NCBI GenBank assembly: GCA_965228915.1
Contig: OZ245847.1
Span: forward strand, 873,173 to 937,172
Direction of reading: 5' to 3'
Source of the DNA: Rhodospirillales bacterium
Lineage (GTDB): Bacteria > Pseudomonadota > Alphaproteobacteria > Rhodospirillales > Casp-alpha2
Length of the DNA: 64,000 nt
In this document: piece after piece, positions 1-64,000 of the stretch
Layout: each line of letters begins with the position of its first letter
Position numbering within the stretch: the first letter of the stretch is position 1
The notes under the pieces: model-generated
Seen by the model: the letters and a program-made list of their open reading frames with translations, nothing else
Database searches by the model: none
What the model was told of the DNA's origin: nothing
Translations under genes and position numbers: made by a program

Positions 1-333
1 CCGCAGGAGAACGTCGAAACGGTCTGCATCGGCCCCGACGACGACATGGAACAGCGGCGTACCGAGATCGTGACCAAGGCCAACGACGTCGACGACGGCG
101 ACGGCGTCATCGTGTTGACCGACATGTTCGGCGGCACGCCGTCCAATCTCGCGATCTCGATCATGGACCAGGGCAACATCGAGGTCATCGCCGGGGTCAA
201 CCTGCCGATGCTGATCAAGCTCGGCTCGATCCGGGACGAAGGCGCGCTCGCCGACGCCGCCAAGGAAGCCCAGGACGCCGGGCGCAAGTACATCAACATC
301 GCCTCGCAACTGCTCGCCCAGGGCGGAGCCTGA
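1..333 (+). CDS. manX: PTS EIIA component, mannose/fructose family (5' end outside the window)
   Basis: Frame is open from base 1 (PQENVETVCIGPDDDMEQRR). Family motif VLTDMFGGTPSNLAIS is present. It directly precedes HPr and EI, as in the alphaproteobacterial PTS cluster. Confidence 0.9.
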   Translation, partial: PQENVETVCIGPDDDMEQRRTEIVTKANDVDDGDGVIVLTDMFGGTPSNLAISIMDQGNIEVIAGVNLPMLIKLGSIRDEGALADAAKEAQDAGRKYINIASQLLAQGGA

Positions 334-340
334 GTTATCG

Positions 341-634
341 ATGTCGGACGGCCGTCTTGAAAGAACATTCACGATTCTGAACAAGCGCGGCCTGCACGCC
401 CGGGCCGCCGCCAAGTTCGCGGCCACCTCCAACGCGTTCGAATGCGATATCGAGGTCGAGCGCAACGGCCAGAGCGTCGCCGGAAGGTCGATCATGGGCC
501 TGATGATGCTGGCCGCCAGCACCGGCACGGAAATCACGGTCCGCGCCGAAGGCGCCGACGCCGAAGCCGCCCTCGACGCGATCGCGGCACTGATAGTGGA
601 CAAGTTCGAAGAAGACCGGCCCGATGACGCCTAA
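341..634 (+). CDS. ptsH: Phosphocarrier protein HPr
   Basis: GLHARAAAKF (phospho-His15 motif) and RSIMGLMML (regulatory Ser46 motif); 97 aa. Confidence 0.95.
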   Translation: MSDGRLERTFTILNKRGLHARAAAKFAATSNAFECDIEVERNGQSVAGRSIMGLMMLAASTGTEITVRAEGADAEAALDAIAALIVDKFEEDRPDDA

Positions 635-2411
635 AGCCGAAAAACGCCCGAGCGCGAAGAAGCCGAAAGAACGGGTGTACAATGGCCTCGGCGCGGCGCA
701 GGGAATCGCCGTCGGCCAGGCGTTCGTGCGCTTCGGCGACCGTATCGAGGTGCAGACCTATACGATCGCCAAGACCAAGGTCGCGGCCGAGGTCAAACGC
801 CTGGACGGCGCCGTCAAGGTCGCGCGCCGGCAGATCAGAAGCCTGCAGGAACGGGCCCGCAGCATGCCTGGCGCGGCGGGCGAGGAACTGGTCTACCTGT
901 TCGACGCGTATCTCGCGATGCTGGACGACTCGCGCCTCGTGCGCGGCGCGCGGGAAAGCATCGAAAACAACCGCATCAACGCCGAAGCCGCCGTCGAACG
1001 CGAATTCACAACACTCGCCAAACGCTTCGAGGCGATGGAGGACGCCTACATCGCGGCCAGGCTGGATGACATCCGCGAGGTCGCGAAACGGCTGATCGGC
1101 ATCCTCGTCCGCGCGCCTGGCAAGGCGCCGCCCAAACCGCCCAAGGGCGGCATCGTCGTCGCCGAGCAGTTATCCCCCGCCGACATGGCGCAGATCGACC
1201 CGGAAAACGTCGCCGCCGTCGCCGCCGCGCTTGGTGGCACCGAGGGCCACACCGCGATCATGGCCCGCGCGCTCGGCCTGCCTGCCGTGCTGGGCGCCGC
1301 CGATCTGCTCGACGGGATCAACCAGGGCGATACCGTGATCGTCGACGGTTACGCCGGCAAGATCGTCGTCAACCCGACCGCGGACACGATCAAGAAGTAC
1401 GAAAAGCGCCAGGCCGAGAAGCGCCGTAGCGCGCGCGCCCTCGACCGGCTCAGAAATCAGCCCGCCGTGTCGCGCGACGGCACCGAAATCCAGTTGATGG
1501 CCAACGTCGAGCTCCCCGTCGAGATGGAAGCGGTGCAGGGATCGGGGGCGCAGGGCGTCGGGCTGTTGCGGTCCGAGTTCATGTTCATGAACCGCGACGA
1601 CATCCCGAGCGAGGAAGAACAGACCACGATCCTGGAGCAGATCGTCGGGCCGATGAAATCGCTGCCGGTGACGATCCGCACCCTCGACATCGGCGGCGAG
1701 AAACCCGCCCCCGCGCTGCTGTCGGACATTGACGAGGCGGCGGCGTCCGCGCTCGGGCTGCGGGGGATTCGCCTGTCGCTCGCCAACCCGGACACGCTGC
1801 GCACACAGTTCCGCGCGATTCTAAGGGTCGCGCCCAAGCGCAACGTCCGCATCCTGTTGCCGATGGTGACCACGCCGGGGGAAGTGAAGCGCGCCAAGGC
1901 ATTGCTTCTCGAAGCGGCGGAGAAACTCAAAGCCGAGGGCCGCAAGCTGCCGGACCCGTTACCCCCCGTCGGCGTGATGATCGAGGTGCCGGGCGCAGCG
2001 CTGGCGGCCGACTCGCTCGCGCGCGCCAGCGATTTCTTCGCCATCGGCTCCAACGATCTGACGATGTATACCCTCGCCGTCGACCGCGCCAACGAGCACG
2101 TGGCGCACCTGTTCAACACCCTGCATCCGGCGGTCCTGAGACTGATCCAGTTCACCACGCAGGCGGCGCTCCGCGCCCGCATCCCGATCTCGATCTGCGG
2201 CGAGATCGCCGGCGATCCCCGCTATACCGCGTTATTGGTGGGATTGGGCCTCAACGACCTGTCGATGACGGCAGGTAACATCCCGCTGGTGAAAAAGCGC
2301 ATCCGCGACATGGACGCGCTGGCCGCGTCGCAGCGCGCGCTGCAGATCATGGAACAATCGGATTCAGGCCGCATCGCCATGATGATCGACGATTTCAACG
2401 CGTTGGCGTAA
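624..2411 (+). CDS. ptsI: PEP-protein phosphotransferase, enzyme I (no N-terminal GAF domain)
   Basis: EGHTAIMARAL phospho-His, GVGLLRSEFMF, IRTLDIGGEK, LGLRGIRL, FFAIGSNDLTMY and SICGEIAGD motifs; overlaps the HPr stop. Confidence 0.95.
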   Translation: MTPKAEKRPSAKKPKERVYNGLGAAQGIAVGQAFVRFGDRIEVQTYTIAKTKVAAEVKRLDGAVKVARRQIRSLQERARSMPGAAGEELVYLFDAYLAMLDDSRLVRGARESIENNRINAEAAVEREFTTLAKRFEAMEDAYIAARLDDIREVAKRLIGILVRAPGKAPPKPPKGGIVVAEQLSPADMAQIDPENVAAVAAALGGTEGHTAIMARALGLPAVLGAADLLDGINQGDTVIVDGYAGKIVVNPTADTIKKYEKRQAEKRRSARALDRLRNQPAVSRDGTEIQLMANVELPVEMEAVQGSGAQGVGLLRSEFMFMNRDDIPSEEEQTTILEQIVGPMKSLPVTIRTLDIGGEKPAPALLSDIDEAAASALGLRGIRLSLANPDTLRTQFRAILRVAPKRNVRILLPMVTTPGEVKRAKALLLEAAEKLKAEGRKLPDPLPPVGVMIEVPGAALAADSLARASDFFAIGSNDLTMYTLAVDRANEHVAHLFNTLHPAVLRLIQFTTQAALRARIPISICGEIAGDPRYTALLVGLGLNDLSMTAGNIPLVKKRIRDMDALAASQRALQIMEQSDSGRIAMMIDDFNALA

Positions 2412-2496
2412 CGGTCTCGGGCTGAACCCAAAAAATTCCCGCTGCCCCTTCCATATCCGTCTCCGTGAGTGAAACAATGATCGAACGGGGATCGTC

Positions 2497-3900
2497 ATGA
2501 ATATCGTGAAGCAGCTTTCACAGACACGGATACCGCTGGTCTACGTCGCCGGAATCAAGGGCGATGCGGACGGCGCGATACAAGAACATCTCACGGACGT
2601 GCTGGCGTCGGTCGAGCCGGGCGCGGTGGCGGCGCCGGATGCGCTTTTACTGGATAACGCGGATTTCGGCCGTTTCGACCGCGAAGCCCTCAACCAGTTC
2701 CTGGTCGACACCGGCGCCGACGCCGTGGTTTGGGGATATGCGGGGGACGGCGTGTTGGACATCCACACCGCCGTCGCGCCCTATCCCAAGGTCGCCCATG
2801 AAAACCGGCTCGCGGCGCGATTCACGGCGCAGGTGCCGCTGCCGTTCGACGACCGCGACATCGCCGTGCCGCTCGCCCACGCGATTGCCGCGGCGCTGGT
2901 CGAGATCGCCCGCAACCGTCCCGCGCCGCAGGACCTGATCGTACGGATGATCGCCGCACTGGAGTTGTCGGGCGATACGGCGCCGGACACGGACCGGAAC
3001 CTCAATGTTCTGGAGACCCTGTCCCGGCTTTATGCGCTCGGCCGCGCCGACGACGACGATATCGGCGCGCTCAGGCGCGCCGTTTGCCTCAACACCCGGC
3101 TCTGCACCCGGATCGGGCAGGCGGATCCGGTCCGACTCGCCCGCGTGCTGCGGGTGCGCGCGGCGATGTTGATCCGTCTCGGCTACCGGACACGCAGCGT
3201 CGAACCGGTCCTGGATGCGGTCGACACCCTGTCGAGCGCGGCGCGTCTCGGCACCGAGGACCGGGACCGCGCCCGTCTCGACCTGTTGCTCGCCGACTGC
3301 AAGGAAGCCCTCGGCGAGATCAGGCACGACAGCCGCCTGCTCGAGGATGCGCGCCTGCTGCTGAATTCGGCCGTACCGTATCTCTATCAGAACCTTTTCA
3401 TCGAGGACTGGGCGCGGGCGCAATCCCGCCTTGCGCGGGTCAATTGGCGGCTGGCGCAGCACGCCGGCGACGCGGAAGCCGGGAAAACCTACGCGAACGA
3501 CGCCATCGACGCCGTCTGCGATGCGCTGTCGTTCTATAATCCGCGGAATTTCCCCTTCGCCTGGGCGCGCGTCGCCAAGCTCAAGGGCGAGATTTCAAGC
3601 GGACTGGGGTCGCTTCCGGGCCGCATCGAAACCCTGAACGACGGGATTAGGCAATTCCGCGAAGTGCTTTCCGTCTACACCCGCGAACACGCACCCCTGG
3701 AATTCGCGACCACGTCGGCGGATCTGGCGGAATCGCTTTGCACGCTCGCAGCGCAGACGAACGACTCGTCACATCTCGAATCCGCGGAATCCTGCCTTGC
3801 CGCCGCGCTCGAGGTCTACCGCACCAAGGCCGACCCCGAGGCCGACCGGGTCGCCGCCCGCCTTGCCGACGTCAGGGAGCGCATTTCCGCTTCGGTTTAG
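2497..3900 (+). CDS. Hypothetical protein with degenerate C-terminal TPR-like repeats
   Basis: 467-aa ORF. Helical repeats FIEDWARAQSRLA, NFPFAWARVAKLKG and YTREHAPLEFATTSADLA resemble the TRExxPxxWAxTQxNLG-type TPR. N-terminal domain not recognised. Confidence 0.7.
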   Translation: MNIVKQLSQTRIPLVYVAGIKGDADGAIQEHLTDVLASVEPGAVAAPDALLLDNADFGRFDREALNQFLVDTGADAVVWGYAGDGVLDIHTAVAPYPKVAHENRLAARFTAQVPLPFDDRDIAVPLAHAIAAALVEIARNRPAPQDLIVRMIAALELSGDTAPDTDRNLNVLETLSRLYALGRADDDDIGALRRAVCLNTRLCTRIGQADPVRLARVLRVRAAMLIRLGYRTRSVEPVLDAVDTLSSAARLGTEDRDRARLDLLLADCKEALGEIRHDSRLLEDARLLLNSAVPYLYQNLFIEDWARAQSRLARVNWRLAQHAGDAEAGKTYANDAIDAVCDALSFYNPRNFPFAWARVAKLKGEISSGLGSLPGRIETLNDGIRQFREVLSVYTREHAPLEFATTSADLAESLCTLAAQTNDSSHLESAESCLAAALEVYRTKADPEADRVAARLADVRERISASV

Positions 3901-3958
3901 TCCGCTTTTCCTCTTGCCCCGCCCGTGCCGGCCTGTTAGAAACCGCGTCAACACCAAG

Positions 3959-3978
3959 ATATAAAGAAATCTTTATGT
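3959..3978. promoter_or_regulatory. Palindromic operator upstream of ahcY, candidate SahR site
   Basis: ATATAAAG-AAAT-CTTTATGT with perfect core ATAAAG-N4-CTTTAT. It is AT-rich in a GC-rich background, about 50 bp upstream of the ahcY start, and resembles the SahR operator as I recall it. Confidence 0.65.
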
Positions 3979-4029
3979 CTTTAAGTGATCGTTTTTCAAT
4001 GACAGATGCCAGCGATGGAGCGGAAAGAA

Positions 4030-5436
4030 ATGAACGCAGTTACGGACTACAAGGTCGCCGACATGAGCCTCGCCAAATGGGGCCGCAAGGAACTGGATAT
4101 CGCCGAGAGCGAAATGCCCGGCCTGATGGCGACACGCGAGGAATACGGCAAATCGCAGCCCCTGAAGGGCGCGAAGATCGCGGGTTCCCTGCACATGACG
4201 ATCCAGACCGGCGTCCTCATCGAAACCCTGCAGGCACTGGGCGCGGAAGTGCGCTGGGCCAGCTGCAACATCTATTCGACCCAGGATCACGCGGCCGCCG
4301 CGATCGCCGAAAAGGGCACGCCGGTGTTCGCGATCAAGGGCGAAACCCTCGAAGATTACTGGCAGTACACGCACGAGATATTCAATTGGGAAGGGAATAC
4401 CGGCCCCAACATGATCCTCGACGACGGCGGTGACGCGACGCTGCTGATGCATCTCGGGAAGGAAGCCGAGAAAGACCTCTCCGTCCTCGACAATCCGGAC
4501 AGCGAAGAAGCCGAAGTCCTGTTTGCCGCGATCAAGGCGAAGCTCAAGGAAGACCCGACGTGGTACTCCGATCATTCCAAGAACATCATGGGCGTCACCG
4601 AGGAAACGACGACGGGTGTGCACCGCCTTTACGAAATGGCCAAGAAGGGCACGCTGATGTTCCCGGCCATCAACGTCAACGACTCGGTCACCAAGTCCAA
4701 GTTCGACAACAAGTACGGCTGCCGCGAAAGCCTGGTCGACGCCATCCGCCGCGCTACCGACGTGATGATGGCCGGCAAGGTCGCCTGCGTCGCGGGCTAC
4801 GGCGACGTCGGCAAGGGCTCGGCGGAAAGCCTGCGTCAGGCCGGCTGCCGCGTCATGGTCACCGAAGCCGATCCGATCTGCGCACTGCAGGCGGCGATGG
4901 AAGGCTATGAAGTTGTGACCATGGAAGAAGCGTGCAAACGCGCCGACATCTTCTGCACCGCGACCGGCAACGTCGACGTGATTACGGTCGAGCACATGCG
5001 CAACATGAAAGACCGCGCCATCGTCTGCAACATCGGTCACTTCGACAGCGAAATCCAGGTCGCCGGCCTCAAGAACATGAAGTGGGAAGAGATCAAGCCG
5101 CAGGTCGACGAAATCGAGATGCCGAGCGGCAACCGCATCATCCTTTTGGCGCAGGGCCGCCTGGTAAATCTCGGTTGCGCCACCGGCCACCCGAGCTTCG
5201 TGATGTCGGCGAGCTTCACCAACCAGGTGCTGGCGCAGATCGAGCTTTATGCCAACAACAAGGACGGCCACTACAAGAACGACGTCTACGTGCTGCCGAA
5301 GCACCTGGACGAGAAGGTCGCCGCGCTTCACCTCGAAAAACTCGGTGTGTCGCTGACCACGCTCTCGCAGAAGCAGGCCGACTATATCGGCGTCGACGTC
5401 AACGGCCCGCACAAGCCGGACACCTACCGCTATTAA
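4030..5436 (+). CDS. ahcY: S-adenosyl-L-homocysteine hydrolase
   Basis: [47 protein letters not shown] and GHPSFVMS motifs. Start placed at ATG 4030 (GGAG 9 nt upstream) rather than 4006. Confidence 0.98.
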
Positions 5437-5446
5437 ACGGGGATAG

Positions 5447-5554
5447 CCCCTCACCTGTCCTCTCCCCGGCTTGCGCGCGGGAGAAGGACTCTCGGACGGT
5501 TGCACGGCCCTGCTCATCCCTCTCCCCCTTCAGGGGGAGAGGTTAGGTGAGGGG
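5447..5554. repeat. REP/REPIN-like palindromic element (CCCCTCACC family)
   Basis: Terminal inverted repeat CCCCTCACCT...AGGTGAGGGG enclosing two CCTCTCCC...GGGAGA(A)GG hairpins. A half-copy occurs at 51239-51286. Confidence 0.75.
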
Positions 5555-5599
5555 GTCGTTTCCGTTTCCGGTTCTAATCAAATCGGCTACAACGCATTC

Positions 5600-6316
5600 A
5601 TGGACACCCACCGACGCATGTGGATCATCGCCGGCCCGCCCGGGGCCGGCAAAAGCACGCTCGCCCAGCGTCTGTTTCCGCGCGACATCGGCACCACGCG
5701 CCACATCGACGCCGACGACACCCGCGGCTTCGACGCCGCCGACGACCTCCCCGAAGCGGTGATGAAGCGCATCGTCCCGGTTTCGAAACGCCTCGAGATC
5801 GCCGAGACCGGCGGGCGCAGCTTCGTCGTCGAAACCCGGCTGATGAGCCGGAAGCCGCTCTCCGCCGCAATCCGCTTACGCCGCCGTGGTTGGGGGGTCA
5901 GCCTGATCTATCTGGCGCTCCCCAAGATCCAGCTTTGCCGGGACCGCGTCCGTGCCCGCGTCCTCAAGGGCGGCGACGACGTCTCGGATGAATTGATGGA
6001 GAAGTCGTTCCGCGCCTCTCTCGACAACCTGCCGCATTACATCGACGCCAGCGAAAAGTGGGTGGTGATCGACAGTTCCGGTGCGCGCAAACCGCTGATC
6101 GCGCACGGCAGCTATGCCGGCGCCGTCACGTCGCAGGCCGACGCTTTAAAGGCGCTATCGCCCGACTACCCCTTCATCCCCGCCGCCAGAAGCGTGATAA
6201 ACGACACCTGGTTCACGCCCGTGGTCGCGGAATTCTCCAGCGTCCAGCGCTGGCAGATGACCCTCGACCGGCTGATGCGGATCGCCGACAACATCGAGGG
6301 ATTGTCCACCGGATGA
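5600..6316 (+). CDS. P-loop protein, zeta-toxin/COG4185-like (AAA family), degenerate
   Basis: IIAGPPGAGKST Walker A, GRSFVVET, SLIYLALP and RVRARVLKGGDDV match the layout of predicted ABC-type ATPases. Start placed at ATG 5600 because the upstream extension is the REP element. Confidence 0.7.
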   Translation: MDTHRRMWIIAGPPGAGKSTLAQRLFPRDIGTTRHIDADDTRGFDAADDLPEAVMKRIVPVSKRLEIAETGGRSFVVETRLMSRKPLSAAIRLRRRGWGVSLIYLALPKIQLCRDRVRARVLKGGDDVSDELMEKSFRASLDNLPHYIDASEKWVVIDSSGARKPLIAHGSYAGAVTSQADALKALSPDYPFIPAARSVINDTWFTPVVAEFSSVQRWQMTLDRLMRIADNIEGLSTG

Positions 6317-6375
6317 CCCCGCATATGGCGCACGGCGTTCTTGGCCCCGGCCATGAAGGCGCGTAGACTTCCCCC

Positions 6376-8748
6376 GTGTTTGAAACCGCATCCAATGCCC
6401 TGCCGCTCATGCTCGGCGCCGTCGTCGGCGCCCTGATCGTGCTGCCGTTCGCGCTGGTCTATCGCGCCCGCGCCCGGGACGCATCCGCCGAACGCCGCCG
6501 CGTCGACGCCATCGCGACCCGGGCGCGCGGTATTCTCGCCGCCGCACCGGACGGCATCTTTTTATGGGATCACGCCACCGGCGGCATCAGCTGTTCGCGG
6601 CGCCTCGCCGAGATGCTCGAGATCGAGAGCGGCACCCTCGCCCGTTACGACGACATCCGCGCCTGCTTCGAGGAAGACGAGCTTCAGAAACTGGAGCAGG
6701 GCGTCAGCCTGCTGCGCGCCAAGGGCACGCCCTTTGACGTGACGCTTAAGCGCGGCAATCAGTATTTCCAGGCGCTGGGTTCGCGCGCCACCGGCGCCGG
6801 CGGCGAGGCGGTCGCCGATATCGTCTGGATGCGCCGTATCCAGCCCGCCGCGGAAAGCCCGGCCGCCGGACGAAACGAATCCGGTCTCGAGGACCGGCAC
6901 CTGACGGCGCTGCTCGACACCCTGCCGATCCCGCTCTGGCTCAGGGACTCGGATCTCAAGCTCGCATTCAGGAACCGCGCGGCGGAGCGCATCGGCGATC
7001 TTTCGGAGGACACCGGCCGCCGCGCCCAAGGGGACGGCAAGACCGTCTCCGACACGTCGGAGATCACCGAGAACGAAACGACACGCCGCGTCAGGATCAC
7101 CGAAACCCCGCTTGCCCCCGCCATGGGCGAGCGGAGCGGCACCATCGGCTTCGCCGTCGATGCCCCGGAGACGGCAACGTCGGTTGATACCGTCACCGCG
7201 CCGGTCGGCCCCAGCCCCCGCGAGTTGCTGAGACCCCTGGAATCGGGTGTCGCGGTGTTCGACGGCGACACCAACCTCGTCGCGGCGAACGCCGCGTTTG
7301 CCGCGCTGTGGCGGCTTGACCCGGATTGGCTGGAGACGCACCCGTCGATGAGCGATCTCCTGATGCGCCTCAGGGAGCTCCGCCGCCTCCCCGAAGTCGC
7401 CAACTTCGCCGATTTCAGGAACGAGGAACTGAGCCGCTTCAAAACCCTCAAGGGGGTCAGCGGCGACGAACTGCACCTGCCCGACGGCCGCACCATGAAG
7501 CGCCGCTTCGCGCCCCTCGACGACGGCGGCCTGGTGATCGCGTGCGACGACGTCTCGGACCGCCTCGACATGCAGCGCTCGCTCAAATCCGCAGGCCGGG
7601 TCCACAGCACGACCCTCGAGAACATGCGCGAAGGGATCGCGGTGTTCGGCGCCGACGGCCGCCTGCAACTCACCAATCCGCAATTGGCCAAGCTCTGGGA
7701 CCTCGACGACACCGCGTTCGAGCCCGGCGCGAGATTACCCGACGTGATCCAGTCGATCGGCATGAAGATGGCCGCCAACGACGAGAAATGGTCCGAGCGC
7801 CGTGAGAGGATCGCGTCCGAAATCCTCGGCCGCACGCTGAACAGCGGCCGCGTCGACCTGATCAACGGGCGTGTCCTCGCGTTCGCCAACGTGCCGCTGC
7901 CCGACGGCGCGTCGCTGGTCAGCTACGGCGACATCACCGACAGCTTCCGTGTCGAGGAAGCGTTGCGCCAGCGCGCCCGCACCCTCGCCGAGGCCGACCG
8001 CATGAAGACCGAATTCATCGCCAACGTGGCGATGGAGGTGCGCACGCCGTTAAACACCATTCACGGGTTCGCCGATATCCTGCGTCAGGAAATGTTCGGC
8101 GAGTTGAACAAGCGGCAGCTCGAATACACGAACGGCATCGTGGAGACGTCCGAAAAGATGATGGACGTGGTGACCGATATCCTCGACCTCGCCACCATTG
8201 AGGCCGGGCGCATGGAATTGAACAAGGATACGGTCGATCCGCATGCGATCCTGGTCGATGCGTTCAACGTCGTGAAGGAGCAGGCGAAGAAAAAGAACAT
8301 CAAGATCGACTTCGACTGCCCGCCCGACATCGGCTGGATCTCCGCCGACGCCAAGCGCCTGACGCAGGTCGTGTTCAATCTGCTGACCAACGCCATCACC
8401 TTCACCCCCAAACTCGGCCACGTCACTCTCGCCGCCCGGCGCGACGGCGACATGGTGGAGATCTCGGTTTCCGACAGCGGGCCCGGCATTCCCAAGGAAG
8501 AGCGCGACCGCGTCATGCAGCCGTTCCAACGGATCAAGAGCGACGATCACCAGGGCGGCGGACCGGGCCTCGGCCTCACCATCGTCAAACGGTTCGTCGA
8601 ACTGCACGGCGGCGCCATCGAGATCCGCTCCAACAAATCGCGCGGCGCGACGGTAGTCTGCCGCATCCCGGCCGGCGACGGCGAAACCGAGGGGGTTGCG
8701 CCCAGCGAGGCTGGTCGTGCTATCGTAGACGAACATGCGGCCGAATAG
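6376..8748 (+). CDS. divL: Membrane-anchored multi-PAS sensor histidine-kinase-like protein, DivL-like; H-box His replaced by Met
   Basis: N-terminal TM, several PAS-like segments, H-box FIANVAMEVRTPLN, N box FNLLTNAITF, G1 SDSGPGI, G2 GPGLGLTIV. It sits in the ahcY..tsaE position typical of divL. Confidence 0.75.
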   Translation: MFETASNALPLMLGAVVGALIVLPFALVYRARARDASAERRRVDAIATRARGILAAAPDGIFLWDHATGGISCSRRLAEMLEIESGTLARYDDIRACFEEDELQKLEQGVSLLRAKGTPFDVTLKRGNQYFQALGSRATGAGGEAVADIVWMRRIQPAAESPAAGRNESGLEDRHLTALLDTLPIPLWLRDSDLKLAFRNRAAERIGDLSEDTGRRAQGDGKTVSDTSEITENETTRRVRITETPLAPAMGERSGTIGFAVDAPETATSVDTVTAPVGPSPRELLRPLESGVAVFDGDTNLVAANAAFAALWRLDPDWLETHPSMSDLLMRLRELRRLPEVANFADFRNEELSRFKTLKGVSGDELHLPDGRTMKRRFAPLDDGGLVIACDDVSDRLDMQRSLKSAGRVHSTTLENMREGIAVFGADGRLQLTNPQLAKLWDLDDTAFEPGARLPDVIQSIGMKMAANDEKWSERRERIASEILGRTLNSGRVDLINGRVLAFANVPLPDGASLVSYGDITDSFRVEEALRQRARTLAEADRMKTEFIANVAMEVRTPLNTIHGFADILRQEMFGELNKRQLEYTNGIVETSEKMMDVVTDILDLATIEAGRMELNKDTVDPHAILVDAFNVVKEQAKKKNIKIDFDCPPDIGWISADAKRLTQVVFNLLTNAITFTPKLGHVTLAARRDGDMVEISVSDSGPGIPKEERDRVMQPFQRIKSDDHQGGGPGLGLTIVKRFVELHGGAIEIRSNKSRGATVVCRIPAGDGETEGVAPSEAGRAIVDEHAAE

Positions 8749-8763
8749 GGCCGCGAGCGGAGA

Positions 8764-9300
8764 ATGCACTTGGACCTTCAAACGCTTTGCATCGTCGTGA
8801 TTTTGGCGGGCGTGATCACTATGCTGGCGCGCGCCATGCTGAACGCCGGCAAGACGCGCGCGCGGATGAAACGCCGCACCGTCTCGAAGCCGCCGCCCGG
8901 CGCCTTTGCGCTCGACGATGCGCTGGACAAGCTCAACGAGACGATCCGCATCCTGCAGCGCGATCTCGGCGATCAGGCGCCCGGCCGCCATGACCCGGCG
9001 GGCCTGCGCTTCTACATCGCCTATCTGGTCGGCATCGCCCGCGAAATCGCCAGGATGAACAAGATCGCCTACGGCCCGGCCCTGGAAACCCCGATCCGCA
9101 TGGAAATGATCCGTCACAACATTTCGAGCACCGGCGGCAGCGACGCCCTCGCCCGCATTCTCGGCAGCGACGAAGGCCAGCAGGGCCTGATCGCCGGCGA
9201 AATGGACGGCGCGGACGCCTGCGACCCGGGCTACGACGGCCCCTACTTCGGGCGCATCCTGTCCTATTTCACCGACGCCCAGGTCCGCGGCCCGCGCTAG
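8764..9300 (+). CDS. Hypothetical protein with N-terminal transmembrane helix
   Basis: 178-aa ORF 15 bp after the divL-like stop, with GC-biased codons and a hydrophobic N-terminus (LCIVVILAGVITML). Confidence 0.6.
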   Translation: MHLDLQTLCIVVILAGVITMLARAMLNAGKTRARMKRRTVSKPPPGAFALDDALDKLNETIRILQRDLGDQAPGRHDPAGLRFYIAYLVGIAREIARMNKIAYGPALETPIRMEMIRHNISSTGGSDALARILGSDEGQQGLIAGEMDGADACDPGYDGPYFGRILSYFTDAQVRGPR

Positions 9301-10475
9301 AGCGCTCGAACTGCCTCACACAGCTTTTCGATCTCGGTTTCGTCGTTGTAGTAGTGCACCGAGGCGCGCACGACCTCGCTTAAGCCCCGTTTCTCCATGT
9401 CGATCCGGGTCGAGCCGATGCGCGATACCGAGACGTTGATCATCTTTTCGGCCAGCGCCGCCTTGACCCGGTCCGGTTCGACGCCGTCCTTCGTGAACGT
9501 CGTGATGCCGCACTTCTCCGCGCCGATGTCGCGCACGGTGACGCCGGGAATTTTAGCGAGCGAATCGCGCAACCTATCCGCCAACGACGTGATGCGCGCA
9601 TGGATGTCGTCCATCCCCCAGTCGAGCGCGTAATCGACGGCAACGCCGAGCCCGATGACGCCAGCGGTATAGAACTCCCAGTTTTCGAAGCGCTTCGCCG
9701 TCGGCACGATCTCGTAGCTGTCGCGCCCGGTCCAGCTCGCCGCATGCAGGTCGAGGAATACCGGCTCCAGCTCTTCGATCCGGTTCTTGCGGACATAGAG
9801 GAAGCCCGTGCCGCGCGGCCCGCGCAGGTATTTCCGCCCCGTCACCGATAACGCATCGCAGCCGATCTTTTCGACATCGAGCGGGATTTGTCCGGCCGAC
9901 TGGCAGGCATCCAGCAGATACCATGCGCCCGCGTCGCGCGCGATTTTTCCGATCTCTTCGGCCGGATTGACGAGGCCGCCGTTTGTCGGCACGTGGGTCA
10001 CCGCGATCATCTTCACGCGCTCATCGATCATCCCCTTGAGCGCGGCGACATCGACCGCACCCGTGGCGTCGCTGGGGGCGACCACGACTTCGATCCCGCG
10101 CGCCTTCGCGGCCTGCAGATAGGAGATATAGTTCGACGCGTATTCGGCCTCGACGGTGACGATCCGGTCGCCCTCTTTCATCGTCCCGAGCATGGCGTGG
10201 AACGCCTGCAGCCAGGCGACGGAGGCGTTCTCCATCAACGCGACCTCGTCCGCGTCCGCGTTCAAAAGCCGGGCGACGTTATTATACGTACGCTGGATCA
10301 GGGGCTGTGCCCGGGCTGCGGCCTCGTAGCCGCCGAAATCCTGTTCGAGCTGCAGATGCCCGATCACGGCGTCCATCACCGGCGTCGGCATCAATCCGGC
10401 GCCCGCGTTGTTGAAATGGATGACGTTCCTGGTGCCCGGCGTTTCCTTGCGCGCACGCGCGAGATCGATGGCCAT
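9297..10475 (-). CDS. Aminotransferase class V PLP enzyme (cysteine desulfurase/C-S lyase-like)
   Basis: HFNNAGAG, LDACQSAGQ, TGRKYLRGPRGTG (PLP Lys) and VRASVHYYN motifs. Start placed at MAIDLARARKETPG. Confidence 0.88.
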   Translation of the reverse strand: MAIDLARARKETPGTRNVIHFNNAGAGLMPTPVMDAVIGHLQLEQDFGGYEAAARAQPLIQRTYNNVARLLNADADEVALMENASVAWLQAFHAMLGTMKEGDRIVTVEAEYASNYISYLQAAKARGIEVVVAPSDATGAVDVAALKGMIDERVKMIAVTHVPTNGGLVNPAEEIGKIARDAGAWYLLDACQSAGQIPLDVEKIGCDALSVTGRKYLRGPRGTGFLYVRKNRIEELEPVFLDLHAASWTGRDSYEIVPTAKRFENWEFYTAGVIGLGVAVDYALDWGMDDIHARITSLADRLRDSLAKIPGVTVRDIGAEKCGITTFTKDGVEPDRVKAALAEKMINVSVSRIGSTRIDMEKRGLSEVVRASVHYYNDETEIEKLCEAVRAL

Positions 10476-10506
10476 AACTCTCCCCCCCTGACCTGAACCT
10501 GTTCGT

Positions 10507-11178
10507 TTATCGGCAGGGAAGACGGGCATAGTAAAGGGATATATCCCGAATATCCTGTTCGCTCAGGTGGCGGACCTGCGCCTCCATGATCGATGCACGG
10601 CGCTTTTGGCCGCCGTCACTTCCATTTGCGCCCTTGAGGTTCAGCAACTGCTGTTCGAGGTACGCGGCGTCCTGGCCGGCGATGTTGGGGACATTCCTGT
10701 TGGAGGCGATGCCACGTTCGCCATGGCAGACCTGACAGCGGACTTCGAACTGCGGCGCGGTCAGTAGAGGACCGGCAGATTCGGTGTGACAGGGTTGGCG
10801 GGAATAATAGGCCGCCAGATCCTCGATATCCTTGTCGCTCAGATTGAACACGAAAGCGTCCATGATCTCGTTACTGCGGCGCTGGCGCAGCAACTCGCTG
10901 TAATCGTGTTCAGGTTTATCGACGACCCCCGTCCGGCTCTGCGCCGACGTCCGCATCTCGCGGAGTTGCTTGACCAGATAAAAGTACTTCTGGTTGGCAA
11001 GATTGGGAAAGCCGTCGATCCGGCTGTTGCCGCTGCCGCCGTGGCAGCCTTCGCACTGTTTCGCGAGCACGGCACCACGCGCGGCGTCGCCGTGATGCGC
11101 GGCATATGCCGGATAGCACGTAAAAATCGAAAAAATCAGCAGGGCAAGAGCCAGGCGGGCGGGCATGGATGACTCCAT
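10507..11178 (-). CDS. Di-heme cytochrome c4/c553-type
   Basis: Signal peptide, two CxxCH motifs (CEGCH, CQVCH), each followed by P-x-L/I-A-x-Q-x3-YL-x2-QL and a distal Met. Confidence 0.88.
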   Translation of the reverse strand: MESSMPARLALALLIFSIFTCYPAYAAHHGDAARGAVLAKQCEGCHGGSGNSRIDGFPNLANQKYFYLVKQLREMRTSAQSRTGVVDKPEHDYSELLRQRRSNEIMDAFVFNLSDKDIEDLAAYYSRQPCHTESAGPLLTAPQFEVRCQVCHGERGIASNRNVPNIAGQDAAYLEQQLLNLKGANGSDGGQKRRASIMEAQVRHLSEQDIRDISLYYARLPCR

Positions 11179-11237
11179 TGTTCTTGTTGGAGTTCCATTG
11201 TGACCGACGAAGCTGATCGTAACCTGTCAGGCGCGGT

Positions 11238-12281
11238 TTATTTGACCGGCGGCACGCCCTTGGTGGTCGAATACTCGAAGTGCAGCGCCTTGTCCGGGAA
11301 CACGGTCTTGTATGCGTGATGCGCGGCGAACGCGGCTTCGGAAAAGCCGGTCAGGATCAGCTTCAGCTTGCCCGGATAGTCGGAGACATCGCCGATCGCG
11401 TAAATGCCCGGCACGCCCGTTTCCGCGGTCGCCGGATCGGTGGGGATCCCGGCGTTATCGGCGCCCAGCCCCCACTCGCGGATCGGCCCCAGGCTCTGCT
11501 GCAGCCCGAAGAACGGCAACAGCACATCCGCGTCAAGCCGGCGTTCCTCCCCGTCCAGATCGGCGACGATGACCGCTGCGAGCGTGCCGCCGTCCCCTTC
11601 CAGCGCCTGCAACTGATAGGGGGTCACCAGATCGATCATGCCGTCGTCGGCCAAAAGCTTCATCCGCCGGACCGATTCGTCCATGGCGCGGAACCGGTCG
11701 CGGCGGTGCACGACCATCACTTTCTTGGCGACGCCCGATAGCTGAACCGCCCAGTCGACGGCGCTGTCGCCGCCGCCCGCGATCACCACCCGTTTGCCGG
11801 CGAAGTCCTTCACCGTCCGCACCAGATATTTGACGCCGAGCCCGGGGCCCTGCGCCTCGTAATCCTCGATCCCCGCCAGCGGCGGACGCTTCGGTCCGAA
11901 CGCGCCGACCCCGGCGGCGATGATCACCACCTTCGCCAAAATCTCGGTCCCGGCCGAGGTCGAAAGGCGGAAACTCCCGGCTTCGCCCGCTAACCCCGTA
12001 ACCTGCTGATTCAGGTGGATATGCGGCTCGAACGCCTGCATCTGACGCTCGAGATTGCGGATCAGATCCGCCGCAGATGTCTCGGGCAATCCGGGGATGT
12101 CGTAGATCGGCTTTTCCGGATAAAGCGCCGAACACTGCCCGCCGATATCGTCGAGCGCGTCGATGACCCGGCATTTCATCCCCAGCATGCCGCATTCGAA
12201 GACCGCGAACAGGCCGACCGGGCCGGCACCGACGATGGCGACGTCGGTGTCGAACTGCTCTGAGGGGGACGTGACTGTCAC
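11238..12281 (-). CDS. Ferredoxin-NADP+ reductase, thioredoxin-reductase-like type
   Basis: GAGPVGLF, GGQCSALYPEKPIYDIPG, GGGDSAVDWA, GIYAIGD and KLKLILTGFSEAA motifs; no redox CxxC. Confidence 0.88.
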   Translation of the reverse strand: MTVTSPSEQFDTDVAIVGAGPVGLFAVFECGMLGMKCRVIDALDDIGGQCSALYPEKPIYDIPGLPETSAADLIRNLERQMQAFEPHIHLNQQVTGLAGEAGSFRLSTSAGTEILAKVVIIAAGVGAFGPKRPPLAGIEDYEAQGPGLGVKYLVRTVKDFAGKRVVIAGGGDSAVDWAVQLSGVAKKVMVVHRRDRFRAMDESVRRMKLLADDGMIDLVTPYQLQALEGDGGTLAAVIVADLDGEERRLDADVLLPFFGLQQSLGPIREWGLGADNAGIPTDPATAETGVPGIYAIGDVSDYPGKLKLILTGFSEAAFAAHHAYKTVFPDKALHFEYSTTKGVPPVK

Positions 12282-12379
12282 GTGATACGATCCTTTGTGC
12301 GGTGCTCAACTAGGATGGGTGCGCCCGGCGGGCGGTTCAAGTCTTGTTCGGTATTGCGGTGCCATATACAAACTGAGGC

Positions 12380-12871
12380 ATGGGTGATCGGCCAAACATT
12401 ATATTAAGGTTCGACGTCGCCGACGAAAGCGGAACCGCCGCATTCGCGGCCCGTCTGGCGAGTGTCCTGAAGCCCGGCGACATCGTCGCCCTCGACGGGA
12501 CGCTGGGCGCGGGCAAGACCGCCTTCGCCCGCGCATTGATCAATGCGCTGCCGGGCGAACCCGAGGACGTCCCGAGCCCGACCTTCACCCTGGTCCAGAC
12601 CTATAGCCGCGGCAATCTGGAAATCTTTCATTTTGATCTCTACCGAATCGAAGATGCGGAAGAGGCTTTCGAACTCGGGATCGAGGACGCCTTCGCCGAC
12701 GCCGTCAGCCTGATCGAATGGCCGGAGCGGCTGGGCACGCTGTTGCCCCGGAAACATTTGAACGTCCATATCGAGGAAACGCCCGCCGGGCGGCGGATCA
12801 CGCTTAGCGGCAACGACGACTGGCGCGCACGGCTCGCCCCCCTGTTCGCGGAGCGCGCTTCACATGGATGA
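12380..12871 (+). CDS. tsaE: tRNA threonylcarbamoyladenosine biosynthesis ATPase
   Basis: GTLGAGKTAF, VPSPTFTLVQTY, HFDLYRI and IEWPER motifs. Confidence 0.95.
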   Translation: MGDRPNIILRFDVADESGTAAFAARLASVLKPGDIVALDGTLGAGKTAFARALINALPGEPEDVPSPTFTLVQTYSRGNLEIFHFDLYRIEDAEEAFELGIEDAFADAVSLIEWPERLGTLLPRKHLNVHIEETPAGRRITLSGNDDWRARLAPLFAERASHG

Positions 12872-13898
12872 CAAGCGCACGGAATCCCGGCTCAACTTCC
12901 TCGCCAACGCGGGCTGGGCCGGCGCCAAGGTCGAGGTGCTGGCCGCCGACGCCTCGTTCCGTAGCTATTACCGGGTTGGTCACGGCGAGCGCCGCTGCGT
13001 GCTGATGGACGCCCCGCCCCCTGAAGAGGACGTGCGCCCGTTCGTCACCGTCGCGCGCTATCTGGGCCAACTCGGTTTCAGCGCGCCGAAGATCCTCGCC
13101 GAGGACGAGCGCCGCGGTTTCCTGTTGCTGGAAGACTTAGGGGACGACACCTACACACGCGTGTTCGACGCCGGCGGCGATCAGGAACAGCTTTACGAGA
13201 TCGCGGTCGACACCCTTGTTCATCTGCACGAACTGTCGTCGGCCAAGACCGCACCCGCGGAGATCCCGCCCTACGATATGGAGAAACTCGTCGCCGAAGC
13301 GATGCTGTTCGTGGATTGGTATATGCCCGCCGTCGGCAGACCGGTTTCGGACAAGGCGCGGCGCGCTTACGAAGACGCCTGGCGGACGGCATTCACGGAC
13401 GTCGCCGAGAAACGCGAAACTCTCGTGCTTCGCGATTATCACGTCGACAATCTGATGTGGCTGCCGGCGCGCGCCGGCACTGCGCGTTGCGGACTGCTGG
13501 ATTTTCAGGACGCGCTGATCGGCGCCCGCGCCTACGACCTGATGTCGCTGATCGAGGATGCGCGGCGCGACGTCGATCACAATCGCGCCGACCGGCTGAT
13601 CTCACGCTACGTCGCCGCCTGCGGCGATGTCCACGAAACCGCGCTCCGGCGCGATATCGCCATTCTTGGCGCCGGGCGGCACGCGAAAGTCATCGGGATT
13701 TTCACGCGTCTCTGCAACCGCGATGGCAAGCCGCAGTATCTCGCGCACATTCCGCGCGTGTGGCGATTGCTCGAATACGATCTCGGGCACTCCGCCCTCA
13801 AACCCTGCGCCGAATGGTTCAGGGAAAATGTCCCCGCCGAGCTGCGCGTCACGCCCACCGCTAAAGTGCAGCCCACGGAAGCCGCCAATGACCGTTGA
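12864..13898 (+). CDS. amgK: Anomeric MurNAc/GlcNAc kinase (APH family)
   Basis: ADASFRSYYR, LLEDLGD, RDYHVDNLM and LDFQDAL motifs; located between tsaE and murU. Confidence 0.85.
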   Translation: MDDKRTESRLNFLANAGWAGAKVEVLAADASFRSYYRVGHGERRCVLMDAPPPEEDVRPFVTVARYLGQLGFSAPKILAEDERRGFLLLEDLGDDTYTRVFDAGGDQEQLYEIAVDTLVHLHELSSAKTAPAEIPPYDMEKLVAEAMLFVDWYMPAVGRPVSDKARRAYEDAWRTAFTDVAEKRETLVLRDYHVDNLMWLPARAGTARCGLLDFQDALIGARAYDLMSLIEDARRDVDHNRADRLISRYVAACGDVHETALRRDIAILGAGRHAKVIGIFTRLCNRDGKPQYLAHIPRVWRLLEYDLGHSALKPCAEWFRENVPAELRVTPTAKVQPTEAANDR

Positions 13899-14634
13899 TA
13901 TTCCGAAAACTGCGATGGTGCTGTCGGCGGGCTTCGGCAAGCGCATGCGGCCTTTGACCGACGACACCCCGAAGCCGATGCTGGCGCTCAACGGCAAGCC
14001 GCTGATCGGGCATGTCATGGACCGCCTCGCCGCAACGGGTGTCGAGCGCGCCGTCGTCAACCTGCACTATCTCGGCGATCAGATCCGTGCGTATCTGTCG
14101 GCCGAAGACCGGCTCGACGTCATCTTCACCGAAGAACCGGACCTTCTGGAGACCGGGGGCGGCGTCAAGAACGCGCTCGGCCCCCTGACCGAAACGGGCA
14201 CCCATCCGTTCTATGTTGTGAATTCGGATGCGTTTTGGCTCGACGGGTACGAAGACACCCTGATGCGCCTGGCGCGGGAATGGAAGGACGACCTCATGGA
14301 CGGGCTCTTGCTTTTGCAGGGCACGGTCGAAAGCCACGGTTACATGGGCCCCGGCGATTTCGTCGCCGACCCGAATGGTAAACTCGCGCGCCGCCCGGAG
14401 ATGGAGGTCGCGCCATGGCTGTTCGCGGGCGTGCAGATATTGCATCCGCGGCTCTTCGACGATAGTCCCGATGGCGCGTGGTCGTTGAACGTGGTCTTCG
14501 ACAAGGCGATCGAAGGCGACCGGCTCTATGGCGTGATCCACGACGGCGAGTGGTTTCATATCGGCACGCCGGACGGCCTGAACGAAGCCGAAGAGTTCCT
14601 CAACCTCCCCTTCGCGGGCGAAAAGAAAAGATAA
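13888..14634 (+). CDS. murU: MurNAc alpha-1-phosphate uridylyltransferase
   Basis: AMVLSAGFGKRMRPLTDDTPKPM, LLETGGG and WFHIGTP motifs. Start at ATG 13888 overlaps the amgK end. Confidence 0.85.
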   Translation: MTVDIPKTAMVLSAGFGKRMRPLTDDTPKPMLALNGKPLIGHVMDRLAATGVERAVVNLHYLGDQIRAYLSAEDRLDVIFTEEPDLLETGGGVKNALGPLTETGTHPFYVVNSDAFWLDGYEDTLMRLAREWKDDLMDGLLLLQGTVESHGYMGPGDFVADPNGKLARRPEMEVAPWLFAGVQILHPRLFDDSPDGAWSLNVVFDKAIEGDRLYGVIHDGEWFHIGTPDGLNEAEEFLNLPFAGEKKR

Positions 14635-14638
14635 GCCC

Positions 14639-17602
14639 ATGTTCGATGCGCCGGCGCCACGGATAGCGACGATCTCGAGCGGCGTCGCCTTCGTGGACGC
14701 GCTGGCGAAGCGTCTTCTGGCGGAAGCCGACGGCGATCCGATGGCGCTCGCGGAGATGCGTGTGCTGCTGCCGACGCGGCGCGCCTGCCGGGCGCTGGCG
14801 GAGGCGTTTCTCAGGCTCGGCGGCGGCAAGGCGCAGCTTTTACCGACGATGACGCCCTTGGGCGACATGGACGAGGAAGAACTGACCATCGCCGAGGCCG
14901 GGCTGCCGCCCGGCGCCGATCAGGCCCTCGACCTCCCCCCGGCGATCTCGGGTCTCAGGCGGCAGCTTTTGCTGGCGACGGCGGTCATGGCGCTGCCGGA
15001 TCACCGGATGCACCCGGAGCACGCGACGGCCCTCGCCCTCGAACTTGCCAAGCTGATCGACCGCCTCGCGACGGAGAACTGCAACGCCGAGGATATCCGC
15101 GGGCTTGTCAGCGAGGGGGAGGACTATGCCGCCCACTGGCAGCGCGTGCTCAGGTTTCTCGAAATCCTCATATCTGCCTGGCCGGACATCCTCAAAGCCG
15201 AAGGCTGCATCGACCCTGCCCAGCGGCGGAACGCGCTGTTGAGCGCGCAGGCGCGGTTCTGGCAGGAATCCCCGCCGACGACACCCGTCATCGCCGCGGG
15301 CTCGACCGGTTCGATTCCGGCGACGGCGGATCTACTCGGTGTCGTCGCGAAACTTCCCAAGGGGATCGTGGTTTTACCGGGGTTGGACACGACAATGCCG
15401 GATGACGCGTGGCAATATCTCGGCCCCAGCCATCCGCAGTTCGGCCTCAGGCAACTATTGAACCGCCTCGACGTCGCGCGGGACATGGTCGCCGATTTCA
15501 CCGGCGACGGTGAAAATGCGCGCGCCCGGCTGATATCCGCCGCGCTGACGCCGGCGAAAGCCGCGCTCCCCGCGCCGCCGGCGGCCGCTGATATCGACGC
15601 CGCGCTCGAACGTGTGACCCGCGTCGACTGCCCGGGCGCCAGCGAGGAAGCCGCGGTGATCGCGCTTGCCATGCGCCGCACCCTCGAAACACCCGAGAAG
15701 ACCTGCGCGCTGGTAACCCCCGACCGCAGCCTTGCGCGCCGGGTCGCGGCGCAGCTTCGCCGCTGGGATCTGGAGGTGGACGATTCCGCCGGGGTCCCCC
15801 TGGCGCAGACGCCGCCGGGCGCGTTCCTGCGTTTGGTCGCCGACGCCGCCGCCGAGAAATTCGCCCCGGTGCCCCTGCTGGCGCTGCTCAAGCATCCGCT
15901 CGCGTCGGGCGGGCTGGCAACGGGCGACTTCCGGTCGCTGGTGCGCGGGTTCGAGATCGCCGCGCTTCGCGGCCCGCGTCCGGCCCCGGGCATCAAGGGG
16001 CTGCGCGCCGCGCTTGGTAAGGATAAGAAGACAGCCCATCTGCGCCCGCTGCTCGACATCGTCGAGAAGACCCTCGCCCCGCTGAGTGATCTTTTGACGC
16101 ACGACAGCGTCGACTTCGCCGAATTGCTGACCGCACATATCCAGACCGCGGAAAAACTGGCGGCCGACAAAGACCTCGGCGGCGATCAGAAACTGTGGGC
16201 GGGGGACGCCGGGGAGGCCGCCGTCCGCTTCGTCGAGGAACTGAAGGAAGCCGTCGGCGTACTCGGGTCGCAACCCGGCGTGACCTACGCCCCCATGTTC
16301 GACGGGCTGATGTCGGGCCGCGTCGTCCGGCCCCGCTTCGGCACGCACCCCCGCCTGCACATCTGGGGGCTGCTGGAAGCGCGCCTGCAACACACCGACA
16401 CCGTGATCCTCGGCGGTCTCAACGAGGGCACCTGGCCGCCGGAGTCGGAGAGCAATCCGTGGATGAGCCGGCCGATGATGGCGGAGATCGGTCTCGAAAT
16501 GCCCGAGCGGCGTATCGGCCTGACGGCGCACGACTTTCAACAAGCCTTCGCTGCGCCGGAAGTCATCCTGACCCGCGCCGAACGGCTGGGCGGCGCGCCG
16601 ACGGTCCCTTCGCGCTGGCTCTTGAGGATCGACAATCTTCTGGAGCGCGCCGGCGCAGGCGGCCGGCTTGGCGCCGATGATACCGCTCCCTGGCTCGGCT
16701 GGATCGAGAAACTCGATCACGGCGAACGGGACACGGTCCGGCCGCCCAAGCCGGTGCCGCCGCTCGATGCCCGTCCCAAGAGATTGTCCGTCACCCAGAT
16801 CGAAACCCTGATCCGCGACCCCTATGCCGTCTATGCGCGGCATATATTGAAACTGAAAGCGCTCGACCCGCTCGACGCGGACCCCGGCGCCGCCGAACGC
16901 GGCAGCCTGATTCACGAGGCGCTTGAGATCTTCGTCCGCAAATACCCGGATCAGATCCCCGACGACGCCGAACGGCGGCTGATCGCGATCGGCGCCGAGG
17001 TGTTCGCCGATCATCTGGCGCGGCCCGGCGTGCGCGCCTTCTGGTGGCCGCGCTTCGAACGCATCGCCAGGTGGTTCGTCGACTGGCAGCGCGAAAGACT
17101 CGCTGAAGGCTGGCAGGTCAACTTTGCCGAGGAGACCGGCAAGCACATCGTCACCGCCGTCGAAGGGGGCTTCGAGATCACCGCCAAGCCCGACCGAATC
17201 GATTATCGCCCCGGCGTCGGGCTTTCTATCATCGACTACAAGACCGGCCAGCCGCCGACCGATAAACAGGTCAATAGCGGCTTCAGCCCGCAACTCCCCC
17301 TCGAGGCAGTGATGGCGAAAGAGGGCGCGTTCAAGGGCGTGCCCGCCGAGGATGCGGCAGAGCTTCTCTATATCCGCCTCTCGGGCGGCCGCGCGCCCGG
17401 CGAGGCGCGGCCCCTCAAGCTCGATATCCCCGAACTGATCGAAAAGACGATGGAAGGCGTCAACCGCCTCGTCGTGCAGTACGCCGACCCGAAACGCGCC
17501 TATCTCTCGACCCCGCGTCCGCAGTTCGAAAACCGCTTCAGCGACTATGACCACCTGGCCCGCGTCGCCGAATGGCGCAGCGGCGGCGAGGAGGACGCAT
17601 GA
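14639..17602 (+). CDS. addB: Double-strand break repair nuclease subunit AddB
   Basis: VLLPTRRA, AAGSTGS, LVTPDR, WGLLEARL, LIRDPY and C-terminal nuclease PDRID...IIDYKTG. Confidence 0.93.
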   Translation: MFDAPAPRIATISSGVAFVDALAKRLLAEADGDPMALAEMRVLLPTRRACRALAEAFLRLGGGKAQLLPTMTPLGDMDEEELTIAEAGLPPGADQALDLPPAISGLRRQLLLATAVMALPDHRMHPEHATALALELAKLIDRLATENCNAEDIRGLVSEGEDYAAHWQRVLRFLEILISAWPDILKAEGCIDPAQRRNALLSAQARFWQESPPTTPVIAAGSTGSIPATADLLGVVAKLPKGIVVLPGLDTTMPDDAWQYLGPSHPQFGLRQLLNRLDVARDMVADFTGDGENARARLISAALTPAKAALPAPPAAADIDAALERVTRVDCPGASEEAAVIALAMRRTLETPEKTCALVTPDRSLARRVAAQLRRWDLEVDDSAGVPLAQTPPGAFLRLVADAAAEKFAPVPLLALLKHPLASGGLATGDFRSLVRGFEIAALRGPRPAPGIKGLRAALGKDKKTAHLRPLLDIVEKTLAPLSDLLTHDSVDFAELLTAHIQTAEKLAADKDLGGDQKLWAGDAGEAAVRFVEELKEAVGVLGSQPGVTYAPMFDGLMSGRVVRPRFGTHPRLHIWGLLEARLQHTDTVILGGLNEGTWPPESESNPWMSRPMMAEIGLEMPERRIGLTAHDFQQAFAAPEVILTRAERLGGAPTVPSRWLLRIDNLLERAGAGGRLGADDTAPWLGWIEKLDHGERDTVRPPKPVPPLDARPKRLSVTQIETLIRDPYAVYARHILKLKALDPLDADPGAAERGSLIHEALEIFVRKYPDQIPDDAERRLIAIGAEVFADHLARPGVRAFWWPRFERIARWFVDWQRERLAEGWQVNFAEETGKHIVTAVEGGFEITAKPDRIDYRPGVGLSIIDYKTGQPPTDKQVNSGFSPQLPLEAVMAKEGAFKGVPAEDAAELLYIRLSGGRAPGEARPLKLDIPELIEKTMEGVNRLVVQYADPKRAYLSTPRPQFENRFSDYDHLARVAEWRSGGEEDA

Positions 17603-20600
17603 CCGTAGAGAGCGCCTACCCGATCCGTAACCGCACCGGCCAGCAGATCGCCGCCGCGCAACCGGAAGCGTCCGTATGGGTGTCGGCCAACGCCGGCACG
17701 GGTAAGACGGGCGTTCTCGTCGACCGCATCTCGCGGTTGCTGCTGACGGGGGTCGAGCCCGAGCGCATCCTGTGCCTCACCTTCACCAAGGCCGCCGCCG
17801 CGGAAATGGCCAACCGGCTGGCCGAACTTCTCGGCCGCTGGGCGGCGATGCCGGACGACATCCTGACACGGGAACTGCATGCGCTGGGCGAGAACCCGGT
17901 CGATGAAGCGCTTCTCATTCGCGCGCGCAGCCTGTTCGCGATGACCCTCGAAGCGCCGGAAGGGCTCCGCATCCGCACCATTCACGCGTTCTGTGAGTCG
18001 TTGCTGGGCCGCTTCCCGCTCGAAGCCGAGATCACGCCCGACTTCCGCGTCATGGACGACCGCGACCAGCGCGAACTTCAGCTGCAGGCCCGCGATCAGG
18101 TGCTCGCAGACCCCGCGGCGCGCGGCACCGATCTGACCGGCGCGCTCTCCGCCGTCGCCGCGCTGGTGAACGAGGAACAGTTCGCCGGATTGATGAAGGA
18201 GCTGGACGGCACCCGGACAAGGTTCCGCGATGCGCTGGCGCGCCACGGCGGACCGAAGGGGTTGGGGGATGCGGTCTATGCCTCGCTCGGAATCGATCCC
18301 GCGACCACCGCCGACGACGTGCTCCGCGCCGCCTGCGAACTCGACGAGGATACCCGCGCCGATCTCGAACGCCTCTGTGCCGCATGGGACGAGGGCGCCG
18401 CGACCAACAAGGAAGCCGCCGCCACTGTTCGCAATTGGCTGGCGCTTGAACCCGAGAAACGCGAACCGCTCTGGAGGCCGGTGCTCGTAAAAGCGTTCCT
18501 GACTGACAAGGAAGAGATTCGCAAGCCGGACCGCCTCGTCGCCAAGGCGGCGCGAGAATTCGACGACGGCGCGCAGGATATCGCGCTCGACTATGCCAGC
18601 CGGCTCAAGTCGATCCTCGATCTTCTGAAGGCGATCAACGTCGCCGCCGCGACCCGCGCCCTGATCGGCGTCGGCGCGGCGCTGATCGACGCCTATGAAA
18701 ACATCAAGGAACGCCACGCGCGGCTCGATTACGACGATCTGATCCAGCACGCGTCGCGCCTGCTGAACAGCGCCGCCGGTGTCAGCTGGGTTCATTACAA
18801 GCTCGACGGCGGCATCGAACACGTGCTGGTCGACGAAGCGCAGGACACCAGCCCCGACCAGTGGCAGGTGATCGAGGAGATCGCGTCGGATTTTTTTACC
18901 GGTCAGAGCCGCTACGAGGAAACCGCCGAGCGGCCGCGCACGGTGTTCGCAGTCGGCGACGAGAAACAATCGATCTACAGCTTCCAGGGCGCCGACCCGG
19001 TGATGTTCGGTACCATGCGGAACCGCTTCGGTGAGCAGGTCACCACCATCGGCCATGTCTGGAAGCCGGTCGATATGGCGGAGAGCTTCCGCTCCGGCCC
19101 GGCGATACTGGATATCGTGGACAAGGTGTTCGAAAACGAAGACGCGGCGCGCGGCCTCAGCTTCGCCGGCGAGAAGGTGCATCACTATTCCGCGCGCCAG
19201 GGCCAGGCAGGCTCGGTGACGCTGTGGCCCAAGGAAGAGCCGGGCGAGGACGACGGCGACGACGATCCGTGGGACGTGCCGCTCGATCACATCGGCGCCG
19301 ACAGTCCGCTGGCGCGGGTCGCGGTCAGGATCGCCGATACGGTCGATCAGTGGATCAAGTCGGGCGAGATTTTGCCGGCGCAGGGCCGCACCGTCCGGCC
19401 AGGCGACGTGCTGATCCTCGTGCAGCGCCGGCGGCGCATGGCGGAACTGCTGGTCGCGGCGCTGAAAGAGCGCGGCATCCCGGTGTCGGGGCGCGACCGC
19501 ATGATCCTGCCCGATCAGCTGGTCATTCAGGACCTGATCGCGCTCGGCCGGCTGTCGCTGCTCCCCGGCGACGACCTGAATACCGCGACGGTCCTGAAAG
19601 GGCCGCTGGTCGGATTGACGGAAGAGCAGTTGTTCGAGGTCGCCTATAACCGCGACGGCACGGTGCTCGATGCGTTACGCGCCAAACAGGGCGACGATCC
19701 CGCCTTTGCCGCCGCGTGGCAGCAGATTTCCGAATGGCGCGCCCGCGCCGACTTCACCCCGCCGTTCGAGTTCTTCTCGGGCGTACTGCATGCCGATCAG
19801 GGTAGAAAGAAGCTGCTCGCACGGCTCGGCCCCGACGCCGCCGACCCGATCGACGATTTTCTCGCCGCCGCGCTCGATTTCGAAAGCGATCACGTCCCCT
19901 CGATGGAGGGCTTCCTGCACTGGATCGAGGTCGGCAACGCGGAGGTGAAGCGCGATCTCGAACAGGGCCGGAACGAGGTCCGCGTCATGACGGTGCACGG
20001 CGCGAAGGGATTGCAGGCGGAAATCGTGTTTCTGGCCGACGCGTGCTCGGTCCCGGCGCCACAGACCGACGACCGGATCCGCTGGCTGGACGACGGCGCG
20101 CTGCCGGTCTGGCCGGCGTTCGCCGACGACGAGACCGAGGATCTGAAATCGATCAAGGCGCGCAGGCGCGCCGCCGCCCTGGAAGAATACCGGCGGCTAT
20201 TGTATGTCGCTTTGACCCGCGCCAAGGACCGCCTCTACGTCACCGGGTTCACCAACAAACGCCCGTCCAAAGAAACGTCGTGGTACGACATGGTCGAAGG
20301 CGCGATCGGCGAACTCGGCGACCCTGTCCCCGAAGCCGACGGGCGCATCGCTGTCACCTATCAAAAGCCGCAAACCGAAGACCCCGACGGCGGAGGGCGG
20401 GATGACAGAAAAACCGCCACCGACGTCCCGCTTCCCGGCTGGGCGACGGCGTTGCCCGCAGGTGAGCCGCTACCGCCCAACCCGTTGAGCCCGTCCCGTC
20501 CCGACGATGAGGAACCTCCGGCCCGTTCGCCGCTGGACAGCGACGACGGGCGGCGCTTCAAACGCGGCAACGTGGTGCACGCGTTGATGCAGACGTTGCC

Positions 20601-21057
20601 CGAACTGCCCCCGGACAAACGCCGCGACGCGGCGGCGCTCTACATCTCGCGCCCAGCCCACGGGTTCGACGCAGATCAGCAGGCGGCGCTTCTGGATGAA
20701 GTCATGGCGGTGCTCGAACACCCGGATTTCGGCCCCGTGTTCCAGCCAGGCTCCCGCGCCGAGGTGCCGGTTACGGGCACCATCGAGACCGCCAACGGTC
20801 TTCGCGTGATCTCGGGGCAGATCGACCGGCTCGTGGTGACGGACACAGGGGTGCTGATCGTCGATTTCAAGACCAACCGCCCGCCACCGGAGAGGGCCGA
20901 AGACGTGGCGCCGCTCTATCTCAAGCAGATGGCGACATACCGCGCCGCGCTGCGCCAGATCTTCCCGGAACGCCCTGTGCGCGCGTTTCTGCTGTGGACA
21001 GACGGGCCTAAGTGTATGGAACTGGCGGACGAATTACTGGCCCCGCACGCACCTTGA
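17599..21057 (+). CDS. addA: Double-strand break repair helicase AddA
   Basis: SANAGTGKT, LTFTKAAA, LVDEAQD, VGDEKQSIYSFQG, MTVHGAKGL, LLYVALTRA and SGQIDRL...DFKTN. ATGA overlap with addB. Confidence 0.96.
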   Translation: MTVESAYPIRNRTGQQIAAAQPEASVWVSANAGTGKTGVLVDRISRLLLTGVEPERILCLTFTKAAAAEMANRLAELLGRWAAMPDDILTRELHALGENPVDEALLIRARSLFAMTLEAPEGLRIRTIHAFCESLLGRFPLEAEITPDFRVMDDRDQRELQLQARDQVLADPAARGTDLTGALSAVAALVNEEQFAGLMKELDGTRTRFRDALARHGGPKGLGDAVYASLGIDPATTADDVLRAACELDEDTRADLERLCAAWDEGAATNKEAAATVRNWLALEPEKREPLWRPVLVKAFLTDKEEIRKPDRLVAKAAREFDDGAQDIALDYASRLKSILDLLKAINVAAATRALIGVGAALIDAYENIKERHARLDYDDLIQHASRLLNSAAGVSWVHYKLDGGIEHVLVDEAQDTSPDQWQVIEEIASDFFTGQSRYEETAERPRTVFAVGDEKQSIYSFQGADPVMFGTMRNRFGEQVTTIGHVWKPVDMAESFRSGPAILDIVDKVFENEDAARGLSFAGEKVHHYSARQGQAGSVTLWPKEEPGEDDGDDDPWDVPLDHIGADSPLARVAVRIADTVDQWIKSGEILPAQGRTVRPGDVLILVQRRRRMAELLVAALKERGIPVSGRDRMILPDQLVIQDLIALGRLSLLPGDDLNTATVLKGPLVGLTEEQLFEVAYNRDGTVLDALRAKQGDDPAFAAAWQQISEWRARADFTPPFEFFSGVLHADQGRKKLLARLGPDAADPIDDFLAAALDFESDHVPSMEGFLHWIEVGNAEVKRDLEQGRNEVRVMTVHGAKGLQAEIVFLADACSVPAPQTDDRIRWLDDGALPVWPAFADDETEDLKSIKARRRAAALEEYRRLLYVALTRAKDRLYVTGFTNKRPSKETSWYDMVEGAIGELGDPVPEADGRIAVTYQKPQTEDPDGGGRDDRKTATDVPLPGWATALPAGEPLPPNPLSPSRPDDEEPPARSPLDSDDGRRFKRGNVVHALMQTLPELPPDKRRDAAALYISRPAHGFDADQQAALLDEVMAVLEHPDFGPVFQPGSRAEVPVTGTIETANGLRVISGQIDRLVVTDTGVLIVDFKTNRPPPERAEDVAPLYLKQMATYRAALRQIFPERPVRAFLLWTDGPKCMELADELLAPHAP

Positions 21058-21081
21058 CGGGGTACGGGGACCTACCTAGAT
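21053..21081 (+). promoter_or_regulatory. Candidate sigma-32 (RpoH)-type promoter for trxA
   Basis: CTTGAC-N16-CCTAGAT resembles the alphaproteobacterial RpoH consensus (CTTGAA-N15/16-CCTAT). The -35 overlaps the addA stop codon. Confidence 0.45.
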
Positions 21082-21153
21082 TCTCTAGACAAGATAATTG
21101 AGTGACACAGAAACACTGCAATTCGATTTCGCTTTTTTGAAGGGAACCGCCTC

Positions 21154-21471
21154 ATGCCCAAGCAAGTAACCGATAGCTCGTTCCAGGAGGATGTCCTTGG
21201 CGCATCCGGCCCCGTTGTCGTCGATTTCTGGGCCGAATGGTGCGGGCCGTGCAAGCAGATCGCCCCGGCGCTGGAGGAAATCTCGGCGGAAATGGGCGAT
21301 AAGGTGACCATCGCCAAGCTGAACATCGACGATAACCCGGAAACCCCGAGCAACTACGGCGTGCGCGGTATTCCGACGCTGATGCTGTTCAAGGACGGCG
21401 AAGTGGCCGATACGAAAGTCGGCGCGCTGCCCAAGAGCCAACTGCAGCAGTGGATCGAGCAGAACCTGTGA
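21154..21471 (+). CDS. trxA: Thioredoxin
   Basis: [11 protein letters not shown] active site; 105 aa; follows addA as is typical. Confidence 0.97.
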
Positions 21472-21504
21472 TCCGGCCCGCTGGGGTCGAATAGACTTTT
21501 CCGG

Positions 21505-21526
21505 ACCCCGCCCGAAACGGCGGGGT
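21505..21526 (+). terminator. GC hairpin between trxA and gloB (weak terminator or mRNA stabiliser)
   Basis: ACCCCGCC-CGAAAC-GGCGGGGT 8-bp stem with only a weak U tract. Confidence 0.4.
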
Positions 21527-21549
21527 TCGTCCTTTGGAGGGATGACGTC

Positions 21550-22320
21550 ATGAGCAAGCTGGACATCAAGCAGATCCCGGTCCTCAACGACAACTACGTC
21601 TATCTGGCGCATTGCCCGGAAACGGGCGCGACTGCGGTCGTCGATCCGGCCGTCGCCGGCCCGGTGCTGGATACGCTGGACCAGACCGGCTGGAAACTGA
21701 CGCACATCCTCAACACGCACCACCACAACGACCACACGGGTGGGAATCTGGAACTCAAGAACGCCACCGGCTGCACCATCGTCGGCCCCCGCGCCGACAG
21801 GGACCGCATCCCCGGCATCGACATCGAAGTGGGCGACGGCGACACCTATAAGATGGGCGACGCCGAAGCGAAAGTGTTCGACGTGCCGGGCCACACCCGC
21901 GGCCACATCGCGTACTGGTTCGAGGATTCGGATGCGCTGTTCTGCGGCGACACGTTGTTCGTGATGGGATGCGGCAGATTGTTCGAAGGGACGCCGGCGC
22001 AGATGGTCAATTCGCTCGCGAAATTCGACGATCTTCCCGGCCAAACGAAGGTCTACTGCGCGCACGAATACACCCAATCCAACGGCCGCTTCGCGTTGAC
22101 GGTCGAGCCTCACAACGACGACCTGATCGATCTCATGAAGGATGTCGACGCCAAACGCGCCAAGGGCATTCCGACGGTCCCATCGACGCTGGCGCAGGAG
22201 CGCAAGACCAACCCGTTTTTAAGACCCGCGAGCGACGACATCCAGGCGACGCTCGGCATGCAGGGCGCCGACATCGTCGACGTCTTCGCCGAAGTCCGCC
22301 GCCGCAAGGACAATTTCTAA
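21550..22320 (+). CDS. gloB: Hydroxyacylglutathione hydrolase (glyoxalase II)
   Basis: LNDNYVY, THHHNDHTGG metallo-beta-lactamase motif, PGHTRGH, LFCGDTLF, CAHEYT and TNPFLR. Confidence 0.93.
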   Translation: MSKLDIKQIPVLNDNYVYLAHCPETGATAVVDPAVAGPVLDTLDQTGWKLTHILNTHHHNDHTGGNLELKNATGCTIVGPRADRDRIPGIDIEVGDGDTYKMGDAEAKVFDVPGHTRGHIAYWFEDSDALFCGDTLFVMGCGRLFEGTPAQMVNSLAKFDDLPGQTKVYCAHEYTQSNGRFALTVEPHNDDLIDLMKDVDAKRAKGIPTVPSTLAQERKTNPFLRPASDDIQATLGMQGADIVDVFAEVRRRKDNF

Positions 22321-22340
22321 CGCGCGGGCGAGGCCCGGCC

Positions 22341-22757
22341 ATGACCGACCCGTTCGATCTCGAAAAATTCGTCACCGCGCAGGACGCGGTGTGGCCGCGA
22401 GTCACCGCGGAACTGACCGCGGGCCATAAACTCTCGCACTGGATGTGGTTCGTGTTCCCGCAGATCGCCGGGCTCGGGCGGAGCGCCACGGCGGTCCGTT
22501 ATGCGATCCCCGACATCGGCACCGCCCGGGCGTATCTCAAGCACCCGACGCTGGGGAGCCGCCTCGATGAAGCGACGCGGCTCGTACTCCGCCACACCAA
22601 CAAGAGCGCCGAGCAGATATTCGGGCCGATCGACGCCGTCAAATTCAGGTCGTCGATGACGTTGTTCGAGGCGGCGGGCGGGCTGCCGATCTTCGCCGAC
22701 GCGCTCGCCGCGTTCTACGGCGGCGAACGGGATCCGGAAACCCTCAGACGGATTTAA
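22341..22757 (+). CDS. DUF1810 family protein
   Basis: FDLEKFVTAQ, HWMWFVFPQIAGLGRS, AYLKHPTLG and KFRSSMTLF motifs. Confidence 0.88.
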   Translation: MTDPFDLEKFVTAQDAVWPRVTAELTAGHKLSHWMWFVFPQIAGLGRSATAVRYAIPDIGTARAYLKHPTLGSRLDEATRLVLRHTNKSAEQIFGPIDAVKFRSSMTLFEAAGGLPIFADALAAFYGGERDPETLRRI

Positions 22758-24458
22758 TTACGACGACGGCGCTTCCTTGATACTCGCGCTGCGTTCGGCG
22801 CGGTCGCGGGCTTCTTCCGCTTGCGACTTGAGCCGGCTCTCGGTCAGTTCGCCGGCGCGGTCCAGGATCGGATAGGCGACCGATGTCAGGTGGCCGTTGA
22901 TCCTCTTCAGATCGCGTAGCACGTCGAGGTGTAAAGCGCTGGTCTCGATCGAGTCGGCGCGACCCTCGGCGATGCGGGCGTAGTGACTCTCCGAAAAATC
23001 CCGTTCGAGATCACGCACGGTGACCTTCTGGCGGATCAGCATGCGCGCCATGTCGACGTCTCCGGACATGAACACGTTCATGGCGAGATCGAAGTTGTCG
23101 AGAATGCGGGCGTGGAACGCCTTCAGTTCCTTCAGCCCCTGCTCGGAGAAGTTGGCCCGCTTCTTGATCTTCTTGGCGGCGAGATCCATCAGGTTCTTGT
23201 CGATGATGTCGCCAATGTGCTCCAGGTTGGTGGTGAAGCTGAGCACCTCGATGTTGCGCTCGCTCTCGTCCTTGTCGAGCTCTTCCTTGGAAATCCGCGT
23301 CAGGTAAAGCTTGATCGCCTCGTGAAGCCGATCGACGACATCGTCCGAGCGCTCGATTTCGCGCACCATCGTGGTGTCGTTGGTCTCGAACGCATCCAGG
23401 CTGCGGGCCAGCATCTGGCGGACTTCGTCACCCATGTTGAGCGCTTCGCGCGACGCGCAGGCCAGCGCCACGGAGGGCGTGTCCATCGACGTCGGGTCGA
23501 GGTAACGCGGACCGCCTTCGTCTTCGGCATGCGCCGGGTCGGCGATCAGGCGTTCGGTCAGGCGGTTGACGACGCCGACCAGCGGCAGGCAGATCAGCGC
23601 CAGACCAATATTGAAGGCGGTGTGGAAGTTGGCGATCATCCGCGCCGGATGCTCGGCGAGACCCGCCAGATAGGGCTGCACATAAGGTAAGAGCGCGACG
23701 CAGGCGAGCGCACCGGTGCCGCGCATGATCAGATTGCCGATGGCGACCCGGCGTCCGGCGGGTTTCTCGCCGAGCGTCGCAATCACCGGAATGATCGCAC
23801 CGCCCAGGTTGGCGCCCAGCACCATCGAAAGCGCGAGCTGCATGTTGAGCACCTGCAGCGCCGCGAGCGACATCACCAACAACACGACGGCAACGCTCGA
23901 ATGCATGATCCAGGTCAGGATCGCGGTCAGCAGCACGGCCAGCATGACCTCGTCGGTCAGCGGCTTCAGGATCAGCGACAGCGTCTCGTTGGTTCTTAAA
24001 GGCACCGACGCCTGGCCGATCAGGTTCAGCGCCAGCAGGATCAGGCCGAGACCGATGGCGGTCCGCGCCAGCGCGCGGCGGCGGCTCGCTTCGGACGACA
24101 GGAACGCCATCACCCCACCACCGATCAGCAGCGGCGACAACCAGTGCAGGTCGAACGACAGCAGCTGCACCACCATGGTCGTGCCGACGTCGGCGCCAAG
24201 GATGATGGCGAGCGCTGCGGCGCCGGTAATCAGGCCGCGGCCGGCGAACGAAGACAAAATCAGCGCCGTCGCGGTCGAACTCTGCAGGATCGCGGTCACC
24301 ACGAATCCGACGCCGAACCCATGCACCGGCTTGCCTGCGGTCATAGAAAGCGCGCGCCTCAGTTCGGCGCCGAACGAACGCATGACGCCGGTGCGCACCA
24401 TGCGGATGCCCCAAAGCATCAACGCAACGCCACCGAAAATATTGATCAGAATGTCCAC
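22758..24458 (-). CDS. Na+/Pi cotransporter family protein with PhoU-like C-terminal domains
   Basis: LQSSTAT, GADVGTT, HSSVAVV, GANLG and ANFHTAFN repeats, followed by a helical cytoplasmic tail (NLEHIGDII). Confidence 0.9.
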   Translation of the reverse strand: MDILINIFGGVALMLWGIRMVRTGVMRSFGAELRRALSMTAGKPVHGFGVGFVVTAILQSSTATALILSSFAGRGLITGAAALAIILGADVGTTMVVQLLSFDLHWLSPLLIGGGVMAFLSSEASRRRALARTAIGLGLILLALNLIGQASVPLRTNETLSLILKPLTDEVMLAVLLTAILTWIMHSSVAVVLLVMSLAALQVLNMQLALSMVLGANLGGAIIPVIATLGEKPAGRRVAIGNLIMRGTGALACVALLPYVQPYLAGLAEHPARMIANFHTAFNIGLALICLPLVGVVNRLTERLIADPAHAEDEGGPRYLDPTSMDTPSVALACASREALNMGDEVRQMLARSLDAFETNDTTMVREIERSDDVVDRLHEAIKLYLTRISKEELDKDESERNIEVLSFTTNLEHIGDIIDKNLMDLAAKKIKKRANFSEQGLKELKAFHARILDNFDLAMNVFMSGDVDMARMLIRQKVTVRDLERDFSESHYARIAEGRADSIETSALHLDVLRDLKRINGHLTSVAYPILDRAGELTESRLKSQAEEARDRAERSASIKEAPSS

Positions 24459-24591
24459 GTGAGTGACTGTGCCCTTCGAGAAATCGCGGGCAACGTGTTG
24501 GAAAATCTGTTTTTGTGCCCGGAATCGTGACTATATACGCACTTATTGCGTCAAATTCAACCGAAATCCGGGGAATACCGGTAAATCGTCG

Positions 24592-25395
24592 TTATTTTTG
24601 GCGCAGATAAATCAGCCAGTAGACCAGGGCCACAAAGACGCTGCCGCCGACGATATTCCCCAACGTCACCGGGATCATATTGGCCGCGAGTCCGTTCATG
24701 TCGACGTTCGCACCGGCCAGCCAGCCGACCGGTATCAGATACGCGTTGGCGATCGAGTGCTCGAAGCCGAGGGCGACGAACGCAGAAATCGGGAACACGA
24801 TGGCGAGAATCTTGCCAGACACCGAATGCGCCGCGAAACAGAGCCAGACCGCGAGACAGACCAGCGCATTGCATAGCAGCCCGCGCACGAACGCCTGCAG
24901 CGGCGGCAGGGCCACCTTGGCCTCGGCGATTCCGACCGCGGTTTTTGAGACCGCGCCGCCGCCGATGTCGAGCGTTCCGGAGAGGATCATCAATACCGCC
25001 ATCGCAATGCCGCCGGCGACATTCCCCAAGAACGCGACGATCCAGTTTTTCAAAAGCGCGCCGGTCGATATCTTGTGGTCCGCCCAGGCCATGACGATCA
25101 GGTTGTTGCCGGTAAATAGTTCCGCCCCGGCGACAACGACGAGGATCAGCCCCAGCGAGAACGCAACGCCGCCTAAAAGGCGACCCGGCCCGAGCCCGAG
25201 GCTATTATCTGTCATCACCAGCGTGAACAGCATCGCGCCGAAGGCGATGAAGGCGCCGGCCAAAAGCGCCAGCACGAAGGTACTCAGGACCGGCAGCGCC
25301 GCCTTGGCGACGCCCGCGTTCTCGACGCGGTGCGCGATCTCCGCCGGCGCATAGGCGTCGATCCCGCTTACCGGATTAGGGGTGCCGTCAGCCAT
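24592..25395 (-). CDS. Formate/nitrite transporter (FNT) family channel
   Basis: LAGAFIAFG, GAELFTGNN, CNALVCLAVW, GFEHSIAN and LGNIVGG motifs. Start placed at MADGTPNP. Confidence 0.9.
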   Translation of the reverse strand: MADGTPNPVSGIDAYAPAEIAHRVENAGVAKAALPVLSTFVLALLAGAFIAFGAMLFTLVMTDNSLGLGPGRLLGGVAFSLGLILVVVAGAELFTGNNLIVMAWADHKISTGALLKNWIVAFLGNVAGGIAMAVLMILSGTLDIGGGAVSKTAVGIAEAKVALPPLQAFVRGLLCNALVCLAVWLCFAAHSVSGKILAIVFPISAFVALGFEHSIANAYLIPVGWLAGANVDMNGLAANMIPVTLGNIVGGSVFVALVYWLIYLRQK

Positions 25396-25487
25396 GGTCG
25401 CTCTCCCGTCAGTATTGGTTGTGACGGAAGGTATGCTGAAACAGAGCGTCCGTAAATTGTCATGGATCAATCGGCCGGGATCGCCAG

Positions 25488-25521
25488 AAGAAACCGCCGC
25501 CCCGGGTGCCCGGCGCGGCGG
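25488..25521 (-). terminator. Intrinsic terminator after ilvE
   Basis: Minus strand CCGCCGCGCCGGG-CA-CCCGGGGCGGCGG followed by TTTCTT, about 30 bp past the ilvE stop. Confidence 0.6.
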
Positions 25522-25550
25522 CTGGCGTTCTTGACGTCGCCCGAGACGGA

Positions 25551-26447
25551 TCAGGCGGCGGCTTCAGCTTTCGACTTGCCGACGGTGCGGTCGTAATCTT
25601 CCATCATCTGACGGCAGATTTCGCCCGGCGTGAAGGTGTAATCGCCGATCACGCTGACCGGAGTCACTTCGGCAGCCGTGCCGGTCAGGAAACATTCGCT
25701 CGCATCCGCCATTTCTTCCGGCATGATCGCGCGTTCGACCACGTCGATGCCGCGTTTCTTCGCGAGGTCGATGACCGTCCTGCGCGTGATGCCGTCGAGG
25801 AAGCAATCCGGCTTCGGCGTGTGCAGCTTGCCGTCCGCCATGACGAAGAAGATGTTCGCGCCCGTCGCTTCGGCGATCTGGCCGCGATAGTCCATCATCA
25901 GCGCGTCCTGATACCCGGCCGCTTCGGCGGTGTGCTTGGACAGGGTGCAGATCATATAGAGGCCCGCCGCCTTGGCGTGCACCGGCTCGGTTTCCGGGCT
26001 CGGCCGCTTCCATTTGGAAATCTGCAGCTTGATGCCGTTCATGCGCGCTTCCGGCGAGAAGTACGACGGCCATTCCCACGCCGCGATGGCAACGTTGATC
26101 TTGTTGGCCTGGGCCGAGACGCCCATCATCTCGCTGCCGCGCCAGGCGACCGGACGGACGTAACCGTCGGTGATCCCGTTGACTTCGCAGGCCTGAATGC
26201 TGGCGGCATCGATCTCTTCGACGGTGTAGGGAATCTTGAAGCCGAGTTCGCCGGCGGAATAGAACAGCCGCTCGGTGTGTTCGCGCAGCTTGAAAATGGT
26301 GCCGCTGTACATGCGCTCGCCCTCGAATACCGACGACGCGTAGTGCAGACCGTGCGTCAGCACGTGGACCTTGGCGTCGCGCCAGTCGATGAACTCACCG
26401 TTGAACCAGATCTTTCCGTCACGATCGGCAAAATTTGGACCAGACAT
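25551..26447 (-). CDS. ilvE: Branched-chain amino acid aminotransferase
   Basis: HGLHYASSVFEG, YVRPVAWRG, KAAGLY (PLP Lys), EATGANIF, LDGITR and TGTAAEV motifs. Confidence 0.93.
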   Translation of the reverse strand: MSGPNFADRDGKIWFNGEFIDWRDAKVHVLTHGLHYASSVFEGERMYSGTIFKLREHTERLFYSAGELGFKIPYTVEEIDAASIQACEVNGITDGYVRPVAWRGSEMMGVSAQANKINVAIAAWEWPSYFSPEARMNGIKLQISKWKRPSPETEPVHAKAAGLYMICTLSKHTAEAAGYQDALMMDYRGQIAEATGANIFFVMADGKLHTPKPDCFLDGITRRTVIDLAKKRGIDVVERAIMPEEMADASECFLTGTAAEVTPVSVIGDYTFTPGEICRQMMEDYDRTVGKSKAEAAA

Positions 26448-26494
26448 TGTAATTTTCTTTCGTATCTTGAGTCGCTGTAACTTGGATATTGCGT

Positions 26495-26577
26495 GAAGTA
26501 TCAGTTTCCATCATATATGTCAATAACACTGACCAATTTTTATTGACTTAACAACAGCGCTCCGGGAAAGTCCGGTA
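26495..26577. promoter_or_regulatory. Back-to-back sigma-70-type promoters and palindromic operator between ilvE and the MarR gene
   Basis: GTCAATAA-N13-TTATTGAC contains TTGACA (minus strand, toward ilvE) and TTGACT (plus strand). The plus-strand -35 is followed by N17-GAAAGT and then the ATG after a 5-nt gap. Confidence 0.5.
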
Positions 26578-27086
26578 TGTCCGATCAACCGTCACGTGGC
26601 CGCCCCCGCGCCAATCCGCTGTTCCTCCGCGACGAGGATCTGCGTGAAGCCATCGAGCTGCTGTTCTTCGCCTATCGCGATTTCACCGGCGAGGCCGACG
26701 TGGTGCTCGAGACCTACGGCTTCGGCCGCGCCCATCACCGCATCATCTATTTCGTCGGCGCCAATCCCGGCATCACGGTCGGCGACCTGCTGGCGATCCT
26801 GAAGATCACCAAGCAGAGCCTGTCGCGGGTCCTGAGCCAGCTTGTCGAGGAAGGCTTCGTCAATCAGGAGACCGACGCCGACGACCGGCGCCGGCGCCGC
26901 CTTTATCTCACCGACAAGGGCCGCGCACTGGAAACCGAACTGACGCAACGCCAGAGCCGGCACATCTCCGAGGCCTATCGCCAGGCCGGCGCCGATGCGG
27001 TGGCCGGGTTCCGCACCGTACTGCGCGGGCTGATCAACGAGGAAGACCGCGGCCGGGTCCGGCGTTACGACGCCGACGGCAGCTGA
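26577..27086 (+). CDS. MarR family regulator (PetP-like)
   Basis: LFLRDEDLREAIELLFFAYRDF N-terminus and wHTH ITKQSLSRVL...DRRRRRLYLT. Confidence 0.88.
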   Translation: MSDQPSRGRPRANPLFLRDEDLREAIELLFFAYRDFTGEADVVLETYGFGRAHHRIIYFVGANPGITVGDLLAILKITKQSLSRVLSQLVEEGFVNQETDADDRRRRRLYLTDKGRALETELTQRQSRHISEAYRQAGADAVAGFRTVLRGLINEEDRGRVRRYDADGS

Positions 27087-27176
27087 CGAGAGGGCCCGTC
27101 ATCGCGTCTGTTCCGCTGGCGCGTCAACGCGTCGGTTCCACATGACCCCCGCCCCCGGGCGCGTTAGAATAATCGC

Positions 27177-27878
27177 ATGACCGAAGCCGATCCCGAGGAG
27201 ATGCCGCACGTGCTGGTCGTCGACGACGACGACCGGCTCCGAACGCTGCTGGCGAAATATCTGGGCGACAACGGCTTCATGGTGACCCCCGCCGGCGATG
27301 CCGCCGAAGCGCGGCGCCGGATGACCAGCCTCAGCTTCGACATGATCATTCTCGATCTGATGATGCCGGGCGAAAGCGGCCTCGAGTTCGCCGAAAAGCT
27401 CCGCAATGACAACGACATCCCGATCCTCATGCTGACCGCGATGAGCGAATCCGAAGACCGTATCCGCGGCCTCGAGAAAGGCGGCGACGACTATCTGACC
27501 AAACCGTTCGAGCCGCGCGAGCTGGTGCTGCGCATTCACTCGATCCTGAAGCGCGCCCGCCCGCAGCCGTCGCAGCCGCGTGAACTGATGTTCGGCGACG
27601 CCGTGTTCTCGCTGGAGCGCGGCGAGATGCGCCGCCGCGGACGCCGCGTGCACCTGACTGAAGTCGAGGTATCGCTGCTGCGCGCGCTCGGCCAGATGTC
27701 CGGACAGGTCATGTCCCGCGACCGGTTGATCGAGGCGACGGAAGCCGGCGGCGAGAGCCGCGCCATCGACGTGCAGGTAACGCGGCTGAGACGAAAGATC
27801 GAAAAAGACCCCCGTGAACCGAGATACCTGAAGACCGTCCGCGGCAAGGGGTATGTGCTGTGGCCGGACAATCAATGA
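27177..27878 (+). CDS. OmpR-family response regulator (PetR-like)
   Basis: VVDDD, ILDLMMPG (phospho-Asp), DDYLTKPFEPREL and RAIDVQVTRLRRKIE...VRGKGY motifs. Confidence 0.93.
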   Translation: MTEADPEEMPHVLVVDDDDRLRTLLAKYLGDNGFMVTPAGDAAEARRRMTSLSFDMIILDLMMPGESGLEFAEKLRNDNDIPILMLTAMSESEDRIRGLEKGGDDYLTKPFEPRELVLRIHSILKRARPQPSQPRELMFGDAVFSLERGEMRRRGRRVHLTEVEVSLLRALGQMSGQVMSRDRLIEATEAGGESRAIDVQVTRLRRKIEKDPREPRYLKTVRGKGYVLWPDNQ

Positions 27879-29212
27879 CCCAGCCGGAACGCCAGCCCCT
27901 TAGCCAGTCCGTGAAGCGGTATCTGCCGCGCTCCCTGCTCGGCCGGTCGCTGCTGATCATCGTCACGCCGCTGGTGCTGCTTCAGGTGGTCTCCGCGATC
28001 ATCTTTTTCGAAAGCCACTGGGACAAGGTGACACTCAGGCTCGCCAAATCCGTCGCCGGCGACACGTCGGTGATCATCTCGCTGATGCGCCGCTATCCCG
28101 GCCCTGAGAACCGTGACTGGATTTTCTATAACGCGGCCCGCTACATGGAGTTCCGGACGTCCTATCACGAAGGCGAAATCCTGCCGAACCGGCCGCCGAA
28201 GCCGGACGGGCTTCTGGAGGAGATGCTGGCCGAGTCGCTGCAGTCGTTCGTCAACAAGCCATTCCTGATCGACACCAAGTCGCTTGAGGACGACGTCATC
28301 ATCAAGGTGCAACTCGCCGAAGGCGTGCTCAGGATCGAGACGACCCGAAAGCGGCTGTTCAGTTCGACGACCTATGTCTTCGTGATCTGGATGGTGGGAA
28401 CGTCGCTGATCCTGTTCGCGGTCGCCATGGTCTTCATGCGCAACCAGGTCAAACCGATCCGCCGGCTGGCGACCGCCGCCGACGACTTCGGCAAGGGGCG
28501 CGCCGTCGAAACCTTCAAGCTCGAAGGCGCGACCGAGGTGCGCCAGGCGGCGAGCGCGTTCCTCGCCATGCGCGACCGTATCCGCCGCCAGATCGCCCAG
28601 CGCACCGATATGCTGTCGGGGGTCTCGCACGATCTCAGAACGCCGCTGACGCGCATGAAACTGCAACTCGAAATGTCGGGCAGCGGCGACGATGCGCAGG
28701 CTTTAAAGGACGACATCGCCGAGATGGAACGGATGCTGGAGGGGTATCTGGCGTTTGCGCGCGGCGAAGGGGGCGAAACACCTGAACCGACGGACCTCTC
28801 CAAACTTCTGCAGGACGTCGCCGAACAGGCGCGGCGGCACGATGCACGGATCGATCTGCACACCGAAGGCCGGATCGACGTCACGATCCGCCCCAACGGC
28901 TTCCGGCGCTGCATCACCAACCTGATCGAAAACGCGATGCGCTACGCCGAGCACATCTCGATCCGCGCCGGCGTGCGCGGCGAAGGGGTCGAGATCGTGA
29001 TCGACGACGACGGTCCCGGCATCCCCGAAGAACAGCGCGCCGAGGTGTTTCGGCCGTTCTACCGGCTCGAACAGTCGCGCAATCCCGGCACCGGCGGCGT
29101 CGGGCTCGGCCTTTCCATCGCGCGCGATGCGATCCAGGGCCACGGCGGCGAGATTCGGCTGGAAGATTCGCCCATGGGCGGGCTCCGCGTCTGGATCAGA
29201 TTGCCGCTATAA
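27875..29212 (+). CDS. EnvZ-like sensor histidine kinase
   Basis: Two TM helices, HAMP, VSHDLRTPLTR H-box, NLIENA, DDDGPGI and GVGLGLSIA. ATGA overlap with the response regulator. Confidence 0.93.
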   Translation: MTQPERQPLSQSVKRYLPRSLLGRSLLIIVTPLVLLQVVSAIIFFESHWDKVTLRLAKSVAGDTSVIISLMRRYPGPENRDWIFYNAARYMEFRTSYHEGEILPNRPPKPDGLLEEMLAESLQSFVNKPFLIDTKSLEDDVIIKVQLAEGVLRIETTRKRLFSSTTYVFVIWMVGTSLILFAVAMVFMRNQVKPIRRLATAADDFGKGRAVETFKLEGATEVRQAASAFLAMRDRIRRQIAQRTDMLSGVSHDLRTPLTRMKLQLEMSGSGDDAQALKDDIAEMERMLEGYLAFARGEGGETPEPTDLSKLLQDVAEQARRHDARIDLHTEGRIDVTIRPNGFRRCITNLIENAMRYAEHISIRAGVRGEGVEIVIDDDGPGIPEEQRAEVFRPFYRLEQSRNPGTGGVGLGLSIARDAIQGHGGEIRLEDSPMGGLRVWIRLPL

Positions 29213-30265
29213 ACGGCCGTTCAGCTTGTCGAACAGATAGCGGCCGACCTTCGTCGCCCCCTGGCCGGTGTTGTGGACCCGGTCATAGAAATCCCCGTCC
29301 TCGAACGGCAGTTCGCGCGCCAGATCGATGCAGATCGCACCGAGGTCGTTGCAAACCCGCATGGTCACGCGGTTATAGGCATCCAGCTGGCGGAAATACC
29401 CTTCCGCGGCAGCGCGCGCTTCACCGTTCGGCAGCCAGATCCAGCCGTCGCGGATCCTGGCGTCGGCGCTTGGCTGTGTCACATAAATGGCGCGCGCACC
29501 GAAATCGCGGATTTTCTCCGTCAATCGCTGCAGGCGCGTCTCGTAGGCAGCAAGCCGTTCCATGTACGCCTCGGGGGGCGCGAACCGCGTGTCCGCGGGC
29601 TGCCACTTCGTCCATTCCAGACCGTCACGCCGAGTATCGCCGTGCACGACGTGCGCGTCATACGCCGCCAACATGCCTTTGGCGATCTTGTAGACGTGAT
29701 AAAGCACACTCTTGTTTTTGATCGCCTCGGCGAACCGTCTCGACGGGTCCGGCGACCGCATGTCGTCGTATTTTTCATGTCCTTCGACCGCGACATCGTT
29801 GATCCCCGCATAAACCAAGACAAAACGCGCCTTCAGGCCCTTGATCAGCGGGAACCAGCGTTCGAAAACGGCGATGTGGCCACGTGTCGACTGGCCGTCG
29901 ACGGCGGCGTTGACGACGCTCGTCTTTTCCCCGGCGGCGGCGAACCGGCGTGCCAATTCGGCTTGCCAGGTCTCGGCGTCGTCGACATATAGCTGGTTGG
30001 TGGTGCTGCCGCCGAGCGTAAGGATATCGATTTCACCGACGCTCTCGTAGTGACCGCGCAGTCCGTGCTCGTCGCGCGTATAGGTGACTTTCCCTCCGCC
30101 GGAATAGAGATTCTCGACATCGAACACGCGGACCGTGTTCCGCGGGATGTTCATTTCGCGGTAGTCGGGACCGAACAGCCAGTTGCCGAAGACCAACTCG
30201 GCGATGACAAGACCGGCCACCAGCACCAGAACGTTGATGCCGATCACCCTGAGCATGTTTTTCAT
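29207..30265 (-). CDS. Membrane-anchored SGNH/GDSL hydrolase
   Basis: N-terminal TM; block I LGGSTT, block II NAAVDG, block III YAGINDV, block V DRVH. Confidence 0.8.
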   Translation of the reverse strand: MKNMLRVIGINVLVLVAGLVIAELVFGNWLFGPDYREMNIPRNTVRVFDVENLYSGGGKVTYTRDEHGLRGHYESVGEIDILTLGGSTTNQLYVDDAETWQAELARRFAAAGEKTSVVNAAVDGQSTRGHIAVFERWFPLIKGLKARFVLVYAGINDVAVEGHEKYDDMRSPDPSRRFAEAIKNKSVLYHVYKIAKGMLAAYDAHVVHGDTRRDGLEWTKWQPADTRFAPPEAYMERLAAYETRLQRLTEKIRDFGARAIYVTQPSADARIRDGWIWLPNGEARAAAEGYFRQLDAYNRVTMRVCNDLGAICIDLARELPFEDGDFYDRVHNTGQGATKVGRYLFDKLNGRL

Positions 30266-30275
30266 ACGTGTGGGT

Positions 30276-31754
30276 TTACCACGGACGCTCGGCGTTCGTC
30301 GCCCACGGATCGTCGTCGATCGGCCAGACGGGCCTGGCGATCTTTTCGTGCGAGACCTTGGTCATATCCCATTCGAGCGTGCCCGGCGCGGCGCAGTAGA
30401 TGATCTTCTTGGCGATCTTCGAGTATTCGGCGTGGAAGTGCTGCATCGATTTGACGACGACGATACGGCGCTTCGTCGGATCGATGCCGAGCGCCTCGAA
30501 GAAATGCGGGTGCGTGTTCTGGGTCCGGGCAGAATGCACGACGAAATCGATACCCTCGGCGTGCAGCCACACCGCATCGCCGACATAGCGCTGCGAGCCG
30601 CCCAGGCTTTTGACATAGGCGTCGCGGATGACGTTTTTGACTTCCACCTTGAGGTCGAGCGGGTCGCCGGAAACCGCACCGGTCTTGCCCCCAAGCCTGA
30701 TCTGGAACTTGGCGCCGACGCCGGCGCCGATGGCGATGCCGGTCGCGACCGGATCCCAGATACCGCCCACGCACGCCATGCCGATGCCGCGCTCCAGCAT
30801 GCGACGAATAATGAATGTGCTGTCGCCGGGCCCGCCGCCGCCCGGATTGTCGGCCATATCGGCGATCACGGCGGGGCCTTCCTTTTCGGCCAGCGCTTCG
30901 GTGATTGCGGTTTCGACATCGACGTAGCGGGGCGTAATCTCGTCCCGGATCTGCCAGAGCTCGCGCCCCAGCTTTTCGGCCAGATCGTCGCCGAACGGTT
31001 TGTTGTCGTCGGTGACGACGATGACGCGCGTGCCTTCCGCCGGCACGTCGCCCCACGGGAAGCCGTGACCGAGCGAAACCGACAACACGCCGTCCTTACC
31101 CTCCAGCGACGTCATTTTATCGACGAAAGACCGCATCGGTTCGCGCGTGGTGTGGAAACAGCCGATCATCCGGCAGTCGAAGCTCGAGATCACCGGCTTG
31201 CACGTGCCGTCGAAGGTCGGCTCCATGATCTTCCAGAGGTCTTCGGCGCGCTCGCGGCTGTCCGTATGCGGGTACTCTTTATATATCACCAACGCGTTCA
31301 CTTCCTCGGTGAAGCGCCGCGTGATGTGGCAGTGCAGGTCGAACTCGACGCCGAGGGGAATATCGGGGCCGACGATCTCGCGGATATGATGCACGAGGTC
31401 GTCCTCGCAGTCGTCATAGCCCTCGGCCACCATCGCGCCGTGCAGGCTGAGCATAACGCCGTCGACCGGCATCGCATTTTTAAGGTCGTTCAGGATTTCG
31501 TCGCGCAGGTCTTCGTAAACCTTCTTGACCGTGATCCCGGACGGGGTTGCGAACGCGGACAGGCTTTCGACCACCTCCCAGCCGCGCTTCTTCGCGTGCT
31601 CGCGCCAGATCACAAGGGGGGCGCCGAACATATGCGGCACGTCGCCGTGATCGCCGCCCCTGACCAGGTGCGAGTTCTCGAACGCCGCCAGATCGGTGGG
31701 TAACGGGGCCGTGGTATGGGTTTCCGTGCCGAGGCACGCGGTGAACAGTTTCAT
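30276..31754 (-). CDS. M81 family (MlrC-like) metallopeptidase, copy 1
   Basis: GTETHT, LHGAMV, DLHCH, YPHTD, ADMADNPGGG and VVKSMQHF motifs. Confidence 0.88.
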   Translation of the reverse strand: MKLFTACLGTETHTTAPLPTDLAAFENSHLVRGGDHGDVPHMFGAPLVIWREHAKKRGWEVVESLSAFATPSGITVKKVYEDLRDEILNDLKNAMPVDGVMLSLHGAMVAEGYDDCEDDLVHHIREIVGPDIPLGVEFDLHCHITRRFTEEVNALVIYKEYPHTDSRERAEDLWKIMEPTFDGTCKPVISSFDCRMIGCFHTTREPMRSFVDKMTSLEGKDGVLSVSLGHGFPWGDVPAEGTRVIVVTDDNKPFGDDLAEKLGRELWQIRDEITPRYVDVETAITEALAEKEGPAVIADMADNPGGGGPGDSTFIIRRMLERGIGMACVGGIWDPVATGIAIGAGVGAKFQIRLGGKTGAVSGDPLDLKVEVKNVIRDAYVKSLGGSQRYVGDAVWLHAEGIDFVVHSARTQNTHPHFFEALGIDPTKRRIVVVKSMQHFHAEYSKIAKKIIYCAAPGTLEWDMTKVSHEKIARPVWPIDDDPWATNAERPW

Positions 31755-31775
31755 CGTTCCCGTTCCTTCGTGGTG

Positions 31776-33209
31776 TTATTTCGAGAGCGCATCCAGATCG
31801 GGGATCGGACGCGCGGTCGCCGGATTGGCGGCCAACTGGCGTTCCAGTGCGGCGGCGATTTCGAGCACTTGGCGGTCGCGGCCCGGCGCGCCCAAAACCT
31901 GAATGCCGAACGGCATGCCGAACTCGTCGATGCCACACGGCAAGACGCAACCGCACGCCATCGCCATGGTCGGCGCGTAGCTGAGCGAGAGCCACCGCAT
32001 ATACGTCGGCATCTTCTCGCCATCGATTTCGGAAACGAACCATTCCGCGTGCGGGAACGGGGTCACGGCGGCCGCCGGGCAGATCACGCAGTCGACCTCG
32101 TCCAGAAGCGAGATCCAGGCGCGCGCGATTTTCGTCTGTGTCAGGTGCGCCTTGGCGACATCTTCCAGATTGTACTGCAAGCCACGGTCGACGTTGTCGA
32201 CGACGTTGGGGCTGATCTTGTCGCGATGGTTCTTGACCCGCTCCCCATGTGCGCCGACGAAAACGACGCCGCGCAACACCTCGAAGCATTCGTGCACGTC
32301 GGTGAAGTCCGGATCGCGATCCTGGGCTTCGGCGAAGACATGACGGAAGGTGTCGGTACGCGACTTGAACAGCGCGCGATTGGCCTTCGAGACCGGCGAG
32401 CAGCCGAGGTCCGGCGAGATCGCCGCGCGCATGGAGCCGAGGTCGGCTTCGCGCATCGGCTCGAACAAGGCCGGGTCGAGATCGCCGGAGAACGGATCGC
32501 GCGCATCGGCGGAAGCCTGCGCCGACAAAAGCATCGCCGCGTCGGCGACGTTTCGCGCCATCGGCCCCAAAACGGAAAACGGCAAAAGCCCGGCCGGCTT
32601 GGCCTCGGCGGGCACCACGCCCGGCGTCGGGCGGAAACCGACGATGCCGCAGAACGCGGCGGGCGTCCTGAGACTCCCCCCGTAATCCGACCCGCTCGCG
32701 ATCGGCACCATGCCCGTCGCCAGGGCGACGGCAGAGCCGCCGGACGAGCCCGCACACGTCTTTTCCGGGTCGAACGGATTGCCGGTCGCGCCGAACAACA
32801 GGTTGCGGGTATTGGCGCCGGCGCCGAATTCGGGCGTATTCGTCTTGCCGACGACAATGGCCCCTTCGTCGCGGACGTTCGAAACCGAGAGCTGATCCAC
32901 TTCGGGGACGTTATCCTCGTAAAGCTTGGAGCCGAACGTGGTCCGGAGGCCTTCGGTCGCTTCCAGATCCTTGATGCCGATGGGCAGACCGTGCAGCACA
33001 CCGAGATAGTCGCCGTCCACGACCGCCTGTTCGGCGGCCTTGGCTTCGTCCATGGCGCGCTCGAAGCACGTCGAGACCATGGTGTTGACGGCCGGATTGA
33101 CCGATTCGATGCGGCGGATGCAGCTTTCCGTCAGTTCCACCGGCGAGATGTCCTTACTGCCGATACGCCGGCGCAACTCGATGGCAGTCAGATCGCAAAG
33201 CTCTGTCAT
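31776..33209 (-). CDS. Amidase signature family hydrolase
   Basis: LPIGIKDL (Lys), GKTNTPEFG, and GSSGGSA...GSDYGGSLRTPA (Ser-cisSer). Confidence 0.9.
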   Translation of the reverse strand: MTELCDLTAIELRRRIGSKDISPVELTESCIRRIESVNPAVNTMVSTCFERAMDEAKAAEQAVVDGDYLGVLHGLPIGIKDLEATEGLRTTFGSKLYEDNVPEVDQLSVSNVRDEGAIVVGKTNTPEFGAGANTRNLLFGATGNPFDPEKTCAGSSGGSAVALATGMVPIASGSDYGGSLRTPAAFCGIVGFRPTPGVVPAEAKPAGLLPFSVLGPMARNVADAAMLLSAQASADARDPFSGDLDPALFEPMREADLGSMRAAISPDLGCSPVSKANRALFKSRTDTFRHVFAEAQDRDPDFTDVHECFEVLRGVVFVGAHGERVKNHRDKISPNVVDNVDRGLQYNLEDVAKAHLTQTKIARAWISLLDEVDCVICPAAAVTPFPHAEWFVSEIDGEKMPTYMRWLSLSYAPTMAMACGCVLPCGIDEFGMPFGIQVLGAPGRDRQVLEIAAALERQLAANPATARPIPDLDALSK

Positions 33210-33220
33210 CTCTTCATCTC

Positions 33221-34621
33221 CTAAGCGGCGCGGCCGGCCGGCGTGTTGCCGTCACCCAGGTCCCACCACAGTCCGGTCATGATGCGGAGCGCGCTGTGAC
33301 AGACCGGCGCCAGAACGTGTTCGTTCGGCGCGTGCTGCGAACATCCGGCGTAGGAATGCGGCACCCAGATCGTCGGCAGGCCCAGCACTTCCGCGAAGCA
33401 GTCATTAGGGAGCGTGCCGCCGAGGTTGGGCAGCACCGCGACCTCCTCGCCCGACGTCTCGCCGATCGACGAGATCGCCCACTGCGCCCACGGATGATCC
33501 GGGTCGAGGCGGGTCGCATACATGTAGTCGCGCTCGGGCTCGAGCTTGATGTCGTTGAAGCCGTGCGCATCGAGATGCTTGCGGAGCGCCGGCAGGAAAT
33601 TGTGCGGGTCGGTGCCGACCACGTAACGAATGTGGCCGTAGGCCACCGCGCGCGGTGGGATCGCATTTACCGGGTTGCGTGGGTTGCCGCACTCGAAGGC
33701 CCTTATTTCGAACGTGTTGGAGCCGAAGACCTTTTCTTCCGGCGTCAGGCCCGGCTCGCCCCAGTCGGGATCGATCTCCGGCGCGTCGTCGCCGCCGCCG
33801 ACCTTCAGTTTCGAGATCGCCTTGCGCACCGAATTCGACATCGGCTCGGGCCGCCATTCTTCGATCAGAATCTTGCCCTTGGCGTCGGTGATCGTCGCAA
33901 GGGCGTGCGCCATGATCACACCCGGGTTCGACAAAAGCCCGCCCCAGTTCCCGGAATGATGCCCGCCGTCGCGGCATTCGAGCGTCATGGTAAAGTTGAA
34001 CACCCCGCGCGACCCCATGAACACGGTCGGCCTGTCGGGCGCCAGACGCGGGCCGTCGGAGGCGATGAACACGTCGACGTCCTTGAACAGATCCTTATAG
34101 ACCTCGCAGAATTTCTTGAGCCCCGGCGAGCCGCTCTCTTCGCCGGTCTCGATCAGCGCGATGGCGTTGAAGCCCAGCTTGCCGCGGGTTTCCAGGACAT
34201 GCTTCATCGCCGCTAGGTTGATGGTGTGCTGCGCCTTGTTGTCGGCGGTGCCACGGCCGTACCAGCGATCGCCCTCGACGACGATCTCCCACGGGTTCAG
34301 GCCTTCGCGCCACTGGTCGTCGTAGCCGCGCACCACGTCGCCGTGGCCGTAGGTCATCACGGTCGGCAGCGCTTCGTCCTCAATGCGCGAGGCGACCAGA
34401 AACGGCATCTTGCCCTCGATGGGATTTTCGTAGATCTCGCAGGTGAAGCCGAAATCTTCGAGGTACGGCGTCATCTCTTCTTCGAGATAGCGGTAAAGCT
34501 CGGGCCGCTTGTCCGGTTCCGGGCTCTCGGTGCGGATCGCCACACGGCGCTTCAGGTCGTCCATGAAGCCGCCGTTGTTGAAATAGTCGTCGATGCTGTT
34601 AAGTGCGTCGTCTTTGCTCAT
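33221..34621 (-). CDS. M20 family metallopeptidase, copy B
   Basis: YGHGD, GRGTADNK, TGEESG, SDG and QHAPNEH metal/catalytic motifs. Start MSKDDAL overlaps the stop of copy A. Confidence 0.9.
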   Translation of the reverse strand: MSKDDALNSIDDYFNNGGFMDDLKRRVAIRTESPEPDKRPELYRYLEEEMTPYLEDFGFTCEIYENPIEGKMPFLVASRIEDEALPTVMTYGHGDVVRGYDDQWREGLNPWEIVVEGDRWYGRGTADNKAQHTINLAAMKHVLETRGKLGFNAIALIETGEESGSPGLKKFCEVYKDLFKDVDVFIASDGPRLAPDRPTVFMGSRGVFNFTMTLECRDGGHHSGNWGGLLSNPGVIMAHALATITDAKGKILIEEWRPEPMSNSVRKAISKLKVGGGDDAPEIDPDWGEPGLTPEEKVFGSNTFEIRAFECGNPRNPVNAIPPRAVAYGHIRYVVGTDPHNFLPALRKHLDAHGFNDIKLEPERDYMYATRLDPDHPWAQWAISSIGETSGEEVAVLPNLGGTLPNDCFAEVLGLPTIWVPHSYAGCSQHAPNEHVLAPVCHSALRIMTGLWWDLGDGNTPAGRAA

Positions 34622-36030
34622 GGTCGGTATGCTGTGCCTTCCTCGCCCATATCCCAGTAAACGCCGGTCACCAGTTCCATTCCTTCGCGGGTCAGTGACC
34701 AAAGTATGTGTTCGTCCGGCGCGTGCTGCGAGCAGCCGGTGTAACTCAGCGGCATCCACACGAACGGAATCTTTAAAACGTCCTGAAACACGTCGTTGCA
34801 GATCGAACCGCCGGAATTCGGCATCACGTCGGGAATCTCGCCGGTGGTGCGCTTGACCGCGCCCTTGACCCATTCCGCCCACGGATGATCGGGCGGCGTC
34901 CGCGCCGCCAGAAAGATCGCGTCGTTGCCGGGCGGCGGGTCGGCGATCTCGACCATCTCGAAGCCGTTGGCGTCCAGGTGCTTGCGTAAATTACTGCGCA
35001 GGTTCTGATAGTCGGTGCCGACCACGAAACGAAGCTGGCAGTTGGCGCGCGCACGCGGCGGGATCGCGTTGACTGGATTGTTCGGATTGCCGGTCGTGAA
35101 CGCCAGGATCTCGAAACTGTTCCAGGCGTAGACTTTCTCCGCCGACGTCAATCCCGGCTCGCCCCAGGTCTCGTCGATCTCGGGCGCGTCCTTGCCGCCG
35201 TCCCGCGAAATCCCCTTCAGCGCATCGCGCACCGAATTCGAAATCGGCGGCGGCTTCAGGGCATCGACGAGGATGCGGCCCTTCTGATCGACGATGGTCG
35301 CGAGCGCGTGGCTGAGGATCACGCCGGGGTTGGACAGCAAGCCGCCCCAGTTCCCGGAATGATGTCCGCCGTCGCGGCAGTTCACGACCAGATCAAAGTT
35401 GACGCAGCCCCGATTACCGAGCGTCAGGTTCGGACGCGACACGCTGACGCGCGGCCCGTCGGAGGCGAAGTACGCATCCGCCATGAAGTCGTCTTTGTGC
35501 TGCGCGACGAGATCCTTCAGCCCCTTGGAGCCGTTCTCTTCCCCCGTCTCGACCATAAACTTGGAATTGAAGCCGAGCTTGCCGCGCGTCTCCAGCACCG
35601 CCTTGATGGCCCCCATATGCGTGGTGTGCTGCGCCTTGTTGTCGGCGGTGCCGCGCCCGTAGACCCGGTCGCCGTCGCGCGACAACTTCCACGGCCCCTC
35701 GCCCTTGGTCCAACGCTCCGCCTGGCCGCGCACGGTGTCGCCGTGGCCGTACCCGAGGATCGTCGGCAGGCTCTCGTCCTCGATCCGGCTCGCCAGCAGC
35801 ACCGGGCCGCCGCCCTCGTACGGGTTGTCGTAGATCCGGGTTTCGTAGCCCATGGCTTCGAAATCGGGACGGATGAAGTCGGTGAGATATCGATAGAGTT
35901 CCGGAAGCTGGGACGGTTCCTGGCTTTCCGTGGGTACCGCGACGCGGTCGGATAGGGTCTTGAAGTAGCCGGCGTCTTCGTCGTCGAACCACGCCAGCGC
36001 GGAAGCGATGGCGTCGGCGCGGGTTGTCAT
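34618..36030 (-). CDS. M20 family metallopeptidase, copy A
   Basis: YGHGD, GRGTADNK, TGEENG, SDG and QHAPDEH motifs; collinear paralog of copy B. Confidence 0.9.
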   Translation of the reverse strand: MTTRADAIASALAWFDDEDAGYFKTLSDRVAVPTESQEPSQLPELYRYLTDFIRPDFEAMGYETRIYDNPYEGGGPVLLASRIEDESLPTILGYGHGDTVRGQAERWTKGEGPWKLSRDGDRVYGRGTADNKAQHTTHMGAIKAVLETRGKLGFNSKFMVETGEENGSKGLKDLVAQHKDDFMADAYFASDGPRVSVSRPNLTLGNRGCVNFDLVVNCRDGGHHSGNWGGLLSNPGVILSHALATIVDQKGRILVDALKPPPISNSVRDALKGISRDGGKDAPEIDETWGEPGLTSAEKVYAWNSFEILAFTTGNPNNPVNAIPPRARANCQLRFVVGTDYQNLRSNLRKHLDANGFEMVEIADPPPGNDAIFLAARTPPDHPWAEWVKGAVKRTTGEIPDVMPNSGGSICNDVFQDVLKIPFVWMPLSYTGCSQHAPDEHILWSLTREGMELVTGVYWDMGEEGTAYRP

Positions 36031-37010
36031 GACGCGGCCCTCCCGCGCCCCTCGTTCTCGTCATAGAGATGACACTGCACGAAGCCGCTGCCGCTCGGGA
36101 TTCTCTTCGGCTCGATGACCGAACAATGATCCATCACCCGCGCGCAACGCGGATTGAAGGTGCAGCCCGGCGGCGGGTCGACCGGGTTCGGGTACGCCGC
36201 CCCCAGATGCGTGTCCGGCACGCCGAGCGACGGATCCGGCGTCAGGACCGACTCCAGCAAGGCTTTCGTATACGGATGTTCCGGATTGTCGAACAGGCTT
36301 GCGGTGTCCTTTTGTTCGACGATGCGGCCCAGATACATGACCGCGACCCGGGTTGCGATGTGTTCGACGACAGCGAGGTTATGACTGATCACGATGTAGG
36401 TCAGGTTCAGCTCTTTCCTGAGATCCTGCAGAAGATTGAGGATCTGCGACTGCACGGAGACGTCGAGCGCCGAGGTCGGCTCGTCGCAGATCACCACTTC
36501 CGGGCGGTTGATGAGTGCGCGCGCAATGGCGACGCGCTGGCGCTGCCCGCCCGACAACTGGTTCGGAAAGTTTTCGAACAGGCGCGGGGGCAGGCCGACA
36601 AGCTCCATCATCTCTTCCGCCCGGCGGCGCCAGGTGGCGGGGTTAGGATCGCCCTGCACCTTCAACGGCAGCGTGATGATCGAGCCGATGGACTTGCGCG
36701 GATTCAATGACGAATAAGGGTCCTGGAAGATCGGCTGCACCATCTTGGCCAGCTTCAGGCGTTCGATCTCGGCGACCGGCGTGCCGCCGAACTCGATGGT
36801 GCCGTCGGTCGGCGGAAGCAACCCCAGCAGCATCTTGGCGAACGTGGTCTTGCCGCAGCCGGACTCGCCGACCAGCGCCAGCACTTCGCCGCGCTCGACG
36901 TCCAGCGACACCCCGTTGACGGCGTGCAGCGGTTTCTTGCCCCTGAACGCACCGGCGGAAATCATGAAGGTGCGGGTGACGTCCTTGGCGCTGATGACGG
37001 TCTCGCTCAT
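36027..37010 (-). CDS. Dpp/Opp ABC ATP-binding protein (F-type)
   Basis: GESGCGKT, LSGGQRQR, ICDEPTSALD and C-terminal HPYTKALL..GCTFNPRC. Start MSETVISAK. Confidence 0.92.
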   Translation of the reverse strand: MSETVISAKDVTRTFMISAGAFRGKKPLHAVNGVSLDVERGEVLALVGESGCGKTTFAKMLLGLLPPTDGTIEFGGTPVAEIERLKLAKMVQPIFQDPYSSLNPRKSIGSIITLPLKVQGDPNPATWRRRAEEMMELVGLPPRLFENFPNQLSGGQRQRVAIARALINRPEVVICDEPTSALDVSVQSQILNLLQDLRKELNLTYIVISHNLAVVEHIATRVAVMYLGRIVEQKDTASLFDNPEHPYTKALLESVLTPDPSLGVPDTHLGAAYPNPVDPPPGCTFNPRCARVMDHCSVIEPKRIPSGSGFVQCHLYDENEGRGRAAS

Positions 37011-38020
37011 GCGACCCCCCGTTTCTGAGCATTGGCGCGGCAGGTCTCCGGATCGAGCAGGCAACGATACTCGTGCCCGTCCTCGACCGCCGGACGCATG
37101 TCGATGTCGCCCTTTACGCACTCTGCGAACGCGTACTGACAGCGTTCCGCGAAGTGGCAGGCGTTGAATGGGCCGACCAGCGACGGCACGATCCCCGGGA
37201 TCGAGCCCAAGGGCTTGTTGCGCTCGGTCTTGCCCGGGATCGGGATGCAATCCAGCAGGCCCTGCGTGTATGGATGGGTCGGCCGGTTGAAGACCTGATC
37301 GGCGGTGCCTTGTTCGACGACCTGACCGGCGTACATGACCGCGACCCGGTCGGCGATGCGCGCGACGACTCCCAGGTCGTGGGTGATCAGGATCAACCCC
37401 ATTTCGAACTCGCGCTGCAGTTCGGCCAATAGCAACAGGATCTGCGCCTGGATCGTCACGTCGAGCGCGGTTGTCGGCTCGTCGGCGATGATCAGGTTGG
37501 GCCCGCACATCAGCGTCATGGCGATCATGACCCGCTGACGCAGCCCGCCCGACAACTGATGCGGATACTGGCTGAGGCGCGATTCCGCCGCCGTGATCCC
37601 GACTTTCTCAAGCAGATAGATCGCCCGGTCCCGCGCCTCGCGGGTCGACACGTTTCTGTGGCGACTCAGCGCCTCCTCCATCTGGTTGCCGATGGTGTAG
37701 GCCGGATTGAGGCTGGTCATCGGCTCCTGGAAGATCATTCCCATGGTGTTGCCGCGGATATCCGACATGCGGCGCTCACCGGCATTGAGGATGTCCTCGC
37801 CGCCCAGTTCGAGCTTGTTGGCGCCGCGGATCGCCTTTTTCGGCAAAAGGTCCATGACGGCGAGAGACGTCAGCGATTTCCCGCATCCGGATTCGCCGAC
37901 GATGCACAGCGTCTCGCCCTTGTCGACATGGAACGAAATCCCCTGCACCGCGTGCAGCATGCCGCCGCCGACCGGAATATCGACGGTGAGGTTTTCGACT
38001 TCGAGAATACGTTCGCTCAT
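37007..38020 (-). CDS. Dpp/Opp ABC ATP-binding protein (D-type)
   Basis: GESGCGKS, LSGGLRQR, ADEPTTALD and HPYTQGLL motifs. Confidence 0.92.
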   Translation of the reverse strand: MSERILEVENLTVDIPVGGGMLHAVQGISFHVDKGETLCIVGESGCGKSLTSLAVMDLLPKKAIRGANKLELGGEDILNAGERRMSDIRGNTMGMIFQEPMTSLNPAYTIGNQMEEALSRHRNVSTREARDRAIYLLEKVGITAAESRLSQYPHQLSGGLRQRVMIAMTLMCGPNLIIADEPTTALDVTIQAQILLLLAELQREFEMGLILITHDLGVVARIADRVAVMYAGQVVEQGTADQVFNRPTHPYTQGLLDCIPIPGKTERNKPLGSIPGIVPSLVGPFNACHFAERCQYAFAECVKGDIDMRPAVEDGHEYRCLLDPETCRANAQKRGVA

Positions 38021-38029
38021 AGCCCTCTC

Positions 38030-38959
38030 CTAGTTCCGGTTTTCGGGCGCGGTGATGTCCCGCATGCCGTCGCCCAAAAGGTTGATGGAAAGGATCAGGA
38101 TGAACAGCGCCGTCCCCGGAATGCCGACCAGCCACGGGTCGAACAGCATGTGGTTCTTGCCCTCGGCGATCATCAGGCCCCAACTTGGCGCCGGCGGCTG
38201 AACGCCGAGCCCCAGGAACGACAGCGCCGCTTCGAGGATGATGGCGTGCGCCATCTCGACCGTGGCGACGACGATCAGGTTGTTGACGATGTTCGGCATG
38301 ATCTCGGTGAAGATGATGCGCGGCGTCGAGCAGCCGATGGCCTGCGCCGCGGCGACGTAATCGAGGTTCCGGACCTGTTGGGTGGTACTTCGCATGACGA
38401 CCGCGAAGCGGTCCCAGATCAAAAGCCCGAGCACGCAGATCACGATCCAGAGCGAGTTGCCGACCAGCGACACGACCGCCAGCGCGACAAGCACGACGGG
38501 TAACGACAGCCGCGTCGTGATGACGAAGTTGACGACCATGTCGACCCTGCCGCCGAAGTAGCCGGCGGCGACGCCGATGGCGGTGCCGATGACGCCCGAA
38601 ATCAACATCGCCGCGAAACCGATCAGCAGCGAAATCTGCGAGCCGTGGATCAGGCGCGAGAGGTAGTCGCGGCCGAACTGGTCGGTGCCCAGCGGATGTA
38701 CCCACGTCGCTTTCGGGCTGTCGTGCCAGATCGGCGGGATCAGCTTGCGCGCGAGTTGTTGGTCGAGCGGATCGTGCGGCGAAATCAGCGGTGCCAGAAA
38801 CGCGATGGCGAGAATGGCCAGAAGCACGATGGCCCCGAACATGAAGCCGACGTGGCTGAACATGCGCTTGCGCGCGCGTTCCGCCGGCGACGGCTCTTCG
38901 ATGGTGCGGTCCGCGATGACGGGCTTCTGGACGTTGGTATCCTGAACGGCTTCGGACAT
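38030..38959 (-). CDS. Dpp/Opp ABC permease (C-type)
   Basis: HPLGTDQFGRD, EAA-like YVAAAQAIG and LSFLGLGVQPP motifs. Confidence 0.92.
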   Translation of the reverse strand: MSEAVQDTNVQKPVIADRTIEEPSPAERARKRMFSHVGFMFGAIVLLAILAIAFLAPLISPHDPLDQQLARKLIPPIWHDSPKATWVHPLGTDQFGRDYLSRLIHGSQISLLIGFAAMLISGVIGTAIGVAAGYFGGRVDMVVNFVITTRLSLPVVLVALAVVSLVGNSLWIVICVLGLLIWDRFAVVMRSTTQQVRNLDYVAAAQAIGCSTPRIIFTEIMPNIVNNLIVVATVEMAHAIILEAALSFLGLGVQPPAPSWGLMIAEGKNHMLFDPWLVGIPGTALFILILSINLLGDGMRDITAPENRN

Positions 38960-38960
38960 A

Positions 38961-39887
38961 TCAGCTCACCCTGATCCGGGGGTCGAGGAACGCGTTGAGT
39001 AAGTCGGCCAGGAACGTCAGCACGATATAGAAGCACGACAACACCAGCACGATGGCCTGCATCATCGGCAGGTCCGCGCGCAGGATCGATTCCCACGCCA
39101 GCTGACCCAGGCCGTTGATGGCGAAGATCGTCTCAATGACGATCGAGCCGCCGAGCATGAAGCCGAACTGCACGGCCGCCAGCGACACCACAGGGATGAT
39201 TGCGTTCCTGAGCGCGTGTTTGAACAGAACGACGCCGGGACGCAGCCCCTTGGCGCGCGCGGTCCGGATATAATCGCTCGACAGCACTTCGATCATTCCG
39301 GCGCGGGTCAGGCGCATCACCGCGGGCGTCACGTAATAACCAAGCGCGATCGACGGCATGATGAAATTCATCCACGACGCCGAGCCTGTGATGGGCAGCC
39401 ACCTGAGGCTGACGCCGAACAGGAAGATCATGATCAGCGCGAACCAGAAACTCGGCAGCGCCTGACCGATGACCGCAAGCGTCAGCGCAAACCGGTCGAT
39501 GAGCGTATTGGGCCGCATCGCCGCCAAGACGCCGAGCGGTATCGAAAGACATAGCGCGAAGCCGAGCGCGCACGCACCCAATGTCATGGTCACCGGCAGG
39601 CGGTCGAAGATGACGTTGGACACTTCGGTCTTCAGATAATGAGAATGACCGAGGTTGCCCTGCAGCGCGTTGCCGAGCCAGTTGAAATATTGAACGATGA
39701 TCGGTTGGTCGTAGCCGTAAACCCGGCGGATATTCTCGATATCCTGCTGCGTCGCGCTTTCGCCCGCGAGCGCCATCGCCGGGTCGCCCGACAGATAGAT
39801 CATTGAAAATGTTAAAAGTGAAACGGTTACAGCCACCAGCAACGCGATGCTGAGCCGTTTCAGGGCATAAATAAGCATGCCTGGCAA
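38961..39887 (-). CDS. Dpp/Opp ABC permease (B-type)
   Basis: GDPAMALAG, YFNWL, DYIRTARAKG, KHALRNA and IETIFAINGLG motifs. Confidence 0.92.
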   Translation of the reverse strand: MPGMLIYALKRLSIALLVAVTVSLLTFSMIYLSGDPAMALAGESATQQDIENIRRVYGYDQPIIVQYFNWLGNALQGNLGHSHYLKTEVSNVIFDRLPVTMTLGACALGFALCLSIPLGVLAAMRPNTLIDRFALTLAVIGQALPSFWFALIMIFLFGVSLRWLPITGSASWMNFIMPSIALGYYVTPAVMRLTRAGMIEVLSSDYIRTARAKGLRPGVVLFKHALRNAIIPVVSLAAVQFGFMLGGSIVIETIFAINGLGQLAWESILRADLPMMQAIVLVLSCFYIVLTFLADLLNAFLDPRIRVS

Positions 39888-39905
39888 TCCCGATTACGGA
39901 TGGCA

Positions 39906-39938
39906 CGGCCGGTGCGGGGTCATGCCCGGCACCGGCCG
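39906..39938. other. Intercistronic stem-loop between the binding-protein and permease genes
   Basis: CGGCCGGTGC...GCACCGGCCG 10-bp arms; this position is typical of hairpins that stabilise SBP mRNA. Confidence 0.55.
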
Positions 39939-39953
39939 CGTTACATCAGTGTT

Positions 39954-41492
39954 TTACTTCCACTTCGCCGTATAGAACCGCGGGATCTCATCCGAGGTCG
40001 GCGTGAAGTCGAGGTCTTCGGTGTACGCGTAGTACTTTGCGTACGTGAACATCGGCAGCCAGTAGAGCTCGCTCGAAATCTTCGAGAGAGCTTTCTTGTA
40101 GGCTTCCTTGCGGACCGTCGGATCGGTGGAGGTGTCGCCCTTGTGGAGCGCTTCGACCACTTCCGGATCCTTCGCCGGGTCGTCCTTGCCGCCCGAGAAG
40201 AAGTGACCGGTCGATGCCGACACGTCCGGAACCGAGTTCGAACCCCAGGTCATGTGGTGCAGTGGCGTCGTGCCTTTCCACACCAGATCGCGCAGCGCGC
40301 GATACTGCATGAACTTGAGGTTGGCCTTGATGCCGACGTTCGCCAGGTCGCCGATGACGGCTTCCGTGAACTCACGCTGACGATAGGCGTAGATGTCGGT
40401 TTCGAACCCGTCGCCATAGCCGGCTTCCTTCAGAAGCGCTTTGGCTTTCGCGGGGTCGTAGTCCCACTTCTTGACATCCTGCGTGCAACCGAACTGATCC
40501 GGGTGACACGCGGAATCGATCACCACGGAGGCCGGACCGACGAGGTTTTCGACGATCGACTTCCGGTTGATCGCATGCGCGACGGCTTCGCGGACCTTCT
40601 TGTCCATGAAGTGCTTGTCGCCGCTGTCGCCGTCGACGTCGAAGGCGATGTAGCTGATGCGCATGGTCTTGGCGTTGGTCACCGTGGTGCCGCCGCGCTC
40701 ACCCAGCTTTTCGGCCTGATCCTTCGGCACGTCCCAGATCCAGTCCACGCCGCCGGTCAGAAGCTCGGCGATCTGCGTGTTCATTTCCTTGATGGTGCGG
40801 AACGTCAGTTTGCCGATGGCCGGCTGGCCCTTCGGACCGTTCTTGAAGTAGTTCTCGTTGCGGACCATTTCGATGCGGTCACCCGCGACGACGTTGACCA
40901 TCTTGTACGGGCCGGTGCCGTTGGCCGGAACCGTACCGTAATCCTTCTTGCCGTCGGCGCCGTCCTTGGCGCTGTCATAGTGGCCTTCGGGCATCATGAA
41001 GACAGTCTGCGCGAAGTAGGCCAGTGCCGCCGGGAACGGTTCCTTGAGATAGATCCGGACGCTGTTCGGACCGGTCTTCTCGGCCGACTTCAGGAACTTC
41101 ACGTTGGCCTGGGTCAGCACGCCGTTGTCGGCGTTGGAAACGAAGTTGACGGTGTAGACCACGTCTTCCGGACCGAACTTGGAGCCGTCATGGAAGACGA
41201 CGTCGTCGCGCAGTTCGAAATCGATGGTGGTGGCGTCGACCCATTTGTACGAGGTCGCCAGCAGCGGCTCGTATTCACCGGTCTTGAGATTGCGGAACAG
41301 CAGACCGTCCCACACGGTGTTCCCCATGATGACGAGTTCACGGGTGTTGTTGAAGTAAGGATCGGCGACCGCCACTTCACGGGTCGTCGACCAGACCAAC
41401 TCGTCGTTGGCCTTGCCTGCGTGGGCCGCAGGTGCGACAGCCAGCGTTGCCGCTGCTGCCAGAGCTGAGCTCAATAGTACTTTGCGAAACAT
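39954..41492 (-). CDS. ABC substrate-binding protein, family 5 (peptide/opine/nickel)
   Basis: Sec signal, LRDDVVFHDG, TGPYK, VREAVAHAINR and YDPAKAKALLKEAG motifs. Confidence 0.92.
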   Translation of the reverse strand: MFRKVLLSSALAAAATLAVAPAAHAGKANDELVWSTTREVAVADPYFNNTRELVIMGNTVWDGLLFRNLKTGEYEPLLATSYKWVDATTIDFELRDDVVFHDGSKFGPEDVVYTVNFVSNADNGVLTQANVKFLKSAEKTGPNSVRIYLKEPFPAALAYFAQTVFMMPEGHYDSAKDGADGKKDYGTVPANGTGPYKMVNVVAGDRIEMVRNENYFKNGPKGQPAIGKLTFRTIKEMNTQIAELLTGGVDWIWDVPKDQAEKLGERGGTTVTNAKTMRISYIAFDVDGDSGDKHFMDKKVREAVAHAINRKSIVENLVGPASVVIDSACHPDQFGCTQDVKKWDYDPAKAKALLKEAGYGDGFETDIYAYRQREFTEAVIGDLANVGIKANLKFMQYRALRDLVWKGTTPLHHMTWGSNSVPDVSASTGHFFSGGKDDPAKDPEVVEALHKGDTSTDPTVRKEAYKKALSKISSELYWLPMFTYAKYYAYTEDLDFTPTSDEIPRFYTAKWK

Positions 41493-41672
41493 TATGCTCG
41501 CGCCTCCCTGACTAAACTGGCATTGCGCATGCCATCAGCGGGGGCGCTCTCGACGCGCCCCGATTGATTCAATTGTTCGATGAATCGGCCGCCGAGTCCA
41601 TGGCGAACCTCGATCCATCGCGGAATTTTTTAGAAACCCCCTTCCCGTCGGGTTCTTCAACCTCTTCCGGGT

Positions 41673-41704
41673 TGTATTACTATTTAATACACCGTAGTAT
41701 ATAC
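41673..41704. promoter_or_regulatory. AT-rich palindromes, candidate IclR operator in the divergent SBP/iclR region
   Basis: TGTATTA-CTATT-TAATACA (41673-41691) and GTATATAC (41697-41704), 35-65 bp upstream of iclR. Confidence 0.45.
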
Positions 41705-41739
41705 CGATATGCTATGAATAACACTGCAAGGCGTCAAGC

Positions 41740-42567
41740 ATGACGATTGAAAAAGCCAAACAGGTTCAAGCCCCCCCGGACGCCCCCCCCGCCGGCGCGT
41801 TATACGTGGGCTCGCTGGAAAAGGGCTTCCGCGTGCTCGCCGCGTTCACCGAAGACTTCCCCGCACTCGGCGTGACCGAGATCGCGCTCCGCACCGGATT
41901 GGACAAGAGCGCGGCGCAACGATTCTCCAACACGCTTCACCAGCTCGGTTTCCTTGAGAAGGATACGGCGACCCGGCGTTACCGGCCGGCCCGCAAGTTG
42001 ATGGAAATGGCGTACACATACCTGCGCCACAGCGCACTGGGCGCCGCTGCCATGCCGCGGCTCATCGAGGCGGGCGCGGTCTACAAGACCACCGTCAACC
42101 TGGCCGAACGCGACGACACCGACATGATCTACACCATCCGCATTCCGCACGTGAAGGCGGCCTACGCGGCAACGGTGGTGGGCCGTCGCATTCCGGTGTT
42201 CTGTTCGGCGGCGGGGATCGCGGTGCTGTCCAGGATGAGCGACGACGAAGCCCTGGAGATCATCGAAAGGTCGGAACTGACGAAGCGTATTCCGTCCACG
42301 ATCGTCGATCCCGACCGTATCATGAAAATGGTGCAGCAGGCGCGCCGCCGCGGTTTTGCCGCGACCTATGCGCAGCAGTTGCCGCGCGAAATCTCGATCG
42401 CGGCACCTATCACGGGATTTCGCGGCCGACCCGTCGGCGCGGTGCAGATCCCGGTCTACTACCCGACGTGGAAGCAGTCCGAAGCTGCCGCCAAGCTGGG
42501 CCCCCTCGCCGTCGAGACCGCTGATGCGATCTCGGGTGCACTCATCGCTTCCGAACAGGATTACTGA
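41740..42567 (+). CDS. IclR family transcriptional regulator
   Basis: SLEKGFRVL, HTH LGVTEIALRTGLDKSAAQR and C-terminal effector domain (SAAGIAVL, SIAAPI). Confidence 0.92.
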   Translation: MTIEKAKQVQAPPDAPPAGALYVGSLEKGFRVLAAFTEDFPALGVTEIALRTGLDKSAAQRFSNTLHQLGFLEKDTATRRYRPARKLMEMAYTYLRHSALGAAAMPRLIEAGAVYKTTVNLAERDDTDMIYTIRIPHVKAAYAATVVGRRIPVFCSAAGIAVLSRMSDDEALEIIERSELTKRIPSTIVDPDRIMKMVQQARRRGFAATYAQQLPREISIAAPITGFRGRPVGAVQIPVYYPTWKQSEAAAKLGPLAVETADAISGALIASEQDY

Positions 42568-42568
42568 C

Positions 42569-44062
42569 ATGACGTTTCGCGTACTCACCGGATTATTCGG
42601 CCACGAAAGCAATGCGTTCTCGAAGCTGCCGACGGCGCTCGTCAATTTCGAGAATTATCTGCTGGCTTACGGCGACGACGTGCCCGCCAAGATCGCCGGC
42701 GCCAAGATCGAACCCACGGGCGTCGAAGAAGCCGCCGCCGAATACGGCTGGGACCTTGTCCGCACCGTCGTCGCCTGGGCAACGCCGTCGGGCCCGGTCG
42801 CGCGCGATGCATGGGACGCGTGCGTCGGTGCGATCCTCGACGCCGCGAAATCGAAAGGGCCGTTCGACGGCGTGCTGCTCAACATGCACGGCGCCATGGC
42901 GACGGTCGACTACGACGACGCCGAGGGCCAGTTGTTGAAGGAACTGCGCGCCATTATCGGCCCCGACGTACCGGTCGCCATCACGCTCGACCTGCACGCC
43001 AACGTCACCGATCTGATGACCGAGCATGCCGACATCATCTGCGCGTATCGGACCTATCCGCACATCGATCAGATCGAAACCTCGAAACGCGCTGCGGCGG
43101 TGCTCGAACGCACGATGAAGGGCGAGGTCAAACCGGTGGCGGTCACGGTGCGACGCGACACCATCGAGGGACTGGACGACGGCCGCACCACCACCGACAA
43201 CCCGATGACGACGCTGCTGGCGCGCGCCGCCGATCTGGAACTTGCGGATCCGGGCGTGCTGCTGGTGTCGATACAGGCCGGCTTCACGCCTGCCAACCTC
43301 TACGAAGCCGGGCCGACGGTCTCCGTCACCGGCGACGGCGACGACGCGCGGTTCAGGGCCATCGCCGACGAGTACATGGATTACGCCTGGGAAACGCGGC
43401 ACTTCGATTCCAACACTTATCTTTCCGTCGACGAAACCGTCGATGAAATCGCCCGCCTGCTCGACGGAGGCGCCGGCAAGGGGCCGATCGTCGTCGCCGA
43501 TTTTTCCGACAATCCCGGATCCGGCGCTTACGGCGATTCGACGCTGATGCTGGCGGGCCTGCTCAAGGCCGATCTGCAGAACGCGTGCTTCGGCACCATC
43601 TGCGACGCTGAGTCAGCGGCCAAGCTGGTGTCGGCGGGCGAAGGCGCGACGGTCACCGTCAATCTGGGCGGCAAGACCGACCCCGCGTTCGGCGCGCCCC
43701 TCGAGCTCACCGGCACGGTCACGAAAGTCACCGACGGCACCTACGTCGCGCAGGGCCCCCGCTGGAAAGGCGTCACCCATCACCTGGGTCCGACCGCGGT
43801 GTTCAAGGTCGGGGGGATGGAAATCGTGGTCGCTTCGAACCGTCTGCAGCTGACCGAGGTCGAAGCCTTCACCCACGCCGGCATCGACCCCCGCGAACGC
43901 GACGTCGTCGCCGTCAAGTCGATGCAGCACTTCCGCGCCGCCTTCGCGCCGCTCGCGCGCGAGATTCTGATCTGCGACGCCGGTGCGCTCTCCACCAAGG
44001 ACATCTCGAAATTGCCGTTCACCCGGCTGCGCCGGCCGATCTTTCCGCTGGACCTCGATTAA
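42569..44062 (+). CDS. M81 family (MlrC-like) metallopeptidase, copy 2
   Basis: GHESNAF, MHGAM, DLHAN, YPHID, ADFSDNPGSG and AVKSMQHF motifs; starts 1 bp after the iclR stop. Confidence 0.88.
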   Translation: MTFRVLTGLFGHESNAFSKLPTALVNFENYLLAYGDDVPAKIAGAKIEPTGVEEAAAEYGWDLVRTVVAWATPSGPVARDAWDACVGAILDAAKSKGPFDGVLLNMHGAMATVDYDDAEGQLLKELRAIIGPDVPVAITLDLHANVTDLMTEHADIICAYRTYPHIDQIETSKRAAAVLERTMKGEVKPVAVTVRRDTIEGLDDGRTTTDNPMTTLLARAADLELADPGVLLVSIQAGFTPANLYEAGPTVSVTGDGDDARFRAIADEYMDYAWETRHFDSNTYLSVDETVDEIARLLDGGAGKGPIVVADFSDNPGSGAYGDSTLMLAGLLKADLQNACFGTICDAESAAKLVSAGEGATVTVNLGGKTDPAFGAPLELTGTVTKVTDGTYVAQGPRWKGVTHHLGPTAVFKVGGMEIVVASNRLQLTEVEAFTHAGIDPRERDVVAVKSMQHFRAAFAPLAREILICDAGALSTKDISKLPFTRLRRPIFPLDLD

Positions 44063-44064
44063 AC

Positions 44065-45003
44065 GTGGCCGAAACGCTGCCCGAAGCGAAGGCGGCCCGA
44101 ACCCGGCCCGAAGCCGTCAACCGGCCGCTCGAAGGCGCGCTCTGGATGATCGCGTCCTGCGCGTTCCTGGCCGGGCTTTCGGCGCTCGGACGGCATCTCT
44201 CGCAACTCGGCGTCGATCCGCTGCAGATCGTTTTCTGCCGGCTCGTGTTCGCATGGATGTGCATGCTGCCGTGGCTGCTGCACCGGGGCGTCGGCTCGCT
44301 CGGCACGTCGCAGTTCAAGCTCTATCTGGTGCGCGCGTGCTGCTCGATGTGCGCCATGTCGACATGGTTCTACGCGCTGGCGCTGATCCCCATCGGCGAG
44401 GTGACCGCCTTGAGCTTCGCGGCGCCGCTGTTCACCACCATCGGCGCGGCGCTGGTGCTGGGCGAGGTCGTCAGGCTCAGGCGCTGGACGGCGACCCTGA
44501 TCGGTTTCGCCGGCGCGCTGATCATCATCCGGCCGGGCTTCGTCGAGATGAGCGCCGGAAGCTGGTTCGCCGTCGCTTCCGCCGTCTTCATGGGCACGTC
44601 GGCCTTGATCGTCAAAACCCTCACCCGCGGCGACGACCCGTGGACGGTCGTCTTTTTTTCCCACCTGATCATGATTCCCATCGCCCTGGTGCCTGCGATT
44701 TACGTCTGGTCCTGGCCGACCCAGGAAGCATGGATGTACCTGTTCGCCACCGGGCCGATCGCCGTGCTCGGCCATCTGTTCCTGACCAAGGCGTTTTCGG
44801 TGACCGACGTTTCCATCGTCGCCGCTGTGGATTTCTCGCGCCTGCCGTTCGCCGTGCTGATCGGCTGGCTGGCGTTCGGCGAGCTGACCGATCTGTGGAC
44901 GTGGGTTGGCGCGCTGGTGATCTTCGCGTCGTCGCTTTACATCGTGCGCCGCGAACAGGCCGTCCACGCCAAACCAAGCGTGCAGGACAAGACCGCGCCC
45001 TGA
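44065..45003 (+). CDS. DMT/EamA family transporter
   Basis: About 10 TM; FAAPLFTT and GEVVRLRRW..IIRPG motifs; GTG start 2 bp after M81 copy 2. Confidence 0.88.
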   Translation: MAETLPEAKAARTRPEAVNRPLEGALWMIASCAFLAGLSALGRHLSQLGVDPLQIVFCRLVFAWMCMLPWLLHRGVGSLGTSQFKLYLVRACCSMCAMSTWFYALALIPIGEVTALSFAAPLFTTIGAALVLGEVVRLRRWTATLIGFAGALIIIRPGFVEMSAGSWFAVASAVFMGTSALIVKTLTRGDDPWTVVFFSHLIMIPIALVPAIYVWSWPTQEAWMYLFATGPIAVLGHLFLTKAFSVTDVSIVAAVDFSRLPFAVLIGWLAFGELTDLWTWVGALVIFASSLYIVRREQAVHAKPSVQDKTAP

Positions 45004-45013
45004 ATGTTGTGCG

Positions 45014-45961
45014 TCAGCCGGTGGCCTGCGTCGTCGGCGTCGGGGGCGGTGGCGGGGTTGATTTCGGGCGGCGTGATTCCCGATACGTGATATAGACGGT
45101 CGAGAGAAAGATGACGGTTCCGCCGATCCAGGTCCAGACGTCCGGGAACTCGCCGAACATCAGGTAGCCGACCCCCGCCGCCCACAGCAGCCGCGTATAG
45201 TCGACCGGCGCGACGACCGTCGCGTCCGCCAATCTGAGAGACGTCGCCAGGGCGAGATGGCCGAGCGCCGCCAGAACGCCGATCGCCACCATCACGCCGA
45301 ACTGCTCCCATGTCGGCCAGCTCCAGAAAATGATCGCCGGAATTAACGAGAACGCGGTGAAATAGACGTTGGCGTAGAACACCATGGTGACGCTGCTGTC
45401 GGTGCGCGACAGCACCTTCACGCACAACATCGAGCCCGCCCAGAACACCGTGGACGCCAGCACGATGAACGCGCCCGGCCCGAAAATCCCGGATCCCGGA
45501 CGGACGATGATCAGCGTGCCCACGAACCCGACGGCGATCGCCGTCCAGCGCCGGATCCCGACTTTCTCACGAAGCAGGATTGATGCGCCGATGGTGATGA
45601 ACAGCACCGTCACGAAACCGATGGCCGTCACGTCCGCGACCGGCACCATGCTGAGGCCGATGAAAAAGCTGCTCAGCGCACAGACGCCGAAGATCGAGCG
45701 GATCAGCTGCAGCTTCGGCTGCTTGCTTTTCCAGTGCGTGCGGTCCTGGCGCAGCAGGAAAGGGATCAGGATGATGAACCCGACGACGTTGCGGAAGAAC
45801 ACGACCACGATCGGGTGCACCTCCTGCGTCACGTCGCGCACCAGAACGTGCATCAGCGAGATCAGGAGGCTGGAAAGCGCCGCCCAGGCGATACCCTTGA
45901 GCACCGATTTGCGCGCATCCGCTTTGCCCGGACCGTGAGGTATGGCGGTTTCTTCACCCAT
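45014..45961 (-). CDS. DMT/EamA family transporter (convergent paralog)
   Basis: About 10 TM; REKVGIRRW..IVRPG and APVDYTRL motifs. Confidence 0.88.
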   Translation of the reverse strand: MGEETAIPHGPGKADARKSVLKGIAWAALSSLLISLMHVLVRDVTQEVHPIVVVFFRNVVGFIILIPFLLRQDRTHWKSKQPKLQLIRSIFGVCALSSFFIGLSMVPVADVTAIGFVTVLFITIGASILLREKVGIRRWTAIAVGFVGTLIIVRPGSGIFGPGAFIVLASTVFWAGSMLCVKVLSRTDSSVTMVFYANVYFTAFSLIPAIIFWSWPTWEQFGVMVAIGVLAALGHLALATSLRLADATVVAPVDYTRLLWAAGVGYLMFGEFPDVWTWIGGTVIFLSTVYITYRESRRPKSTPPPPPTPTTQATG

Positions 45962-46093
45962 TTAATCGATCCACGGCGTTGCCGTCCCCGGAAAAGCTGC
46001 TACCGTCACGCCGGAATGGCGTGCCGAACGAAGTCTTCTTTTTGAGTTGGGATCGGCGCCGCGTCAAACAAGACTCTTAGGGAGAATGACAAA

Positions 46094-47068
46094 ATGATTC
46101 GTTGTGGTGTGGCCGGTCTCGGCCGTTGGGGCCGGGTGCTCGTCGATTCGGTGCAGGGCAAATCGGACAAAGTCACCTTTACCGCCGGCGTCACCGGCCG
46201 CAAGGAACGCGCCGTCGATTACTGCGCCGAGAAGAAGATCGACCTGCTCGACGACTTTTCCGAACTGCTGACTCACGCCGATGTCGACGCCGTCGTGCTG
46301 GCGACGCCGCACACCCAGCACGTCGATCAGATCGTTGCCGCCGCCGAAGCCGGCAAACCGGTGTTCTGCGACAAGCCTTTAACGCTAAACGAAGCCGACG
46401 CCCGTCGCGCCGCCGACGCCTGCAAGGCCGCAGGCCTGCCGCTGTGCGTCGGGTTCAACCGTCGCTTTCTCCCCGCCATGATCAAGCTGCAGGAACTGGC
46501 GACATCGGGCGCGCTCGGCACGCTTCTGCACATCGAGGGTAACATTTCCGGCAACGGCGGCTTGCGCTACGGCCCCGAGCACTGGCGCGCGTCCGAAACC
46601 GAAAGCCCGGCCGGCGGCATGACCGCTATGGGCGTGCACATGATGGATGCGATGATGTCGATCGGCGGCCATGTCGATCACCTGCGCGCCGTCAGCGAAC
46701 GCCGTGCGACGCCGGTCCCGGTCGACGACACCACGTTCGCGACGCTCAAGTTCGAAAACGGCATCACCGGCGTGCTGACAACCCTGTTCGCGACCCATGC
46801 GCTTTGGCGCATCCAGGTGTTCGGCTCCAAGGGCTGGGCCGAGGTCCGCGATCAGGAGCGGCTCGAAGTCCGTCTGATCGAGGGCGAGAACACCGTCGAG
46901 GAGTTCCCCGGCTTCGACATGGAGCGCGCCGAACTGGAAGCCTTCGCCGACACGGTCGCGTCGGGCGCGGAATTTCCGGTGCCGCTGGAGGACGCGATCC
47001 ACGGCATCGCCATCCTCGAAGCCATCGTCAAGGCGTCGAAGACGGGCAGCGAGGTCAGCCCCGGCTGA
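46094..47068 (+). CDS. Gfo/Idh/MocA family oxidoreductase
   Basis: GVAGLGRWG Rossmann motif, ATPHTQH, CDKP, GFNRRF and GVHMMD motifs. Confidence 0.9.
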   Translation: MIRCGVAGLGRWGRVLVDSVQGKSDKVTFTAGVTGRKERAVDYCAEKKIDLLDDFSELLTHADVDAVVLATPHTQHVDQIVAAAEAGKPVFCDKPLTLNEADARRAADACKAAGLPLCVGFNRRFLPAMIKLQELATSGALGTLLHIEGNISGNGGLRYGPEHWRASETESPAGGMTAMGVHMMDAMMSIGGHVDHLRAVSERRATPVPVDDTTFATLKFENGITGVLTTLFATHALWRIQVFGSKGWAEVRDQERLEVRLIEGENTVEEFPGFDMERAELEAFADTVASGAEFPVPLEDAIHGIAILEAIVKASKTGSEVSPG

Positions 47069-47260
47069 TCACTGGCGGGTGGCGGCGTCGATCTTCTTGT
47101 CGGTGTTGTACTGGCTGAGCGCGTACACCGACCAGATCGCGGCTGGAATCCACCCGATCAGGGTCAGTTGCAGGATCAGGCAGATCACGCCCTGGATCGG
47201 CTTGCCGATGGTGAAGAAATTGAGCCACGGAATCAGAATGGCGAGAATGAGACGTAACAT
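47069..47260 (-). CDS. YqaE/Pmp3 family small membrane protein
   Basis: 63 aa with two hydrophobic segments: LILAILIPW...LIGWIPAAIWSVY. Confidence 0.8.
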   Translation of the reverse strand: MLRLILAILIPWLNFFTIGKPIQGVICLILQLTLIGWIPAAIWSVYALSQYNTDKKIDAATRQ

Positions 47261-47371
47261 CGCGGTCCTCGTCTATTGTTGGGCGCCGCCGAACTCCGGC
47301 GGCGTTCACTCTTTATAGCATTTACGTTCCACGATTGTCCCGGCCGCCGCAAGGCTATAAAACCCCCGCTC

Positions 47372-49566
<2,195 letters not shown>

Positions 49567-49573
49567 AAAAGTG

Positions 49574-49738
49574 CGTCATCCCGGACGCTAGCCGAGCCCG
49601 GAACCGAATGGATTCGGACGCGAGGATGGCGATCCGGGACCCGTAGATCGGCTTGGCCATTGTTGTCCCATGGGTCCCGGGTCACCGAAGCCCCTGACCA
49701 AATCAGGGATTTGGAGGGCATTCGCGCCAGGGATGACC
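49574..49738. repeat. CGTC-type REPIN-like element, copy A
   Basis: CGTCATCCCGGAC...GATCCGGGACCC...TGGGTCCCGGGTCAC...CCAAATC-AGG-GATTTGG...CCAGGGATGAC; homologous to 50940-51105. Confidence 0.8.
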
Positions 49739-49854
49739 AAGGACCGGGCGCCGCAATTGTCATAAATCTCGGTTAGGGCGTCGGCGTCTTCTGTGCTAAA
49801 ATCCGCACAAATTGCGACTCTTGAATCAATACGAACGAAAACGAGGAGGCGCCG

Positions 49855-50412
49855 ATGTTACGCATGCTGATCATGACCTGCATCCTTTTCAGCGCCGGGC
49901 AGGCCCAGGCGCAGGAAAAGGACGTGCTGCGCCGGTTGATGAACGAACCGGTGACGCTGTTCGACTGGGGCATTGCCCAGCTGGATCAGGACATCAAACT
50001 CGCCGCCCGGCGCACGATCCCGAAATTCGTGGGCGATCCGGTCACGGGCTCGTTCTACGACTGGCGCACCAATCGGGTGACGCTCTTCGTCTCGGTCCCG
50101 GTGCCAAAGGAAAGCCGCACCCCCGCCGCCTGCGCGATGACGTTCCAGGACATCGTCGGCGATCTGACGCGGAACACCCCCAAGGGGCCGAGCGCGGCGG
50201 GCTGGTATCTGCTGAACGCGTTCAAGCCGAAGGCGCATTTCTGGGCCGACCGTTTCGAGGACGTAGGCGCCAAGCTCCTGGACGTGGTGACGCTCGAGAT
50301 CACCTTCATCCCGGCGACGTTCGAGGCGTTCGAGGGCAAGCAACAGCGGGTCCGCTGCATGGGGCGGCTCGATGCGTCTTATGAAGAGCTGACGGTCGAG
50401 GTGACGTCCTGA
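49855..50412 (+). CDS. Hypothetical exported protein
   Basis: 185 aa; GAGGAGG RBS; signal peptide ending AQA; no family recognised. Confidence 0.7.
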   Translation: MLRMLIMTCILFSAGQAQAQEKDVLRRLMNEPVTLFDWGIAQLDQDIKLAARRTIPKFVGDPVTGSFYDWRTNRVTLFVSVPVPKESRTPAACAMTFQDIVGDLTRNTPKGPSAAGWYLLNAFKPKAHFWADRFEDVGAKLLDVVTLEITFIPATFEAFEGKQQRVRCMGRLDASYEELTVEVTS

Positions 50413-50462
50413 CGATCCATTCCGGCTTTGCCGGGCCCGGCTCGCTCTAATAAGATAACCGT

Positions 50463-50927
50463 ATGAGCGAAACGACATATGAAACCCTGAACCAGCTCGG
50501 CCAGGCGAGCGAGCTGCCGGATAGCCCCGACGCAGCGTCGCTTGAGTGCGTCGAAAACCCGCATCCCGGCACGCGCTATCTGATCCGCTTCACCGCGCCC
50601 GAATTCACCTCGATCTGTCCGGTCACCGGCCAGCCCGACTTTGCGCATCTGGTGATCGATTACGTGCCGGAGAGACGGATCGTCGAGAGCAAATCGCTGA
50701 AGCTCTATCTCGGTAGTTTCCGCAACCATCCGGGCTTTCACGAAAAGTGCACGGTCGACATCGCCCAGAAGATCATCTCGGCGGCGGAACCGCACTGGAT
50801 CCGCATCGGGGGCTACTGGTATCCGCGCGGCGGCATCCCCATCGATGTGTTCTATCAGTCGGGCGAACCACCCAAGGGATTGTGGCTGCCGGACCAGGGC
50901 GTCCAGCCCTACCGCGGCCGGGGCTGA
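50463..50927 (+). CDS. queF: NADPH-dependent 7-cyano-7-deazaguanine reductase (short, unimodular type)
   Basis: [15 protein letters not shown] (catalytic Cys), [10 protein letters not shown] QueF motif, FHE and PRGGIPID. Confidence 0.95.
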
Positions 50928-50939
50928 TCAGCGAACACC

Positions 50940-51105
50940 CGTCATCCCGGACGTTAGGTAAGCCCGCAACCGAGAGGAATGCGGGGGCGAACCTTACGAT
51001 CCGGGACCCATGGCTCAGCCTGGGACGTGTTCGAATGTGGGTCCCGGGTCACGGACGGCCCTGACCAAATCAAAGATTTGGAGGCCCGGCGCGCCCGGGA
51101 TGACG
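50940..51105. repeat. CGTC-type REPIN-like element, copy B
   Basis: Perfect 11-bp terminal inverted repeat CGTCATCCCGG/CCGGGATGACG; same internal stems as copy A. Confidence 0.8.
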
Positions 51106-51122
51106 CTGGCAAACAACACACG

Positions 51123-51215
51123 CGTCACCCTGAACTTGATTTGGGGTCCATGCTTCGAGACGAATGCTGCGCATCCTTCTCAGCATGAGATGGGGCCTGA
51201 GTAGAGTTCAGGACG
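51123..51215. repeat. Second REP family (CGTCACCCTGAACTTG) with a nested third-family unit
   Basis: Left arm CGTCACCCTGAACTTGATTTGGGGTCCA, degenerate right arm TGGGGCCTGAGTAGAGTTCAGGACG. The interior TGCTTCGAGACG-AATGCTGCGCAT-CCTTCTCAGCATGAG resembles another common alphaproteobacterial repeat. Confidence 0.55.
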
Positions 51216-51238
51216 ATGGGAATCAGGAGGCTCGGCAT

Positions 51239-51286
51239 CCCCTCTCCCTCGGGAGAGGGTGGCGCCATTAGGCGCCGGGTGAGGGG
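51239..51286. repeat. CCCCTCACC-family REP half unit
   Basis: CCCTCTCCC-TC-GGGAGAGGG, GGCGCC-ATTA-GGCGCC, then GGGTGAGGGG; matches the 3' half of 5447-5554. Confidence 0.65.
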
Positions 51287-51292
51287 CCGGGG

Positions 51293-51649
51293 TTAATCCC
51301 CCCGATACGTGCACCCCGCCGTGCAGGTTTCCCAGAGTTTGACTTCCGAGAGCCGCGGCAGGACCGGTTTCAGTTCCGCCCAGATCCACTTGGCGATCAC
51401 TTCCGAGGTCGGATTCTCGAGCCCCGGAATGTCGTTCAGATAGTGATGGTCGAGGCGCTCCCAGATCGGGTTGAACGCCTTTTTAATCTCGGCGAAGTCC
51501 ATCACCCAGCCGGTGTGCGCGTCGACCGGCCCCTCGACCGCGAGGCGCACGCGAAAGCTGTGGCCGTGCAGGCGGCGGCATTTGTGGCCTTCGGGCGTGT
51601 TCGGCAGGTCGTGCGCCGCTTCGAACGTGAATTCCTTGAAAATTTCCAT
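51293..51649 (-). CDS. queD: 6-carboxy-5,6,7,8-tetrahydropterin synthase
   Basis: [21 protein letters not shown] and ENPTSE motifs. Confidence 0.95.
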
Positions 51650-51671
51650 CGTCTTTCCGATTGCCGGCCCC

Positions 51672-52307
51672 TCAGGGGATGCCCAGCACCTTATGGGTTT
51701 GCAGGCTCAGCCGCCAGCGCGGATGCGCCCGGCAGTACTCGATACAGGCTTCGGTATTCTTCGCCGTGTCCGGTCCGTCCATCGGCTGTAAAAGGAAATG
51801 CTCGAACGCCAGCCCTTCGAAGCGTTCCGGCATGGCCTCGGCCTGCGGGTAGACCAGCTTCAGTTCATGCCCGCTGAGTTGTTTCAGTTCCGCATCCGAT
51901 TTCGGGCTGACGCAGATCCAGTCGATGCCTTCAGGGACGGCGATTGTGCCGTTGGTCTCGACCGCGATCTCGAAGCCGCGGGCATGCAGCGCTTCGATGA
52001 GAGCGTCGTCCAACTGCAACAGCGGCTCGCCGCCCGTCATCACGACGAAGCGCGGGCCCGCCCCGTTGCCGGCCCATTTCTCCGCCACGGCATCGGCGAG
52101 CGCGTCGGCGGTCCTGAACGATCCCCCGCCCTCCCCGTCCGTGCCGACGAAATCGGTGTCGCAAAACGTGCAGACGGCGGCGTCGCGGTCCTGCTCGCGA
52201 CCGGTCCAGAGATTGCAGCCGGCAAAGCGCAGAAAGACCGCGGCGCGGCCGGCCTGCCGCCCCTCGCCTTGCAGCGTATAGAAGATCTCTTTGACCTGGT
52301 ACGTCAT
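51672..52307 (-). CDS. queE: 7-carboxy-7-deazaguanine synthase (radical SAM, CX14CX2C type)
   Basis: [44 protein letters not shown] and LSLQTHK motifs. Confidence 0.95.
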
Positions 52308-52346
52308 GGGGGCGGGTTTTACGCCGATTGCCCGCCGGCATCAATC

Positions 52347-53117
52347 TTAATGCCGCCCGCTCCAGTCCGGGCGCGGCTCGCCCTTCGCCTGCATCTGTTT
52401 TTCCGTGTAGAAGGCGTCGGCAAAGATATCGTGCTTGGGTACAGATTTGAGCGCCAGCATCTTGACGCTGGCATCGACCATCACCGGCGGCCCGGCGATA
52501 TAGCACTGGAACCCGTAGAGAAGCTGGAAGTCCGCGGCGACGGCGTCGGACACGAGCCCGCTGCGCCGCCCCGAATTCTCCTTCGGTTCGGAAATCACGG
52601 TCACGAATCTGAAGTTCGGATGATCGTGGGTCAATTTGATGAAATGCCGCTCCAGATAGAGCTCGGTTTCGTCTTTGACGCCGAAATAGAGATGCACGTC
52701 TTGTTTGAGGTCCGACGCCAGCGCCGCCTCGACGATGGCCTTCATCGGCGCCAGCCCGGTGCCGCCGGCGATCGCCAGCAGTGGGCCGTCGTGCCGGGCG
52801 CGGAAATACGCACCGCCGAACGCGCCCTGCACGTCGACCGGATCGCCGGGCTTGAGGTCGTCGCAGATGAAATCGCTGACCCCGCCGGCGCCCGAACGCC
52901 GGATATGCAATTCGATCGCCCCCGAGCCCGGCGCGTTGGCGATGGAATAGTCGCGCGGTTCCTGATCGCAGATCCTGAAGCTCGCGTACTGGCCCGCGCG
53001 CCAGTCGAACAATTCGCCCGACGCCGGTTCGATCCTGATGATGCGGACCTCGGGCGACGCGGTCTCGACCGCCGCCACCCGGCACGCGACGATATCGCCG
53101 GACGTCGCCCCGCTCAT
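52347..53117 (-). CDS. FAD/NAD(P)-binding oxidoreductase (FNR/Fre-like, no 2Fe-2S domain)
   Basis: RDYSIAN (FAD), AGGTGLAPM (NAD) and YIAGPPVMV motifs; 256 aa. Confidence 0.85.
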   Translation of the reverse strand: MSGATSGDIVACRVAAVETASPEVRIIRIEPASGELFDWRAGQYASFRICDQEPRDYSIANAPGSGAIELHIRRSGAGGVSDFICDDLKPGDPVDVQGAFGGAYFRARHDGPLLAIAGGTGLAPMKAIVEAALASDLKQDVHLYFGVKDETELYLERHFIKLTHDHPNFRFVTVISEPKENSGRRSGLVSDAVAADFQLLYGFQCYIAGPPVMVDASVKMLALKSVPKHDIFADAFYTEKQMQAKGEPRPDWSGRH

Positions 53118-53899
53118 GACGGATCGTCCACGGACCCGCGCGCGGCATGGCGGCCGCCCTCGCTCGGGTAGCGGTTGAGGCCGCGCGGCCGTTCATGGAT
53201 CGCATCCAACGCGCGCTTGCGTTTCGGTTCGACAGCGACCGGCTGCGCGTACATCTGCTTGACCGCCTCGATCATCACCACGCCTGCGGCGGCCGGGAAC
53301 AGCTTCATGCCGATTTTCTCCCACGCCGAGGCGGACCCCTGCAGTAGCGCGATATCGACAGGTGGGACGAACAATGCGCGGGTGCTTTCGACCGGCATGA
53401 ACATGTTGTCCCTGAGAAGTCTTGAGAGCTGACTTCTGGAATACGGCCGGCCATTGCCGAGCGGCGTCGATTCGAACCTGGCCCAGAGTCCGCGCCGGTT
53501 CGGCACGACGATGACCAGCCGCCCGGAATCCGCCAGCACCCGCCACGCTTCGCGTAAAAGCGGACGCACCTGTTCGGTGCACTCCAGCGCGTGCACGATC
53601 AGGATACGGTCCATGCTGAGATCGGGTAGCGGCAGGTCGGTCTCGTCGGCGAGCATGGTGAGCCCGCGCTCGCGCACCGGCCAGTGCATCACCCCCTGCC
53701 CCGCCGGCATGGCGGCGATGACGCGCGCGGCCTCGCCCCGGAACATATTCAGATAAGGGGTCGCGAAGCCGAGCCCGAGCACGCCCAGGCCTGTCACGTC
53801 GGGCCAAAGCTGGCGCAGGCGGCGGCGCACCATGCGCTGCGCCGTGCGCCCCAGACGGCGGGCGTAGAATTCCCTCAGATCGACGACATCGGACCACAT
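53114..53899 (-). CDS. Class I SAM-dependent methyltransferase (YafS-like, type 11)
   Basis: FYARRLG, VLGLGFATPYL, MPAGQGVMHWP, VHALE and VPNRRGLWAR motifs. Confidence 0.85.
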   Translation of the reverse strand: MWSDVVDLREFYARRLGRTAQRMVRRRLRQLWPDVTGLGVLGLGFATPYLNMFRGEAARVIAAMPAGQGVMHWPVRERGLTMLADETDLPLPDLSMDRILIVHALECTEQVRPLLREAWRVLADSGRLVIVVPNRRGLWARFESTPLGNGRPYSRSQLSRLLRDNMFMPVESTRALFVPPVDIALLQGSASAWEKIGMKLFPAAAGVVMIEAVKQMYAQPVAVEPKRKRALDAIHERPRGLNRYPSEGGRHAARGSVDDPS

Positions 53900-54018
53900 G
53901 CGCCCGAGATTAGAACCTTTCCACCATCAGGTCATCCCCGCCGAAAGCGGGTAGTGACATCCCCCGCCAAATCACCATATAGCTGAAAGAGATGATTATA
54001 ACGCCTGGGGAGGGCACC

Positions 54019-54636
54019 ATGAAGCTTCGCTATTCACCGACATCACCTTATGTGCGCAAGGTTTCCATCACCGCCATCGAGACCGGCCTCGCCGACAAGA
54101 TCGAGCGCGTCACCACCGATCCGTGGTCGGCGGAAACCGACCTCGGCAACTCCAACCCGATCGGCAAGGTGCCGTGCCTGATCACCGACGACGGCATGGC
54201 GATCTATGACAGCCCGGTGATCTGCGAATATCTCGACAGTTTGAATACCGGCGAAAAGCTGATCCCGGCCGCGGGCGATGCGCGCTTCAAGGCGCTGACC
54301 CTTGCCGCCGCCGCCGACGGCATGCTGGACGCGGGTGTTCTGTTGCTGATCGAGACCAAGCGCCGCCCGGGTGAACTGAAATGGGACTGGTGGGCGGAAC
54401 GCCAGACCAGCGTTATCAACCGCTGCATGGATGTCTGCGACGCCGCCGCCGACAACCTGGCGACCACCGACGGCCCGATCACCATTGCCGAAGTCGCGAT
54501 CGGCGCCGGGCTCGGCTGGATCGACCTGCGCTTCCCTGATTTCGGCTGGCGCAACGACCGGCCGGCGCTCGCCGACTGGTTCGACAAGATTTCCGACCGT
54601 CCATCGTTCGTTGAGACGGTGCCGAAACCGGCTTAA
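54019..54636 (+). CDS. Glutathione S-transferase family protein
   Basis: YSPTSPYVRKV, NPIGKVPCL and YDSPVICEYLD motifs; GGAGGG RBS before ATG 54019. Confidence 0.9.
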   Translation: MKLRYSPTSPYVRKVSITAIETGLADKIERVTTDPWSAETDLGNSNPIGKVPCLITDDGMAIYDSPVICEYLDSLNTGEKLIPAAGDARFKALTLAAAADGMLDAGVLLLIETKRRPGELKWDWWAERQTSVINRCMDVCDAAADNLATTDGPITIAEVAIGAGLGWIDLRFPDFGWRNDRPALADWFDKISDRPSFVETVPKPA

Positions 54637-55346
54637 GTCAAATCCGGAAAATATCGTGCCGTGATACGCCGGGCGTACGTGACGAGGTTCGCGTGCGCCC
54701 GCGCCGCTTCGGTGAACGGCGTATCGAGCTCGATCTCCGTCATGTTGACGACGAAGGCATAGACCGCCGTATCGATACTGCGGATCTTCTCGCCGTGCAC
54801 ATAGGGGCCGTCGCCGACGATATGGGCGAGCGCGGCGAGGTCGCGTTTCGCCATCGCCAGGATTTCATCCGGCGTGTGCCGCCCCGTGCCCTGTTCCCAT
54901 AGCTGTTTTCCGACGGCGCGCTGGGCGAAGAATTTGATGACCGGGCGCATCGGCGCCGGCATGCCGCCGAAGAAGGTGTGCGAGATCACCGGCCAGCCCG
55001 CCCCGAGCCAGCGGTCCCAAACCGCATACCAGTAGAGCCGTTCGTCGCACATCGCCCAGACCGCCTGATCGTAGGCGCGTTCGCGGTCCGATAATCCATC
55101 GTCCAGATCGATACCGCGCGTCTTCGTCAGATGCTCGATGATCAGGGTACTGTCGCCCATCGGTTTATCATCGATGACGACGTAGGGTATCTTCTTCTTC
55201 GGCGCGGACTGCGGCATCATCTGGTCGCGGACGACGTAATCGATACCGGCGAGCTTCAGCCACAGTTCGAGCTTGAGACAGAACGGCGACGCGTTGGCGA
55301 CGCCGAGCTTGCGCGGAAACTGCACCAGGGTGATCGGATCGCTCAT
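54633..55346 (-). CDS. GST-fold protein, metaxin/FAX-like subgroup
   Basis: NASPFCLKLELWL, APKKKIPYV, MGDSTLIIEHL and DTAVYAF motifs; start MSDPITL. Confidence 0.82.
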   Translation of the reverse strand: MSDPITLVQFPRKLGVANASPFCLKLELWLKLAGIDYVVRDQMMPQSAPKKKIPYVVIDDKPMGDSTLIIEHLTKTRGIDLDDGLSDRERAYDQAVWAMCDERLYWYAVWDRWLGAGWPVISHTFFGGMPAPMRPVIKFFAQRAVGKQLWEQGTGRHTPDEILAMAKRDLAALAHIVGDGPYVHGEKIRSIDTAVYAFVVNMTEIELDTPFTEAARAHANLVTYARRITARYFPDLT

Positions 55347-56242
55347 ATCGTTCTCCGCCGTTTCAGGAGTTCCTTGGACGCCAGCAGCGCGCCACCGACG
55401 ATCAGAACACACCCGACGGCGACATACCATGTCGCATCGCCCTTGCCGAACGCGATCAGCACGATCGTCGAGATCAGTGGCGCCGCATAGGCCATTGCCC
55501 CCAGTACCTGAATGTCGCCGTGCTTGGTGCCGTAATCCCAGGTGAAGAACGCCGCGCCCACGGGGCCGAGCCCGAGGCCGATCACGCCCAGCCACTCCAT
55601 ATAATCCGCGGGCCAGATCGTCTGCTCGAACATCATGTGACAGATCGTCGCGAGGATCGCCGTCGCCGCGCAGAAGCCGCCGACGGTATCCGTCGGCACA
55701 TGCCCGAAGCGGCGATTGGTGATCGAATAGCTCGACCACGTCAGCGAACATAAAACCGCGAAAGCGTAACCGACCGCGAACTCGCTTTTGAAGCCGGAAA
55801 GGCCGCGCCCGCCGGTAATCAGGAGCGCCGCGCCGATCAGCCCCGCGACCGCGCCCGCGACGTGCCACCATCTGAGCCGCTCGCCCGGCAGCAACGCCGA
55901 ACCGACGACAATCAACAGCGGCCACATGTAGGCGATCAGGCCGGCCTCGACCGGCGGCGCGTTCTTCAACGCCATGAAATAGAAAAAGTGATAGCCGAAC
56001 AGCCCACAGGTGCCGAGCGCCCAGGCGCCCACGGGCTGACGCATATAAGCAGCGACGTTCTCGCGCCGGACGATCCACTTAACAATGACGAACGCGGTGG
56101 CGATGCCGAACGACATGGCGGCGAGCTGGAACGCCGGGATCTCGCCGGTCAGCGTCGTGAATAGCGCCAACAGCCCCCACATCAGGACCGCCGTCGACCC
56201 GATCAGCGTCGCTTTGACCGTATGTGCGTCCCTGGCCGCCAT
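55343..56242 (-). CDS. DMT/EamA transporter, YddG-like
   Basis: AVLMWGLLA, LFGYHFFYF, AYMWPLLIV and WDYGTKHGD motifs; start MAARDAH. Confidence 0.85.
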   Translation of the reverse strand: MAARDAHTVKATLIGSTAVLMWGLLALFTTLTGEIPAFQLAAMSFGIATAFVIVKWIVRRENVAAYMRQPVGAWALGTCGLFGYHFFYFMALKNAPPVEAGLIAYMWPLLIVVGSALLPGERLRWWHVAGAVAGLIGAALLITGGRGLSGFKSEFAVGYAFAVLCSLTWSSYSITNRRFGHVPTDTVGGFCAATAILATICHMMFEQTIWPADYMEWLGVIGLGLGPVGAAFFTWDYGTKHGDIQVLGAMAYAAPLISTIVLIAFGKGDATWYVAVGCVLIVGGALLASKELLKRRRTI

Positions 56243-56288
56243 GGTCCCCTCCTCACTTAAGCCGACGCTGTTTACAACCAAGCGCGGC

Positions 56289-56319
56289 AAATAAAAAGGG
56301 CGGCGCAAGCGCACCGCCC
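56289..56319 (-). terminator. Intrinsic terminator after phaB
   Basis: Minus strand GGGCGG-TGCGCTTGCG-CCGCCC followed by TTTTTATTT. Confidence 0.75.
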
Positions 56320-56352
56320 GGAGGTCTTTGTCTTTTATTTGGATGTTTCGAA

Positions 56353-57078
56353 TCAGTCCAGATAAAGCCCGCCGTTGGCCGACAGCGTCGATCCGGTGAT
56401 GAAGCCGGCATCGTCGGCGGCGAGGAACACGACGCAGCGCGCGATCTCTTCCGGCTCGCCCAGTCGCCCGACCGGCACCTGTGGGAGGATGTTGTTCTTG
56501 AGCACCTCTTCAGGGACGGCCAGCACCATTTCGGTGGCGATGTAGCCGGGCGCGATGGCGTTGACGGTAATCCCCTTCGATGCGGTCTCGAGCGCCAGCG
56601 CCTTGGTGAAACCGAGTTCGCCCGCTTTTGCGGCGGCGTAGTTGGTCTGGCCGAACTGACCCTTCTGACCGTTCACCGACGAGATGTTGATGATGCGGCC
56701 GAAGCCCCGTTCGCGCATGCCGTCGATGACGTTCCGGCACATGTTGAACAGACCGTTGAGGTTGGTGCCGATCACCGCGCCCCACTGATCCTTGTCCATT
56801 TTATGAAGCGGGCGGTCGCGGGTGATGCCCGCGTTGTTGACCAGGACCTCGATCGGGCCGATGTCGCTTTCGATGCTTTTGATCGCCGCCTGACAGGCGT
56901 CGAAGTCGCCGACGTCGAATTTGTAAACGGCGACGCCGGTTTCTTCCTTGAACGCATTCGCCGCGTCGTCGTTGCCGGCATAGCTCGCGACGACGTTGTA
57001 ACCGGCATCCTTCATGGCAAGCGAGATGGCCTTACCGATACCGCGCGTGCCGCCCGTAACCAGTGCTACTCTGGACAT
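56353..57078 (-). CDS. phaB: Acetoacetyl-CoA reductase
   Basis: VTGGTRGIG, NNAGITRD, SSVNGQKGQFGQTNYAAAK and PGYIATEMV motifs. Confidence 0.96.
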   Translation of the reverse strand: MSRVALVTGGTRGIGKAISLAMKDAGYNVVASYAGNDDAANAFKEETGVAVYKFDVGDFDACQAAIKSIESDIGPIEVLVNNAGITRDRPLHKMDKDQWGAVIGTNLNGLFNMCRNVIDGMRERGFGRIINISSVNGQKGQFGQTNYAAAKAGELGFTKALALETASKGITVNAIAPGYIATEMVLAVPEEVLKNNILPQVPVGRLGEPEEIARCVVFLAADDAGFITGSTLSANGGLYLD

Positions 57079-57130
57079 GATGCTTCCTCCGTTGCGTGCC
57101 GCTTATGTTGCGGCGTTTTACCCCCCGAGA

Positions 57131-57153
57131 GGGCGGCGACCGTGACGCCGCCC
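57131..57153. other. Hairpin between phaA and phaB
   Basis: GGGCGGCG-ACCGTGA-CGCCGCCC 8-bp stem. Confidence 0.5.
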
Positions 57154-57169
57154 GTCCCAGTCGTTCAGC

Positions 57170-58345
57170 TTAGTCGCGTTCGACGCACATGGCGATGCCC
57201 ATGCCGCCGCCGATGCAGAGCGTCGCCAGACCCTTTTTCGAGTCGCGCTTCTGCATTTCGTGCAGCAAGGTCACCAGCACCCGCGCCCCCGATGCGCCGA
57301 TCGGGTGGCCGAGCGCGATGGCGCCGCCGTTGACGTTCACTTTTTCGATGTCCCAGCCCATGTCCTTGTTGACGGCGCAGGCCTGGGCGGCGAAGGCTTC
57401 GTTGGCTTCGATCAGGTCTAGGTCGTCAACGGTCCAGCCGGCCTTTTCGAGGGCCATGCGGCTGGCCGGGATCGGGCCCGTCCCCATGATCGCCGGATCG
57501 ACGCCCGCGGTCGCCCACGACTTGATGCGGGCCAGGACCGGCGCGCCGCGCTTTTCGGCGTTGTCCGCGCTCATCAGCACCACGGCGGCGGCGCCGTCGT
57601 TGATGCCCGACGCATTGCCGGCGGTCACGGTGCCTTCTTTATCGAAAGCGGGACGCAGCTTGGCGAGGCTCTCCACCGTCGTGCCGTGCTTCGGGTGCTC
57701 GTCGGTGTCGACCACGGTTTCACCCTTGCGGGAGGTGATGGTGACGGGGACGATCTCGTCCTTGAACTTGCCTTCCTTCTGCGCGGCTTCGGCTTTTTGC
57801 TGCGACGCGGCGGCAAAGGCGTCCTGTTCGTCGCGGGTGAGCTGCCACTTCTGGGCCACGTTCTCGGCGGTGTTGCCCATGTGGTAGCCGGCGAAGGCGT
57901 CCATCAGGCCGTCGCGCAGCATGGTGTCGAGCAGTTCGCCCGAGCCCATCTTCACGCCGTTGCGGAGATGCATGACGTGCGGCGCCTGGCTCATGCTTTC
58001 ATGGCCGCCAGCGACGACGATGTCGCTGTCGCCCATCTTGATGGCCTGATAGCCGAGCGCGACCGTGCGCAGGCCCGAACCGCAAAGCTGGTTGATGCCG
58101 TAGGCGGTCTTTTCCTGCGGGATGCCGGCGCCCATGGCGGCCTGGCGGGCCGGGTTCTGACCGCCGCCGGCGGCCAGGATCTGCCCCATGATCACTTCGG
58201 AAACGTCGTCCGGGCTGACGCCGGCGCGGTTCAGCGCCTCCTTGATGGCGATTTCGCCGAGCGAAGAGGCGGCGAGCGAGCTGAGCCCGCCCAGGAACGC
58301 GCCAACCGGGGTACGGGCGGCGCCGGTAATTACAACTTCAGTCAT
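57170..58345 (-). CDS. phaA: Acetyl-CoA acetyltransferase (biosynthetic thiolase)
   Basis: [31 protein letters not shown] and LCIGGG motifs; followed by phaB. Confidence 0.96.
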
Positions 58346-58477
58346 GGGTCTCTCCCTTTGTCATGCTTCCAGAACAGCCGGTCTTAGGGACCGGGTAACC
58401 TTGCGGCCGTTCGGGCCGCTTAACCGTAATTTTGGTGGGGTCATACGCGAAATCAGCGTCGCCCGCAACAGCTATTT

Positions 58478-58508
58478 TGCACTGCAACATATTTATTGCA
58501 CTGCAGCA
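58478..58508. promoter_or_regulatory. Two PhaR-type boxes upstream of phaA
   Basis: Direct repeats TGCACTGCAACA (58478-58489) and TGCACTGCAGCA (58497-58508) match the TGC-N-GCA type PhaR consensus as I recall it. Confidence 0.65.
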
Positions 58509-59749
58509 ATCCATGTACTCAGCGGCGCGTACAGCGTCGCCTGGGCGCGCGAGCCCGCGACCATGCCGATATGCCCCGCGTTCGCCTTGATGAGCGTGAC
58601 ATCTGGCAGCAGTTCTGCCAAGGGGGCAGCCGACGCCGGCGGCACGATCGTGTCGTGATCGGGGATCACGACGAGCGCCGGGATCTCGAGACGTCCCGGA
58701 TCGAGGGGCGTTCCCCCGCTCTGCCATGTGCCCTTCATCGGCGCGTTGTTCACATACCAATCCTCCAGACACTCGACCGCGACCGGTCCCGCGAGCGGTA
58801 CGCCGTCGTTGAGCCAGTCTTCGAGCAGAATGAAGGATCGCGCTTCCTTTCCTTCCGGTTTCATCGCCGCGAAGCGGCGGAACTTTCTGATCACGTTCCC
58901 CGGATCGCGGCTCGAGAACATCGCCTGGATCACGTCAACCGGCAGGTTGCCGACGGTCGCGATCAACTGCTTCAAACCCGGCAGCATCGCCGTCAGCATC
59001 GCCGTCGCCGATACCGGCATGGCGTGGAAATCCCAGGGCGTCGCCAGCAGCGCCATGGCGCGGATTTTTTCCGGCGCCCGGTGCGCCAGCGCCAACGCCA
59101 GGTTGCCGCCCATGCAATAGCCCGCTATCACCGGGTTCTCGCCCGTGGTCTCGATCACGTGGTCGCGGATCCGCTCCAGCCGGTCGACATAATGGTCGAT
59201 GGTGAAGCGCATTTCTTCCGCGCCCGGCGTGTCCCAATCCACCAGATATGTGTCGTGGCCCGCGCCTGCAAGATACCGCACAAGGCTGTGATCGTTGTCG
59301 AGGTCGAGGATATGCGCCCGGTTGACCAGCGACGGGATCAGGATCACCGGCCGTCCCGACGCTTCGGCGCGCAACACCCGGGTCGTCCCCTCCCACCAGG
59401 TTTCCGGGAGCGCCGGCAACGCGATCGGTCTTGCGGCTTCGGCAAAGCGGTTGACGCCCTCGGCGAAGGCGCTGACCCGCGCGCCGATTTCCTTATTCAG
59501 GGCATCGGCGAAAGCGTCGGCGTCAACCTTTTCGAGGTTTTCCCGGAGCGATCTTGCCCGCGGGGCCAGAGAGTCCTTCCAGACGAGCGAGCCGTCTTTC
59601 AAGCTCGGCAACGCGCAAAGCGAGCTCGTGAACATCAGGTTCTGGATCGCCAGATGCAGGGCCAGCGGCCGGGGTGCCGTCGGCGTTTCCGTCATCGCCC
59701 CGAACATCTTCGCCATCGCCTGCATCGGTGCCGTCCCGTTCGTTTCCAT
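58493..59749 (-). CDS. PhaC-like alpha/beta hydrolase (class III-type PHA synthase family)
   Basis: LIPSLVNRAHILDL, VDW, GYCMGG (catalytic Cys box), TPWDFH, DTIVP (Asp) and GHIG (His). The start is uncertain: in-frame ATGs lie at 59749, 59725, 59716, 59707 and 59695. Confidence 0.82.
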   Translation of the reverse strand: METNGTAPMQAMAKMFGAMTETPTAPRPLALHLAIQNLMFTSSLCALPSLKDGSLVWKDSLAPRARSLRENLEKVDADAFADALNKEIGARVSAFAEGVNRFAEAARPIALPALPETWWEGTTRVLRAEASGRPVILIPSLVNRAHILDLDNDHSLVRYLAGAGHDTYLVDWDTPGAEEMRFTIDHYVDRLERIRDHVIETTGENPVIAGYCMGGNLALALAHRAPEKIRAMALLATPWDFHAMPVSATAMLTAMLPGLKQLIATVGNLPVDVIQAMFSSRDPGNVIRKFRRFAAMKPEGKEARSFILLEDWLNDGVPLAGPVAVECLEDWYVNNAPMKGTWQSGGTPLDPGRLEIPALVVIPDHDTIVPPASAAPLAELLPDVTLIKANAGHIGMVAGSRAQATLYAPLSTWIAAVQ

Positions 59750-59975
59750 CCGCCGCCCCCGTCTTCGCGCCCGCCGCGTCGGTGGCGGCGTGCTGCATCA
59801 TCGCCGCCACGTTGGCCGCGCCCGCGTTCATCAGTTCCATCGTCTGCGCCATGGTGCGGGCCAGATTTTCGTCGTTGGTGAACGCCTTGATCTGCGTCTC
59901 CCACAGGTCGACGTACTCCTTCGCCAGCCGTTCGAGATCGGCCTCGCCACCTTCGGATTTCTTGTCGTCGCTCAT
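59523..59975 (-). CDS. Small hypothetical protein with C-terminal coiled coil; overlaps the PhaC-like gene in another frame
   Basis: 150 aa from MSDDKK. Amphipathic N-terminal helix (LERLAKEYVDLWETQ), acidic linker and heptad ELALRVAELERRLARLE. Confidence 0.7.
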   Translation of the reverse strand: MSDDKKSEGGEADLERLAKEYVDLWETQIKAFTNDENLARTMAQTMELMNAGAANVAAMMQHAATDAAGAKTGAADGNERDGTDAGDGEDVRGDDGNADGTPAAGPASGDPEPDVHELALRVAELERRLARLEGLSGPAGKIAPGKPRKG

Positions 59976-60116
59976 GGTCCCGGCGTTCCGATCCTCAATG
60001 TCGGCGGGCAGTATATCGCGGCCCCGTCGGCGGGCAAACAACCCGCACCGGGCGCGGCCTATTTTGCACCCCTAAAAACGTTATGCTGCACCTGCCGAAT
60101 CCGTGACCGATTTTTC

Positions 60117-60130
60117 GTTGCAGTGCAACA
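60117..60130. promoter_or_regulatory. PhaR-type box upstream of phaR
   Basis: GTTGCA-G-TGCAAC(A) palindrome, equal to TGTTGCACTGCAAC on the minus strand, with the same core as the phaA boxes. A related TGCTGCACCTGC lies about 30 bp upstream. Confidence 0.65.
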
Positions 60131-60172
60131 GGTTCGGCGCTACGGTCTGCTCGTACGGGAAGGGAGCCCATC

Positions 60173-60787
60173 ATGGCGAAAAAGCCGCAAGAAACCGATA
60201 CTTCCGCCGGCGAAAAGAAACCGATCACGATCAAGAAATACGCAAACCGGCGCCTCTACAATACCGAGACCTCGAGCTACGTGACGCTCGACAACCTCGC
60301 GCAGATGGTGAAGGACGACAAGGAGTTCTCGGTGTTCGACGCCAAGACCGGCGAGGACATCACGCGTCAGGTGCTGACGCACATCATCGTCGAGGAAGAG
60401 TCCAAGGGGACTAACCTGCTGCCGATCAGCTTTCTGCGCCATCTCATCAGCTTCTACGGCGACAGTCTTCAAGCCGTCGTGCCGAACTATCTGGAACACT
60501 CCATGAGCTCGTTCGCGCGCAATCAGGAACAGATGCGCAGCTACCTCAACGACGCGTTCGGCGGCTTGAGCCCGTTCGGCCCGATGGAAGAGATCTCCAA
60601 GAAGAACATGGCGATGTTCGAAAACGCCATGAAGATGTTCACGCCCTTCTACGGCCAGGAAGGCGCCAACAACGGTACCGGCAAACCGGCCCCGGATGCG
60701 AAAGCCGAAGGCGGCGGCGACATCGACGATCTGCGTCAGCAGATGCTGGAGATGCAGAAGAAGCTCGACCGGCTTTCCGGCAAGTAA
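60173..60787 (+). CDS. phaR: PHA synthesis repressor
   Basis: IKKYANRRLYNT.TSSYVTL, DAKTGEDITR.VL and LPISFLRHLISFYGD motifs. Confidence 0.95.
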   Translation: MAKKPQETDTSAGEKKPITIKKYANRRLYNTETSSYVTLDNLAQMVKDDKEFSVFDAKTGEDITRQVLTHIIVEEESKGTNLLPISFLRHLISFYGDSLQAVVPNYLEHSMSSFARNQEQMRSYLNDAFGGLSPFGPMEEISKKNMAMFENAMKMFTPFYGQEGANNGTGKPAPDAKAEGGGDIDDLRQQMLEMQKKLDRLSGK

Positions 60788-60796
60788 AACCGCGCC

Positions 60797-61660
60797 TTAC
60801 GGCAGTTCCCGCACGAGCCGGAAACTCAGCCAGTAGCTTTTGACCGCGCCCGGGTTCTTCTGGCGGTTGGCGGAGCGCGCCATGCGCGAATAATAATACC
60901 ACGAACCGCCGCGGATGACTCGGAACTGGCAGCCGGGCTCGACCCACGCCTCCAGCCCCTTGGGCGCGCCTTCGTAGTTTTCGTGCCAGCAGTCCTCGAC
61001 CCACTCGAAGGCGTTGCCGTGCATGTCGTAGAGGCCCCACGGGTTCGGTTTGAAGCTGCCGACCGGCGCGTTGCCGATCCCCGACCAGGGCGAGCCGCAT
61101 TTACGGCAGTTGACCTCGTTCTCGCCGACCAAATCGCCGAACCAGTAATTGGATTTCGACCCGGCGCGGGCCGCATATTCCCACTCCGCTTCGCTCGGCA
61201 GGCGGTATTTGTGCCCGGTTTTCCTGGTCAGCCAGTCGGCATATCCGTGCACCATGTCATGGCTGACGTTGATGACGGGTTTCCGGACCGTGCCCCAGTT
61301 GTGATCGTCGGGCTTGTGGGTACAGCCGCCGGCGTCGAGGCACGCCTGCCATTCGGCATGCAGGGTTTCGAAGCGGCCGATGGCAAACGGTTTCCTGACC
61401 CGCATGACGCGCACCGGCTGCTCACTTTTATGCTGCTTGGAGCCCATGACGAAGATCCCCGCCGGCACCACCACCATCTCAGGACACTGTTCGCAGTCGC
61501 GGAACATGTCGCCGGGCTTGAGCTGGGTGCCCGGCGCGATCACCGGCGCTTTCGGGATATCGACGGGTTTGATCTCCTCCGGATAGACGCCCTGCGCCGC
61601 CGCCGGGTGCGGCAGGGCGATCAGGACGGCAACAGCGGCCAGAAGAAACGCGCGGATCAT
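60797..61660 (-). CDS. Formylglycine-generating enzyme (SUMF1/FGE-sulfatase) family protein, exported
   Basis: Signal peptide; CPEMVVVPAG, YRLPSEAEWEYAARAG, PNPWGLYDMHGNAFEWV and RVIRGGSW motifs. Confidence 0.88.
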   Translation of the reverse strand: MIRAFLLAAVAVLIALPHPAAAQGVYPEEIKPVDIPKAPVIAPGTQLKPGDMFRDCEQCPEMVVVPAGIFVMGSKQHKSEQPVRVMRVRKPFAIGRFETLHAEWQACLDAGGCTHKPDDHNWGTVRKPVINVSHDMVHGYADWLTRKTGHKYRLPSEAEWEYAARAGSKSNYWFGDLVGENEVNCRKCGSPWSGIGNAPVGSFKPNPWGLYDMHGNAFEWVEDCWHENYEGAPKGLEAWVEPGCQFRVIRGGSWYYYSRMARSANRQKNPGAVKSYWLSFRLVRELP

Positions 61661-61690
61661 GATTAAAAGTGTCCCGTGGCGTGGGCGCGG

Positions 61691-62755
61691 TCAAGTCCCG
61701 CCGAGCTTGCCGACCGCACGCCGGGCGGCGTTCGCCACCAGCGGGGACGCATCTTCGGCGAGGTCTTCGGCAATGGATTTCAGCGACGGGTCGCCCGAGT
61801 TCCCCACCGCGATCATCACGTTGCGCACGAATCGGTCGCGCCCGGTCCGCTTTATGGGGGAACCCGCAAAGACCTGCCTGAAAGATTGGTCGTCGAGGCG
61901 CGCCAGGTCGGCGAGCTTGGGCTGCGTCAATTCGACCCGCGCCTCCAGCCCAGGCTCCGTCGTCGGTTCCGAGAACTTGGTCCACGGGCAGACCGCCAGA
62001 CAGTCGTCGCAGCCATAGACGTGGTTTCCCATTTTATCCATCAACGCGTCGGCGATGTCGCCCTTGTGCTCGATGGTCAGATAAGAGATGCAGCGCGACG
62101 CGTCGAGCACGTAAGGTTCCGAGAACGCGTCGGTCGGGCACGCGCGCAGGCATTTGTCGCAGGTGCCGCAGTGATCGGGTTCGGGGCTATCCGGCGGCAG
62201 CTCGATATCCAGAAACACTTCGCCCAGAAACAGCCACGAGCCTTTCTGGCGGCTCACCAGATTTGTGTGCTTGCCCTGCCAGCCGACCCCGGCGCGCTCG
62301 GCCAGCGGTTTTTCCATCACGGGCGCAGTATCGACGAAGACCTTGATGTCCGAACCGTAGGTTTCGGCGATCCAGCGGCCGAGCCTCTTGAGGCGCTTTT
62401 TGATGATGTCGTGATAATCCTTGCCGCGCGCATAGACGCTGATCGCCCCCCGGTCAGCCATGTTCACGACCGTCATCGGATCGAGGCCCGGGCCGTAATT
62501 GACGCCCAAGACGATGATCGTCCTGACGCTCGCCATCAGCTCTTTCGGGTTGCCGCGGCGGCCGTCGTTTCTGGCCATCCAGTCCATGTCGCCGTGATAG
62601 CCCTTATCGACGAAATGTTTCAGCGCCTCGATATCGGCGGGACGCGTTTCGGCGTCCGTGAAGCCGACCGCGTCGAAGCCCAGGGTCAGGGCCTCGTCCC
62701 GGATTTCCGCCTTGATCACGCGCGGGTCCGTTTCGGGGGTCGTGGCAATGGTCAT
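61691..62755 (-). CDS. queG: Epoxyqueuosine reductase
   Basis: ISVYARGKDYH, FVDTAPVMEK, GWQGKHT, CGTCDKCLRACP, RCISYLTIE and YGCDDCLAVCPW motifs. Confidence 0.95.
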   Translation of the reverse strand: MTIATTPETDPRVIKAEIRDEALTLGFDAVGFTDAETRPADIEALKHFVDKGYHGDMDWMARNDGRRGNPKELMASVRTIIVLGVNYGPGLDPMTVVNMADRGAISVYARGKDYHDIIKKRLKRLGRWIAETYGSDIKVFVDTAPVMEKPLAERAGVGWQGKHTNLVSRQKGSWLFLGEVFLDIELPPDSPEPDHCGTCDKCLRACPTDAFSEPYVLDASRCISYLTIEHKGDIADALMDKMGNHVYGCDDCLAVCPWTKFSEPTTEPGLEARVELTQPKLADLARLDDQSFRQVFAGSPIKRTGRDRFVRNVMIAVGNSGDPSLKSIAEDLAEDASPLVANAARRAVGKLGGT

Positions 62756-62814
62756 CCCGTCAGCATTATGCTAATGAGCCGCGCAATCAATGATACGTAT
62801 CCGGGGATTGATTA

Positions 62815-63510
62815 ATGAGTACAGCCAAACCGGCGGTGGTGCTGTTGAGCGGCGGGCTCGATTCCGCGACCGTTCTGGCCATCGCGAAGGATCAGGGCTT
62901 CGATCCGGTGACCCTCACCTTCCGCTACGGCCAGCGCCACGCCGCCGAAATCGACGTCGCCGCGCGGCTCGCGAAAAAGAATAACGTCAAACGCCACGTG
63001 GTCGCGGATATCGATCTGCGCGCCTTCGGCGGCTCGGCTTTAACCGCCGATATCGACGTCCCCAAGCACCGCTCGGACGCGGAAATCGGCACAGGGATCC
63101 CGATCACTTACGTCCCCGCCCGCAACACGGTGTTCCTGTCCTATGCACTGGCGCTCGCCGAAACCTCGCAGGCGTTTGACGTGTTCATCGGCGTCAACGC
63201 ACTCGACTATTCCGGCTATCCGGACTGCCGGCCCGAATTCGTGAAAGCGTTCGAGGACGTGATGAACCTCGCCACCAAGGCCGGCGTCGAGGGCGCGCGC
63301 CCGTTCACCCTTCACACGCCCCTGATCGACATGACGAAAGCGGATATCGTCAAAAAAGGCACCGCACTTGGCGTCGATTACGCCGAGACGCTAAGCTGCT
63401 ATGATCCGATGGATGACGGTCGGCACTGCGGCGAATGCGATGCCTGCCATCTGCGCAAAAAGGGGTTCCGCGAGGCCGGCCTCGACGACCCGACGCCTTA
63501 CGCCGCCTGA
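62815..63510 (+). CDS. queC: 7-cyano-7-deazaguanine synthase
   Basis: [30 protein letters not shown] and SCY..CGECDAC motifs. Confidence 0.96.
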
Positions 63511-63525
63511 GAAGGACATAAATAT

Positions 63526-63906
63526 ATGAGAACGCTCTCGATCCTGGCCGTGCTGCTTTTCGCGACCCACGCGGCCCACGCCCAGTCCGCCGAAGGCAAG
63601 CGCGACGGCATCTACCAGATCGTCAAGGCGACCGACAGCCGGGTCTGGCGGTTGAATACGCAGACCGGCGAGATCGCGGTCTGCTCGCTCGACGGCGAGA
63701 ACCTTGTCTGCACCACCACGTCGGACGCCGCCGACGTCCCCAAAAAGTCCTATGAGCAGATCGCCGCCGAGCGCAAAGCCGAAGAACAAAAACGCCAGGC
63801 CGAATACGAAGCGCAACAGGAGCGTGAGCTCAAGATCATCGATAAGATCCTGGCGCTTTTCCGGGAATTGCTGGCCACCGCCATGGGCAAGTCGGACGGC
63901 GGCTGA
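63526..63906 (+). CDS. Hypothetical exported protein
   Basis: Signal peptide ending AHA; VWRLNTQTGEIAVC beta-motif with a second Cys; charged C-terminal helix. Confidence 0.7.
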   Translation: MRTLSILAVLLFATHAAHAQSAEGKRDGIYQIVKATDSRVWRLNTQTGEIAVCSLDGENLVCTTTSDAADVPKKSYEQIAAERKAEEQKRQAEYEAQQERELKIIDKILALFRELLATAMGKSDGG

Positions 63907-64000
63907 GCCCCAAATCACCTTTGCTTTGATTTCCAGAGCCTTAGACATTATCACTACCCGGCCTTAATTTACTTCGTGTGTCTGGCGGGCATTGGGGTCA

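Follow-up and report, generated by a model that had tools for sequence, protein, structure and literature searches.

ABC importers with a family-5 substrate-binding protein (SBP) and attached hydrolases are very common, and few have a known substrate. MeAmi-type SBP_bac_5 importers, which are associated with amidases, take up L-amino acid amides, indicating that family-5 SBPs can bind non-peptide amides (bioRxiv 10.1101/2024.02.22.581678). Among the hydrolases found beside such importers, the M81 peptidases are known mainly from microcystin breakdown. To our knowledge, MlrC is the sole characterised member of this family. MlrC acts on a peptide that contains a γ-linked D-Glu (PMC9982164). The locus described here joins a family-5 importer to M81, M20 and amidase-signature hydrolases and lies in a 64,000-nucleotide stretch of Rhodospirillales DNA, hereafter the window.

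Overall organization of the locus

Ten genes on the minus strand follow the order SBP-dppBCDF-M20-M20-amidase-M81-SGNH. The first encodes a periplasmic SBP with a Sec signal peptide (39954..41492; SBP_bac_5, PF00496, E 9e-72). It is followed by the permeases dppB (38961-39878) and dppC (38030-38959) and the ATPases dppD (37007-38020) and dppF (36027-37010) of a peptide/nickel/opine-type ABC importer. M20a (34618..36030) and M20b (33221..34621) are PRK07079-type M20A metallopeptidases of the CNDP/Dug1-like kind and share 54% identity. The next two genes encode an amidase-signature enzyme of the Ser-cisSer-Lys type (31776..33209; PF01425, E 4.8e-87, full model covered) and an MlrC-like zinc peptidase, M81a (30276..31754; PF07364 and PF07171), which is the final conserved gene of the operon. 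A membrane-anchored SGNH/GDSL hydrolase (29207..30265; PF13472) is an accessory insertion outside the conserved cassette.

From SBP to SGNH, the intergenic gaps are 75, 1, 9, −4, −4, −4, 11, 21, and 10 bp. Each of the three overlaps (dppD/dppF, dppF/M20a, and M20a/M20b) is formed by ATGA. The tight minus-strand operon of the original prediction is thus borne out, with gaps of no more than 21 bp once the interval behind the SBP gene is passed. The predicted divergent unit is also present on the plus strand. It is composed of iclR, encoding an IclR-family regulator (41740..42567; PF09339 and PF01614), M81b, a second MlrC-like zinc peptidase with 34% identity to M81a (42569..44062; PF07364 and PF07171), and an EamA/DMT-family membrane transporter (44065..45003; PF00892), separated by 1 and 2 bp. 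The family call for every gene of the island is backed by both Pfam and NCBIfam. The SBP is the only protein with a signal peptide, the conserved hydrolases being leaderless, in line with the import-then-degrade unit that had been proposed.

Importer and hydrolases

The operon encodes the full complement of a Dpp/Opp-type importer, with one SBP_bac_5 protein, two BPD_transp_1 permeases, and a pair of ATPases. The best named NCBIfam models for the SBP are GsiB and NikA, both far under cutoff (GsiB, 147 bits against 594). The CntA model also matches, and the OppA model reaches only 42 bits. The closest entries of known structure are 5u4o and GsiB (1uqw). The DppA-type Asp is missing at position W+3, where the SBP reads WGSN and GsiB reads WSAS. 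The best models for dppBCDF are Opp2B/GsiC, Opp4C/Opp2C, DppD/OppD, and DppF, respectively, with 240-350 bits and all under the equivalog cutoffs. The Gsi equivalogs are likewise missed, at 256 versus 463 bits for GsiC, 199 versus 484 for GsiD, and 251-304 versus 1077 for GsiA.

M20a and M20b match NCBIfam NF005478 with 653 and 722 bits (cutoff 330). The motifs that supply the H-D-E-D-H metal ligands, GHGD, GRGTADNK, ETGEE, ASDG, and HAP(D/N)EH, can be read in both translations. The nearest PDB entries to M20a are carnosinase (3dlj), CNDP2, and the Cys-Gly dipeptidase Dug1. In the family tree, M20a falls in paralog clade A and M20b in a separate old clade with Ralstonia and Rhizobium homologs, which rules out a recent tandem duplication. 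Paralogs of this age probably differ in specificity.

The amidase translation contains GIKD, GSSGGS, and GSDYGGSLR, which make up the Ser-cisSer-Lys triad. No NCBIfam model, functional equivalogs included, reaches its cutoff for this protein. Among PDB entries, it comes closest to GatA, urethanases, and aryl acylamidase.

M81a and MlrC (7YLQ) share 38% identity. The MlrC zinc ligands E39, D167, H169, and H191 correspond to E11, D139, H141, and H163 of M81a, and an alignment of M81b to M81a shows that all four are also kept in M81b. MlrC E70, a substrate-binding/catalytic residue, aligns to Met42 of M81a. Against the MlrC model NF041767 (cutoff 999 bits), M81a scores 372.4 and M81b 218.6 bits. 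Each of the 23 genus genomes encodes an M81a ortholog (72-97% identity). There are six M81 paralogs in the genome that contains the window, where M81 genes are also found in two other Dpp-type operons.

The SGNH protein displays the motif blocks GGS, G, GIND, and DRVH. The claim that catalytic motifs are intact therefore stands, as read from the translations of the amidase, the M20 enzymes and SGNH and from the zinc ligands of the M81 proteins. No PDB relative of SGNH was found. The gene is present in the window and in three of the nine genus loci outside it, and absent from the remaining six. Where present, its product is 74-80% identical, against 90-96% for the neighbouring genes. It is also absent from all cassettes outside the genus. 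SGNH is thus an insertion/deletion accessory that diverges faster than its neighbours and is ruled out as a pathway member. All six predicted hydrolase genes of four folds exist, but the conserved set is five hydrolases of three folds.

Control region and transcription

The palindrome TGTATTAAATAGTAATACA (TGTATTA-N5-TAATACA; 41673..41691) lies between iclR and the SBP operon and is a candidate IclR operator. It occupies the same spot throughout the genus and in seven other loci (L026, L027, L030, L031, L032, L066, and L068). In every IclR-bearing locus, it is confined to the intergenic region between iclR and the cassette, including L066, which has no transporter. No copy is expected by chance in the shuffled window. 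The genome contains a single one, so a wider IclR regulon was rejected. The regulator has HTH_IclR and IclR_C domains, and its palindromic candidate operator is in the divergent promoter region, an arrangement typical of a local repressor. The nearest IclR subfamily is PcaR/PcaU/PobR, under cutoff. In other orders, too, iclR orthologs are oriented divergently from the cassette. Since the palindrome recurs across orders in every IclR-bearing relative, IclR is probably the local regulator and the palindrome its operator. Its predicted membership in the system is thereby upheld.

A consensus scan finds a sigma-70-like promoter of the SBP operon on the minus strand (41709..41737), composed of TTGACG, a 17 bp spacer, and TAGCAT. 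Among 17 genus sequences, TTGAC is invariant and TAGCAT is retained in most. The SBP start codon is preceded by a structured 5′ leader (41490..41613, minus strand), recognized by its conservation and two stems. The leader is near-invariant across 16 genus genomes and the stems show compensatory changes. It has no match in Rfam at E values up to 10, and a covariance model finds one copy per genome, at this locus and only in this genus. A known riboswitch or widespread RNA class is thus ruled out. An upstream ORF is ruled out by a stop at codon 4 in one genome.

Transcription was assessed from RNA contigs of a close relative, a different strain from that of the window. These contigs are 86-94% identical and span the genes from SBP through M81a. 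They cross the dppF/dppD, dppD/dppC, and amidase/M81a junctions, which bears out co-transcription in the relative. The SBP gene is the most abundant transcript segment by contig depth, a poor measure of expression. A GC-rich hairpin is located between the SBP stop codon and the dppB start (39900..39945, minus strand), with a predicted folding energy of −39.8 kcal/mol for 39870-39960. The RNA contigs stop at 39889-39944 and depth drops past the hairpin.

Conservation and modular relatives

Every one of the 23 genomes from the uncultured Rhodospirillales genus carries the cassette, with full synteny in nine genus loci. This gene arrangement exceeds chance. The cassette also recurs in recognisable form in other orders, and marine and soil bacteria often contain relatives of the gene set. 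Genes of the relatives were called by a GC3-based method that reproduces the island genes within a few start codons and is unsuited to low-GC loci.

Marine MAGs carry SBP-BCDF-M20-Amid-Amid-M81-M81, M20x3-Amid-Amid-M81-M81, or IclR plus M81 divergent from SBP-BCDF-M20-Amid-M81-M81. In Hyphomicrobiales and Rhodobacterales MAGs, EamA-IclR is divergent from SBP-BCDF-M20(-M20)-Amid-GGT(-M81), GGT being a γ-glutamyltransferase. Around the M20 gene in 21 non-genus loci, ABC importer genes occur in 10-11, an adjacent amidase in 10, GGT in 8, and M81 in 2. An ortholog of the EamA gene (43-57% identity) adjoins the cassette in 6 of these 21 loci. In L015, L027, and L032, the hydrolase operon ends in an M81b-type gene (40-44% identity). 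A second M81 gene has the same position in L065 and L068, and L068 has another beside iclR. In Terrarubrum, GGT likewise accompanies the amidase and an ABC importer, with another gene arrangement.

The relatives contain one to three M20 enzymes, one or two amidases, and GGT and/or zero to three M81 peptidases. The importer-M20 pairing is kept from Rhodospirillales to Ralstonia, with the M20 gene behind the importer, and in Ralstonia and several MAGs this core stands without the other hydrolases. Judged from gene content, the set outside the genus is modular, with the ABC importer and a PRK07079-type M20 as its core and an amidase as the usual second hydrolase. The slot after the amidase is occupied by a predicted leaderless GGT or M81a-type peptidase as the third. 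The sister-cassette GGT scores above the TIGR00066 cutoff. The window cassette has no GGT, and the GGT ortholog is 77 kb distant. PRK07079-type M20 genes also occur alone, and one homolog belongs to a siderophore cluster of Rhizobium. The M20 chemistry can thus not be read from gene context. In some loci, shared neighbours may reflect descent rather than function.

Possible function of the cassette

The locus is fairly likely to be a regulon under local control that imports and hydrolyses small non-standard peptides or amides. The following putative order of steps can be envisaged. The SBP, more GsiB- than DppA-like, would capture the substrate in the periplasm and DppBCDF would bring it in. 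The cytoplasmic amidase-signature enzyme may take off an amide or acyl group, and the M81 zinc peptidases may cleave a bond resistant to ordinary peptidases, as MlrC does. The two anciently diverged M20 dipeptidases would complete the breakdown of dipeptide-sized products. An IclR repressor would sit on the palindrome and presumably be freed by the substrate or a product. EamA may export a product, and SGNH would be a late accessory.

GGT and M81a share a slot in the sister cassettes, which makes a γ-glutamyl or other iso-peptide bond in the substrate class probable, or on a more cautious view possible. The window cassette has no GGT of its own, so the γ-glutamyl argument hangs on gene position in the relatives. 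We tentatively entertain, as a rather doubtful idea, that M81a-type peptidases are metal-dependent stand-ins for GGT and cleave the γ-glutamyl or iso-peptide bond of an imported thiol or cell-wall-derived peptide, with the amidase and the M20 enzymes finishing the job. If true, it would be the first physiological role of M81 beyond microcystin breakdown and a widespread undescribed route to such compounds in marine and soil Alphaproteobacteria.

The original prediction envisages the stepwise breakdown of one complex multi-amide product, for which a cyclic or modified peptide (for example a cyanopeptide), a siderophore, or an opine conjugate would qualify, and every hydrolase would be required. 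One regulon with five conserved hydrolases of three folds would suit such a substrate, as would the kinship of M81a with microcystinase C, the age of the M20 paralogs and the M20 homolog in the siderophore cluster. Yet the hydrolase set varies widely among orthologous cassettes, the importer-M20 core is found alone in some genomes, SGNH comes and goes, and M81 genes accompany two other Dpp-type operons. Sequential action of six hydrolases on a single substrate is not supported by these observations. Moreover, M81a scores far below the MlrC cutoff and has no E70, the annotated genes between positions 17.5 and 54 kb in the window include no mlrA-, mlrB-, or mlrD-like gene, and a Dpp-type importer is suited to small ligands. 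We consider the stepwise dismantling of one such product unlikely. Salvage of glutathione or thiol peptides (γ-Glu-Cys, Cys-Gly, or phytochelatin-like) would combine Gsi-like import, GGT or here M81, Dug1-like M20 enzymes acting on Cys-Gly, and an EamA that exports surplus cysteine. It draws on GsiB as the best named SBP model, the GsiB-like W+3 position, the Cys-Gly dipeptidases Dug1 and CNDP2 among the nearest M20 structures, and the leaderless GGT of the sister cassettes. It is quite improbable, as the Gsi scores fall far short, the window cassette has no GGT, EamA has no specific match to the cysteine exporter, and the amidase, two M81 and two M20 paralogs would be superfluous for glutathione breakdown.

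Scavenging of murein stem peptides or of peptides with D- or iso-amino acids is argued by analogy and is very unlikely. The amidase would act on iso-glutamine or a terminal amide, M81 or GGT on the γ-D-Glu bond, and the M20 enzymes on dipeptides. The analogy draws on the γ-linked D-Glu in the MlrC substrate (PMC9982164), on peptide amidase being an amidase-signature enzyme, and on CapD, a GGT relative that acts on γ-D-Glu polymers. However, the island contains no MpaA, LdcA, AmpD, or epimerase homolog, and the SBP is distant from MppA/OppA. Finally, the genes might form no single pathway, with a nickel/metallophore or general peptide importer merely beside unrelated housekeeping hydrolases. 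The permeases score best with nickel-type models (Opp2B 300 and Opp2C 244 bits), and NikA and CntA models also match the SBP. This is scarcely credible in view of the ATGA overlaps that link dppF to M20a and M20a to M20b, the identical importer-M20 order from Rhodospirillales to Ralstonia, a candidate operator that follows the hydrolases even when the importer is absent (L066), and the gene junctions crossed by RNA contigs of the relative.

Comparison with known systems

Literature on M81/MlrC/DUF1485 and on M20/amidase/GGT/IclR combinations yielded only microcystin work, and no characterised PRK07079 M20 member was found in literature searches. The predicted absence of a characterised match is thus supported by literature comparison. 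M81a and M81b share with the mlrABCD system the two-domain M81 fold (PF07364 and PF07171) and the four zinc ligands. The microcystin pathway is nevertheless ruled out by the MlrC score, the replacement of E70 by Met and the absence of mlrA, mlrB, and mlrD from the neighbouring genes. It also employs a POT-type transporter, whereas import here is of the ABC type, and no CPBP-protease, S12, or POT domain is present among the neighbouring genes.

Escherichia coli GsiABCD with the adjacent iaaA and the yeast DUG system (Dug1) resemble the cassette in a family-5 SBP ABC importer with cytoplasmic hydrolases and in CNDP/Dug1-like M20 enzymes, respectively. They contain no counterpart of the amidase-signature and M81 enzymes, and the window locus contains no GGT/Ntn hydrolase. 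MeAmi systems likewise place a family-5 SBP ABC importer and an amide hydrolase in one operon. They use an FmdA_AmdA amidase with ANTAR and AmiC-like regulation, in contrast to the amidase-signature enzyme and IclR found here, and the island has no FmdA_AmdA, ANTAR, or AmiC-like domain. MeAmi_SBP also retains the Asp at W+3, unlike the window SBP.

The cassette is a widespread variant without a characterised counterpart. Both its parts and its overall logic are familiar, and the system does not represent a new kind. Being conserved, transcribed, and widespread, with a defined candidate operator, it offers a tractable entry to the substrates of family-5 importers, M81 peptidases, and PRK07079-type M20 enzymes, and may reveal what kinds of unusual peptide or amide are harvested by Alphaproteobacteria of the sea and the soil. 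The window locus is a chromosomal, genus-wide combination of these parts, probably under the control of IclR at a defined operator.

Architecture of the cassette

The cassette consists of ten minus-strand and three plus-strand genes, delineated by ORF listing and translation and assigned to families with Pfam and NCBIfam. The minus-strand operon is sequentially composed of an SBP_bac_5 substrate-binding protein (SBP, 39954-41492), two permeases and two ATPases of the peptide/nickel/opine ABC type (dppBCDF, 36027-39878), two M20 peptidases of the NCBIfam PRK07079 subfamily (M20a, 34618-36030; M20b, 33221-34621; 54% identity), an amidase-signature enzyme (31776-33209), an M81/MlrC-like peptidase (M81a, 30276-31754), and an SGNH hydrolase bearing a membrane helix at its N terminus (29207-30265). 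Divergent from it, the plus strand carries iclR (41740-42567), a second M81 gene (M81b, 42569-44062) that is 34% identical to M81a, and an EamA transporter (44065-45003). A gap of 75 bp follows the SBP gene, and the subsequent spacings are 1, 9, -4, -4, -4, 11, 21, and 10 bp, with ATGA at all three overlaps. Among the cassette proteins, only the SBP possesses a signal peptide. Catalytic motifs are readable in every translated hydrolase, and all four zinc ligands of MlrC (E39, D167, H169, and H191; PMC9982164) are kept in M81a. The packed divergent layout and the intact motifs described in the original prediction are both confirmed.

The genome comes from an uncultured genus and is assembled as one contig of 4.24 Mb; base composition shows no break across the island. 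A two-component system (27177-29212) converges on the SGNH gene, whose stop region overlaps the histidine kinase gene by 6 bp. Beyond the EamA gene lie a second, convergent EamA gene, a Gfo/Idh/MocA oxidoreductase, and queuosine genes. The two EamA-family genes are arranged tail to tail, 10 bp apart (44065-45961). Both are kept in the genus; in other orders, orthologs adjoining the cassette correspond to the first and not the second.

Conservation within the genus

An M81a ortholog is present in 23 of 23 genomes of the genus, at 72-97% identity. In most of them, the opposite strand also bears an M81b-type match at a distance of 10-14 kb, with 33-37% identity to M81a. Nine genus loci, compared with 10-kb flanks, share one order: the second EamA, then the cassette EamA, M81b, and IclR, divergent from SBP-BCDF-M20a-M20b-amidase-M81a, then the histidine kinase. 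The SGNH gene, counted in the original prediction among the hydrolases of the set, is found in the window and in three of the nine loci. In the other six, the stops of the kinase and M81a genes lie directly against each other. Where present, the SGNH protein is 74-80% identical, versus 90-96% for its neighbors, and it has no solved structural relative. Its patchy presence and faster divergence therefore identify it as an accessory gene inserted at the operon's 3' end, an insertion/deletion polymorphism in the genus. The conserved operon comprises nine genes.

Regulatory region and transcription

The iclR-SBP intergenic region spans 247 bp. It contains a sigma-70-like promoter of the SBP operon (TTGACG-17-TAGCAT, 41737-41709, minus strand) and, just downstream, a perfect palindrome, TGTATTAAATAGTAATACA (41673-41691). 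No copy is expected by chance in the window, and the palindrome is unique in the genome. The same palindrome (RTRTYA-N5-TRATACA) lies between IclR and the cassette throughout the genus and in the homologous loci L026, L027, L030, L031, L032, L066, and L068, and thus in every IclR-bearing relative examined. Across the 95 loci examined, it occurs nowhere outside IclR-cassette intergenic regions. Its conservation ties IclR to the cassette as the likely local regulator, with the palindrome as the putative operator. In L066, the importer is absent and the palindrome lies between IclR and M20; its presence thus follows the hydrolases.

The SBP start codon is preceded by a 124-nt leader (41490-41613, minus strand) that is nearly invariant in 16 genus genomes. 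It forms two stems whose pairing is kept through compensatory changes, and the ribosome-binding region is partly paired. The leader has no Rfam match; searched with a covariance model, it is confined to this genus and occurs once per genome. An upstream ORF was considered for this segment and rejected.

Three RNA runs contain contigs of a relative, 86-94% identical to the window. Separate contigs span the dppF/dppD, dppD/dppC, and amidase/M81a junctions. Contig depth, a poor measure and here that of a relative of the window's strain, is greatest on the SBP gene, several-fold above the downstream genes, followed by dppBCDF and then M20a, the amidase, and M81a. A strong, GC-rich predicted hairpin between the SBP stop and the dppB start (39889-39953) explains why the operon has its one large gap there. 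One end of the SBP contig falls within the leader (41541-41554), the other at 39889-39944. Together, the hairpin, the contig ends, and the drop in depth suggest a separately stabilized SBP transcript. No contig was placed on iclR-M81b-EamA. The RNA goes no further than showing expression of the minus operon and co-transcription of at least part of it.

Recurrence in other lineages

Recurrence was sampled around homologs of M81a and around homologs of M20a. Seven loci from other lineages were taken around M81a homologs (60-68% identical). In four, M20, amidase, and two M81 genes stand consecutively; the same importer accompanies them in three of the four, and a divergent IclR in two. The M20a sample contains 21 non-genus loci with full flanks. 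Near M20, an ABC importer is found in 10-11 of the 21, an amidase in 10, EamA in six, a second M20 in four, IclR in three, and M81 in two, and a gene of about 536 residues directly follows the amidase in eight. Several MAGs and the Ralstonia solanacearum megaplasmid (SBP 47% and M20 55% identical) have the importer and M20 alone. On a Terrarubrum plasmid, the amidase is divergent from importer-creatininase-RraA-GGT, where GGT is γ-glutamyltransferase. Cultured, non-pathogenic carriers include Fulvimarina endophytica, which has IclR, the importer, and M20 (L047), and Terrarubrum flagellatum, which has the amidase, an importer, and GGT (L095). From this mix of neighbors, the cassette recurs, but as a modular set, with the importer and M20 as the core and the amidase as the usual partner. 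The third hydrolase is a GGT, an M81a-type enzyme, or both, and the M81b-type gene either closes the hydrolase operon or adjoins iclR.

Two relatives show further neighbors. The marine cassette L066, which lacks an adjacent ABC importer, has a BCCT transporter nearby and a 64-residue 4-oxalocrotonate tautomerase-family gene (L066 8338-8532) between M20 and the amidase. On a Rhizobium sp. BT04 plasmid, a PRK07079-type M20 that is 51% identical to M20a (L064 9998-11404) is part of a siderophore cluster, flanked by fhuB and the gene of a TonB-dependent siderophore receptor, with NRPS and MbtH genes adjacent. This context hints that some members of the subfamily process siderophores.

The gene following the amidase encodes a leaderless GGT. 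All four copies checked match PF01019 (E about 1e-114 to 1e-123), the one copy scored on TIGR00066 passes its cutoff of 357.85 with 377 bits, and E. coli GGT is the closest solved structure. In L015, L065, and L068, the position between the amidase and the M81b-type gene holds an M81a-type gene; in L027 and L032, it holds GGT. The window's genome contains a matching GGT, 63% identical, 77 kb from the cassette. It belongs to a block about 77 kb upstream (C1:820215-826217) with an AlkB-like oxygenase, a trypsin/PDZ protease, an unannotated 613-residue ORF, and a class II aldolase. The oxygenase, protease, and GGT lie beside the cassette in three marine MAG loci (L015, L066, and L068), joined by the aldolase in two of the three. 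The link between block and cassette could be functional or inherited synteny.

Resemblance of the proteins to known enzymes

The nearest solved structures of the M20 enzymes are carnosinase, CNDP2, and the Cys-Gly dipeptidase Dug1 (E 1e-20 to 1e-27), making a dipeptidase-type role likely. In a maximum-likelihood tree of 57 M20 sequences, M20a and M20b fall in different well-supported clades, which rules out a recent duplication. Each clade includes copies from other orders, and one MAG carries three M20 clades in a row. M20a and M20b are long-diverged enzymes and probably differ in specificity. The amidase reaches no functional NCBIfam model; its nearest structures are GatA, urethanases, aryl acylamidase, and peptide amidase.

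The genome contains six M81 genes, of which two further paralogs lie inside other Dpp-type ABC operons (C1:4132325-4135477 and C1:3069364-3070884). The organism thus combines M81 with a peptide-type importer more than once.

The best named model for the SBP is GsiB, far below cutoff. An Asp three residues after a conserved Trp anchors the ligand amino group in DppA, GbpA, and MeAmi_SBP (bioRxiv 10.1101/2024.02.22.581678). The SBP lacks this residue (WGSN versus WSAS in GsiB), which argues against ordinary dipeptide binding.

Functional interpretation and comparison with known systems

The best-supported reading is an IclR-controlled regulon that would import small, non-standard peptide or amide compounds and hydrolyze them in the cytoplasm. 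The original prediction had six hydrolases of four folds dismantling one complex multi-amide substrate stepwise. A single large natural product that requires all six is less likely, because the hydrolase content is modular across lineages, and that claim is not upheld. For the small compounds favored here, a γ-glutamyl or other iso-peptide bond is suggested by two patterns: GGT and M81a replace each other in one position, and the amidase is repeatedly associated with GGT. We hold this substrate class tentatively, at less than even likelihood, as it is drawn from gene position in relatives and GGT is missing from the window's own cassette. Among candidate substrates, the most concrete are glutathione-type thiol peptides and stem peptides of the cell wall.

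Membership in the microcystin pathway is excluded. M81a is 38% identical to MlrC and reaches 372 on the MlrC model, whose cutoff is 999, and the substrate-binding and catalytic E70 of MlrC is replaced by Met. No description of the composition was found in the literature searched, and the original prediction likewise could name no characterized pathway of this composition. As a design, a family-5 importer coupled to amide hydrolases of the cytoplasm and controlled by a local repressor is well known. This conserved combination in particular, with its putative operator and its distribution, is not described there.

Follow-up and report, generated by a model that had tools for sequence, protein, structure and literature searches.

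A short PHA synthase gene and a small predicted coiled-coil gene share DNA on the same strand in Alphaproteobacteria

Introduction

Can one stretch of bacterial DNA encode the end of one protein and the beginning of another on the same strand, and if so, what are the two proteins to each other? This question is raised by a locus in a window of 64,000 nucleotides (contig OZ245847.1) from a Rhodospirillales bacterium, in which a small open reading frame runs into the 5' part of a gene for a polyhydroxyalkanoate (PHA) synthase. In bacteria it is rare for two real protein genes to share a long, deeply conserved stretch of DNA on the same strand, and such cases are mostly set aside as mispredictions, which many annotated long overlaps are. 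The initial annotation of the window, made from the sequence alone, had read the small protein as a minimal PhaE-like or granule-targeting subunit of a second PHA synthase system; its dual overlap, its catalytic triad and its missing phaE stand, the homology to PhaE is unsupported, and granule targeting is a putative role at most.

Gene organization of the locus

The small ORF (59523..59975, minus strand) codes for a protein of 150 amino acids, with an ATG start and a TGA stop at 59525-59523. It is followed on the same strand, in the +1 frame relative to it, by a gene for a short PhaC-type PHA synthase (58493..59749, minus strand) of 400-418 amino acids, whose start is one of the ATGs between 59749 and 59695. 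The minimal dual-coding segment (59523..59695, minus strand) is thus 173 nt long, and with a synthase start at 59749 it would extend to 227 nt. Translated in one frame, the shared DNA contains APRPLALHLAIQNLMFTSSLCALPSLKDGSLVWK, and in the other DVHELALRVAELERRLARLEGLSGPAGKIAPGKPRKG, the latter followed by its stop codon.

The overlapping pair is flanked by PHA genes. The divergent phaR (60173..60787, plus strand) matches PF07879 and PF05233 and scores 150 bits against TIGR01848, above its cut-off. On the 3' side of the synthase are phaA, coding for acetyl-CoA acetyltransferase (57170..58345, minus strand; Thiolase_N and Thiolase_C, E 1e-105), and phaB, coding for acetoacetyl-CoA reductase (56353..57078, minus strand; adh_short_C2, E 4e-61). 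A promoter scan gave one Sigma-70-like site against 0.3 expected; this match to TTGCCC-16-TATACT (60010..60037, minus strand) is a match to the consensus only, and its -10 hexamer ends 35 nt before the ATG of the small ORF. No Rfam family was matched on the locus. Both genes would share a single mRNA, which probably begins just 5' of 59975 and is probably controlled by PhaR.

Identity and class of the synthase

The larger protein belongs to the PhaC superfamily: it has the alpha/beta-hydrolase fold and the lipase-box cysteine, aspartate and histidine of these enzymes. The triad noticed in the initial annotation, Cys212 in GYCMGG (59114-59116), Asp366 (58652-58654) and His393 in AGHIGM (58571-58573), is invariant in 28 relatives. 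In a search against PDB sequences the five best matches were PHA synthases (E 8e-18 to 3e-15), the sixth being a lipase (E 4e-6). The AlphaFold2 model has a pLDDT of 83.6 and its top 15 Foldseek matches are PhaC structures, including 9knj, 5xav, 5t6o and 5hz2; residues 1-60 are modelled at low confidence (pLDDT 38-56).

Assignment to an established class was less straightforward. The proposed class III type was rejected by the NCBI model TIGR01836, against which the protein scores 164.9 bits for a cut-off of 365.3 and aligns over model positions 61-348 only. Class I was rejected as well (TIGR01838, 97.9 bits for a cut-off of 622.65); only the last 31 positions of PhaC_N are matched, below cut-off, whereas class I enzymes are normally about 600 amino acids long with a PhaC_N domain. 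The synthase belongs instead with the short PhaC that Alphaproteobacteria encode at the phaR<>phaC-phaA-phaB locus, the type of Rhodospirillum rubrum PhaC1 and Azospirillum PhbC2: phaR is divergent, phaA-phaB are downstream, the length is about 410-420 amino acids and the N-terminal motif PRPLxLHL is present. This motif, PRPLALHL in the window (59651..59674, minus strand), was found in 80/80 related loci and is almost invariant among them; the first two positions of its codons are fixed and the third varies freely (H3 ~1.2), so that here the constraint is carried by the synthase frame. Two class I PhaC genes are found elsewhere in the host genome, which makes the synthase of this locus the third of the genome and not, as first proposed, the second.

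The same gene order and orientation are described for R. rubrum PhaC1 (Rru_A0275) and Azospirillum baldaniorum PhbC2 (PMC12983893, PMC4026134, PMC11338129), the latter having 419 amino acids, about the length of the window synthase (PMC11338129). The Cys-Asp-His triad is common to this type and the window synthase, as is the very low identity to class I paralogues encoded in the same genome. Azospirillum brasilense Sp7 has the gene order of the window, and the A. brasilense orthologue, found by tblastn against the plasmids, shares 43% identity along 98% of the protein. Judged by its published gene order, R. rubrum PhaC1 probably belongs to the same short-PhaC family (PMC4026134, PMC12983893). 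These descriptions differ from the window in that they mention no upstream overlapping gene (PMC12983893, PMC4026134, PMC11338129). The phaC1 and phaR locus tags of R. rubrum are consecutive, and in A. brasilense Sp7 a 500-bp gap separates the RefSeq genes. The small ORF is unannotated in the reference Azospirillum genome, and no description of the overlapping gene pair was found in the literature.

Architecture of the small protein

The small protein begins with a predicted helical hairpin (residues 9-72; 59760..59951, minus strand) made of helices 9-33 and 36-72, with pLDDT values of 85-93 across residues 11-50 in the AlphaFold2 model. It carries the motif PDLxxLARRYLDLWQxQL, in which W25 and A18 are invariant, and within the genus the DNA coding for residues 9-62 (59790-59951) is identical at 0.80 of its positions. 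A linker rich in G, A, D, E and P follows (residues 73-114; 59634..59759, minus strand), which is predicted to be disordered (pLDDT 47-59, AlphaFold2) and differs in length and sequence among loci. Next comes a short coiled coil or leucine zipper, VHELALRVAELERRLARLEGL (59571..59633, minus strand), encoded by the same DNA as synthase residues ~39-60; helix 115-135 is modelled at a pLDDT of about 95 (AlphaFold2), and in the alignment of small proteins conservation is 90% or higher at R121, E126, R128, L132 and E133. The protein ends in a basic tail rich in K and R, SGPAGKIAPGKPRKG (59526..59570, minus strand), of which the composition is kept across loci and the sequence is not.

Searches of Pfam, NCBIfam and PDB sequences returned generic coiled-coil matches only (DUF7310, Trimer_CC, GCN4 adaptors, YadA), and no family, structure or profile in these three collections assigned a function to the small protein. 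A tblastn search of plasmids with the small protein as query gave no hit, low-complexity filtering being the probable reason. Its 269 predicted homologues (E<=1e-5) are without any functional name; the ORF is mostly skipped by gene callers and, where annotated, is labelled 'hypothetical protein'.

Conservation and constraint of the overlapping frames

The small ORF was found upstream of the synthase, on the same strand and with the synthase in the +1 frame, in 80/80 related genome loci, and the same arrangement and frame offset recurred in 31/31 further loci of a class-wide sample. In all of these 111 further loci both proteins were matched; the 32nd class-wide locus (L115) is that of the window itself. 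Among 401 Alphaproteobacteria genomes sampled, the synthase occurs in 179, the small ORF in 157 and the two together in 149, and the overlap is conserved across at least 118 genera of this one class. The distance from the PRPL motif to the stop codon of the small ORF is mostly 150-160 nt, and the relatives of both proteins are conserved over their full length, overlapped ends included. The same-strand overlap of 173-227 nt and the two protein-like readings of the initial annotation are thereby borne out, far beyond what chance would give, and the conservation of both frames, with the zipper helix and basic tail of the small ORF retained, extends well beyond the window genome.

An open second frame is weak evidence by itself, because in DNA of 64% G+C it stays open by chance in synonymous recodings with a probability of about 0.5 per locus. 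This is one of the points in favour of another explanation, namely that the synthase is the sole protein encoded in the shared DNA, the upstream ORF being a leader or upstream ORF, or giving an N-terminal-only peptide, and the conservation reflecting an RNA element or a translational control site. The small ORF also ends before the coil in some lineages and is usually omitted by gene callers, as such an explanation would have it. The pattern of constraint is of another kind. In the overlap it follows the three-base period of the small frame, in which the first two codon positions are held fixed while the third is free. Mean third-position entropy of the synthase over 20 codons reaches its lowest value, 0.93, within the overlap, against 1.44 +/- 0.10 elsewhere (minimum 1.18). 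Four of 50 overlap codons combine an invariant synthase third position with a varying residue, compared to 0/343 elsewhere, and along the zipper stretch the third positions of the synthase are invariant while its residues vary.

Synonymous recoding of the synthase points the same way. The C-terminus of the small frame scores a median of 34.5 bits in native sequences and 4.7 bits in recoded ones, and at 74/79 loci none of 100 recodings equalled the native score. In the last 15 residues the K+R fraction is 0.37 natively and 0.22 after recoding, the native value being in the top 5% of recodings at 37/77 loci. The overlap is moreover the best-conserved DNA of the locus: within-genus identity is 0.865 in the overlap (0.92 in the coil) versus 0.742 in the catalytic core, and at synthase third positions it is 0.90 in the coil versus 0.575 in the core.

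Coil replacements keep their heptad character (L/I/V, E/D, R/K) even across loci that are 25-35% identical, the tail keeps its basic composition without its sequence, and the stop codon stays at almost the same place in most loci. The hairpin, outside the overlap, is a well-conserved protein domain, and Rfam holds no matching family. On these grounds we regard the explanation by a single protein as very improbable. Both frames are open and both are conserved at the protein level, sites that are synonymous in one of them show an excess of constraint, and both are under selection. The constraint is divided between them: PRPLxLHL faces the tolerant linker, and the zipper faces a variable N-terminal segment of the synthase that is modelled at low confidence.

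A survey of gene overlaps published in 2008 describes overlaps that are likewise terminal, same-strand and out-of-phase, with one frame of each stretch disordered or of low complexity (PMC2542354). Overlaps of at least 7 nt were a minority there (29,015/71,210 pairs), most being of 1-4 nt, and selection against long overlaps was inferred (PMC2542354). The present case differs by its length of 170-230 nt, its occurrence in at least 118 genera of one class and its measurable double constraint. Since this constraint is clean and divided between frames over so many genera, the pair is a good natural case for the study of proteins that share DNA.

Translation start of the synthase

In the window the synthase frame has five in-frame ATGs, at 59749, 59725, 59716, 59707 and 59695, all of which derive from an Asp codon GAT followed by G in the small frame. 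They lie in the DNA that codes for the linker of the small protein, the final part of which codes for PRPLxLHL in the +1 frame. In 79/80 loci a start codon precedes the motif by at most 30 codons, and it is an ATG in 70; a GGAG-type match resembling a Shine-Dalgarno sequence is found in 22/35 loci having one candidate start.

These starts bear on a second alternative, a programmed +1 ribosomal frameshift, in which a slip in the linker would yield a hairpin-synthase fusion and non-shifted ribosomes the coiled-coil protein, the start codon of the synthase being absent or additional. The +1 relation of the frames fits such a shift, and the hairpin occupies the place of the N-terminal domain of class I synthases. 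Two synthase ORFs from low-G+C genomes (L154 and L172) have a long in-frame N-extension in which a hairpin-like motif, xLxxW(Q/K)xxL..(D/N)P, can be recognised by eye; these apparent fusions reach just 2.6 and -1.1 bits against the hairpin model, which leaves them unsupported. The short stretch in which a start, mostly ATG and often with an SD-like match, precedes PRPL at 79/80 loci argues against a shift, as does the in-frame stop found just 9-15 codons before the motif in several loci, where hardly any space is left for a shift site. The stretch before the motif varies in sequence (DNA identity 0.39-0.45), so that it offers no conserved slippery site. We consider a programmed frameshift very improbable.

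An artefact, be it a frameshift from assembly or sequencing, a pseudogene or a start of the synthase downstream of 59523, has a negligible probability: nothing speaks for it beyond the common experience that annotated long overlaps often turn out to be mispredictions, and the phase is the same in 111 other loci from independent assemblies, complete genomes included, PRPLxLHL is conserved as protein upstream of 59523 with a normal codon-position pattern, which excludes the downstream non-ATG start, and no start codon lies directly 3' of the small-ORF stop at the window locus.

Comparison with known PHA systems

A formal parallel is the class III PhaC-PhaE pair of Allochromatium vinosum and Synechocystis. 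There too the catalytic subunit is of about 40 kDa and a second protein is encoded directly upstream in the same operon; class III PhaC is the best-scoring NCBIfam model for the window synthase, and PhaE likewise has a C-terminal helix followed by a short charged tail. PhaE is however a protein of about 40 kDa, versus 15 kDa for the small protein, and we know of no phaE-phaC pair with coding DNA shared in such a manner.

As first noted, canonical phaE is missing: PF09712 has no match in the whole genome, and 1/40 relatives has one. The small protein itself gave no Pfam or NCBIfam match to the PhaE models PF09712 and TIGR01834. Compared by hhalign with 22-31 PhaE sequences, it reached a probability of between 1.5% with default and 16% with permissive settings, in an alignment confined to the terminal helix, so that the proposed homology to PhaE is unsupported. 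Class IV PhaR (TIGR02132) and phasin models gave no match to it in NCBIfam at E<=0.1, and TIGR02132, PF09361, PF05597 and the TIGR phasins are absent among the 25 Pfam families that most small-protein homologues match at E<=10.

An obligate dependence of the PhaE type is also doubtful, because R. rubrum PhaC1 is said to have been found active alone in vitro by Jin & Nikolau in 2012. Overexpression of phaC1 alone raises PHA in R. rubrum (PMC4026134), which argues against an obligate subunit.

A different likeness is that to PhaM of Ralstonia eutropha and PhaF of Pseudomonas putida, whose architecture comprises a helical region, a coiled coil or leucine zipper and a basic C-terminal tail. Both associate with PHA granules, oligomerise through a helix and bind DNA by a lysine-rich tail, and PhaM binds and activates PhaC1. 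The tail of the small protein differs in being short (~15 residues) and without PAKKA/AAKP repeats, and we know of no overlap of phaM or phaF with any synthase gene.

Putative role of the small protein

Taken as a whole, the locus very probably holds a real and ancient same-strand overlapping pair of genes, carried by one mRNA, with the small protein as a putative accessory factor of the synthase. Linkage and architecture suggest that the small protein is most likely dedicated to synthases of the R. rubrum PhaC1 / Azospirillum PhbC2 type. The first gene would give a protein made of a helical hairpin, a disordered acidic and glycine-rich linker, a coiled coil of three heptads and a basic tail; the synthase would be translated in the +1 frame from its own start codon within the linker-coding part of the small ORF. 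The hairpin may contact the synthase or the nascent granule, the coil could oligomerise the small protein, and the basic tail could bind DNA or an acidic surface, which would give the small protein a role akin to that of PhaM, PhaF, or PhaE/PhaR(IV). The overlap would place both genes on one transcript and make them inseparable in evolution. Translation rates of the two genes may also be linked, because ribosomes on the small ORF cross the ribosome-binding site of the synthase.

Some lineages have the synthase with a coil-less small ORF or without a recognisable one; the coil, and perhaps the whole small protein, may therefore be dispensable in some backgrounds.

A bolder proposal, possible but doubtful, is that the short PhaC and its overprinted coiled-coil protein of 10-20 kDa form a previously unrecognised two-component type of PHA synthase, present in about 40% of the Alphaproteobacteria genomes sampled. 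Its small partner would govern priming, the oligomeric state or placement at the granule or nucleoid, and the overlap would be a selected device that sets the ratio of the two proteins through ribosome traffic across the synthase start.

Model and production organisms such as Azospirillum, and probably Rhodospirillum rubrum, gain with this pair an unannotated and unnamed predicted protein in their core PHB locus (phaR-phaC-phaA-phaB). The small ORF may unknowingly have been removed, truncated or left out in earlier phaC1 deletions, overexpression constructs and recombinant enzymes. If that happened, it could be relevant to reports of a small in vivo contribution of the operon-encoded synthase. 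The gap in annotation is systematic, the ORF being present in 157/401 sampled genomes versus only a few hundred predicted protein records.

Organization of the overlapping genes

Two overlapping genes, both under selection at the protein level, lie together inside the core PHB locus. The first is an ORF of 150 amino acids (59975..59523, minus strand, ATG to TGA), hereafter the small ORF, whose translation reads MSDDKK...LAKEYVDLWETQIKAF...AANVAAMMQ, continues with a Gly/Asp/Ala-rich stretch and ends in ...EPDVHELALRVAELERRLARLEGLSGPAGKIAPGKPRKG. The second codes for a short PhaC-type synthase (59749..58493, minus strand, 418 aa counted from the first ATG). Five in-frame ATGs, of which 59695 is the last, occur within its first 19 codons, and downstream of them the sequence ...TAPRPLALHLAIQNLMFTSSLCALPSLKDGSLVWKDSL... 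leads into the alpha/beta-hydrolase domain. The DNA common to both genes amounts to 173-227 nt depending on the synthase ATG, on the same strand and with the synthase in the +1 frame, which confirms the dual-frame overlap reported in the initial annotation. phaR (60173-60787) is divergent from the pair, and phaA (58345-57170) followed by phaB (57078-56353) lies downstream on the minus strand.

The small ORF is largely absent from gene tables. In the RefSeq table of Azospirillum brasilense Sp7 plasmid ABSP7_p3 (NZ_CP012917.1), the 500 bp that separate phaR from the synthase, there named alpha/beta hydrolase, hold no gene entry, and the small ORF sits unannotated in this gap (2453-2952 of locus L081). 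The phaC1 and phaR locus tags of Rhodospirillum rubrum are consecutive (PMC12983893, PMC4026134). PGAP cut one synthase orthologue (P0006) to begin at MFTSSL, within the conserved N-terminus. A literature search found no published description of the small ORF, and its family comprises a few hundred predicted proteins in a set of 5.8 billion, as against an ORF in 157 of 401 genomes; gene callers seemingly drop it because of its overlap with the synthase.

The synthase and its relatives

The best NCBI model for the synthase is class III PhaC (165 bits against a cut-off of 365, over model positions 61-348), and that for class I PhaC scores 98 bits against a cut-off of 623. A sequence search of solved structures returned PHA synthases as the top five matches and a lipase as the sixth (E 4e-6), and the AlphaFold2 model (pLDDT 83.6) is nearest to PhaC of Aeromonas caviae, Chromobacterium and Cupriavidus. 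The Cys-Asp-His triad noticed initially corresponds to Cys212, Asp366 and His393, invariant among relatives. Many of the 5,990 matches at E<=0.001 are 405-435 aa long and have in common, down to 47% identity, the N-terminal motif (A/G)PRPLxLHL...SSxAALPxLxxGS, the first part of which is hereafter called the PRPL motif. This conservation places the synthase start upstream of the small-ORF stop and rules out a start downstream of 59523. Residues 1-60, encoded in the overlap, are modelled with low confidence, as would suit a segment that needs a partner or the granule in order to fold.

Two class I-type PhaC genes occur elsewhere in the same genome (G000:C1:3605691-3606206 (+) and 395076-395594 (-); L082 and L083, with open frames of 629 and 604 aa) and give it a three-synthase layout like that described in R. 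rubrum. In that species phaC1 has the same gene order, and its product shares only 14-18% identity with the class I-like PhaC2 and PhaC3 (PMC4026134, PMC12983893). At the same locus of Azospirillum baldaniorum, an in silico analysis described a 419-aa "PhbC2" with phaR upstream and phbA and phbB downstream (PMC11338129). The A. brasilense Sp7 orthologue is 43% identical.

Conservation and selection in both frames

Synthase relatives were compared at 80 loci from Rhodospirillales MAGs, Azospirillum, Terasakiella, Ferrovibrio, Stellaceae, Kiloniellales and Magnetovibrio. At 79 of them the small-protein profile matched an ORF that immediately precedes the synthase gene on the same strand and runs into it; the remaining locus (L027) has a divergent copy recognised by eye. 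In 78 loci the PRPL motif and the small-ORF stop lie 116-218 nt apart, most often 152-158 nt. Among 401 sampled genomes of Alphaproteobacteria, 179 carry the synthase, 157 the small ORF (118 of 308 genera) and 149 both. The pair overlaps again, with the synthase at +1 and a motif-to-stop distance of 59-248 nt, in 31 further loci from this class-wide sample, of which 20 were chosen for weak scores and different families and from which the window's own locus was left out.

Because a second frame stays open by chance at about 0.5 per locus, an open frame alone is weak evidence. Codon-position entropy was considered across about 80 loci. Over the PRPL motif, where the small frame encodes only a linker, the pattern is ordinary, the first two synthase codon positions being fixed and the third free. 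A leucine zipper occupies the small frame in codons 13-32 after the motif, and several synthase third positions there are invariant (H 0.00-0.17) even though the synthase residue varies; they are the first positions of conserved small-frame Leu, Glu and Arg codons. Four of the 50 overlap codons behave in this way, compared with none of 343 elsewhere. All eight of the 20-codon windows lowest in third-position entropy (0.93-1.00) fall inside the overlap, against 1.44 +/- 0.10 (minimum 1.18) outside it.

When each synthase was recoded synonymously with its own codon usage and the other frame read, the coiled-coil profile score fell from a native median of 34.5 bits to a mean of 4.7 bits, and at 74 of 79 loci the native score was out of reach for all 100 recodings. 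The basic tail of the small protein keeps its composition (K+R 0.37 native, 0.22 recoded) but not its sequence. Among 13 genomes of the genus, no DNA of the locus is better conserved than the overlap, whose mean pairwise identity of 0.865 (0.92 in the coil) compares with 0.742 in the catalytic core; identity at synthase third positions is 0.90 in the coil and 0.575 in the core.

Initiation of the synthase

The synthase could be reached by a +1 frameshift from the small ORF or by independent internal initiation. A frameshift is less favoured, since 79 of 80 loci offer a start codon in the 30 codons preceding the PRPL motif (ATG in 70, where by our rough estimate about 0.2 would be expected at this composition), an SD-like GGAG-type match accompanies 22 of the 35 loci with a single candidate start, and several loci have an in-frame stop just 9-15 codons upstream of the motif. 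Moreover, no conserved slippery-site sequence was found in the stretch before the motif (identity 0.39-0.45). These features of the sequence favour internal initiation. All five candidate ATGs of the window (59695-59749, minus strand) arise from a small-frame linker Asp codon GAT followed by a G-initial codon; GAC is far commoner than GAT in phaA (21:2) and phaB (11:3).

The small protein

AlphaFold2 predicts a helical hairpin (helices 9-33 and 36-72, pLDDT 85-93), a disordered linker (73-114), a confident helix (115-135, pLDDT about 95) and a disordered basic tail. The consensus of 40 diverse members reads xPDLxxLARRYLDLWQxQL...DP... in the N-terminal part, followed by a variable A/G/P-rich linker, ELARRLAxLExRLAxLE and a K/R-rich end. 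Searches of Pfam, NCBIfam and PDB gave no family match except generic coiled coils. Where named, the 269 predicted relatives (E<=1e-5) are "hypothetical protein", bar two called "uncharacterized small protein (DUF1192 family)" by JGI.

The reading proposed in the initial annotation is supported in part: the overlap and the conservation of both frames hold, and the PhaE-like subunit is not supported as a homologue. As it had stated, canonical phaE is absent, in fact from the whole genome. The Pfam PhaE model gives no match to the small ORF, and profile-profile comparison with 22-31 PhaE sequences yields a probability of 1.5% with default and 16% with permissive settings, the alignment covering essentially the terminal helix. 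Homology to PhaE was accordingly rejected as unsupported, and "PhaE-like" is accurate, if at all, only as an analogy in position and in the C-terminal helix. Models of class IV PhaR and of phasins gave no match either.

Most likely, the small protein is an accessory factor dedicated to this type of synthase, in which the hairpin would serve as interaction module and the coil would oligomerise the protein. The basic tail would attach to DNA or another acidic surface in a manner similar to PhaM or PhaF. The overlap would force co-transcription of both genes and may couple their translation rates. Bacterial dual-coding genes and PHA-synthase accessory proteins are both known kinds; the variant found here, with its presumed accessory role, is new.

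Lineage variants and other observations

Six loci (L147-L149, L151, L168 and L175) have a synthase and a small ORF that retains the hairpin but ends close to the PRPL motif or ahead of it, with coil and basic tail missing. Loss of the overlap is evidently possible. Three others (L157, L162 and L164) have a synthase without PRPL motif and no small ORF. L154 (G551, 28% G+C) and L172 (G571, 42% G+C) lack a separate small ORF, and their synthase ORF has an in-frame N-extension of 75-90 residues carrying DQKIFDEWKNYLTTLLQNPNL or AEELLNFWQRHCDPYAPDA. By eye it resembles the hairpin motif LARRYLDLWQxQL..DP, the hairpin model scoring only -1.1 and 2.6 bits, and it may represent a natural fusion of hairpin and synthase. 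The coil is thus not indispensable everywhere.

In eight loci (L116, L118-L121, L130, L131 and L136) and in the window's phaR (60173-60787), the PhaR C-terminus bears a weak similarity (16-26 bits) to the small protein's linker and coiled coil. A low-complexity linker there precedes D.L..RL.E.Q.RLDEL at the extreme C-terminus; the two coils might pair or be merely analogous oligomerisation ends. Short ORFs of 133-202 aa in other Alphaproteobacteria, unrelated to the small-protein family, align with the PhaE model PF09712 over no more than its C-terminal 60-90 positions (21-31 bits; G366:C6:928442-928684, G375:C1:1677109-1677345, G336:C184:143304-143486) and may be mini-PhaE-like proteins or phasins.

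Finally, the palindrome TTGCA(C/G)TGCAA has four matches in the window, where 0.49 are expected. Two are located in the spacer that separates the synthase stop from phaA (58477-58487 and 58496-58506) and one in the spacer between phaR and the small ORF (60118-60128). These are candidate PhaR operators, in which case phaA would gain a regulated entry point of its own.
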